This document shows positions 1 to 26,381 of a stretch of DNA of 26,381 nt, one piece after another. The notes below the pieces were generated by a model that was given only the letters and a program-made list of their open reading frames with translations, had not been told where the DNA came from and did no database searches. Origin of the DNA: a virus; IMG/VR virus record IMGVR_UViG_3300007351_000576, positions 1 to 26,381 of that record; one strand, given 5' to 3'. Position numbers and translations under genes: made by a program. Within the stretch, counting starts at the first letter, position 1, and the number at the start of each line of letters is the position of its first letter.

Positions 1-201
1 ATGATTCTCAAAATACATGGCATCACAGATCCAAAGAAACAGATGAAGACAATTCGCTTCATCAAGAAAGTCAGAGCGTTTGAAGATCTTGCTGGAAAGA
101 AAAGAGGACCGTTCAAACCTGACGATGTTCTGAGAATTCACATCGATACAGCAAATCTGTTCATACTCAAAGGCAAGGCTAAGGAGTTTGATATCGACTG
201 A
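1..201 (+). CDS. GINS B-domain-like small protein (resembles archaeal Gins51/Gins15 C-terminal domain); may be 5'-truncated by window edge
   Basis: IRFIKKVRAFEDLAGKKRGPFKPDDVLRIHIDTANLFILKGKAKE fits the remembered pattern VRILKDVPEFVGxDGKxYGPFKxGDVVxLPxxNAxxLIxxGxAE of archaeal GINS B domains. Confidence 0.65.
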   Translation: MILKIHGITDPKKQMKTIRFIKKVRAFEDLAGKKRGPFKPDDVLRIHIDTANLFILKGKAKEFDID

Positions 202-213
202 GGTGGAAACAAA

Positions 214-384
214 ATGGGAGAAGCAAAACAAATGCAAGACCGTCTGAAAGCTGACATCCAGGCATTCAGACAAGATAACACTTCCTGGAAAAGGAAGATA
301 GTGGAGAACGAAGAAAAGATTGTGGAACTTGAGAAAATAGTCGAAGCTCTACAACCTTTGTGCAAGGAGAGTGAAGTACAATGA
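214..384 (+). CDS. Small coiled-coil protein, 56 aa (not in ORF track)
   Basis: Manual translation MGEAKQMQDRLKADIQAFRQDNTSWKRKIVENEEKIVELEKIVEALQPLCKESEVQ; SD GAGGTGG at 200-206; stop overlaps the next ATG (ATGA). Confidence 0.7.
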   Translation: MGEAKQMQDRLKADIQAFRQDNTSWKRKIVENEEKIVELEKIVEALQPLCKESEVQ

Positions 385-533
385 TGAAAGATCTGAAACG
401 AAGATACGTCTATGCAGAAACATTCGATGTGATAATGACATGGGCGAAAGAAAAAGGAATCAGAGCACCAAACAGGAAAGACAATTTTCCATTCTTCCTG
501 CAGGAGTATTTGAAAGAAAAAGGAGGTGTGTAA
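381..533 (+). CDS. Small hypothetical protein, 50 aa, possibly DNA-binding (not in ORF track)
   Basis: Manual translation MMKDLKRRYVYAETFDVIMTWAKEKGIRAPNRKDNFPFFLQEYLKEKGGV; coupled to upstream stop; its 3' end carries the SD of the next gene. Confidence 0.65.
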   Translation: MMKDLKRRYVYAETFDVIMTWAKEKGIRAPNRKDNFPFFLQEYLKEKGGV

Positions 534-534
534 A

Positions 535-1482
535 ATGTGGAAAGGATACGATTCGCTACCTAGTTATTTCGGTGGAAAGAGAAAACTTGCACGAAGAATA
601 ATGAGCCATGCAGAAGGAGAAGTCTTCATCGATGCATTTCTTGGAGGAGGAAGTGTTTCCTTATTAGCAAAAGCAAGAGGATTCAAAGTGATATGCAACG
701 ACATATCTGAAAGATCAAGGATGGTCGGAAAAGCAATCGTAGAGAATAAAAACACAAAACTCACTGATTACGATGTTTATTCTTTATTCAAAGAAACTGA
801 AAATAAATTCATAAGAGAAACTTATCCAAATCTCTTGCTTGAAAAAGACATTCAGTTTATAGACAACGCATTTGCTAATGCAAAGACTGACTTGCAGAAA
901 CTTCTCTTGATTAAATTCTTAGCAAAGTACAAACCATTTGGAATGTTGTCAAATAAGATTCCAAAAGATTTAGAGACGTGCAATATCAAAGTAATCAAGC
1001 CACACATAAAGTACATGTACAAACCAGTCAGAGCTTTAGAGCAAATAAAAGATCATATCAACTATGGAATCTTTGACAATGGAAAAGATAATGAGTTTCA
1101 TCAAAAAGATGTCTTTGATTTCTTAGAGAACGTGCAGGGTGATACAGTTTACTTTGATCCTCCATATGCAGGAAGTCAGAGTTATGAAGAATTTTACAAC
1201 ATACTTGACAGCATCTTAGTGCAGAAGAAAATTCATGTTGAGAAAAGTAAATTCAACTCTGATGATGCAGAAAAGTTCCTGCATAAACTTCTTGAGAAAT
1301 CAATGCACATAAAGAAAGTTATCTTCAGTTTTGGAGGTCCGCAGATTGATGGACAAAAACTTCTGAGTATAGTGCAACAGCATAGACCTGCAGAACTCTA
1401 TGAGATACAACACAAGTGGGCTATCACTGCAAGTGATGAGCAGATGCAAACTGCAACAGAAATATTGGTGGTGTCAAAATGA
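535..1482 (+). CDS. N6-adenine DNA methyltransferase, Dam/D12 class
   Basis: SYFGGKRKL (motif X), FIDAFLGGGSV (motif I), NDIS, VYFDPPY (motif IV) in alpha-class order; start moved from 526 to ATG 535 because SD GGAGGTG lies at 522-528. Confidence 0.9.
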   Translation: MWKGYDSLPSYFGGKRKLARRIMSHAEGEVFIDAFLGGGSVSLLAKARGFKVICNDISERSRMVGKAIVENKNTKLTDYDVYSLFKETENKFIRETYPNLLLEKDIQFIDNAFANAKTDLQKLLLIKFLAKYKPFGMLSNKIPKDLETCNIKVIKPHIKYMYKPVRALEQIKDHINYGIFDNGKDNEFHQKDVFDFLENVQGDTVYFDPPYAGSQSYEEFYNILDSILVQKKIHVEKSKFNSDDAEKFLHKLLEKSMHIKKVIFSFGGPQIDGQKLLSIVQQHRPAELYEIQHKWAITASDEQMQTATEILVVSK

Positions 1483-2102
1483 AAACTGAAAGAATAAGTG
1501 TGAATTTGATTGATGAGAACGAATACAATCCGAATGAGATGGATGAGAATCATTACTTGAAACTTGTCCAGAATATTAAACGGAAAGGATTTAGAAAACC
1601 GCTTGAAGTAAGAAAGAACGGCGAGAGATATATCATTGTTGATGGAGCTCACAGATTTAGAGCCTGCAAAGAACTTGGCTATACTGAAGTGGAATCTATA
1701 GTTGATGAGATTGACGTAACAGAAGCGATGGTTGATACCTTAAACGCTAACATACACGGCAGTCATAATCCATACAAAGAAGCTTTGATGTTCAAGCAAA
1801 TACATGACAGGTACACTCTCCAGGATATTGAGAAACTTACAGTGTTCAATCAGGGAGAACTCAAAGATAGAATGGATCTTCTTGGCCTACCTGCTAATGT
1901 ACAGAAGCAAATAGAAGAGATGCAAGAAAAAGAACAGAAAGAAGCTCCCATTGTTCTGACGTTCATTGTAAAGGAAACGGATAAGCAAGTAATCATGGAT
2001 GCTTTGGACTTATTTGAAGAAGCTACTGACAAGAATAAGGCACTATTAGCTCTATGTAAAAGTGTTCTTGAAAAGCAGGTGAAATCAGATGGAGCAAATT
2101 GA
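1479..2102 (+). CDS. ParB/Srx-like N-terminal domain protein
   Basis: NEYNPNEM, LVQNIKRKGFRKPLEV, IIVDGAHRFRACKELG are ParB-N motifs; ATGA overlap with the methyltransferase stop. Confidence 0.88.
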   Translation: MKTERISVNLIDENEYNPNEMDENHYLKLVQNIKRKGFRKPLEVRKNGERYIIVDGAHRFRACKELGYTEVESIVDEIDVTEAMVDTLNANIHGSHNPYKEALMFKQIHDRYTLQDIEKLTVFNQGELKDRMDLLGLPANVQKQIEEMQEKEQKEAPIVLTFIVKETDKQVIMDALDLFEEATDKNKALLALCKSVLEKQVKSDGAN

Positions 2103-2685
2103 TGCCAGTAGGCAGACACATAGGCAAAATGACTTATTGGAAAACTTTGGAGATAAGTCTCATGTTTTAACTGATGAAGATAGAGCCAAGGGTAGAAGTG
2201 TCCAGTCTCCAAATAGATCGAGAGCCAATGCTATCAAAGCAATGAAACATGGCAAATACAGTGGACTTGTACCTCATTGTCATACTTGCTTATTCAGAAG
2301 CCAGTGTGGATCTTATGATCCTGCAGATCCAAAAGCTACATGCAAGATAATCAACATTCCAAACCATCTGGAATTGATTAAAGCATTACATTTCAATTCA
2401 GAAGAAGATTTTGATGGATTCATCAACAGAATGGCACAGAGAATGCATCTGAAAACATTGACTTCTCAAAACTACAATGAAATGAAAGATTTTGTGATGA
2501 TGGTTTTAGCTGTGAAAAATGCAAAATTCAAAACTCCAAAAGAACAAACTATCAACTTGCAAATAAACAATTTCTCGACAGAGTTTCAGATATTAAAAGA
2601 TGTAACTATCAAAATTCTAAGTAAGCATCCTGAAGTGATGCAAGAATGGAGGGCCGCAATTGAATCTGCCAAACAGTCCAATTGA
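2089..2685 (+). CDS. Putative terminase small subunit with Cys4 zinc-binding motif
   Basis: Directly upstream of and overlapping TerL; NAIKAMKHGKYS resembles the NAxKHGxY motif of TerS-like proteins; C-x2-C-x5-C-x11-C; SD AGGTGA at 2077-2082. Confidence 0.6.
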   Translation: MEQIDASRQTHRQNDLLENFGDKSHVLTDEDRAKGRSVQSPNRSRANAIKAMKHGKYSGLVPHCHTCLFRSQCGSYDPADPKATCKIINIPNHLELIKALHFNSEEDFDGFINRMAQRMHLKTLTSQNYNEMKDFVMMVLAVKNAKFKTPKEQTINLQINNFSTEFQILKDVTIKILSKHPEVMQEWRAAIESAKQSN

Positions 2686-4132
2686 GAAAGCGCTCTTTGA
2701 TAGTTTCAAAGAGTCGAATTATCTGAACTTCATAGGGTTTGTTAAGAGATACTTAGCTCCATTTATGGAACAGCATTTTGTGGAGGAAGATTACTATAAA
2801 GAATGGTTTGATCTTGAAGAAATCAATCAATACAATGCAATAGAAGCTCCAAGAGGACACAGTAAAAGCGAAATGTTTACAGTATGGGTTACAATATACT
2901 TTTCTGTTTATGATATCCACCATGAGCAAATAGTTTCCAGTGTAAGTGGAGATCAAACAAACGAATTATTTGACAGAATAAAATTCTTCTTTTATGTAAG
3001 CCCCTATCTAACTCAACAATTTAAACCAGAGGGAGCAGATAAGAATGTCAGTTTAAGCTCTTGGAATTCTAAAAAGATAGTTTTGAAGAATGATGCTATA
3101 GTTCATGCACGAAGTATTGCAGGAAAATGGAGAGGACTGCACGTTGATAGAATCGTATGTGATGATATAATTACAGAAGACAGTACATTAAGTGATAAGC
3201 AAACTATCAACAAGTTTTATTCTGCAGTATTCAATTGCTCCACTGCAAAGAAAGGCAAGATCACAGTCATAGGAACTCCATTAAGATTCTCAGATATACT
3301 TTTTGATTTAAAATCAAATAAACAGTTTAATTTCAAAGCATATCCAGCAATACTTGACTTTGAAACAAAGAAAGTATTGTCTCCTAAGAGAAGATCTTTT
3401 GAAGAATTATTGAGGATAAAAGATACCATTGGATCTTTGCGATTTCAATGTGAATATATGCTAAATCCAATTGATGACCAGAGTAGCATCTTCAAAAGAG
3501 AATGGTTGCTAAGAGCAAGAAGTGACTCTATCGACTTAATAAGAAACAGGCAGGACCTTAAAAGATATGGATTCAATGTTACTTTATTGACTTGTGGGGC
3601 TGACTTTGCTTTCTCTGAAAGAAAGAATGCTAACTATTCCGTATTTCTGACTCTTGCAAGACTTCACGATGGAAGATTTGTCCTGTGCAATTATTTTAGA
3701 GCACAAGGATTAACAGGACAACAACAAGTCGATAAATTAAGAGAACTCCATGCGATTTATGATTATGACATAATGGCCTTAGAAGAAAACAGCATCATGG
3801 CAATAAGTAAAGATCTTCAATCATTAGGTCTGCCGATCAAACTTCTAAGAACAGGATCAAGAGACACTGACAATTCTATCTCTAAAACAAACGCCATACT
3901 GAGAATGACGACATGGTTTGAAAACAATCAAATCATCATACCTTACGGAAGTGATGAAGCAAAAGAAAGATACGAGATTCTCGAGCAAGAATTCAGAAGC
4001 TTTGCACTGGAAGATGGCAAGATCATAGAGATAGGAGTGCATCCTGACATACCTATCGCTTTTGTTTATGCAGGAGAATCTGCAAAGAAAGTCAGTCAAG
4101 CTGCAGGATTTGTCACAAGCATTGTCAGGTAA
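2660..4132 (+). CDS. terL: Terminase large subunit
   Basis: Walker A-like APRGHSKS, Walker B IVCDD, coupling motif VIGTP, RNase H-like nuclease CGADFAFS...LEEN...HPD; TTG start with SD GGAGGG at 2648-2653. Confidence 0.95.
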   Translation: MNLPNSPIEKALFDSFKESNYLNFIGFVKRYLAPFMEQHFVEEDYYKEWFDLEEINQYNAIEAPRGHSKSEMFTVWVTIYFSVYDIHHEQIVSSVSGDQTNELFDRIKFFFYVSPYLTQQFKPEGADKNVSLSSWNSKKIVLKNDAIVHARSIAGKWRGLHVDRIVCDDIITEDSTLSDKQTINKFYSAVFNCSTAKKGKITVIGTPLRFSDILFDLKSNKQFNFKAYPAILDFETKKVLSPKRRSFEELLRIKDTIGSLRFQCEYMLNPIDDQSSIFKREWLLRARSDSIDLIRNRQDLKRYGFNVTLLTCGADFAFSERKNANYSVFLTLARLHDGRFVLCNYFRAQGLTGQQQVDKLRELHAIYDYDIMALEENSIMAISKDLQSLGLPIKLLRTGSRDTDNSISKTNAILRMTTWFENNQIIIPYGSDEAKERYEILEQEFRSFALEDGKIIEIGVHPDIPIAFVYAGESAKKVSQAAGFVTSIVR

Positions 4133-4144
4133 AAAGGAGGTATT

Positions 4145-4486
4145 ATGAAAATGTTCGATCCAGAAAAACTAAGCAGAAGGGATAAAAGAATAATGCAGGC
4201 ATTACTGTATTTTTATCCAAGAAAAAGAAGTGCATTCCATATTTATGAGTACATTTCAAAGTTTAATCAAAAAAGTGGAGTAAAGAATCCAAAAGCTCTC
4301 GGTCACATATTATCTCGATTTCCAGTCAAGGCATCACTCACCGTATTTCAATCATATGTCGACAAGAATATCTCAGGAAGCAGGTTTGTAAGATTGTATG
4401 TTCTTGATGATTCCTTTGTAAAGAAATATTATAAAGAAAAAAACGGACTTCTTGTATTGGTTAAAAAAGAGTCTCCTAAAAAATAA
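4145..4486 (+). CDS. Basic winged-helix-like DNA-binding protein, putative regulator
   Basis: LSRRDKRIMQAL...SAFHIYEYI...NPKALGHILSRF followed by beta-wing-like segment ending VRLYVL; SD AGGAGGT at 4135-4141. Confidence 0.55.
   Translation: MKMFDPEKLSRRDKRIMQALLYFYPRKRSAFHIYEYISKFNQKSGVKNPKALGHILSRFPVKASLTVFQSYVDKNISGSRFVRLYVLDDSFVKKYYKEKNGLLVLVKKESPKK
4424..4443 (+). promoter_or_regulatory. Copy 1 of 20-bp conserved motif (candidate late promoter), upstream of portal gene
   Basis: AAATATTATAAAGAAAAAAA, 1 mismatch to copy at 12931; lies in the 3' end of the winged-helix ORF, 50 nt before ATG 4494. Confidence 0.5.
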
Positions 4487-4493
4487 CTGCTGA

Positions 4494-6536
4494 ATGAACA
4501 TGGAGAATGAAAACAAAGCTTTGATGGTACTCTCCAAAGTAAATGAGGGAGTAAGGCAAACAGCCACGACAATTGATTACAGTAGTGTAAACTATTCAAA
4601 ACTTGAGAATATATACAAAACAGATCAGCTTGTATTTCAAGCAATCAATATCATAAGCACATTCGCAATATCCAAAGGATATGAATACGTTCTTTCTGAA
4701 AGCACTGATGAAAATATAGAGATGAAAGATAAGATTATAACACTTGACAATTCTGTTGGACTTCCAAAACTATTGACGGATATTGTTAGACATCTGCACA
4801 TTTATGGAAATGCTTATCTTGAGATTGTTTATTCAAGAACTGATAAAAAGAAAGTTGTAGGTCTTGCATTAATTGATCCAAAGACAATCGCTTTCAAGAA
4901 GAAAAGCACAGGAGAATTGGATCTTGACGAAAGTGGGGGTATCACAGGGTTTGTTCAGACGGTAAATGCGAAGAAAATAGATCTTACCCCAGAACAAGTA
5001 ATTCATTTCAGGATAAATACGATTGCTGATTCTCTAACAGGCACGGGTGTAATTGAGCCATTAGCCAAAATTATAGAAGCTAAACGAAACATAGAGATAG
5101 GACTTGCAGAAGCAGTGTACCGTCATGGATTTCCACAATTTCATGTAAAGCTTGGAGATAGTGAACATCAACCAACAGGAGATCAAGTAACCGAAGAATC
5201 AGAGAAGTACAAGCGGATAAATTCTAAATCAGAATTCGTTACGCCCTATTATTATGACATTAAAGTATTGGAAGCTCCAGGACTAAAAGGTGGAGAAAGT
5301 TATCTTAAATATTTCATAGACCAGATTGTTGCAGGGACAGGTGTTCCTCAAACAATTCTCTTAGGAAGCGGAGAATATAGCAATAGATCATCATCAGTTT
5401 CTCAGCAAGAAAACTTCTTTTTATACATCGCAGGAATTCAGAGTCTTGTTGCAGAAACGCTGCACAAAGAATTATTCACGAAAGTAATTGGACTTGACGA
5501 ATGTCCTGTATTTATGATCTTTAATTCATTACAAACTAAGTCAGATCTTGAACTTGCACAAGAGCGAGAGATTTATCTGAAATATGGCGTTTTAACTCCT
5601 GATGAAGTCAGGCAGGATATGGGCTTAGAACCTATTTCTACACCCCCCAAGGATGAGCAACCCTTTCCTGATCAGTCAGGAGACTTTTTTTCTCAATTCC
5701 TAAATGATAAGGATTTGATGATAACTCCCGACACTGACTTTCATTTCAAAATAACAGAAGAACTTGATTTTGGAGGGGTACTCAAAGAATTATCACTTCC
5801 CATAAGGTCAAGATTCATCGCAGATCAGCAAATACTAACTCATAAGATCAATAAAGTAATGGATAAGGCAAGATCTAAGATAATCAAAGAAATAGACTCC
5901 AACACTCAAGATGAGAATCAATCAATGGCAAGAGAAGATATTCTTATTGATTCTGAACTTCTAGGACCTGAAAGAGATGCACTTGTTGCTGCCATATTCA
6001 TCGATTCTAAGAAGAAATTCAAACAAGGAATCAAACTGGGAGAGAATTTTATCAAGAAACAATATCCTCAAGTTGCAGGAATAAAAGTCAAAAGCACAAT
6101 TAACGAACAAGCTATCAGAGCTCTTGATTTACGATCCAGTCAATTGGCCAATAAAGTGAACGAGGATCTTCTTAATGCCACGCAAATAGCAATACGTGAT
6201 GGCATAATGGCCAGGAAAGGAGCAAGACAACTAAAAGAAGACATCGAGGCTATCTTTGAGAAATACGGTGGTGCTGCTGACAGATTTAACAGCATAGGAA
6301 CAAGAGCAGAACTCATCGCAAGAACAGAATTACAGAGAGCATTTATTGAGGGTAATATTCAATCTTTCAAAGAACTTGGAGTTGCTAATTTGCAAATGTC
6401 AGTAAATCCTGATGCCTGTGAGCAATGCATTGAATTAGCATCTCAAAATCAAAATACTTCTATTCATTTATCCGATGGAATTATTCCTGTTCATCCACGA
6501 TGCAGATGTGGGTGGGTTGTTAATATGATGAAGTAA
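4494..6536 (+). CDS. Portal protein fused to C-terminal Mu gpF / SPP1 gp7-like head morphogenesis domain
   Basis: Portal motifs HLHIYGNAYLEIV, VIHFRIN...GTGVIEPL, GVLTPDEVRQDMGLEP; then MuF motifs RAELIARTELQRA, CEQC, PVHPRCRC in one uninterrupted frame. Confidence 0.9.
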   Translation: MNMENENKALMVLSKVNEGVRQTATTIDYSSVNYSKLENIYKTDQLVFQAINIISTFAISKGYEYVLSESTDENIEMKDKIITLDNSVGLPKLLTDIVRHLHIYGNAYLEIVYSRTDKKKVVGLALIDPKTIAFKKKSTGELDLDESGGITGFVQTVNAKKIDLTPEQVIHFRINTIADSLTGTGVIEPLAKIIEAKRNIEIGLAEAVYRHGFPQFHVKLGDSEHQPTGDQVTEESEKYKRINSKSEFVTPYYYDIKVLEAPGLKGGESYLKYFIDQIVAGTGVPQTILLGSGEYSNRSSSVSQQENFFLYIAGIQSLVAETLHKELFTKVIGLDECPVFMIFNSLQTKSDLELAQEREIYLKYGVLTPDEVRQDMGLEPISTPPKDEQPFPDQSGDFFSQFLNDKDLMITPDTDFHFKITEELDFGGVLKELSLPIRSRFIADQQILTHKINKVMDKARSKIIKEIDSNTQDENQSMAREDILIDSELLGPERDALVAAIFIDSKKKFKQGIKLGENFIKKQYPQVAGIKVKSTINEQAIRALDLRSSQLANKVNEDLLNATQIAIRDGIMARKGARQLKEDIEAIFEKYGGAADRFNSIGTRAELIARTELQRAFIEGNIQSFKELGVANLQMSVNPDACEQCIELASQNQNTSIHLSDGIIPVHPRCRCGWVVNMMK

Positions 6537-6550
6537 GATTTTTGGCAATC

Positions 6551-6558
6551 TTTATAAA
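6551..6558 (+). promoter_or_regulatory. Archaeal-type TATA box for the lipoprotein gene
   Basis: TTTATAAA in a very AT-rich 74-nt intergenic gap; G-rich SD-like GGGGGGGA at 6597-6604 before ATG 6611. Confidence 0.5.
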
Positions 6559-6610
6559 TAATTTCGATTATATTACTTAAATACTCAATTTAATTAGGGG
6601 GGGATAAATT

Positions 6611-7669
6611 ATGAAACAAGTAATCGCTATCATATGTTTGATTCTTGTAGTTTTTATGGTTGGATGCTCGGCACCAACAGCACAAGATCAAAAGACAACT
6701 GAACAAACAACAAACACTGCTCCAACTCAAGAGACAAAAACTCAAGATACAGGGATTATTAACAAAGTCATCGACTCATTCTCATCAGATGCATCAAAAC
6801 TTGAACGAGATTTCAAAGCAATGAATGATGAAAATCAAACTTTCTTCACAAATGTTCAAATAAGTAAAGATGGTCAAGATATAAAAATGGACTTTACAGT
6901 GACACCTAATGCAACATCCAAAATGATCTTAAATATATTCACTCTCGGAATAAGCATAAAGACTTACAACGTAACACAAGGCTTTGAGAATCTAAAAATC
7001 AATTATTTAAATGACAAGAAACAGATTCTTGGTTCTATGACTATCCCTAAAAAAGCAATAAAAGACGTAGCTGATTACTCTGCAACAAATAAGGATGCAG
7101 ACTTTATGGACAATCCTTATGTAGAAGCATTTTGGAAAATATCTCAAAGAATGTATGATGAATCCGTGCCAGAATTAATTCCTGCATCAATGGCTGAAGG
7201 AATGTTTGGTGGATTTGGGTCAGATGCAGATGACATTGCAGATGCATTAACTAAGACAGTAACCCATTTAGAAATTGATTGCAACTATGCAAAGAATTGG
7301 GATGCAGATGCTGACGATGATGGAATCACTTACTCGGTTAAACCATTAGCTGCAGACGGCACAGTAGTTCCTATTGAAGGATCTTTTGATACCAAAGTGT
7401 ATGAGAAAGTACAAACTGACAATTGGGATTATGTAAAAGGAAAACTATTATACACCCAAAATGGCGATTTAAAAGGTCAAGACAGATTACAATATTTTGA
7501 TACATGGGATGGATATAGTATTCAACTTGCATGGGATGATGTCGAACCATTCATGGCTTCAAGTAGTAATTATGGAATTATGTATGTTACATATACTGAC
7601 TTAAATGGCAAATCATTTGAAGCTAAAACTGGGGAAGACTCATTTGGCGGATGCCAATTAAGAGAATAA
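6611..7669 (+). CDS. Secreted lipoprotein, accessory (moron-like) gene
   Basis: MKQVIAIICLILVVFMVGC signal peptide with lipobox Cys, Thr/Gln-rich linker, acidic NWDADADDDG motif; flanked by its own TATA-like and T-rich signals. Confidence 0.85.
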   Translation: MKQVIAIICLILVVFMVGCSAPTAQDQKTTEQTTNTAPTQETKTQDTGIINKVIDSFSSDASKLERDFKAMNDENQTFFTNVQISKDGQDIKMDFTVTPNATSKMILNIFTLGISIKTYNVTQGFENLKINYLNDKKQILGSMTIPKKAIKDVADYSATNKDADFMDNPYVEAFWKISQRMYDESVPELIPASMAEGMFGGFGSDADDIADALTKTVTHLEIDCNYAKNWDADADDDGITYSVKPLAADGTVVPIEGSFDTKVYEKVQTDNWDYVKGKLLYTQNGDLKGQDRLQYFDTWDGYSIQLAWDDVEPFMASSSNYGIMYVTYTDLNGKSFEAKTGEDSFGGCQLRE

Positions 7670-7697
7670 TTCTTTTATATTTTTTTACTTCTTTTTT
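7670..7697 (+). terminator. Oligo-T terminator after lipoprotein gene
   Basis: TTCTTTTATATTTTTTTACTTCTTTTTT directly after the TAA; archaeal terminators are oligo-T tracts. Confidence 0.65.
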
Positions 7698-7709
7698 GTG
7701 CAATACCCT

Positions 7710-7729
7710 AAATAATATTAAGAAAAAAA
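7710..7729 (+). promoter_or_regulatory. Copy 2 of 20-bp conserved motif (candidate late promoter), upstream of protease-scaffold-capsid genes
   Basis: AAATAATATTAAGAAAAAAA ending 15 nt before ATG 7745; no SD in the gap. Confidence 0.65.
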
Positions 7730-7744
7730 TAGAATTCTTCAGCT

Positions 7745-8365
7745 ATGGCTGAATTAGTTATCAAGGAAATTTACGAGTTCATCAACTCAGTAGAAACGAA
7801 AAAGGAAGATTCTAAGGAGATGATAGAGAACTTTCTCGCAAACAACAGCGTAACTCCTAAAATCAAATCACTTTCACGACAGCTTGAACACATACATCTT
7901 TCTGAATTTAAGATCCATCAAGTCCTTGCAGAAGGCTCAAACCTGAGGATATCGGGAATTGCAATAAGTGAAGGCACATGGAATGGCATATTCTATCCCG
8001 CAGAAGAACTTGAAAAAGCATATATTGGTCTTGGAAACAAACCTTTGAGAATAGATCACTCAACCAGCACGAGAGACATCGTTGGAAAAGTAATCAAATC
8101 CACATGGATAGTTCCAAAAAAATGGATAGAATTTGAAGCAATTGTAACCGATGGGGATATAATTCAGAAACTTCTGAACAATCTCATCGAATCTGTGAGT
8201 GTTGGTGTGTTGATAGATAATGTCGAGGAGAATGGAGTCCAAATAGCTCGCAATCTCGAATTTAAAGAATTAAGTCTTGTTGATGATCCTGCATGCAAAG
8301 ATGCAAGAATCAACCCGATAGAAAATGGAGGCAATGATCAAAATGGCGGAAGTCAAAGAAATTGA
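7745..8365 (+). CDS. Prohead (capsid maturation) protease
   Basis: ISGIAISEGTWNG, KPLRIDH (catalytic His candidate), SVSVG (catalytic Ser candidate), FKELSLVDDPAC; position between portal and capsid. Confidence 0.85.
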   Translation: MAELVIKEIYEFINSVETKKEDSKEMIENFLANNSVTPKIKSLSRQLEHIHLSEFKIHQVLAEGSNLRISGIAISEGTWNGIFYPAEELEKAYIGLGNKPLRIDHSTSTRDIVGKVIKSTWIVPKKWIEFEAIVTDGDIIQKLLNNLIESVSVGVLIDNVEENGVQIARNLEFKELSLVDDPACKDARINPIENGGNDQNGGSQRN

Positions 8366-8804
8366 ACAGGCTAAAACCCTATTGAAGAAAGCCGCTGAAG
8401 AGCTTGCAGCAAAAGAACAAGATATTGCAATGCTAAATCAGGAAATATCTTCAAAGGACAAACTTATCTCGGAACTGACAGCAAAACACGAGAAGTTGAT
8501 GAAAGATTTTGAAACAGTAACAACTGAACTCAAGCAGATAAAACAAGCTGCAAGAGACATCGCATTGAAAGAAATAATCGATGCTGAAGAAAAGCTTGGA
8601 GTGCTTGAAACAAACAAAGAGCAAAGACTCAATGAACTGAGAGCACTTGACGACAAGGGCGGATTTGAAGCATATGCAAAGCAGACAAAAAGAATGCTTG
8701 ATCTACACAAAAGCATAGGCGACAGAAAGTCCCTGATCAACAATTCAAACCAGGCAACTGACAAGCGAAAAGAAATTGCATCGGTACTGGGAATGGAGAA
8801 CTAA
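8343..8804 (+). CDS. Coiled-coil scaffolding protein
   Basis: Long charged heptad-rich helix; position between protease and capsid genes; ATG 8343 preferred over 8325/8334 from spacing to GGAGG at 8327-8331. Confidence 0.7.
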   Translation: MAEVKEIEQAKTLLKKAAEELAAKEQDIAMLNQEISSKDKLISELTAKHEKLMKDFETVTTELKQIKQAARDIALKEIIDAEEKLGVLETNKEQRLNELRALDDKGGFEAYAKQTKRMLDLHKSIGDRKSLINNSNQATDKRKEIASVLGMEN

Positions 8805-8817
8805 GAGGTGAATCAAA

Positions 8818-9192
8818 ATGACATATGATATCATGATTGACGACGGAAAGAATCCAAGCATGCTCGTTGCAACAGGAAACCTTACCAAAGGACAGCTTGT
8901 TGGACTAACAGTCCAGCCAGCATCTGCACAAGCAGACATACTTGGAGTCAGCCTAAAAGACACTCCACAAGGAAACCCTGCATCAATTGGATGCATCGGA
9001 ACATTCTATGTGGATGTATCAGTCGCAGCTTCAGCAACCCTGAATGTCGGGGATGAACTTGAAGTCAAAGACAACGCAACACTGCAAGCAAAAAACACAG
9101 GAGTCGCAGTGGCCAAAGCATACGAGAAGATAGACAACTCGACTGGCGGTAGCCCAGTGACAAGGAAGATTCCTGTAAAAATCGTGAAATAA
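8818..9192 (+). CDS. Capsid cement/decoration protein, DUF2190-like
   Basis: ATGNLTKGQLVG...ILGVSLKD...G...LNVGDEL...VAVAKA pattern; directly upstream of capsid gene; SD GAGGTGA. Confidence 0.7.
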   Translation: MTYDIMIDDGKNPSMLVATGNLTKGQLVGLTVQPASAQADILGVSLKDTPQGNPASIGCIGTFYVDVSVAASATLNVGDELEVKDNATLQAKNTGVAVAKAYEKIDNSTGGSPVTRKIPVKIVK

Positions 9193-9208
9193 GAGGAGGA
9201 GAGGCAAA

Positions 9209-10015
9209 ATGAAAACAATGCAAGAACTATTTTCGAGCCAAGACGCTGCACCTCTCATCAAGGAAGTCATCGACTCCAACGTGTTTAAGGTTGCAGGCAG
9301 AGAAAGAGTAGGAAGAAAGATCGTGAAACTCATAACCTTGAGTGAAGGATCTGCACTGAAAATCCCTAAGATGGGAGCAGGACAAGCATATGTGATTCCA
9401 GAACTGGGAGCAATCCCTATGGATGTCAGCACTTTCAACGAAGTTGTTGTAACACCATATAAGATCGGAAAAGCGTTTGCTATTCCAAAAGAAGCCATCG
9501 AAGATTCTGCCTTTGATGTTGTCAGATTGAAAGCTGACATGGCTGCAGAAGATGTGGCAAGAAAAGAAGATGAGGAAATCTTCCGAGTATTGATGAACAC
9601 ATCGAATACAGTCTCGCCAAAGACTGCGGGACAATTTGTTCAGGAAGACGTTGTCACCCTGAGAAATGGAGTAAATAGGCACAGCTACAAAGCAGCATGG
9701 CTTGTTGCACATCCTGATGACTTGGCAAAGCTTGAAAAAGATCTTATCAGTAAGGGCTATAAGGCATTTGACAGGCTTGATGAGACAGGAATCATAGGAA
9801 ATGTTGCTGGACTTCAAGTAGTTGAAACCACTGCAGTAGAACCAGGCACAATTCTTGCTTTAGACAGCAGAGCTTGTGTATTGGTTGAAAGAAGACCTCT
9901 CTCAACAGAGAACTTCACAGATCCATTGCGAGATCTTGCTGCTGGAGTAACAATTACTGAAAGAGTAGCACCTGCAGTACTTGATGACAATGCAGTCTCA
10001 AAGATGACCTTGTAA
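9209..10015 (+). CDS. Major capsid protein, compact HK97 fold (268 aa)
   Basis: E-loop AYVIPELGAIP, VTPYKIGKAFAIPKEAIED, spine helix MAAEDVARKEDEEIF, WLVAHPDD, NVAGLQVVET; strong SD GAGGAGG. Confidence 0.88.
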   Translation: MKTMQELFSSQDAAPLIKEVIDSNVFKVAGRERVGRKIVKLITLSEGSALKIPKMGAGQAYVIPELGAIPMDVSTFNEVVVTPYKIGKAFAIPKEAIEDSAFDVVRLKADMAAEDVARKEDEEIFRVLMNTSNTVSPKTAGQFVQEDVVTLRNGVNRHSYKAAWLVAHPDDLAKLEKDLISKGYKAFDRLDETGIIGNVAGLQVVETTAVEPGTILALDSRACVLVERRPLSTENFTDPLRDLAAGVTITERVAPAVLDDNAVSKMTL

Positions 10016-10039
10016 AATAGGTCATCATATTATTTTTTT
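10003..10039 (+). terminator. Hairpin plus oligo-T terminator/attenuator between capsid gene and its paralogue
   Basis: GATGACCT (10003-10010) is the exact reverse complement of AGGTCATC (10019-10026); the 8-nt loop holds the capsid stop codon; T7 run at 10033-10039. Confidence 0.65.
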
Positions 10040-10053
10040 ATAGGTGACTCTAC

Positions 10054-10791
10054 ATGGATCTAACTACTGTCAAGTCTAAGGTACTGCTTGAAGCAGGGAA
10101 GTTTCGTATAGGTCCACGAGTTTTAAGACTGCAACAACAAAAGGATGGCTCTGCAGTAAAGATAAGTAAGATCAAAAATGTGAACGGTGCAATTGTACCT
10201 ATTTTAGGTACAGCTCCAATATCTCTTTTTGATGTCGAGTCAGTTGTTGTGTTCCCTCTGACCATTAAAGCAACAATTCTATTTTCTGAGGAATGTTTTG
10301 AAGACAATGACTTAAATGAAATGCTTCAAAAGTCAATCAAGGAAAGTTTTATTCTTGCAGAAATAGAGAATAAAATAGTTGTTGAAACATTGATTGCAGG
10401 AGCAGGAAAAAAGATAACTGCTGAAACAAAACAAGATGTAAGAGAAAAGCCAATACTTGACAATTTTATTTCTGCAATAAAATTTATTGAAGACAATAAG
10501 TACCATCCTGATGCAATTCTTATTAATCCGCAAATTGCAGAAACATTAAGACAAAGAGATGAACTAAAAGAGAAACTCTTAGCTTATGCTATTGAAGTCA
10601 TTATCGATACTTCTGTGCCTGAAAATATTGTCATAATTCTTGACTCTGCAAATGCTGGACTGATTATTGAAAGAGTCTCTCTTGAGATAAGTGATTACTC
10701 TGATCCTTGGCAAAGCAAGAAAGGATTCTTACTGCGAGAGAGAGTTGCACCTGTTGTTCTGAATGGAAACGCTGTGGCGGTGATAGAATAA
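10054..10791 (+). CDS. Second HK97-fold capsid protein paralogue (245 aa)
   Basis: Collinear similarity to the capsid gene, e.g. ERVAPVVLNGNAV vs ERVAPAVLDDNAV and IILDS vs LALDS; PDAILINP; SD AGGTGA. Confidence 0.82.
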   Translation: MDLTTVKSKVLLEAGKFRIGPRVLRLQQQKDGSAVKISKIKNVNGAIVPILGTAPISLFDVESVVVFPLTIKATILFSEECFEDNDLNEMLQKSIKESFILAEIENKIVVETLIAGAGKKITAETKQDVREKPILDNFISAIKFIEDNKYHPDAILINPQIAETLRQRDELKEKLLAYAIEVIIDTSVPENIVIILDSANAGLIIERVSLEISDYSDPWQSKKGFLLRERVAPVVLNGNAVAVIE

Positions 10792-11453
10792 TGGGAATCG
10801 ACACAGAATATCTTGAACAATTGAAAGGATTGATTTCTGAATTAAGAGACTTACTTAGTGCCATCGAAGTAGAATCAGACGGAAGCATTAATGCAAACAT
10901 CAATGGCACAGTAGATGTTGACACTATCTCAATAAAAGATCCGCTAAATGATTATCGTGCCAAAGTAGATGCTGATGGAAAATTACACATAAAAAACGAT
11001 CTTATTCAGTATGAATCTCTTATTATTAGAGATGCATCAAATCCATTGCTAAAAGCTTCTGTAGACGGCTCTGGAAGGCTGCTTGTCGCAACTCCTCCTG
11101 CCACGCCTCCACCTCTAACAACCCCCGTGATAATCACAGCCTTCGGAACAGTCTCAGGAAATGTTGATTCTGCATATACAATAACTAATGGAAAAAGTCT
11201 TGTGATAGGCAGGCTTCTTGCAGGAAGTCAGGAAGCAAACAGTGCATGCAGAGTAACACTTTATGACAATCCCTCAGGTGATGGAGTTACACTCATATTA
11301 ATTGCCACACTTTACGTCAATGGAAACTCTGACAAGTTTGACCTATCAGAAAAGATAACTGGGAATGGAACTCACAAGATAATTCTGCGAAGAACAAATC
11401 TTGGTGGAGGAAGCAAAGAAGTCTTTGGAAGATTTGAAGGGTATGAGGAATAA
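10791..11453 (+). CDS. Putative head fibre/spike protein (220 aa)
   Basis: N-terminal amphipathic helix, three repeats at 32-aa period, Pro/Thr linker TPPATPPPLTTP, beta-rich C-terminal domain; start moved from 10707 to ATG 10791 (TAATG overlap, SD GGCGGTGA). Confidence 0.5.
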   Translation: MGIDTEYLEQLKGLISELRDLLSAIEVESDGSINANINGTVDVDTISIKDPLNDYRAKVDADGKLHIKNDLIQYESLIIRDASNPLLKASVDGSGRLLVATPPATPPPLTTPVIITAFGTVSGNVDSAYTITNGKSLVIGRLLAGSQEANSACRVTLYDNPSGDGVTLILIATLYVNGNSDKFDLSEKITGNGTHKIILRRTNLGGGSKEVFGRFEGYEE

Positions 11454-11456
11454 ACA

Positions 11457-11693
11457 ATGACCACAGTTCAAGATAAAATCACAGAAATAGAATCACTCAC
11501 TGAATACGTGAAGAACTCACTAATAATTCACAGCATAGACTCGAGAGGCACCGTAATAAAATGGCTTATGGACAATCAAGGAGTTGCTGAGAGAAAGAAG
11601 ATCTTCATAGAACTTAATCCTGCAGAATCAGAAATGGCTCTCGAATCAAGAACTGCAATCAGTACAATAGATATAGAGCCTCCAGGTGATTAA
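11457..11693 (+). CDS. Hypothetical protein, 78 aa
   Basis: ORF fills the gap between coupled genes on the coding strand; no motif recognised. Confidence 0.65.
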   Translation: MTTVQDKITEIESLTEYVKNSLIIHSIDSRGTVIKWLMDNQGVAERKKIFIELNPAESEMALESRTAISTIDIEPPGD

Positions 11694-11694
11694 G

Positions 11695-11859
11695 ATGGCA
11701 AATTGGAAGTACAAAGTAATTCACAAAAGAGTCAAAGAATTATCAGAAGACCAGCTTAATGATCTTGGCAATAATGGATGGGAACTAATTTTCATGAGTC
11801 AATTATGGAACGGCAAAATAATTGCCGTCTTCAAGAAAGAAAAAGTAGGAGGTACATAA
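11695..11859 (+). CDS. DUF4177-like small protein, 54 aa (not in ORF track)
   Basis: Manual translation MANWKYKVIHKRVKELSEDQLNDLGNNGWELIFMSQLWNGKIIAVFKKEKVGGT fits the WEYKV...LNxLGxxGWELV...FKR pattern; SD AGGTGA at 11684-11689. Confidence 0.72.
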   Translation: MANWKYKVIHKRVKELSEDQLNDLGNNGWELIFMSQLWNGKIIAVFKKEKVGGT

Positions 11860-11861
11860 AA

Positions 11862-12083
11862 ATGGCAGAAGAAACAACATATGACACAAAACAAAGAATA
11901 ATCAATGGACTGAAAAGATTCGGAAAAGGAGTGGGTGCATCAGCACTTATTGCAGCTCTGCAATTTGCAGTCGAGTTCTTGCAAAATAATCCAGAATTAT
12001 TTCCAACAAAATACACCCTCTATGTAGGTGTGGCAATATCAGCATTGATGGGAATTGAGAAAGCAATTCAACAGGCAAAATAA
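11862..12083 (+). CDS. Small two-helix membrane protein, holin-like (73 aa)
   Basis: Two hydrophobic segments GVGASALIAALQFAVEFL and YTLYVGVAISALMGI; start moved from 11778 to ATG 11862 after SD AGGAGGT. Confidence 0.55.
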   Translation: MAEETTYDTKQRIINGLKRFGKGVGASALIAALQFAVEFLQNNPELFPTKYTLYVGVAISALMGIEKAIQQAK

Positions 12084-12563
12084 ATGACAAACGAATACAC
12101 AACATCAGAACTTGTAAAGTCAAGAGTTGGAAGTGTTAATCTTCCCTCTGACATTTTAGATAGTGATATCCAGCAATGGATTAGGGAATCAAGCAACTTT
12201 ATAGACTTATCTGCACGAAGAATAGGACAAGGATTCCAGGCAACAGAATACATCTATCCGACAGTCCAACAAATAGCAACAGACCTATCAGCAATTAAAC
12301 TATTGCTAAGAATGAGTGGACCTGGAAAAGCAACAACAGCAGGCATCTCATACAGAATAGGAGAGTTCTCAGTAGATAAGAAGAACATAGACTCCTCAGC
12401 TATTGATGAAATAGAAATCTTCGAGAATCATGCAAAAGAAAGCCTTGCAGCATTAAAGAATTACTTAGGCGTTGATGCAGGTGGATTTGTAGGTGGCTCT
12501 GTAGTAAAAGGGTGTCCAGCTCCCACAACCAACTATGGTGGAAACTCTCCACAACAACCTTGA
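12084..12563 (+). CDS. Head-tail adaptor (HK97 gp6 / SPP1 gp15-like)
   Basis: YTTSELVKSRVG...SDIQQWIRESSNFID pattern and ISYRIGEFSV; position after head genes. Confidence 0.75.
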   Translation: MTNEYTTSELVKSRVGSVNLPSDILDSDIQQWIRESSNFIDLSARRIGQGFQATEYIYPTVQQIATDLSAIKLLLRMSGPGKATTAGISYRIGEFSVDKKNIDSSAIDEIEIFENHAKESLAALKNYLGVDAGGFVGGSVVKGCPAPTTNYGGNSPQQP

Positions 12564-12567
12564 GACA

Positions 12568-12936
12568 ATGGAAATCGAATCAGAAGACTTTGACAAGATC
12601 GTAGATTATGACATCGGAGTAGATGTAACTCTAATCAGAAAAAGCCAGACCATAGACTCAGACTACGGAAGCCTTGTTTCAAACTCTTTTCAGGAATATA
12701 TAATAAAAGCTGTATGGCAAGAAATTACAGGAAATGAAGAAAGTTTTAGGCCAGAGGGAGAATTCAAGATTGGAGACATCAAATGCTACACTAAAAATGC
12801 ATATGGATCAATAATTCCAACAGCAGAAACAGATACAATCAAGAAAGACAATAAAGAATACAAAATTGTCAAATCAACAGTGAAAACAGTAGGGGAAAAC
12901 GTGATTTATCGTCTTCTTCAACTAAGGCTGAAATAA
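12568..12936 (+). CDS. Head closure/stopper protein (SPP1 gp16-like)
   Basis: GVDVTLIRK...IKAVWQE...GDIKCYT...DTIKKDNKEYKIV beta-barrel pattern; start 12568 preferred, 12535 possible. Confidence 0.7.
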   Translation: MEIESEDFDKIVDYDIGVDVTLIRKSQTIDSDYGSLVSNSFQEYIIKAVWQEITGNEESFRPEGEFKIGDIKCYTKNAYGSIIPTAETDTIKKDNKEYKIVKSTVKTVGENVIYRLLQLRLK

Positions 12937-12950
12937 TATAAAGAAAAAAA
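12931..12950 (+). promoter_or_regulatory. Copy 3 of 20-bp conserved motif (candidate late promoter), upstream of tail genes
   Basis: AAATAATATAAAGAAAAAAA ending 15 nt before ATG 12966; no SD in the gap. Confidence 0.65.
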
Positions 12951-12965
12951 CCGATTTCTAAAGCA

Positions 12966-13328
12966 ATGGTAAAGATCACAGTAATCAGTCCTGATCTTGC
13001 ACGATTAGGAAAGAAAATGAGTGATCTCAAAGATGATGGTTTCAAAAAAGAAGTTCATGAAAGCATCAGAAAAGTACTCCCTGTAATACACAGGGATGCA
13101 TACGAGAACTGTCCAAAAGACACAGGAATACTATCAGCGTCACTCAATGTTGGTTTTGAAGATGAAACAACAGGATACATTGCTGACGGAGTGTTTTATG
13201 GTGTATTCCAAGAAGAAGGGACAAGATTTATCGAGCCAAAACATTTCATGAGAAATGCAGTGAACAAGAATTTTCCAAGAGTGGAAAATGAAGTCACAGC
13301 ATCAATCAAGAAGAAATTCAATCAGTAA
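12966..13328 (+). CDS. HK97 gp10-like tail component
   Basis: CPKDTGILSASL, YGVFQEEGT, PKHFMRNAV are typical HK97 gp10-family motifs. Confidence 0.85.
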   Translation: MVKITVISPDLARLGKKMSDLKDDGFKKEVHESIRKVLPVIHRDAYENCPKDTGILSASLNVGFEDETTGYIADGVFYGVFQEEGTRFIEPKHFMRNAVNKNFPRVENEVTASIKKKFNQ

Positions 13329-13365
13329 AAGATCAGGCAAATCTTCAAGTGCGAGGAAGCCAAGA

Positions 13366-13830
13366 ATGGAAAAAGAGCCAATAATAATAGTTCAGGAACT
13401 CCTGAGATCAAACCTATACGATTACAATACTTCTCGCACTTCAAGCTGGATATACCCTGACTTTCCAAAAGTAAACTTAGGAAATGAATCTTATCCAAGA
13501 GTCTCTGTTACTGATTATGATGAGCCAGCAAAAAAGATGAGTGTAGGCACGTCAAATGAAATGCAATCAGTAAACATTGATATCAATGTGTGGATAAAAT
13601 CTGGATTGATATATGAACGTGATGATGAACAGTTTGAAGGAGCAAAGCTTCGTGATGCTATTGCTCGAGAGATTGTTGATGTGTTGAGAACAATGCAAGA
13701 TGTGATGGCAGTCTCAGGACTGCACAACTATGAACGTATAGGAATGAAATCAATCAATTCCGAAGTACCTGAAGGAATACTTCGAAAACAGATTACAGTT
13801 AGATTTCAAAGACCTGTAATCAGAGCATAA
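13366..13830 (+). CDS. Tail terminator/completion protein (SPP1 gp17-like)
   Basis: IYPDFP...YPRVSV...IDINVW...IVDVL pattern; directly upstream of tail tube; start moved from 13288 to ATG 13366 after GAGGA. Confidence 0.7.
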   Translation: MEKEPIIIVQELLRSNLYDYNTSRTSSWIYPDFPKVNLGNESYPRVSVTDYDEPAKKMSVGTSNEMQSVNIDINVWIKSGLIYERDDEQFEGAKLRDAIAREIVDVLRTMQDVMAVSGLHNYERIGMKSINSEVPEGILRKQITVRFQRPVIRA

Positions 13831-13851
13831 AAACTAGGAGGATGATTAACA

Positions 13852-14325
13852 ATGGCAATATTTTTCGGAACTCAAGGAAACATAAAGATCGACACAGTTC
13901 AGAGCAAGAACGTGACAGAATGGAGCTTGTCAACAAGCGGAGATGTAGAGCAGATCAAGACAATAGGCAATTTCACAATATTTGATGAGAAGCCACTTGA
14001 TCTTGTTGAAGGCAGCCTAAGCCTTATCACAGATGATGCACAATTCATCTCAAAGCTATTCGGCGATGTTGAAGAAACTGCAGATACTCCTGCAACAGGA
14101 GACACAACCACAACTGTGACTCTTGGAACTAACAGGATCAAGTTTGATGCAGAATTCCTTTACACTGATGCAAAAGGCAATCAGATGAAAATAGAATGCA
14201 AAGACTGTATCGCAACAGATCACGAATTCAGCAACGAAGCAGAAGGAATCTATGAAGAAACATTCAGCTTCAACGTGAAACCTGAAGATGTGACAATAAC
14301 TCACATCAAAAAAGCAGTTGTGTAA
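13852..14325 (+). CDS. Major tail tube protein
   Basis: FFGTQGNIKI...VTEWSLSTSGDVEQIKTIG...VEGSLS; acidic beta-rich; SD AGGAGGA; position before chaperone and tape measure. Confidence 0.8.
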   Translation: MAIFFGTQGNIKIDTVQSKNVTEWSLSTSGDVEQIKTIGNFTIFDEKPLDLVEGSLSLITDDAQFISKLFGDVEETADTPATGDTTTTVTLGTNRIKFDAEFLYTDAKGNQMKIECKDCIATDHEFSNEAEGIYEETFSFNVKPEDVTITHIKKAVV

Positions 14326-14652
14326 ATGATTATGACTGAAACAATGAAAAAAGAAAGTGAAGCGGTATCCGCAGAAGTGTTTGAACAAACAGACTTTCGC
14401 AACATCAAGATATACAATATGCACAAAGATGTTGTTGCGGAATTCTTTGAATACTGCAAGAAGAATGCAGGAGGAAAACATTCTGCAGGGATACATCTTT
14501 TGCTTTCAAAAGCCAAAGCTTTCGACATGCTCTATGGAATGGATGCACGATTGAGAGCTGTAGAACACCAAGTGGGTTTATTGGTGAATAAACAGAGTGT
14601 CGAGGAACACTCCAAACCCAAACTTGAGATAAAAACAATTGGAGGTGTGTGA
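14326..14652 (+). CDS. Hypothetical protein with ribbon-helix-helix-like N-part and coiled coil
   Basis: NIKIYNMHKDVVAEFFEYCKKNAGGKHSAGIHLLL resembles Arc/FitA-type RHH; LYGMDARLRAVEHQV heptads. Confidence 0.55.
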   Translation: MIMTETMKKESEAVSAEVFEQTDFRNIKIYNMHKDVVAEFFEYCKKNAGGKHSAGIHLLLSKAKAFDMLYGMDARLRAVEHQVGLLVNKQSVEEHSKPKLEIKTIGGV

Positions 14653-14654
14653 TT

Positions 14655-14981
14655 ATGCAAAAATTGAGTATTAATGATTTGTTAAACAAGACTGGTGAAA
14701 AGAAAAGAATCGAAGTACCTTATGACGATGGAGTTGTAGAGATGGAAATAGCTCCAGTCACATTCGGACCTGTAAGCAAGATCCAATCAAAAGGTACGGA
14801 TGATTCAACAATGACTCGTGAAATGATCAAGATAGCAACAGGACTGACGGATGATCAGATTGACAAACTGCCATTAGGATTTGTTCCTGCTCTTGGAGAA
14901 GCAATATCCAAAGCATCAGGACTTGATAAAATGTCCCAGAGGAAATCTGAAAGTTTTCCAAATCCTCAGAAGGTAAACTGA
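14655..14981 (+). CDS. Tail assembly chaperone (lambda gpG analogue)
   Basis: Position before tape measure; GLTDDQIDKLP motif; SD GGAGGTG at 14641-14647. Confidence 0.8.
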   Translation: MQKLSINDLLNKTGEKKRIEVPYDDGVVEMEIAPVTFGPVSKIQSKGTDDSTMTREMIKIATGLTDDQIDKLPLGFVPALGEAISKASGLDKMSQRKSESFPNPQKVN

Positions 14982-14998
14982 TATACATCCTTCTGAGG
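14951..14998 (+). promoter_or_regulatory. Programmed -1 ribosomal frameshift signal
   Basis: A_AGT_TTT at 14951-14957, 6-nt spacer, perfect 10-bp stem CCTCAGAAGG (14964-14973) / CCTTCTGAGG (14989-14998). Confidence 0.65.
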
Positions 14999-15124
14999 CA
15001 CTATCAGATGAGCTGGGAACAAATACATTCCTTGACAATGCCACAGTTTTACTTCATGATATCAGCATACAATGAAGAAATCAAGGAGAAAAACAAGCAG
15101 ATCAAGAAATCAAGGAAGAAATAA
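14951..15124 (+). CDS. Frameshift extension of tail chaperone (lambda gpT analogue, -1 frame; not in ORF track)
   Basis: -1 frame open from 14951 to TAA 15122-15124: KFSKSSEGKLIYILLRHYQMSWEQIHSLTMPQFYFMISAYNEEIKEKNKQIKKSRKK; WEQIHSLT resembles gpT-type motifs. Confidence 0.75.
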   Translation, partial: KFSKSSEGKLIYILLRHYQMSWEQIHSLTMPQFYFMISAYNEEIKEKNKQIKKSRKK

Positions 15125-15158
15125 TTCCTGCGAGGACGGGGTAAAACACTATGGGTAA

Positions 15159-18100
15159 ATGTCAATGGTTGAATCAGTCAGAATTACTTTCAAGGGCGAA
15201 GACAATGTCAGTCCTGCACTGACAAGAATACATTCAGGAATAAATAGTCTTAGCTCCGGCGTTGATTCTGTTGGCAAAACATTCTCTGATTTCAATAAGA
15301 AACTTCTCATAGGATTTACAGCAATAGCAACAGCAGTCACAGCTATTGGAATAAAAGCAGTCAAGAGTTTTGGAGAATTCGACAAACAAATAAGACGAGT
15401 CCAGGTGCTTGCTGGAGGCACTGAAGAAGACTTCAAAAAACTTGCTGATACAGCTTTCAAGCTTGGATCAAGTACTGCTTTCTCTGCACAAGAAGTTGCA
15501 CAAGCATTTGAAGAATTTGCAAAGGCAGGATTTAATGTAAACCAGATTTTAAGAGCATCAGAATCTACTCTTGGACTTGCAACTGCAGGAAATGTTTCAT
15601 TGGCAGAAGCAGTCAGCATCTCAGTTGCAGCAATGAATTCATTCCAGCGAGATGCAGAGGATATGAATGGTGTTGCAACAGTTCTCACGACTACATTCAC
15701 CAACTCAGCCCAAAGCTTGCAAGATCTTGGAGAAGCATTAAAGATTGTCGGACCTCTTGCATCAAGTCTTGGAATAAGCCTTGAAGAAGTAAGTGCTGCT
15801 CTTGGAACACTTGCAAATGTAGGTATTAAAGGAAGTCTTGCAGGAACATCATTAAACCAGGCATTATTACAGCTACTTAGCCCGACTGATGATTCTGCAG
15901 AAGCAATGGAGAATCTTGGAGTAAACTTCTTTACATTAAATGAAGCTGGCCAAGCAGCAAAAGCAACAATCCAAGCAACAAGAGATGAATTCAGCTCATT
16001 AAAAGACAAAGTCAGACAGAGTGATATAGAACTTGCACTACTTGGATCAAAACTTGCAGAAGCCAAAAGACAAATGAAATCATTTGGTGATGAAGCAAAA
16101 GCTCCTGATAAATTATCAAGTTCACTTAGTGGATTGCAGTCAGCTTTTGATGAATCAAGACTAAAAAATACTGAATTAAGAGAATCACTTGAAGCGCAAG
16201 AAAAGACGCTTCAAGATCTAAGAAAGCAAGTTACTGAGGGACAGCAGGAATTTGTTGGATTAAGAGATGCAACTAAACAACTCAATGATGCATTCCAAGA
16301 AATAGATGCATCAACAGTTCAGAAAGCCACAACTCTTGTCAAAATCTTTGAAGTAAGAGGAGCAAGAGCATTTCTGACACTTACAAAAGAACTCGATAAC
16401 TTCAATGAAATATTCAAAACAATCGCATCAACAGAGATAAGAACTGAACTTCTTGACGAATCGAGTCTTAAAGCTGCACTTAGCGCTCAGGATAGCTTCT
16501 CACGACAGTTCGGAATTACATTTGAGAAATTAACTCAGAATGCGACAAAAGTACCCGAAGGCATTGATGAAGCATTAAAGAATTCAAAACTTGACGAGAG
16601 AGCAAGAGATATATTTAGAAATATGAGAAGTGAAGTCAATGCATTAAAGCTTGACAGCGAATCAATAGAAGCTGTTCTTTCTGATTTCCTACCTCTTGAT
16701 TCCGTCAAAGATTTCAGAGAGATCATACAATTAACAGATGCTGACTTTGAAAATTTTCTATTAAGCATCAATGCCTTAAATCAAGATGCACAAACCCTGA
16801 ACAAAACACTTCTTCAAAATCTTGGAAGTGCATTTGAAGAATTACAAGATACTGTAACAACTGCATTTATCAGAATAGGTGGAGCAATAGCCCAAAGACT
16901 CAATTTATCAAGCATAGTAAAGAATATTCAGCAAGCAGTAGAAGACTTCTCAACAGGAGATGGAATAGAAAAACTTGCTGATAAAATAGTAAATGTCATA
17001 AGGCTCATTCAGTCTTTCTTGAAAGGAGTCGGAGAAGGATTCAAACAAGTATTCACACCAGACATTCTTGACAGATTAAAATCAGCATTTGGCACTGCTT
17101 TCTCATCTATGCAAAGCAATGCAGAAGGCTTTGGAAATGTGGTTGGTAGAGTTCTTGGAAGTGTGGTAAAAGGTGGAGCAGAACTCATCACCAGAGTCCT
17201 TAATAGCAATCTTATTGAGAATGCAAGCAATATGTTTTCTCGTCTTGGAAATGTTCTTGAAAAAATAGGACCTACTGTTGGTGCTGTTGCAGCTGGATTT
17301 GTATTATTAACTCCGATTCTTACACCAATAATCTATGTCGTAAGCAAGATTTTCAGTGGATTTGGATTACTCATCAATATCTTGTTATCTTCTGGAAAAG
17401 CTATTGGTGCTCTTGCTGGAGGAACAGCAAAACTCACCACTGGACTTGCTGGAATAACTGCAAAAGTCACAGGAGTAGGAAGTGCAGCTACAACAGCGAC
17501 AGCTACAACAGGAGGATTTCTTGCAAAACTTGGAACAATTGGATCAAGCATTGGAAGCATATTCACTGCAATAGGCAGTGCTCTCGGAGTAAGTGCAGGA
17601 GTAGCTGCTGCTATTGTTGTGGCCATAATAGGAACAATCATCGGGTTCGTAAATCAAGTGAGACAAAACTTCTTAGGACTCGGAGATGATTTCAGGACAA
17701 TATTTGGATTCATCGGAGGAGTTCTTACAGCAATAGGTGCAGGAATCAAAGAAAGTCTTATAGATATAGGAACTCTCATTAAACCAATTTGGGAAGGCAT
17801 CAAAGAAACTTTCAATGGACTCGGTAAAATACTCGCAAGTCTTGTCGCAGTTGTTGTCAAACCATTTGCAAATAGCATAAGAGATGCAGGAGATCAGGGG
17901 TTCAACACATTTGAAATAATCAAGAATGCAGTATCTTTCCTATTTACTCCTCTAAAACTTGTCTTGACAATAGTTGGAAGTGTACTCAAAGCTATTGGAG
18001 CAATACTCAACTTTGTAGGAGATCTCATTGGAGGAATTGTTGAATTTGGTTTTATTGTTGCAGATGCTTTCAAGAGATTTAAGGATGAAGGATTCTCCGC

Positions 18101-19268
18101 ATTTAATGAAGTTGGAGAAGCAGCTAAAAGAATCGGAGTGTCTATTCTGACATCATTTGTCAGTGCAATAGACTCAATCATAAACATATTTATCGACTTA
18201 ATCAATGAACTTATCAAAGTAGTAAAGAAGATTCCTCTTCTGAATAAAGCTATTGGAGAAGATTTCAAGTTAGACAAGAATGTACTCGGAAACCTGACTG
18301 GATTCACAAAAGATGCACAAAAAACAACTGTATCTCAAACCAATGTCCAACAAAAATCCGTATCCGTCACATCGTATGCAAAAGCAAGTTCTTCAGCACT
18401 TGCTCAAGAGAGTGCATCCGTAACAAAAAGTGCTGTTCAACCATTCAAGCAGGCCACGATAGATGTATCTGATTTAGGAATTCAGGCAGCATCGAATTTT
18501 ACGATGCCTTTCAAAGATCCTGTAACATCTGCACAATCAAAAGCAGATGTCCTCTCAGTATTCCCAACAAATGCACAAGCATCTCAGATGGGAAGAAACT
18601 TTGGAGCTGCATTCTTCACAGGATTATCAGATGGAATGAAAGCCACTGCTGCAGTATTTGACTCGAGCATCAAGCCAATCTTTGCGAGTATGATTTCCTC
18701 GCTTAAAGAATTCATTGCAGTATTTATCAGAGATTTGTATGTCTTGAGAATAGTTCCTGCATTCATGCAGAATCTCGTCTTGAAAATTCATACTGCTTTT
18801 GTTTCAGGATGGCATCACATGTTTCTTGCAGTGATTGATGTTACTGAAAAAGCAATGAATGGAATCCTGACAAATCTGGGAAAGTTTTACAATCAACTTG
18901 TAAGTGTCGTCAATAAGTTAATTGCAGAATATAATAGAGCAGCAGATATATTGTCAAGAGATATTACAAGGACAACATACAAAACTGTAACTGACAAAAA
19001 AGGCAATACTAAAAGAGTTGCTCAAACTGAGACTTTATTCAAAGGAGTCAATGTTCAGAGATTGAATCAGTTTTCTCCAGTGCAATTAACTCCTCTAAAA
19101 CTTGAAAGGCCAGCACTTCCACAAGCACCAAGTGTTGCTGTAGATGCAGGAGGATTTAGCGTAAACATACAGAACTTCAATGCAGGATCTGAATCTGACA
19201 AACAGAAGTTATTCTCTGAAATTGATGCATACATAGCAAGACAACTCGGACAACTGGTGAGAATATGA
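15159..19268 (+). CDS. Tail tape measure protein, TP901-type core domain
   Basis: FDKQIRRVQVLAG...FSAQEVAQAFEEFAKAG...LGTLANVGIKGSLAGTSL; long Ala/Gly/Ile-rich helical region; 1369 aa. Confidence 0.95.
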   Translation: MSMVESVRITFKGEDNVSPALTRIHSGINSLSSGVDSVGKTFSDFNKKLLIGFTAIATAVTAIGIKAVKSFGEFDKQIRRVQVLAGGTEEDFKKLADTAFKLGSSTAFSAQEVAQAFEEFAKAGFNVNQILRASESTLGLATAGNVSLAEAVSISVAAMNSFQRDAEDMNGVATVLTTTFTNSAQSLQDLGEALKIVGPLASSLGISLEEVSAALGTLANVGIKGSLAGTSLNQALLQLLSPTDDSAEAMENLGVNFFTLNEAGQAAKATIQATRDEFSSLKDKVRQSDIELALLGSKLAEAKRQMKSFGDEAKAPDKLSSSLSGLQSAFDESRLKNTELRESLEAQEKTLQDLRKQVTEGQQEFVGLRDATKQLNDAFQEIDASTVQKATTLVKIFEVRGARAFLTLTKELDNFNEIFKTIASTEIRTELLDESSLKAALSAQDSFSRQFGITFEKLTQNATKVPEGIDEALKNSKLDERARDIFRNMRSEVNALKLDSESIEAVLSDFLPLDSVKDFREIIQLTDADFENFLLSINALNQDAQTLNKTLLQNLGSAFEELQDTVTTAFIRIGGAIAQRLNLSSIVKNIQQAVEDFSTGDGIEKLADKIVNVIRLIQSFLKGVGEGFKQVFTPDILDRLKSAFGTAFSSMQSNAEGFGNVVGRVLGSVVKGGAELITRVLNSNLIENASNMFSRLGNVLEKIGPTVGAVAAGFVLLTPILTPIIYVVSKIFSGFGLLINILLSSGKAIGALAGGTAKLTTGLAGITAKVTGVGSAATTATATTGGFLAKLGTIGSSIGSIFTAIGSALGVSAGVAAAIVVAIIGTIIGFVNQVRQNFLGLGDDFRTIFGFIGGVLTAIGAGIKESLIDIGTLIKPIWEGIKETFNGLGKILASLVAVVVKPFANSIRDAGDQGFNTFEIIKNAVSFLFTPLKLVLTIVGSVLKAIGAILNFVGDLIGGIVEFGFIVADAFKRFKDEGFSAFNEVGEAAKRIGVSILTSFVSAIDSIINIFIDLINELIKVVKKIPLLNKAIGEDFKLDKNVLGNLTGFTKDAQKTTVSQTNVQQKSVSVTSYAKASSSALAQESASVTKSAVQPFKQATIDVSDLGIQAASNFTMPFKDPVTSAQSKADVLSVFPTNAQASQMGRNFGAAFFTGLSDGMKATAAVFDSSIKPIFASMISSLKEFIAVFIRDLYVLRIVPAFMQNLVLKIHTAFVSGWHHMFLAVIDVTEKAMNGILTNLGKFYNQLVSVVNKLIAEYNRAADILSRDITRTTYKTVTDKKGNTKRVAQTETLFKGVNVQRLNQFSPVQLTPLKLERPALPQAPSVAVDAGGFSVNIQNFNAGSESDKQKLFSEIDAYIARQLGQLVRI

Positions 19269-19648
19269 AACTCTTAGATCAAAACCAAACACAAACATTG
19301 CTCGAATTCAACAATGTAGACAGAGCAATTACAAAGCTTGAAACAAAGACAAAAGTGATCTGGATAGAACACGAAATTCCAAATAAGAGAGGTAACATCA
19401 GACATTTTCTTGGATCAAGCGACGGAGATGTTGTGTTATCAGGAAAACTTCTTGGAAGTCATGCAACAAAAGCATCGAATAAAGGAATCATACGAAGTCT
19501 CACACTCAATGGTACAATTCTCTATCTTGATACAGAAGGCTATGAGGATGATCTCAATGGAAGATATGTCATCACAGACATAGATATTCCTGAACAAGGT
19601 GGAGAGCCATGGGAATTTACAATCGTACTGACAGAATTTAGTAACTGA
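19265..19648 (+). CDS. Distal tail (Dit / P2 gpU-like) protein
   Basis: EHEIPNKRGNIRHFLG...VVLSG...GRYVITDI...FTIVLTE pattern; ATGA overlap with tape measure stop. Confidence 0.65.
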   Translation: MKLLDQNQTQTLLEFNNVDRAITKLETKTKVIWIEHEIPNKRGNIRHFLGSSDGDVVLSGKLLGSHATKASNKGIIRSLTLNGTILYLDTEGYEDDLNGRYVITDIDIPEQGGEPWEFTIVLTEFSN

Positions 19649-19655
19649 TGAAAAC

Positions 19656-22208
19656 ATGAATGAGTCGCATAAACCAAAATTTAAAGCATTCCTTGACGTA
19701 GGAAATGGTTGGCAAGAAATAAGTAGTTATGTGACTAAATGGGACTCAAATCTTGGAGTTACATCGAGAACAAATACTGCATCATTGAATGTCGACTATA
19801 ATGCTTTACTCATTCTGCAACAATTAGATTCATCAGCAAAAATAAAAATTCTTGCAGGATATGATTCCAACAATCTCAAACTCATATTTGATGGGCTTGT
19901 TCAGAGCATAAAAAAAACAAATACGAAAGAAGAATTTGATTTGGAAGCAGAAGATTTTGCATCATTCATGCTAAATAGATTTATCACAGATGCATTTGCT
20001 CAAGAGAAAGCTGTCGATATAATCAAAGATATACTTTCTGAAAAGATTCCCGAGTACACTTGGGATATTGATTCTTTCGATGATAATGATTTCATTGTCG
20101 AGAAAATAGCTTTTGAAGATAAGCCAATTATCGAGATCATCGAATATCTTGCAGAACTTATTGGATTTGATTTTTGGGTGACAAGTGATGGAGAGGGATT
20201 AATAAAATTCCATTGCAAGATAAGAAAAAGTATAGAATCAGATTTTGTTTTGCAGAGAGGAGTTAATCTCAAGACACTGGTTTTTATTGAAGATAAAAGC
20301 CAGATGGCTAACAGAGTAATTGTTGAAGGAGATAAAAGAGAATTTGCAAAAACACAAAGATTTACAGGTAATGGAGTAACAAAAGAATACAGTCTCGTCT
20401 TCAAACCACATAACACAAGAGTGAGTGTTAATGGAGTAAATCTTATTGGTGGTGTTGAGGGAATTTCTCAAAATCCAGAGTTCTTTGTTGATTTCTTCGA
20501 GAAGAAAGTAACTCTCGTCAATACTCCTGCATTAATGGATCAAGTTGTAATCGATTACACCTATGATATTCCGATTAAAGTGGAAGCGACTGACTTTGCA
20601 TCAATAAAAAAATATGGAGAGAAAGTTCAATTTATCAAGAATAAAAATATTAAAGAGAAATCAGAAGCCAAGAAGTATGCACGAGAATTCATTAAACAAT
20701 ACGGCAAACCTCTTTTCATAGCTGAGGCAGATGCTCCTGCAAGTGTTGATTTTAATGTTGGAGAAGTCATTACTGTCAAAGATCTTTCAAAAGGAATAAA
20801 TCACTCTATGCAAGTTTTGGAATGCTCTTATTCTTTCTCTAAAAGAGAAGGATTTACTTCATCTCTTAAACTTGCACAAACAACACAAACAGGATCTAAC
20901 ATTCTAAAAGATATCATCTTGAGATTAAAACAAGTTGAGGAATTATTGAAAGGTGATGTTGAGGTAGTTACAAAACTCACAACATTTGAAGACACGATAA
21001 CAATCAGAATTAAGAGGATAACTGCAAAAAAAAGATCATTACTTCAAGGGTTTACATGGAGCAAGGAAGGAGTATGGAATCATAATGATTGGGGAGTTGA
21101 TAATACTTCATCATTTCAAACATTCTTCGAATATGGCGACAAGGATGTAGTCTATAAAGACACTTCTTACTTTGCAGAGCATGAGTTAAATCTTGAAGTA
21201 ATTTTCAGTCCTGAACTAAATAAGATTCTCGTATTCAGTTACAATGAATGGACTCAAAATGCATACTCTGGAAAAACAGAATTCACAATCCCGACACCAA
21301 CAATTTTGAAAGAAGTAATTGACAACATAAAACAAGATCTTGATAATTTATCGTTTGGATTATCACTGCATTCCAATTATAGTACTGCAACAATTTGGAG
21401 TTTGAATGGAGGAAGTCCACCATATTGGTCAAAGATTGGATTCACAAAGACAACTCCTGCAGGAGCTCCATCACAGAGAGTATTCGATAAAATTGCATAT
21501 GAGAATATAGGAATTACTGAGCAGAATTCCTTTGAATTATATCTCAAAGAAGATTACTCTTTGCATGTGCCTATGTGGAGTATGAATTATGTGTGGAGCA
21601 GAACAGGAATCGAAGAAACCAGTCAAATACCTGTTTATGACAAGTCAGAGATTGATCAATTACATGCCAATGACAAGTTATCTCTTGCACAGGAATTCTT
21701 GAGTAACTTTGATAACGAATTCATCTACAGCAGAGCATTATGGAATAAGAAGCCAGTCATCGACTATGGACATACAGAAAATATTATCTTGAAAGAAATA
21801 AATGATTATCTTACAGCAGAAGACAGGACATCACTCAGATTCAACGAACTCGAGGATGGCTTCTTCTGGAGCGTAAGAGGATGGAGCAAAGACGACTGGG
21901 GAAATATTCCTAGAGGACTTGCACAGCAAGATATTCAGAACAGAACTGAATCATCAAGCATCGCATCATCAGACAAGATCTTTGCAGAACTCTCCTGGTC
22001 AGAACAGTTTAATGGATGGTCGCTGAAATATTGGAGCAAAAATGGCTGGGTAAAATTCCAACAAGAACAGCAATCAAGTACTTTCGACAAAACAGAAACT
22101 GAATCGTTGATTGTAGAAGAACTGATTGGAATTGAAAATATCAACTCGCTAAACAATCAGATTTCAGTCGTGAACACAAGATCAAAATGGAGTGAGGCAA
22201 CATGGTAA
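19656..22208 (+). CDS. Baseplate hub (Tal / T4 gp27-like) protein with Trp-rich repetitive C-terminal extension
   Basis: IKILAGY...LIFDGLV, AVDIIKDIL, IIEYLAELIGFDFWV, ANRVIVEG, SIKKYG, FNVGEVITV; C-terminal ~380 aa with recurrent WS..W clusters. Confidence 0.75.
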   Translation: MNESHKPKFKAFLDVGNGWQEISSYVTKWDSNLGVTSRTNTASLNVDYNALLILQQLDSSAKIKILAGYDSNNLKLIFDGLVQSIKKTNTKEEFDLEAEDFASFMLNRFITDAFAQEKAVDIIKDILSEKIPEYTWDIDSFDDNDFIVEKIAFEDKPIIEIIEYLAELIGFDFWVTSDGEGLIKFHCKIRKSIESDFVLQRGVNLKTLVFIEDKSQMANRVIVEGDKREFAKTQRFTGNGVTKEYSLVFKPHNTRVSVNGVNLIGGVEGISQNPEFFVDFFEKKVTLVNTPALMDQVVIDYTYDIPIKVEATDFASIKKYGEKVQFIKNKNIKEKSEAKKYAREFIKQYGKPLFIAEADAPASVDFNVGEVITVKDLSKGINHSMQVLECSYSFSKREGFTSSLKLAQTTQTGSNILKDIILRLKQVEELLKGDVEVVTKLTTFEDTITIRIKRITAKKRSLLQGFTWSKEGVWNHNDWGVDNTSSFQTFFEYGDKDVVYKDTSYFAEHELNLEVIFSPELNKILVFSYNEWTQNAYSGKTEFTIPTPTILKEVIDNIKQDLDNLSFGLSLHSNYSTATIWSLNGGSPPYWSKIGFTKTTPAGAPSQRVFDKIAYENIGITEQNSFELYLKEDYSLHVPMWSMNYVWSRTGIEETSQIPVYDKSEIDQLHANDKLSLAQEFLSNFDNEFIYSRALWNKKPVIDYGHTENIILKEINDYLTAEDRTSLRFNELEDGFFWSVRGWSKDDWGNIPRGLAQQDIQNRTESSSIASSDKIFAELSWSEQFNGWSLKYWSKNGWVKFQQEQQSSTFDKTETESLIVEELIGIENINSLNNQISVVNTRSKWSEATW

Positions 22209-22663
22209 ACCAAAAAGATATTCTAAAAGCAAAAGGAGAAGTAAAAATTCTCGTTGTAGACAAAGAAGGCAGAGTTATAAATTCACATACGATGAACAAG
22301 GTTGTGAATTTAGGCATAGAATCAATGCTTAAACACATCAATGGATCATACACGAGCCTGATCAATTATTTCAAGATAGGAACAGGAACAAATGCAACAG
22401 TTGAAGCAGACACAGGACTTCAAACACCTGTAAATTTCTCTACTGGAGTCCCAACCAAAGCATTTGACAGTGTTGGATATCCCTCAGTAAAAGAAGTCAA
22501 ATATCAATTAACTGTCGATTTTACTGAAGGCAATGGAAACACACTTTCAGAAATCGGAATGTTCTTCGCAGACAATAGAATGTTCTCAAGATTTACTCAT
22601 CAAGGCATCAATAAGACGAGCTACATCAAAATAGTCTATCAATACACAATAAAGATCGAGTAA
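22202..22663 (+). CDS. Tail-collar/baseplate protein, DUF3751-like, paralogue A
   Basis: NKVVNLG...YFKIGTG...DTGL...EGNGNTLSEIGMF...MFSR...INK pattern. Confidence 0.6.
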   Translation: MVNQKDILKAKGEVKILVVDKEGRVINSHTMNKVVNLGIESMLKHINGSYTSLINYFKIGTGTNATVEADTGLQTPVNFSTGVPTKAFDSVGYPSVKEVKYQLTVDFTEGNGNTLSEIGMFFADNRMFSRFTHQGINKTSYIKIVYQYTIKIE

Positions 22664-22668
22664 GAAAA

Positions 22669-23016
22669 ATGGTACTGACAAACACAGGAAAACAGCAACT
22701 ACTTGAAGCATTAAAGAGCCAAGTAACTCATTTTGCAATGGGCAGTGGACAGAATACAGATACTGAGTTTGCGACAAGTCTTGGCCAAGAAGTATTCAGA
22801 AAAGATGTCACAGACAAAACCATAGACCAAGAAACAGGTAGCATAGACTTTGAATGCTTTATCGGATCAAGCGAAGGAAACGGGAGCGATTTCTCAGAAC
22901 TTGGACTTCTTGATTCTCCAAGTGGAGGAACTCTGTTTGTTATCACCAATTTCCCTGCAGAGAATAAATCTGCATTACTCGAATGGCTAATTGATATTGT
23001 AATTGAAATAAAATAA
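22669..23016 (+). CDS. Tail-collar/baseplate protein, DUF3751-like, paralogue B
   Basis: LTNTGKQQL...THFAMGSG...TSLGQEVFRK...EGNGSDFSELGL...GTLF...ENK pattern. Confidence 0.6.
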   Translation: MVLTNTGKQQLLEALKSQVTHFAMGSGQNTDTEFATSLGQEVFRKDVTDKTIDQETGSIDFECFIGSSEGNGSDFSELGLLDSPSGGTLFVITNFPAENKSALLEWLIDIVIEIK

Positions 23017-23030
23017 CATAAAGAAAGAAA
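23011..23030 (+). promoter_or_regulatory. Copy 4 of 20-bp conserved motif (candidate late promoter), upstream of receptor-binding protein
   Basis: AAATAACATAAAGAAAGAAA ending 15 nt before ATG 23046; 2 mismatches to copy 3. Confidence 0.55.
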
Positions 23031-23045
23031 TATGAGGTGAATAGT

Positions 23046-25685
23046 ATGGCTTATGAAATAAAAAATAATGAAATTGCTTGGGCTCCTGCTGTTGAGAATG
23101 TAAATAGGGGATACAGAGTATTTGGAGTTAGTTCAGAGAATTCTTTCAAGGTTTTGCCTTTTGAAAACATGATAGTAAACATTCCAAGTGGAGGACAATG
23201 CTGGATTAATGATATAAGGCAAACGTGGGCAGATCATATTCAGGATAATTTTGAAGGCGGAGTAATTAGTTGGAAATCTGCAGAACATACTGCCCTCAGT
23301 GAAGGAACATCCATTGTATTTGAAGGCTCTAAATCACTAAAAATGACGTGGAATCACGATGGAACAAGCCAATTCAAAAACAGAATCTACAAAGAATATG
23401 ATTCTCTTGATATAAAATATAGAAACAAACTGATTTTAAGATTTTATCCTGTTGCAGCAATGAGTAACGATCTTTATATCAAATACAAAAATAACGGAAG
23501 CGAATTCATACTGACTCAAGTATCAGCTGCTTCCTTAACACCTGGTCAATGGAATAGGATACTTGTTGATCTTCCTGCAAATGATGTTCAGAAGAATAAA
23601 TTTCAATCTTTAATCTTCGAGTTTGATGGATTACAATGGACTGCAGGAACTCGCATATTCTATTTTGATTTTGTAGAGTTTGACACACATGTCCTTGTGC
23701 CGACAGCCGATCCAAACAATGAAAGAAAAGATCTTATTGTTGTTGGTGAAACTGGGAAAATCGAATTAGTGCAGGGAACTCCTCAAAGTCAGAATCCTGT
23801 TGAACCACCAGATTTACCAGCAAATAAACATGCTTTGGCAATAATCACAGTTCCAGCAGGGCTTACTGCAATAACAAATTCGAATATTTTTGATGTAAGA
23901 ATCCCTAATTCGTTTGCTGTGAATGCAGATAAGACAAAGAATGAATTGACTACAATAAAAGGTCAGATAGTACAGCTTGCATTAAATGAGTTGGAACAGA
24001 ATGCACTTATGAGTTTACCAACGGAAATTCCGTTTACTAATATGCTTGTGGACAAGTTCTGGGATAGAAATGGACTAAACGACACAATTGAAGTGGTAAA
24101 TGATGGAGAAAACATGCATGGCTTTTGGGAAGCAATTGATTTTCCAAGAGGACAAGTCAATGTTTCAGGATTACCTGATGTAAGTGGAAACTCAAACTTT
24201 GACTGGAAAACAAGAACATATTATTGGAAAGGAAAAATACTCACATGGCTAAGATATGCAGTCTATGGAGAACTGGGGTGGGGTATTGCAAGCATCAATC
24301 CTAAAACTGGAGCTAAAATCCACGCCCAAATTTGGGCTCAAGATTGGATGGCAAACCCAAATGATACAGATCCAACAGGAACTCGTTCCCATAGCTTCTA
24401 CAAAGATAGTGGAACATGGTGTGGTCATCCATTGCATTGGACTCATGACGATAATTATCTCTATGTTCCCGTGTATAAAGCCAATGTTAAATTAGGATTT
24501 ACTTCAAGTGTCGACATTATGGTTTTGGATGAGAACTTGAATGTTGTCAAATGGATCAATGCACTTGATGAGGCTAACTCAGGATTCTCAAATTGGTATA
24601 TGGTACATAGCTTGCAGTATGTCCCAAGTTTAAGAGGATTCCTTGCATATTTAGGAGGACAAAGATTTACTGACTGGGGTCACCACAGACAACCTGTTCT
24701 CTTTGATAAAAATTTTAGAGTAATCTGGACAGGAGATATGTTGGACACAAATTACTACGTTTATGGAGTTGGATACATTCCTACAAGCGGATACATCTAC
24801 CAAATGACGTGGAGAGCTCAGACGAGCAATTTCTATGTTGAAGGGAGAAGATGGCCTGTTAAAGTATTGGATAATGGAGACATCTTCGTAGGATATAGAG
24901 ATTATTACAATGGAAACAACAACACAAACACGAATGGCTACCCAAGATATTTCAATAGTCACGCAATCTGCAATGACAAAGACAGAATGTGGATACCCTA
25001 CAGAGATGCGGAATACAATATGCGTGTAATCTATATTGAAGCAGGACAAAATGCAGACTGGTGGCAAAACTACAACATAGGAGACAACGTGCTTCAAAGA
25101 GGAATTTTAGTTGAAAGCAATGTTGAATCTGCACAAACGAATGATATTGAAAGATTAGGATATGCAGTATCATATGGAAGCAAAACTTGCTTCTACAGTT
25201 ACCATGACAAAACTTACAAAATCGAAGGAGGAATAACTACTCCTGGACAAGCAGTAGCTGCAGGTAGCTTCTCAGGTCGTCGTGGAGTTAGTGCAATGGG
25301 GAAAAGTAGCATTGTGATGTGGGACAGCACAAACAATGCATTTTACATTGTTGATTATGCAAATGCACAGACTGGAAGAGAACAAATAGGATTTAACCTA
25401 AAGACAAAGACTTTCAGTGTGGAGAATGTTAAAGGAGTCTATGTGACTGCAAAAGTTGAGGGAAGAGGAGCACTTGACCTATTGGACCTAATGAAATTTG
25501 ATGTGCTAAGCTCCACTGATGTGCCTATATTAGAAAATCAGAAAATAGACACGTACGTAGGGATACCTTTGGCAAACCAACCTCTCAACGCATTCAAAAT
25601 AAAATTCTATTGGACACCAGACGGAACGAAAGATATTGCAGCTCAATTCCTTGAATATGGTTTGTTTATAGATAATGAGGTGTAA
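23046..25685 (+). CDS. Tail fibre / receptor-binding protein, multidomain
   Basis: Fibre anchor motif PTADPNNERKDLIVV...GTP...PPDLP...LAIITVPAG...IFDVR; CBM-like jelly-roll segment; short coiled coil; aromatic beta-rich C-terminal region; SD GAGGTGA. Confidence 0.8.
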   Translation: MAYEIKNNEIAWAPAVENVNRGYRVFGVSSENSFKVLPFENMIVNIPSGGQCWINDIRQTWADHIQDNFEGGVISWKSAEHTALSEGTSIVFEGSKSLKMTWNHDGTSQFKNRIYKEYDSLDIKYRNKLILRFYPVAAMSNDLYIKYKNNGSEFILTQVSAASLTPGQWNRILVDLPANDVQKNKFQSLIFEFDGLQWTAGTRIFYFDFVEFDTHVLVPTADPNNERKDLIVVGETGKIELVQGTPQSQNPVEPPDLPANKHALAIITVPAGLTAITNSNIFDVRIPNSFAVNADKTKNELTTIKGQIVQLALNELEQNALMSLPTEIPFTNMLVDKFWDRNGLNDTIEVVNDGENMHGFWEAIDFPRGQVNVSGLPDVSGNSNFDWKTRTYYWKGKILTWLRYAVYGELGWGIASINPKTGAKIHAQIWAQDWMANPNDTDPTGTRSHSFYKDSGTWCGHPLHWTHDDNYLYVPVYKANVKLGFTSSVDIMVLDENLNVVKWINALDEANSGFSNWYMVHSLQYVPSLRGFLAYLGGQRFTDWGHHRQPVLFDKNFRVIWTGDMLDTNYYVYGVGYIPTSGYIYQMTWRAQTSNFYVEGRRWPVKVLDNGDIFVGYRDYYNGNNNTNTNGYPRYFNSHAICNDKDRMWIPYRDAEYNMRVIYIEAGQNADWWQNYNIGDNVLQRGILVESNVESAQTNDIERLGYAVSYGSKTCFYSYHDKTYKIEGGITTPGQAVAAGSFSGRRGVSAMGKSSIVMWDSTNNAFYIVDYANAQTGREQIGFNLKTKTFSVENVKGVYVTAKVEGRGALDLLDLMKFDVLSSTDVPILENQKIDTYVGIPLANQPLNAFKIKFYWTPDGTKDIAAQFLEYGLFIDNEV

Positions 25686-25689
25686 GACG

Positions 25690-25842
25690 ATGAGAATGTA
25701 TCAAAGAAGAATATCCAAACAAGCGATGCAGGTAGCTGTGAATAAGTTAGAGTCTCTTAAATCTCAAACAACAACAGGATCTGATGAGGAAGCATATTAT
25801 CAGTCAATCATTGACAGATATAATGAAATTATGACTCCTTAA
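25690..25842 (+). CDS. Small hypothetical protein, 50 aa, possibly fibre-associated (not in ORF track)
   Basis: Manual translation MRMYQRRISKQAMQVAVNKLESLKSQTTTGSDEEAYYQSIIDRYNEIMTP; SD GAGGTG at 25677-25682. Confidence 0.65.
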   Translation: MRMYQRRISKQAMQVAVNKLESLKSQTTTGSDEEAYYQSIIDRYNEIMTP

Positions 25843-25856
25843 TTGAGGTATTTTAG

Positions 25857-26381
25857 ATGGGAAATAATTCATTTGAGAAGGAGTTCATAGAAACTGGAAA
25901 TTGGACTGATGAACAAAAAGATTTCATCAACAAGTTATTTTCAGATATAGAACTTGCATTGAAAGACCGTTTTCCAGCAATTTCTCAAGATATGAGAATC
26001 AACTATGAACTTCCTAAAGAAGGGATTGGCATAAAAATTACTTCTGAATGTTCTGTCGGGGATGAAATCTTTCTTGGCGAACTCGATTGCAGACAGCACT
26101 TGGATTCATTTAGAGAATATCCTAAAGAAAGCATGAGAATGCTTGCTACTATGCTGAACAATCATGTGGTCTCGGTGTATGAACGAGTAATCATGAAATC
26201 ATTATCAAATCAATTTAGCAATCTCATTCAACAATCCGAAGTCTACGGGTCATCAAATGAAAACTTGTTGATTGCTAAAGAAAAGAAAATACTGCAGTCC
26301 ACCTCTATTCCCGAGGATGTTATTTTAATGCACCCTAAGACATTTCAAGCTTCAAAGAAGAGCTTGAAGGAGTCACAGTAA
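25857..26381 (+). CDS. Hypothetical protein, 174 aa
   Basis: Complete ORF with SD GAGGT at 25845-25849; weak resemblance to the central part of the capsid proteins (see findings). Confidence 0.7.
   Translation: MGNNSFEKEFIETGNWTDEQKDFINKLFSDIELALKDRFPAISQDMRINYELPKEGIGIKITSECSVGDEIFLGELDCRQHLDSFREYPKESMRMLATMLNNHVVSVYERVIMKSLSNQFSNLIQQSEVYGSSNENLLIAKEKKILQSTSIPEDVILMHPKTFQASKKSLKESQ

Follow-up and report, generated by a model that had tools for sequence, protein, structure and literature searches.

A predicted free-standing Gins51-type B-domain protein encoded in the helicase-primase module of a Woesearchaeales provirus

The first gene in the 26,381-nucleotide stretch of DNA analyzed here (the whole of which we call the window) encodes a protein of 66 amino acids that we firmly predict, from sequence comparisons and a structural model, to be a Gins51-type B domain. 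The gene belongs to a tailed provirus integrated in an archaeal genome, and it is translationally coupled to the viral primase gene inside a helicase-primase module. Its product probably binds host GAN, DP1N of host PolD, or both, whether as an adaptor or as a decoy.

The window spans G000:C2:214753-241133, on a 421-kb contig of a 1.31-Mb genome that is 97.5% complete, and its upstream flank is designated L002. Three small genes stand at its start:

1..201, plus strand: predicted stand-alone Gins51-type B-domain gene, 66 aa (72 aa if read from an ATG 18 nt upstream)
214..384, plus strand: p56, 56 aa, a predicted coiled coil, always directly downstream of the B gene
381..533, plus strand: p50, 50 aa, with its ATG overlapping the stop codon of p56 (ATGA); the third of the conserved trio of small genes

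A first-pass annotation had described a 66-aa ORF with a B-domain pattern, and such an ORF is indeed present: the plus-strand translation of window positions 1-201 shows the pattern ..IRFIKKV.AF....GKKRGPFKPDDV..I.I.TAN.FI.KG.A.. and its folded part covers approximately residues 15-62. Both an N-terminal stretch (GITDPKKQ.KT) and a C-terminal tail (FD[IL]D) are also conserved in the viral family.

Searched against Pfam, the 66-aa ORF gives one match only, to Gins51_C (PF22090), at 12.8 bits and an E-value of 0.11, which lies under the cut-off of 27. Its homologues P0006, P0007 and P0008 (63-79% identical) match the same family at 28.3, 31.8 and 36.1 bits, respectively, all over the cut-off. 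Residues 154-209 of the Gins51 protein encoded by the host align with the viral ORF at 36% identity (BLASTP, E 3e-7). In the reciprocal direction, the viral profile A1 matches the C-termini of cellular Gins51 frames of 200-290 aa in 168 of the 301 sampled genomes that belong to the host's order (threshold E<=1e-6; best E 3e-13). This tally includes eight unpublished genomes (G138, G149, G199, G222, G224, G226, G260 and G289), all with matches of the cellular type and none needed for any individual claim made here, and strong matches to short, stand-alone frames are confined to three of the 301 genomes (G000, G049 and G153). A set of 5.8 billion proteins likewise yielded 214-228-aa proteins carrying PF22090 when searched with the viral profile. 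Viral and cellular B domains align without gaps, with residues F, F, GPF, D, A, K and A invariant.

An AF2 model of the 66-aa protein (pLDDT 81) has a fold that fits a GINS B domain, in which a three-stranded antiparallel sheet packs on one helix accompanied by a small hairpin. Foldseek ranks Gins51C at the top, with a TM score of 0.70 and an rmsd of 1.2-1.4 over 52 residues against 3anw_A and 5ghr_B/D, and the same TM score against 5ghs_D. An exhaustive VIA-align search gives Z 8.6 both for 3anw_A (residues 129-186; rmsd 2.1 over 58 residues) and for 5ghr_B (rmsd 1.8 over 54 residues). Lower in the same ranking are the GINS B domain of S. solfataricus (Z 7.2), Psf2 (6.5), Sld5 (6.1) and the C-terminal domain of PriS (1zt2_A, residues 245-327; Z 6.1, rmsd 4.6). 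The first-pass proposal that the ORF corresponds to the C-terminal B domain of archaeal Gins51 is therefore upheld by the Pfam matches of the family, by the reciprocal profile search and by the Gins51C fold match, so that likeness to GINS B domains was found by profile and by Foldseek alike.

Other searches returned little. A profile of the B family run against PDB sequences produced only chance SH3 matches (E >= 0.55), PHROGs holds no family for the ORF, and tblastn turned up nothing relevant to it among 50,697 deposited records of phages and viruses. In IMG/VR, the viral profile and a broad profile of cellular plus viral sequences each returned the same two contigs only.

The 66-aa ORF is a real gene under purifying selection (dN/dS ~0.1). 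Homologues that are 48-100% identical to it were recovered at about 20 loci from other archaeal genome bins, the two IMG/VR contigs and 11 metagenome contigs, always at the same position and in the same gene order, and the gene is intact in every locus. For pairs that are unsaturated at synonymous sites, dN/dS is 0.08-0.14, and distant pairs with saturated synonymous sites still retain 55-72% amino acid identity. A Shine-Dalgarno-like sequence, GGGGTG, lies 6 nt ahead of the ATG, and similar GAGGTG sites serve the adjoining genes. The shortness of the ORF and its own subthreshold Pfam score might suggest a chance frame or the non-functional relic of a gins51 gene acquired by capture, but the low dN/dS, the amino acid identity kept despite synonymous saturation, the intactness of every copy and the sequence ahead of the start codon all speak against such an origin. 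On this evidence of selection we exclude it, leaving it a negligible chance.

The B-domain frame is closed upstream. It runs for 112 open codons from stop to stop and offers only two start codons, the ATG at window position 1 and the one 18 nt before it. The former overlaps the TGA of an upstream ORF of 372 aa in a different frame (ATGA), and that ORF is the primase. The flank thus holds no in-frame A domain, and the frame does not extend into a full-length gins51 gene. In the whole genome, the only match to the A domain (Sld5, PF05916) is the host Gins51 on contig C1, with none at the viral ORF. Longer proteins carrying a B domain of the viral type were, in the profile search, only cellular Gins51 proteins of 214-228 aa, and within the viral family no fusion of the B domain to a primase or helicase was found. 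The initial description of the domain as stand-alone is borne out by the missing A domain, the closed frame and the separate ORF. Because it has no A domain, the viral protein cannot be a subunit of a GINS tetramer, a conclusion that we regard as firm.

We also considered a programmed -1 frameshift joining primase and B domain. The B frame stays open for 16-142 nt across the 3′ end of the primase gene in eight loci, and in all eight the overlap contains no X_XXY_YYZ heptamer, so this arrangement was rejected.

The genes downstream of p50 encode a Dam methylase, ParB, TerL, a portal protein fused to MuF, an HK97-type capsid protein, a tape-measure protein and tail proteins, and profile matches include Terminase_6N, Phage_portal with Mu_F, Phage_capsid and PhageMin_Tail. 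The element is firmly identified as a temperate head-tailed provirus (Caudoviricetes) of a Woesearchaeales (DPANN) archaeon, one of the Woesearchaeales tailed proviruses (WATPV). The first-pass claims that the domain is virus-encoded and that the host is an archaeon both hold, since the tailed provirus is integrated in a Woesearchaeales genome.

This element has been published as QZIT01000006_pro (PMC11705971). Its gene coordinates agree exactly once 4532 is added to the window position, and the match covers the MCM gene, the primase, the B gene, p56, p50 and the tape-measure gene. Gene 6 of QZIT01000006_pro (4515-4733) is the B ORF in its 72-aa form, and Table S5 of that paper lists it as 'GINS protein', with an HHpred match to 7E15_B at 99.69 (PMC11705971). 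A homologue in QMQO01000002_pro (our locus L012) is recorded there with 7E15_B at 99.63 and the CDD label GINS_B_archaea_Gins51, and both elements are classed as WATPV (PMC11705971). The same CDD label is attached in Table S5 to gene 54 of CP090371 (35130-37790), an SF2 (XPD/Cas3-like) helicase (PMC11705971), which judging by that annotation may be a fusion of a helicase with a B domain. The word 'GINS' does not occur in the main text of that paper (0 occurrences), nor in the main text of the archaeal virus replication papers returned by our full-text literature search, and the table entry says nothing about the absent A domain, the coupling to primase or function (PMC11705971). The identity of the gene is thus already published, in a 2024 supplementary table, as a single row without comment that is its only trace within the literature searched; there its stand-alone architecture and meaning are undiscussed.

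Several observations concern the limits of the provirus. Both IMG/VR contigs (L006 and L007) and the window begin exactly at the B-domain gene, and automatic calling of provirus ends seems to leave the helicase-primase portion of the element outside. A motif of 13-15 nt, TTTATAAATGTTTCG, is present at about window position -4533 (L002 about 10468), the left end of the provirus, and three times near its right end, at window positions 41382, 47000 and 47814 (C2 coordinate = window + 214752). Measured between the copies at -4531 and 47000, the element has its published length, 51,544 bp. With the TATA-like sequence TTTATAAA inside it, the motif may serve as an att site or as a promoter. No tRNA was found at the element ends within the flanks read, and Table S5 places XerA recombinases at the right end (PMC11705971). 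Past the tail genes, L003 1392-16000 (window ~26770-41380) carries a Cdc6/Orc1-like AAA+ gene, a PD-(D/E)XK nuclease gene, a large helicase gene, an SMC-like ATPase gene and a complete DndA-E set; in the 2024 paper, the DISARM and Dnd genes of this region are assigned to the provirus (PMC11705971).

Upstream of the window lies the rest of the replication module, which includes two small ORFs in addition to the following genes:

L002 11146-11631, upstream of the helicase: DUF669-like protein of 161 aa; its nearest clusters by Atlas features are viral DUF669 proteins, which is a lead only
L002:11784-13889, upstream of the B gene: MCM-like AAA+ helicase, 701 aa; Pfam MCM at E 1.8e-3
L002:13886-15004, directly upstream of the B gene: AEP primase, 372 aa

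The primase motifs DxD, SGNKGLHxH and RxxGSxH are invariant, and the protein has weak matches to LigD_Prim-Pol and to a PHROG primase family. The modest profile matches obtained here for helicase and primase are backed by the published HHpred probabilities of 100 for both genes (PMC11705971). PDB sequence searches with the two proteins, singly or as profiles, gave nothing significant, and an AF2 model of the primase (pLDDT 52) was too poor for use. Table S5 labels the 161-aa gene 'DNA polymerase' (phrog_14876), and a protein of this length is too small for one. No real DNA polymerase is present in the Table S5 gene list of the provirus (PMC11705971), and, with no polymerase gene of its own, the provirus has to use a host polymerase.

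The order MCM-like helicase, primase, B, p56, p50 and Dam is preserved in every related locus with a flank, and in all eight loci examined the B gene overlaps the 3′ end of the primase gene in the same relative frame. p56 keeps its place in every related locus with a downstream flank and yields only coiled-coil noise in Pfam; we consider it a candidate partner of the B domain. p50, which has no Pfam match, is likewise conserved in synteny and is 69-100% identical among loci.

This intimate arrangement brings to mind the C-terminal domain of PriS (S. solfataricus PriS residues 274-329, 1ZT2), where a B-like fold also sits beside an AEP catalytic domain. That domain is fused in cis, whereas the viral B domain has an ORF of its own that overlaps the primase gene. 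The genes priS and gins51 lie next to each other or overlap in many archaea, and Swiatek and MacNeill proposed that the PriS C-terminal domain arose from a primase together with a Gins51 lacking its A domain (PMC2861644). The viral protein might accordingly be an accessory primase subunit that works in trans like the PriS domain, binding the viral AEP primase to stabilize or regulate it, with no partner from the host. The overlap of its ATG with the primase stop codon, kept in the same relative frame in eight of eight loci, would suit such a role, as would the resemblance of the locus to the proposed intermediate (PMC2861644) and the appearance of 1zt2_A (245-327, Z 6.1) in the fold search. 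Gins51C is the closer structure, however (Z 8.6 and rmsd 1.8-2.1, against Z 6.1 and rmsd 4.6 for the PriS domain), Gins51_C is the only Pfam match, and PF22090 is fused to none of 30 primase-family proteins of 364-405 aa. Furthermore, the function of the PriS domain is itself unclear (PMC2861644). The host primase also bears on this matter:

L023 1114-2487 (G000:C4): host primase, a single PriS-PriL fusion of 457 aa

No C-terminal, B-like PriS domain is detectable in this fusion protein, an hhalign comparison of it with the viral B domain was null, and no sequence likeness between PriS and the viral protein was found.

More distant relatives of the module argue in the same direction. In L069 and L071, the helicase (33-36% identical) and primase (28-33% identical) genes are directly adjacent, and a six-frame HMM search of about 2-5 kb on each side revealed no B domain, with positive controls scoring 95-141 bits. 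Because these two distant modules lack it, the B domain looks like an addition made in the present clade to a helicase-primase core that appears, from these comparisons, to be older, and the primase lineage can do without a B domain nearby. This pattern suits an accessory factor for interaction with the host more than an indispensable structural component of the primase, and we judge an exclusively primase-bound role to be unlikely.

One relative has shed most of its genes:

L009 7474-9192 (contig CAZJQL010000008.1; the same element as L044 in G049): ParB joined directly to homologues of window 25675-26708

L009 is without the 23-kb module for packaging, head and tail, and Dam, ParB and the replication module are all still there. 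It might represent a provirus in decay, or else a derivative resembling a plasmid or satellite. The structural module is lost entirely in this element and the B gene is intact, a retention that suggests the gene serves replication of the element itself.

The candidate partners of the B protein are found in the host genome. The host encodes a canonical MCM, a GAN-type protein with DHH, DHH-CID and DHHA1 domains, and both PolD subunits, DP1 and DP2; none of these is encoded by the provirus. It also encodes one PolB and a Gins51 of 212 aa with an A domain and a Gins51_C match at 59.5-62 bits. The sole PolB and PolD genes are on contigs other than that of the provirus. Three of the relevant coding regions are located as follows:

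L021:517-1926, minus strand: host GAN
L020, from 784: host PolD DP1
L004, about 1474-1647: C-terminal domain of host Gins51

A second MCM-like gene, of 415 aa, occurs in the same genome (G000:C3:77366-77917; L015 1198-2448, minus strand). It has the P-loop and lid domains only, without N-terminal or OB domains, and may belong to another mobile element.

Work on T. kodakarensis indicates how a lone B domain could engage such partners. Its isolated Gins51C (residues 131-188) is stable alone; its last strand contacts GAN, a hydrophobic face contacts DP1N, and both partners can be bound simultaneously in a ternary complex (PMC9023282). The viral protein shares with T. kodakarensis Gins51C (3ANW, 5GHR/5GHS, 7E15; PF22090) the fold, the size and the motif F..F...GPF..D....A..LI.KG.A. 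Its last strand, the GAN contact in Gins51C, retains the A-charged-E-hydrophobic pattern, and the equivalent of V148, a DP1N contact, is an invariant Phe in the viral family. By eye, the start of host DP1 resembles the DP1N helix (..LIKACLEK..FLSPD..), and it has no Pfam match.

Prediction of a complex between the viral B protein (alignment A1) and host GAN (17-sequence alignment A2) gave a score of 0.33 (runs of 0.47, 0.00 and 0.33), with 0.01 for the best control. This is weak support: 58 out of 80 solved complexes clear the mark it passed, and so do 2 out of 110 mismatched pairs; at scores of 0.60 or less, the mark is reached by only 7 of the 80 solved complexes together with both passing mismatched pairs. 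Agreement between runs is at least 0% of contacts, with a partner pLDDT of at least 66. Since a like complex has been solved (5GHS, 7E15), the pass may stem from the model's memory, and the prediction raises the odds of GAN binding only a little.

Against cellular Gins51, the viral protein differs in lacking an A domain, in being virus-encoded and in its coupling to a viral primase. Identity to the cellular B domains of related archaea is 29-43%, the viral protein has an N-terminal stretch of its own, and its FDID tail is new relative to cellular B domains. Several conserved positions are altered: the Y preceding GPF is replaced by R, L or I, and the LP before the helix by IH, TH or TD. Changes at these conserved positions could, as far as the alignments go, reflect a different partner. 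We also considered an argument against DP1N binding based on Asp49, an invariant residue that corresponds to V170 of T. kodakarensis Gins51, where the V170D mutation abolishes DP1N binding. This argument was dropped because cellular Gins51 proteins of the order also carry D or E at this position, with K in the host protein.

As to the suggestion in the first-pass annotation that a free B domain could recruit or sequester host replisome parts, the host does encode GAN and DP1, and the complex prediction gives weak support; the mechanism, hijack or decoy, is plausible but unproven. We give nearly even chances to an adaptor role, in which the free B domain would link host GAN and PolD to the provirus helicase-primase. 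The domain would dock host GAN and PolD DP1, tie them as a small adaptor to the viral enzymes, and thereby give a provirus without a polymerase access to the host replicase. Its attachment to the viral helicase or primase might be made by the N-terminal stretch, by the C-terminal FDID tail or by the p56 and p50 miniproteins. A helicase-B-domain fusion such as the CP090371 annotation hints at would, if genuine, favor this role.

The same binding capacity, supported by the Gins51C-GAN-DP1N complex (PMC9023282) and by the GAN prediction (0.33 against 0.01), would serve equally for inhibition. As a decoy, the free B domain would bind host GAN and/or DP1N and nothing viral, compete with host Gins51 B domains, and uncouple GAN and PolD from the CMG-like helicase so that replication of the host chromosome would shut down during lytic growth. 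The absence of an A domain, which denies the protein entry into GINS, agrees with that idea. But the gene resides in the replication module, coupled to primase, and not among genes for host takeover or lysis; its retention in L009 without the structural module fits a part in the element's own replication; and a virus with no polymerase would lose by keeping PolD from every helicase. We therefore consider a pure decoy improbable and prefer the adaptor role because of the gene's position, its coupling to primase and the lack of a polymerase in the element.

The fold family extends to the eukaryotic CMG, where the B domains of Psf1, Sld5 and Psf2 (8ouw, 6xtx, 2eho and 7pfo in the Foldseek and VIA-align searches) share the fold with the viral protein at only 8-24% identity. 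The Psf1 B domain docks Cdc45 and the N-terminus of Pol epsilon Dpb2 (discussion in PMC9023282). The viral locus, for its part, is relevant to the proposal that GINS and the PriS C-terminal domain are linked in evolution. To our knowledge, a eukaryotic B domain is always found within a two-domain GINS subunit.

Archaeal viruses carry genes for MCM, primase, PCNA or Cdc6, and we know of no account of how the host replicase is brought in by a virus that bears a helicase and lacks a polymerase. In archaea, GAN and PolD are tied to the helicase through a hub, the Gins51 B domain. A virus that keeps this hub alone offers a small, soluble and testable handle on replicase recruitment, with all candidate partners of the 66-residue protein encoded in one 1.3-Mb genome. 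It is possible, though we think it rather doubtful, that the protein replaces the whole of GINS with a single domain and would bridge the viral helicase and primase to host PolD (through DP1N) and GAN in a hybrid replisome, that the locus represents a living stage of 'primase plus A-less Gins51', and that B domains have been captured recurrently. If this were true, and if helicase-B-domain fusions on other archaeal elements were real, B-domain capture would be a recurrent viral way of plugging into the archaeal replisome.

Follow-up and report, generated by a model that had tools for sequence, protein, structure and literature searches.

The window (the whole stretch of DNA analysed, 26,381 nucleotides) comes from a tailed virus that is integrated in a tiny DPANN archaeon (Woesearchaeales) with a 1.3-Mb genome. 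Its structural region carries genes for a portal, for a 206-aa head protein with scaffold and capsid, for tail completion/Neck1 and further tail proteins, and for an 879-aa fibre-like protein that comes after a gene with a tail-fibre N-terminal domain. The gene labels of the original prediction are thus broadly right. That prediction placed a 20-bp motif at the boundaries of these blocks, and all four 20-mers are found at the predicted positions on the + strand; compared with copy 3, copies 1 to 4 have 1, 1, 0 and 2 mismatches, and copies 2-4 do end exactly 15 nt before an ATG (Table 1). Copy 1 is separated from the portal ATG (4494) by 50 nt. In copies 3 and 4, positions 4-6 (TAA) form the stop codon of the preceding gene, encoding a head-closure-like protein and ORF 22669-23016, respectively. 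Copy 4 is a variant: position 7 is C and position 17 is G.

Table 1. Coordinates of the motif copies and of associated features.
Feature	Position	Strand	Context
113-aa conserved protein, predicted winged-helix-like fold	4145-4486	+	gene carries copy 1; candidate DNA-binding regulator
Motif copy 1	4424-4443	+	inside 3' end of the winged-helix-like gene (ORF 4145-4486)
Host-type consensus TATA box	6551-6558	+	inserted lipoprotein cassette (6611-7669); host BRE/TATA matrix score 15.6
T7 and T6 runs	7680-7697	+	oligo-T termination signals after lipoprotein cassette, just upstream of copy 2
Motif copy 2	7710-7729	+	15 nt before ATG 7745 of 206-aa head protein; scaffold and capsid genes next
T7 run	10033-10039	+	just after capsid gene
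Motif copy 3	12931-12950	+	15 nt before ATG 12966, tail completion/Neck1
Motif copy 4	23011-23030	+	15 nt before ATG 23046, 879-aa fibre-like protein
Motif copy 5	G000:C2:256218 = L003:15085-15104 (outside window)		14 nt before ATG of 81-aa ORF

The four copies reported are in fact five, the fifth lying outside the window. On both strands of the whole 1.3-Mb genome we identified only these five matches at ≤2 mismatches (0.1 are expected per genome, from ten first-order Markov simulated genomes), and all of them lie on the same strand within 37 kb of a single provirus. Equally good matches scattered over the genome, which would have spoken against the original prediction, are therefore missing outside the provirus at this threshold. 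Shuffles of the window hold 0.09 chance matches at ≤3 mismatches, and none of 100 shuffles reached four. Chance in A-rich DNA is rejected by the shuffled windows and the simulated genomes, and by the way in which the matches cluster on the provirus. Copy 5 has 25 identical bases in common with copy 2. Upstream of it dndB is divergent, so that no co-directional gene precedes it, and beyond the 81-aa ORF it precedes a C5 DNA methylase.

The 20-mer is retained at the corresponding gene junctions of related proviruses, whose capsid identity is 78-97%. At orthologous junctions the identity of the motif is 0.89-1.00, against 0.33-0.67 in the 40 nt upstream and 0.47-0.65 in the spacer, and the distance from motif to ATG is 14-16 nt at 20 of 20 junctions of the copy 2 to copy 4 types (8, 7 and 5 non-identical proviruses, respectively). 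At the copy 2 junction the spacing is 15 nt in all eight relatives, with a motif identity of 0.97 versus 0.33 upstream; at the copy 3 junction of seven relatives it is 14-16 nt, with 0.97 versus 0.51. The copy 4 variant recurs at the orthologous junction in G002 and G005 and also occurs in G315, and copy 1 is 100% identical in five diverged proviruses. The G followed by seven A that ends the motif (G+A7) is invariant over 25 junction instances, except for one A-to-G change in the tract at six, and is kept across hosts of different families. Two proviruses are uninformative for the copy 3 and copy 4 junctions. Homology of G001 to the window stops near 11,800. Tail-gene homologues were not found beyond that point, and G001 may therefore be a remnant lacking the tail module; L006 matches the window over ~2 kb of the capsid region only.

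The motif is confined to this virus clade. In six other genomes, matches at ≤1 mismatch lie on contigs with a related capsid or winged-helix gene; the two exceptions, G004:C4 and G315:C40, are short contigs and possibly parts of the same proviruses as the other matches. A scan of viral contigs with the 20-mer gave 38 stretches and recovered three related contigs, the remaining stretches being single matches, eight of them on contigs of giant-virus MAGs. In G002, G004 and G005, further copies precede a small winged-helix gene. The original prediction described a late regulon of four morphogenesis units, and this description is not borne out: since copies also precede the 81-aa ORF with the C5 DNA methylase and the winged-helix gene of relatives, which are non-structural, the regulon extends beyond morphogenesis, and neither "late" nor "four units" is established.

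DNA homology to the closest relatives (G001 and V12) resumes exactly at 7710, the first base of copy 2, and the homology block shared with G004 begins at 12928, 3 nt before copy 3. Immediately before copy 2 the proviruses differ in their cargo, which measures 0 to 12 kb. These boundaries could mean that the motif is a recombination linker, a patch kept at module boundaries for the exchange of head, tail and cargo genes among related viruses. We regard this as most improbable, as 20 bp is short for homologous exchange and as a linker would not account for the constant spacing from the ATG, the bias to one strand or the host-promoter register (see below). Insertions tolerated only upstream of a promoter would yield the same block boundaries.

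Copy 1 encodes an invariant peptide, KYYKEKN, and synonymous variation occurs in 1 of 7 motif codons versus 34 of 41 codons outside (p=0.0008). Copy 1 is thus under constraint at the DNA level, with its synonymous sites frozen. A_AAA_AAC lies in register within it, but the -1 frame appears to stop within a few codons, and a -1 frameshift site was rejected. The 113-aa protein itself had no match in Pfam or PHROGs; its 20 homologues are 60-93% identical, and none of the 20 has a Pfam domain. Their longer C-terminal tails imply a larger distance from copy 1 to the portal gene in relatives. A metagenome scan with an alignment of the protein gave one short locus among the matches listed. The AlphaFold model (pLDDT 81) has three helices and a beta hairpin in a helix-helix-helix-hairpin topology, and its top Foldseek matches are all winged-helix (wHTH) DNA binders, although weak (E 0.02-0.2, TM 0.45-0.5). 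The protein is a candidate DNA binder.

To place the motif, we compared it with the promoters of the host. In leaderless archaeal promoters the TATA octamer lies ~22-24 nt upstream of the start point, which is the start codon. In the host, a strict pattern locates the first base of the octamer at -29/-30 relative to the start codon of 205 genes, and a BRE/TATA matrix finds the same register in 454 of 1241 upstream regions (score >6); the host is thus massively leaderless. These promoters have an A-rich BRE, 55-67% T at -11/-10 and 86% pyrimidine at -1. The AT-rich octamer of the virus can be placed in three registers, starting at -31 to -29 from the ATG, against the host mode of -29/-30. Position -1 is T in most viral copies, and TTT occupies -11 to -9 in copy 3 and in most junctions of the copy 2 and copy 3 types in relatives. 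They therefore resemble leaderless promoters in the position of the octamer, in the pyrimidine at -1 and purine at +1 around a predicted start point, and in the A/T-rich sequence near -10. It follows that the 15-nt spacing, taken originally as the main evidence for something special, is the general leaderless architecture of the host.

The motif differs from host promoters in its sequence. On the host matrix copy 1 scores best (7.1) and the others score 1.4, 3.6, -0.3 and 1.0, roughly the 56th-64th percentile when every upstream region of the host is scored; the host consensus MRAAA-NN-TTTAWAWA is not matched by the motif, despite the score of copy 1. Ordinary AT-rich upstream DNA matches the matrix at least as well, so the octamer is called TATA-like by analogy. 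The A-tract after it had been described as foreign to standard promoters, and indeed only 2 of the 454 host promoters have seven A at the equivalent place. With four of five copies at background on the host matrix and a distribution limited to the clade, the proposal of a virus-specific sequence is supported. The host has one TBP and one TFB, and no virus-encoded TBP or TFB was found in the provirus.

Other signals in the region are consistent with transcription units that start at the motif. The intergenic T runs of at least six in the window are limited to those in Table 1; the run after the capsid gene is probably an attenuator inside the copy 2 unit. Besides the promoter of the inserted lipoprotein cassette, the host matrix finds no host-type promoter on the + strand of the structural region, and its one other + strand match in the window is intragenic. 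No other candidate promoter element was found between copy 5 and the 81-aa ORF. Taken in silico, the host leaderless register, the oligo-T before copy 2 and the position of copy 5 as sole candidate element before its ORF agree with the promoter-like behaviour that was proposed.

The Shine-Dalgarno (SD) context of the downstream genes is mixed. Genes after copies 2 and 3 lack an SD as predicted, and so does the portal gene, whereas the gene after copy 4 has one (GAGGTGA); the statement that most genes have an SD is nearer to about half. The motif could act in RNA, as an unstructured ribosome landing site or translation-enhancing leader for SD-less genes within a long polycistronic mRNA. Its fixed distance to start codons fits this, as does the unstructured nature of the stretch: none of the five contexts folds better than shuffled sequence (z -0.5 to +0.8). 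This result, together with the lack of a matching Rfam family, also rules out a structured RNA or a known RNA family. We consider a signal in RNA very unlikely, given the terminators directly before copy 2, the lack of a co-directional gene upstream of copy 5, the gene after copy 4 with its own SD, the 50-nt distance from copy 1 to the portal, with a larger one implied for relatives, and a distance that equals the TATA-to-ATG register of the host precisely.

We think it likely that the motif is a promoter class specific to this virus clade, which acts as a core promoter, gives rise to leaderless mRNAs and is probably controlled by a viral DNA-binding protein. Promoter function is inferred from position and conservation, and activity, start points, timing and factor are predicted in the same way. 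The host RNA polymerase would read each copy together with the one TBP and the one TFB that the host possesses. The predicted layout, counted from the ATG, is an A-rich BRE-like triplet at -35 to -33, an AT-rich TATA-like octamer at about -31 to -24, the G and seven A at -23 to -16, a T-rich stretch near -11 to -9 and a pyrimidine at -1, with a presumed start of transcription at, or adjacent to, the A of the ATG. Translation of the leading gene in each block would then use a leaderless mRNA, as it does for about a third of host genes, which fits the absence of an SD after copies 2 and 3.

Five units could be read from the motif: from copy 1 the portal, with a predicted start at ~4459 and a leader of ~35 nt; from copy 2 the 206-aa head protein, scaffold and capsid; from copy 3 the tail genes; from copy 4 the fibre-like protein; and, outside the window, from copy 5 the 81-aa ORF and the C5 methylase. 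The proposal of near-leaderless transcripts agrees with the register of host leaderless promoters; it is not true of all units, because an SD follows copy 4 and the transcript from copy 1 would have a leader that lacks one. Because the motif is private to the clade and below the host consensus, a DNA-binding protein encoded by the virus probably controls expression, as an activator or as a repressor in lysogeny.

The same elements could alternatively form an ordinary constitutive variant, for which host TBP and TFB suffice and whose invariance reflects selection for one strength or recent copying. Host-like traits are the register, the AAA that resembles a BRE, the T-rich sequence around -10 and the pyrimidine at -1; in addition, copy 1 scores well, a few host promoters are partly similar (e.g. 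C1:40780 and C4:63240) and the identical bases in copies 2 and 5 suggest copying. Against this stand the background scores of the other four copies and the near-absence of G+A7 from host promoters despite its invariance over hosts of different families; moreover, particle genes of a provirus must stay silent in lysogeny. On balance we find a constitutive variant rather unlikely.

For a promoter class under viral control, the 113-aa protein is the obvious candidate factor. G002, G004 and G005 have a small wHTH gene after a motif copy; this genome lacks it, so it cannot be the universal factor. Tentatively, and with considerable doubt, we suggest that G+A7 could be the docking site of the 113-aa protein, which would make the below-consensus TATA active for the single TBP and TFB of the host. 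The protein would then be a virus-encoded late activator, with feed-forward via copy 1 into the portal and particle genes.

To our knowledge, transcription has not been studied experimentally in Woesearchaeales or in the viruses that infect them. The motif is a precise, conserved and testable predicted promoter for a DPANN virus clade, and the host-wide analysis indicates that about a third of host genes start leaderless from a BRE/TATA at -29/-30. With the motif as a guide, transcription units and cargo genes can be located in related proviruses, and the motif also offers a defined DNA target for testing the small, predicted winged-helix proteins of these viruses.

The viral promoters would share with archaeal leaderless BRE/TATA promoters the ATG register, the position of the A-rich BRE, the T-rich -10 region and the pyrimidine/purine initiator, but at conserved positions their octamer differs from the TTTAWAWA of the host, and G+A7 is not a host feature. 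By analogy only, they recall the late promoters of beta- and gamma-herpesviruses, where a TATT-type box is read with a viral TBP-like protein (PMC6541308): in both, a non-consensus TATA-like box would mark late structural genes and need a viral protein, although system and hosts are unrelated and a TBP-like gene is absent here.

The principle is not new, as virus-specific promoter elements are known from Sulfolobus rudiviruses. Promoters of SIRV1 and SIRV2 (Rudiviridae) have a virus-specific consensus element, and many are weak with basal factors alone; the winged-helix protein Sta1 binds the core promoter region and activates them (Kessler et al.; PMC1635249). The likeness, an extra conserved viral promoter element next to TATA and BRE that is scarce in host promoters (here G+A7), is one of kind and not homology. 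Rudiviruses infect Sulfolobus and Sta1 is host-encoded, whereas here a tailed virus resides in a DPANN archaeon, the candidate factor is virus-encoded and the motif is known from sequence alone. In SIRV2 and other archaeal viruses, early and anti-defence genes also carry consensus regulatory sequences, with the wHTH protein Aca8 (PMC11065993). There too a near-identical promoter-containing repeat stands before many genes, is kept better than the genes themselves and has a proposed wHTH binder. Those cores are the strongest BRE/TATA consensus of the host and precede small single accessory genes for immediate expression (PMC11065993); the motif described here differs in its below-consensus core and its place before portal, head, tail and fibre blocks.

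The 20-base, A-rich motif was originally described at four structural-module boundaries of the window, and all four copies are found there on the + strand, each within two mismatches of copy 3 (table). The gap of exactly 15 nt claimed for three of them holds for copies 2, 3 and 4. Dinucleotide-preserving shuffles of the window give a chance expectation of 0.09 matches at up to three mismatches. Nor are matches scattered through the host genome: a search of both strands (1.3 Mb) returned five at up to two mismatches, all on one strand and within 37 kb, and ten simulated genomes yielded a mean of 0.1. The fifth copy lies beyond the four known ones and has 25 bases in common with copy 2. No other candidate promoter was identified between it and its 81-aa coiled-coil ORF. 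It also has no co-directional gene upstream, because the neighbouring dndB is on the opposite strand and probably starts behind its own host-type TATA box. In copies 3 and 4, motif positions 4-6 (TAA) are the stop codon of the upstream gene; copy 1 has an in-frame TAT at this site, and its ORF therefore reads on.

Positions of motif copies and other features of the provirus (L003, region to the right of the window)
Feature	Position	Strand	Remarks
Copy 1	4424-4443	+	1 mismatch to copy 3; inside ORF 4145-4486, 50 nt upstream of the portal ATG
Copy 2	7710-7729	+	1 mismatch; ATG of 206-aa head protein at 7745
Copy 3	12931-12950	+	0 mismatches; ATG of tail completion/Neck1 at 12966
Copy 4	23011-23030	+	2 mismatches; ATG of 879-aa fibre-like protein at 23046
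Copy 5	C2:256218 (L003:15085-15104)		14 nt before ATG of 81-aa coiled-coil ORF; C5 DNA methylase gene next
Leu105 codon (TTG)	4457-4459		at predicted copy 1 start point: T at -1, G at +1
Cassette promoter	6551	+	host-type, of inserted lipoprotein cassette; host matrix score 15.6
Second host-matrix match		+	inside a gene
Cargo gap	6537-7709		portal to copy 2
T7 run	within 10016-10053		right after capsid gene, before SD of capsid paralogue
Dnd and other genes	L003:8923-15071 and 392-8506		DndB-E, cysteine desulfurase; Cdc6-like, CARF-HTH, PD-(D/E)XK, helicase, SMC-like
dndB start	L003:14978		probable (not 15071); TATA box at 15008

The window corresponds to G000:C2:214753-241133 of an archaeal (Woesearchaeales) genome of 1.3 Mb and 38% G+C, and its nearest capsid relatives come mostly from Woesearchaeota/Nanoarchaeota (DPANN) MAGs. 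It is the packaging, head and tail portion of a tailed provirus, encoding a terminase, a portal fused to a MuF-like domain, a scaffold, an HK97-type capsid, a tail completion protein, a tape measure and fibre-related proteins. Host genes to its left (exosome operon, Rpo subunit) stop about 5.5 kb short of the window. To the right, the element goes on with a Cdc6-like gene, nuclease and helicase genes, a Dnd cluster, a C5 methylase and integrases; several provirus genes there have host-type consensus promoters. Two "Woesearchaeales tailed proviruses" that carry Dnd and DISARM systems, including the record behind locus L007, are described in a 2024 paper, which makes no mention of promoters or TATA boxes.

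We surveyed host promoters over the whole genome using crude ORF calls, a strict pattern and then an iterated matrix. With the strict pattern, 205 genes have a TATA-like octamer beginning at -29 or -30 relative to the start codon, against 1-16 genes at each adjacent position; the matrix recovers 454 such sites (score above 6) in 1241 upstream regions. Their consensus reads MRAAA (an A-rich BRE), two bases and TTTAWAWA, with a T-rich spot at -11/-10 and a pyrimidine at -1 in 86%, and tRNA promoters have the same box. This placement of BRE/TATA in about 450 of the 1241 regions indicates that the host is massively leaderless. SDs of at least 5 nt are seen at only about 150 of its genes. The viral motif falls in the host register: its AAA occupies -35 to -33, and an AT-rich octamer lies at -31 to -29. 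Most copy 2- and copy 3-type copies also have TTT at -11 to -9, and position -1 is usually T. From this agreement in register, its fixed spacing can be read as marking a promoter of the host's leaderless type. The spacing was originally put forward as the main evidence; it does point to a promoter, but is in itself ordinary, being the host rule.

What sets the viral element apart is its sequence. Copy 1 scores 7.1 on the host BRE/TATA matrix and the others 1.4, 3.6, -0.3 and 1.0, the level of ordinary AT-rich upstream DNA. The A-tract is indeed non-standard: seven A at its position occur in only 2 of the 454 host promoters, and at least six of the seven in 16. Particle genes have no other promoter candidate on the + strand of the window, since the only two host-matrix matches are the cassette promoter and an intragenic site. 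T7 and T6 runs lie directly upstream of copy 2, where incoming transcription should thus stop and a new start is needed. The only other intergenic oligo-T is the T7 after the capsid gene, probably an attenuator setting the ratio of capsid to downstream head proteins. The motif could instead be an RNA-level translation signal or a set of recombination linkers, but both leave the terminators before copy 2, the divergent site of copy 5 and the host-register match unexplained; RNA folding of the motif and an Rfam search returned nothing.

The comparison took in ten loci whose capsids are 78-97% identical and, in a second step, entire provirus regions of six genomes; the same 20-mer is present at the same junctions. 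Across the four copy types, identity is 0.89-1.00 in the motif, 0.33-0.67 in the 40 nt upstream, 0.47-0.65 in the spacer and 0.38-0.65 at the CDS start. Motif end and ATG are 14-16 nt apart, mostly 15, at all 20 orthologous c2-c4 junctions (those of copies 2-4), and the spacer sequence varies. Even the variants are kept: four other proviruses likewise have T at position 6 in their orthologues of copy 1, and C7/G17 of copy 4 is found again at the matching junction of G002 and G005. G315 has this variant too. All but two of the matches with at most one mismatch in the six genomes lie on a contig bearing a related capsid or winged-helix gene, and the two, on short contigs, may be part of the same proviruses. 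Homology to the closest relatives is lost after the portal and returns exactly at base 7710. This gap is a cargo hot spot: it measures 35 nt in the related viral contig V12 (L012) and 1.2 kb here, where it holds the lipoprotein cassette, and reaches about 8, 8.6 and 12 kb in G001, G004 and G005. The G001:C6 provirus (L024, L025; 97% capsid identity) loses homology near window position 11,800; tail-gene homologues were not found downstream, and this provirus may be a remnant lacking its tail module. Some public labels of these relatives appear wrong: a "Cloacimonadota bacterium" contig agrees with a Woesearchaeota contig in both capsid match and motif contexts (L009, L010 versus L011), and another relative is in a MAG labelled Methanosarcinales, likely through mis-binning or mislabelling.

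Copy 1 lies within a coding sequence. This 113-aa ORF is a genuine gene: its product has 20 homologues sharing 60-93% identity, and no Pfam domain was found in the protein or its homologues. The motif-encoded KYYKEKN is invariant in 19 of 19 aligned proteins and the tail behind it is highly variable. Among amino-acid-invariant codons of five diverged DNAs, synonymous variation affects 34 of 41 outside the motif versus 1 of 7 inside (Fisher p=0.0008), the sole varying base being outside the 20-mer. Synonymous sites are frozen, and the DNA itself is therefore under selection. Leu105 is the only nearly invariant residue of the tail. Transcripts from the predicted start would have a leader of about 35 nt ahead of the portal gene, which has no SD. 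The structure predicted for the 113-aa protein (pLDDT 81) comprises three helices and a beta hairpin, and its best Foldseek matches are all winged-helix DNA binders (PadR, forkhead, Orc1/Cdc6, RTP), at E-values of only 0.02-0.2. The gene occurs in every related provirus whose contig extends to that region and in 5 of 401 sampled genomes, and the clade spans hosts from several families of the order. A homologous 70-aa fragment (P0020) is called "translation elongation factor EF-Ts" by one source, almost certainly a mis-annotation.

We propose that each copy is a core promoter for the host polymerase giving leaderless mRNAs, or in copy 1 a short-leader mRNA. The host has a single TFB and a single TBP, and neither was found in the provirus. 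A factor-independent promoter is a rival reading. The core falls short of the host consensus and yet does not vary across the clade, from which we infer that a viral DNA-binding protein switches it. Such a protein could act either as an activator or, bound over the core, as a lysogeny repressor, and the modelled 113-aa protein is a reasonable candidate. G002 (L017), G004 (C4, L023) and G005 (L020) have a further copy, about 42 nt ahead of a conserved 69-79-aa gene that looks like another small winged-helix regulator and is absent from the G000 genome. A "late" class is plausible for the particle genes, but a regulon limited to morphogenesis, as first envisaged, does not hold: it takes in the methylase unit as well and, in some relatives, the small regulator gene.

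The nearest known parallel is found in the rudiviruses SIRV1/2, whose promoters have a virus-specific consensus element. Many of these promoters are weak with basal factors, and Sta1, a winged-helix protein, activates by binding in the core region (PMC1635249). A second analogue is the set of conserved sequences that regulate early anti-defence genes of archaeal viruses; unlike the motif here, these use the host's strongest core and stand before small accessory genes (PMC11065993). A private promoter element is thus of a known kind, and this one is the first that we could find for a DPANN virus.

Follow-up and report, generated by a model that had tools for sequence, protein, structure and literature searches.

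Two adjacent genes for HK97-fold capsid proteins were found in the window, a stretch of 26,381 nucleotides (IMG/VR virus record IMGVR_UViG_3300007351_000576, positions 1 to 26,381). The upstream gene encodes an HK97-type major capsid protein of 268 aa (MCP1; 9209..10015), the downstream gene a diverged HK97-fold paralogue of 245 aa, a probable penton or vertex subunit (MCP2; 10054..10791). With moderate confidence, MCP2 was assigned as a second structural protein of the shell that most likely builds the eleven pentameric vertices, with MCP1 building the hexamers. The formation of pentamers by MCP2 and a low copy number are plausible on the basis of this analysis. The two proteins would divide their labour as do gp23 and gp24 of T4, and MCPh and MCPp of phage Jabs. 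All genes and signals given below with a coordinate range in the window lie on the plus strand.

The window is part of the tailed provirus QZIT01000006_pro from Woesearchaeales, published in 2024 (PMC11705971). In the supplement of that study, genes 19 (13741-14547) and 20 (14586-15323) were both annotated as 'major capsid protein' by HHpred; the paper is silent on the capsid duplication, its conservation and its meaning, and neither a paralogue nor two MCPs appear in its main text. An earlier note, made from the sequence of the window, had proposed an archaeal siphovirus, in agreement with the Woesearchaeales (DPANN) host and with the absence of a sheath gene from the tail module.

MCP1 was matched above the cut-off to Pfam family PF05065 (Phage_capsid, E 3e-21) and to phrog_10 of the PHROG collection (E 7e-23), and its AF2 model reached a pLDDT of 82 and a pTM of 0.80. 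MCP2 yielded no Pfam family at threshold and weak PHROG major-head matches (E 0.004-0.01); it was placed in the HK97-fold superfamily because of its match to MCP1 and its predicted fold. The two proteins were aligned by BLASTP with 26% identity and 47% positives over 250 columns (E 1e-18), the aligned spans (residues 21-264 of MCP1 and 6-242 of MCP2) being collinear. The HK97 fold was clear in the AF2 model of MCP2 (pLDDT 77.5, pTM 0.79), for which Foldseek returned PfV, encapsulins, HK97 gp5 and the HFTV1 MCP with a probability of 1.0 and TM scores of 0.6-0.79. These results bear out the earlier reading of the 245-aa ORF as a full-length, HK97-fold paralogue of the 268-aa capsid protein; both ORFs were recovered at the coordinates given above, and the three motif pairs quoted in its support are all present in the translations.

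Identity between the paralogues was calculated per domain and amounted to 0.34 in the E-loop, 0.37 in the P hairpin, 0.17 in the spine helix and 0.19 in the A-domain. Indels were located in the N-arm and the A-domain. It is the N-arm and the axial (intra-capsomer) domain that hold most of the divergence and the indels, and the parts that make contacts between capsomers, the E-loop and the P-domain hairpin, are the most alike. The N-terminus of MCP2 is 15 residues shorter than that of MCP1, but the claim that it has no N-arm was overstated, since the AF2 models retain an N-terminal helix at residues 3-16 (residues 10-32 in MCP1). The shorter A-domain loop that had been described holds in a modest form, as a net loss of 6 residues that includes a 9-residue deletion in one helix. 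The change in the axial domain is in the penton direction but small, and compared with the reduction in Jabs this loss of 6 residues counts against a vertex role.

The distribution of these differences also bears on an unlikely alternative, in which MCP2 is a component of the shell other than the penton, either mixed with MCP1 in the same capsomers or placed at special positions, e.g. near the portal. Mixed lattices would likewise need the inter-capsomer parts to stay similar, two-MCP sphaerolipoviruses serve as a precedent, and HK97-fold encapsulin shells built from two paralogues in variable composition are described in PMC12407261. The strongest divergence and the indels, in contrast, fall in the axial domain and the N-arm, where contacts within a capsomer are made; this favours separate homomeric capsomers, and both experimentally solved viral cases, T4 and Jabs, are hexon/penton splits.

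Homologues of MCP2 formed 21 clusters, all of them full length (245-251 aa; 57-98% identity) and with 69 invariant columns. Values of dN/dS for MCP2 ranged from 0.05 to 0.23, at saturated dS. The dN of MCP2 was 2-3 times that of MCP1, which is 75-91% identical among relatives. The order cement-MCP1-MCP2 was kept in loci L003-L009 and L012-L014, and in L010 and on the contig of P0025 an MCP2-like gene also adjoins an MCP1. Altogether, all close relatives in the sample carried the pair, as did two distant ones, MCP2 being retained down to about 30% identity. A second capsid copy was found in none of 67 distant IMG/VR loci (MCP at most 33% identical to MCP1), each with a single HK97 gene within ±4 kb. 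For the short 245-250-aa proteins P0028, P0029 and P0043, considered as potential second copies of other lineages, a capsid-like neighbour was not detected on their contigs of about 1 kb; the gene following P0031 was considered as a second capsid copy and discarded, as it is not MCP2-like.

Two features of a penton paralogue were found in MCP2: it is a paralogue of MCP1 encoded by the adjacent gene, and selection has maintained it together with MCP1, both genes occurring in every sampled member of the clade. Sequence comparison indicates that MCP2 is no pseudogene but a conserved gene subject to purifying selection. The reading of MCP2 as a decaying duplicate devoid of function, to which its missing Pfam match at threshold, lower GC content and more frequent T-ending codons could be referred, is effectively refuted by the 21 of 21 full-length clusters, the invariant columns, the dN/dS values and the retention across relatives. 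Pseudogene-like decay, named in the earlier note as an observation that would speak against its proposal, was absent.

In the phylogenetic tree, the MCP2-type proteins formed one clade (SH-aLRT 99) with a topology mirroring that of the MCP1 clade, and both clades were located on one side of a branch that separated them from 20 single-capsid relatives (SH-aLRT 90). Outside their own family, MCP2 proteins had their best matches in the partner MCP1s. A tblastn search of 50,697 phage records gave no match for MCP2 and only remote matches (at most 35% identity) for MCP1. The tree fits an origin of MCP2 from one old duplication of an HK97-type capsid gene within its own virus lineage. It is highly improbable that MCP2 is instead a foreign or alternative capsid gene, gained by recombination, which would be redundant or serve a different particle. 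The long MCP2 branch leaves room for an artefact in the tree, and a published case exists in the ANME-1 ekchuahviruses GBV301 and GBV302 (Nakonvirales), in which two divergent HK97 MCPs were called unusual among Caudoviricetes and MCP-2 is thought to have been acquired horizontally (PMC9894754). Each MCP of the ekchuahviruses, however, comes with its own maturation protease (PMC9894754), whereas the head module studied here holds one protease, one scaffold and one portal; in addition, the MCP1 and MCP2 clades diverged in parallel and stand together, apart from the single-capsid relatives, and the partner MCP1s are the best matches of MCP2 outside its own family. The ekchuahviruses and the virus of the window are alike in being tailed, in having archaeal hosts and in encoding two divergent MCPs of the HK97 fold, but the ekchuahvirus genes are not tandem paralogues. 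Viruses of Asgard archaea, nanohaloarchaea and Bathyarchaeia were also considered as cases with two HK97 MCPs and were set aside, as the 'two MCPs' in the published papers have other folds.

The capsid genes are preceded by a single-copy prohead protease candidate of 206 aa (7745..8365), with weak PHROG matches to head maturation protease and to protease-MCP fusions; it was annotated as head maturation protease COG3740 in the 2024 supplement (PMC11705971). A coiled-coil scaffold candidate of 159 aa follows (8325..8804), for which only weak coiled-coil-type matches were obtained and whose place between the protease and capsid genes is kept in relatives. The 124-aa cement or decoration protein (8818..9192; PF09956, Phage_cement_2, E 5e-07, above the cut-off) is encoded directly 5' of MCP1 in all relatives. 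Downstream, the ATG of a 220-aa fibre-like protein (10791..11453) overlaps the MCP2 stop codon (TAATG), an overlap kept in all loci. The N-terminal helix of this protein is conserved, its repeats vary in number, and it further contains a Pro-rich hinge and a C-terminal beta domain; weak Atlas leads point to spike and fibre families.

It is very unlikely that MCP2 is a capsid-derived assembly or regulatory factor outside the mature virion, for instance one that nucleates assembly, determines size or acts as a chaperone-like decoy. In rudiviruses, the second capsid paralogue is left out of the virion, which supports such a function and counts against the vertex role of MCP2; furthermore, MCP2 evolves 2-3 times faster than MCP1, and its truncated N-arm could alter the binding of the scaffold. 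MCP2 nevertheless has a complete predicted HK97 fold including E-loop and P-domain, is collinear with MCP1 throughout, and stands among structural genes, translationally coupled to the fibre-like gene in all relatives.

The region between the two capsid genes was analysed for expression signals. An 8-bp hairpin (10003..10026) carries the MCP1 stop codon TAA (10013-10015) in its loop; GATGACCT at 10003-10010 pairs with AGGTCATC at 10019-10026. It is followed, 18 nt past the MCP1 stop, by a run of seven T (10033..10039), a candidate archaeal oligo-U terminator or attenuator. The perfect hairpin around the stop codon and the subsequent T run had both been pointed out before and were found at these positions. 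The ATG of MCP2 at 10054 is preceded by the Shine-Dalgarno sequence AGGTGA (10042..10047), which is complementary to the 3' end of the host 16S rRNA (..GGATCACCTCCT), and SD-like sequences were present 5' of MCP2 in 8 of 8 loci. Folding of the 71-nt stretch alone was not better than that of shuffles (z -0.9); the significance of the hairpin is drawn from its recurrence with different sequences in relatives, not from its folding energy. Stop-spanning hairpins recurred in L012, L007, L009, L014, L005/6, L008 and L010, with a compensatory change from C-G to T-A in L009 and a different stem in L005/8. Hairpin or oligo-T elements were similarly placed 3' of the capsid gene in many relatives that have one capsid gene only. 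A terminator-like T run precedes MCP2 in several relatives as well as in the window, and neither a hairpin nor a T run was found 5' of MCP2 in L003/L013 and L004, two sampled two-capsid lineages.

A run of five or more T immediately after a gene, on its sense strand, was taken as the mark of an archaeal oligo-T terminator, a definition that includes the run at 10033-10039. Only four runs of at least 6 T exist on the plus strand of the 26-kb window, this one included, and three of the four are situated in about 670 nt of intergenic DNA; in the host genome, such runs are about 4-fold enriched downstream of ORFs. In phage T7, the terminator T-phi behind the most abundant structural gene lowers the number of transcripts of the downstream genes. 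The arrangement here is alike in that a candidate terminator is located directly behind the major capsid gene, and differs in being an archaeal-type oligo-T tract combined with a stop-spanning hairpin. Oligo-T signals terminate archaeal RNA polymerase (PMC2253867, PMC8716108).

A TATA-like 20-bp motif (7710..7729) ending 15 nt 5' of the protease ATG is the candidate late promoter of the head operon. Four near-identical copies of the motif were found, at 4424, 7710, 12931 and 23011, and none in the spacer between MCP1 and MCP2. The TATA-like sequence TTTTTTTATA in the spacer was rejected as an MCP2 promoter because it stands only about 12-17 nt from the ATG, which is too close, and because the spacer lacks the 20-bp late motif. 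MCP1 and MCP2 would belong to one late operon starting at the 7710 motif, in which the hairpin and T run behind MCP1 probably end or stabilise most transcripts, so that MCP2 and the head-completion genes would come from read-through RNA. Transcription of MCP2 in this virus is probably dependent on read-through because of the hairpin and oligo-T tract upstream and the lack of a promoter motif of its own in the window. The proposal of read-through-limited expression was upheld to this extent, but the hairpin and T run are not specific for the paralogue; judged from their occurrence, they are probably a general terminator after the capsid gene in this virus group and not a regulator dedicated to MCP2. 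In L003/L013 and L004, a comparable expression of MCP1 and MCP2 is possible because of good SD sequences and the missing hairpin and T run; strong SD sequences of both genes with no terminator between them in two lineages would also allow the similar expression expected of a mixed shell.

T-ending codons are more frequent in MCP2 (0.38) than in MCP1 (0.27), as had been noted by eye, and GC3 is lower (0.24 versus 0.35; lower for MCP2 in all loci). The codon adaptation index, with 24 host ribosomal-protein genes as reference, was flat (MCP1 0.717, MCP2 0.695; ribosomal proteins at the genome median). Codon adaptation was rejected as a proxy, and no expression level can be deduced from codon usage in this case, because the host ribosomal-protein genes show no codon bias.

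Assignment of MCP2 to the vertices was compared with known systems. In T4, the genes are ordered portal-protease-scaffold-MCP-paralogue, and this order is common to both viruses. T4 differs by its large prolate head, its capsid proteins (521 and 427 aa), which carry insertion domains, and its bacterial host; evidence for homology does not extend past the shared HK97 fold, and the tree supports a separate duplication within the lineage studied here. Gp24 is about 20% identical to gp23, has the same fold and was probably duplicated from it; bypass mutations of gp24 and determinants of hexamer versus pentamer formation map to the intra-capsomer interface of the A-domain (PMC9958956), which is among the most diverged parts of MCP1 and MCP2.

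In the Mycobacterium abscessus siphophage Jabs, MCPh (ORF72) forms the hexons and MCPp (ORF73) the pentons according to cryo-EM (bioRxiv 10.64898/2026.07.24.740622). Both are long-tailed viruses with adjacent HK97-fold capsid genes, of which the downstream one is shorter. MCPp has 257 aa and 18% identity to the first capsid protein (MCP2: 245 aa, 26%), and its axial domain is reduced by the loss of a helix, compared with the 9-residue helix deletion in the A-domain of MCP2. Jabs represents an independent duplication in an unrelated lineage, and the vertex role of MCP2 is proposed by analogy with gp24 and MCPp. MCPh has 594 aa and a cleaved N-terminal domain, and the shell that it forms (T=9) has disulfide chainmail and no cement protein, whereas MCP1 has 268 aa and the virus has separate scaffold and cement genes and an archaeal host. 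HFTV1, alone among archaeal tailed viruses in having an atomic structure, builds pentamers and hexamers of its T=7 shell from one MCP; this precedent suggests that a virus with a genome of this size can do without a dedicated penton protein, and it counts against a vertex role.

It is conceivable, although quite unlikely, that MCP2 pentons and the coupled fibre-like protein form a vertex complex that resembles the 'penton base plus fibre' of adenovirus and PRD1 and is built on the HK97-fold shell of a DPANN archaeal virus. In that case, attachment to surfaces of host or partner cells would be adjusted through the fibre, by its variable number of repeats and its distal domain.

To our knowledge, a single protein supplies both hexamers and pentamers in nearly all HK97-type capsids, and dedicated vertex paralogues were long known solely from T4-like phages. 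In 2026, a vertex paralogue was shown in mycobacteriophage Jabs (bioRxiv 10.64898/2026.07.24.740622). For annotation, the present case cautions against dismissing 'two major capsid proteins' in a provirus table as a duplicate call. If the proposed role is true, MCP2 would be the first candidate vertex protein of an archaeal tailed virus, and the clade, which includes Woesearchaeales (DPANN) proviruses, would hold an independently evolved and conserved pair. The split into hexon and penton would have arisen repeatedly, even where the capsid protein is as small as about 270 aa and the genome measures about 50 kb, and scaffold, cement, MCP1 and MCP2 would provide a compact system for asking how HK97 subunits choose between five-fold and six-fold capsomers.

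All genes of the window lay on one strand and formed the structural module of a tailed virus. Their coordinates agreed with those of the published provirus QZIT01000006_pro (51,544 bp; host classified by GTDB as Woesearchaeales, genus SURF-58; PMC11705971). The host genome (1.3 Mb, 6 contigs) contained a full-length archaeal 16S rRNA, and no tail-sheath gene was found among the window genes, in line with the archaeal siphovirus proposed in an earlier note. The module started with a methyltransferase and a ParB-N protein, followed by the large terminase, a portal-MuF fusion (4494-6536), a lipoprotein-like gene (6611-7669), a protease candidate (7745-8365, 206 aa), a coiled-coil scaffold candidate, and a cement protein (PF09956) directly before the first capsid gene, MCP1 (9209-10015, 268 aa). 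The smaller paralogue MCP2 (10054-10791, 245 aa) and a fibre-like gene (10791-11453) came next, with neck and tail genes downstream, among them a 157-aa product (13852-14325; "tail protein" in the 2024 supplement) and the 1369-aa tape measure protein. The lipoprotein-like gene, with two oligo-T runs (T7 and T6, 7680-7697) behind it, was absent at this position in relatives. The protease candidates of relatives were 298-406 aa long (e.g. L003:1058-2278, L004:1376-2290, L005:1319-2215); the window gene is either shorter or differs in its start. A reverse-transcriptase gene (RVT_1 plus HTH_40; L005:1-26) immediately upstream of the head module of one relative ran off the locus and may belong to a diversity-generating retroelement.

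The capsid gene pair itself is already known. Gene 19 (13741-14547) and gene 20 (14586-15323) were both recorded, uncommented, as "major capsid protein" in the supplement of PMC11705971, with HHpred matches to 6WKK_F of 99.97 and 99.95; the main text mentions neither a paralogue nor two MCPs. Pairwise alignment confirmed the paralogy, the two proteins matching collinearly from end to end (26% identity, E 1e-18). MCP1 matched Pfam Phage_capsid (E 3e-21), and MCP2 matched no Pfam family at threshold. The AlphaFold model of MCP2 (pLDDT 77.5, pTM 0.79; MCP1 model, pLDDT 82) matched PfV, encapsulins, HK97 gp5 and HFTV1 MCP, each at a Foldseek probability of 1.0, which supports the predicted HK97 fold. 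The N-terminus of MCP2 was 15 residues shorter than that of MCP1, but the N-terminal helix was retained, so that the N-arm is shortened rather than lacking as first described. The axial domain was indeed reduced, though only by a net 6 residues, including a 9-residue deletion within a helix.

A search of 5.8 billion proteins yielded 21 clusters of MCP2 homologues (57-98% identity), all of 245-251 aa except one 216-aa entry (83% query coverage). Alignment of MCP2 with 19 of these 21 clusters gave 69 invariant columns. In codon alignments of eight loci, pairwise identity was 75-91% for MCP1 and 59-73% for MCP2; dN was 2-3 times higher in MCP2, and omega was 0.05-0.23. With this omega and a near-constant length, no pseudogene-like decay was seen in relatives, and MCP2 is a real and maintained gene. 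The order cement-MCP1-MCP2 was retained in all close relatives (L003-L009, L012-L014), including the second published Woesearchaeales provirus, QMQO01000002_pro (L003). The family is very narrow: a HMMER profile run against 1.84 billion representatives gave only 25 matches at E<=1e-3. Two distant homologues, P0024 and P0025 (30-33% identity), were nearer to MCP2 than to MCP1; their contigs each also held an MCP1-type gene, separated by three genes in one and by a 38-aa ORF in the other. None of 67 IMG/VR loci with a capsid protein at most 33% identical to MCP1 contained a second HK97 gene within 4 kb on either side.

A maximum-likelihood tree placed the MCP2-type proteins in a single clade (SH-aLRT 99) and their partner MCP1s in a separate one; the branching order was identical in both (P0025/P0027 first, L010 next, the core family last). 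A branch with SH-aLRT 90 separated the two clades together from 20 single-capsid relatives. The tree is consistent with one old duplication within the virus lineage, followed by co-divergence. Horizontal acquisition of MCP2 is unlikely but conceivable, because its branch is long; the matching topologies and the joint grouping against single-capsid relatives fit the in-lineage duplication.

The hairpin described between the two genes was located at 10003-10010 paired with 10019-10026 (8 bp), with the MCP1 stop codon in the loop, a T7 run at 10033-10039 and a Shine-Dalgarno sequence for MCP2 (AGGTGA, 10042-10047) behind it; the host 16S rRNA 3' end reads ..GGATCACCTCCT. Oligo-T tracts terminate archaeal RNA polymerase with graded efficiency (PMC2253867, PMC8716108). 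Only four runs of T>=6 occurred on the coding strand of the 26.4-kb window, three of them within about 670 nt of intergenic DNA, and in the host such runs were about four times commoner just downstream of ORFs than inside. It is reasonable to regard the window element as a real signal. The fourth run (T7, 5685-5691), the sole one within any window gene, lay in the linker joining both parts of the portal-MuF ORF; it may allow a portal to be made without MuF, through either internal termination or slippage. A TATA-like 20-bp motif (AAATAATATAAAGAAAAAAA) was present at 4424-4443, 7710-7729, 12931-12950 and 23011-23030, always at module boundaries; the second and third copies precede the protease gene and the tail genes. 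Three of the four copies ended 15 nt before an ATG, a spacing compatible with archaeal promoters of leaderless or short-leader late transcripts. Since the MCP1-MCP2 spacer lacked this motif and contained an oligo-T upstream of MCP2, transcription of MCP2 in the window probably depends on read-through.

A hairpin spanning the stop codon recurred among relatives. In L012, L007 and L014 its arms were unchanged and its loop was shorter, while L009 showed one compensatory replacement (C-G to T-A) and one G-U pair. The stem was a different one in L005, L006 and L008 (GTGATC/GATCAC), with T7-T8 behind it, and different again in L010, where T5 and T7 came after it. L003/L013 and L004 had neither hairpin nor T-run but retained MCP2, and many of the relatives with a single capsid gene had a similar element 3' of it (e.g. 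L015-L025, L030, L032, L039, L040). The attenuator proposal was therefore supported as to a signal in the window and in several relatives, but not as a feature tied to the paralogue. A generic terminator or 3'-stabiliser after the most abundant structural gene is the best description of this element; its position incidentally puts MCP2 among the genes of lower expression. T-phi of phage T7, behind the most abundant structural gene, follows a comparable logic.

Codon usage was considered as an expression proxy and added little. The host ribosomal-protein operon (G000:C4:9552-21120) matched the genome average, so that no translational selection was detectable and CAI-type arguments fail for viruses of this host. 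T-ending codons were more frequent in MCP2 (0.38) than in MCP1 (0.27), as had been noticed by eye. GC3 was highest in genes expected to be abundant (scaffold, cement and 157-aa "tail protein", each 0.39; MCP1, 0.35) and MCP2 and the tape measure protein shared the lowest value (0.24); GC was higher in MCP1 than in MCP2 in 8/8 loci.

The start codon of the fibre-like gene overlapped the MCP2 stop in every locus examined (relatives: L003:4738-5532, L004:4737-5525, L009:4740-5534, L007:4738-5307, L005:4738-5067), and the gene is translationally coupled to MCP2. Its product has four parts: a helix conserved at the N-terminus, short GRLLV-type repeats numbering from one to about five, a Pro-rich PPxxPP hinge and a variable C-terminal beta domain that is missing in 109-aa versions. 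Weak Atlas matches were to spike and fibre families; the protein may be a head fibre. Its placement on MCP2 capsomers is speculative, because head-fibre genes elsewhere adjoin capsid genes yet the fibres bind other sites, as in phi29.

Identity between the paralogue families was highest in the long P-domain hairpin (0.37) and the E-loop (0.34), which contact neighbouring capsomers. The spine helix (0.17) and the axial domain (0.19), through which subunits pack round the five- or six-fold axis, had the lowest values; indels fell in the N-arm and axial domain. Such a pattern would be expected if MCP2 made its own capsomers within an MCP1-hexamer lattice, and is only suggestive because E-loop and P-domain are perhaps generally more conserved in HK97 capsid proteins. 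Dual HK97 MCPs are called unusual (PMC9894754); documented cases are T4, ekchuahviruses and now Jabs. In T4, gp24 (about 20% identical to gp23) makes the 11 vertices, and gp23 mutations bypassing it map to the A-domain intra-capsomer interface (PMC9958956). In siphophage Jabs, ORF73, immediately 3' of the hexon gene ORF72, encodes a paralogue of 257 aa (18% identity), which makes up the pentons only and has a smaller axial domain without a helix (bioRxiv 10.64898/2026.07.24.740622). Both arrangements resemble MCP1/MCP2 and were solved experimentally. Against a vertex role stand the small axial-domain trimming, the possibility that some relatives express MCP2 at more than low levels, and the T=7 shell that HFTV1 builds from one MCP; HFTV1 is the sole tailed virus of archaea for which an atomic model exists. 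On comparative grounds, we lean slightly towards MCP2 being the vertex (penton) protein. What is new is a pair whose history fits an old, lineage-wide and co-diverging duplication in a virus clade to which the published Woesearchaeales proviruses belong, together with a domain-wise divergence compatible with a separate capsomer.
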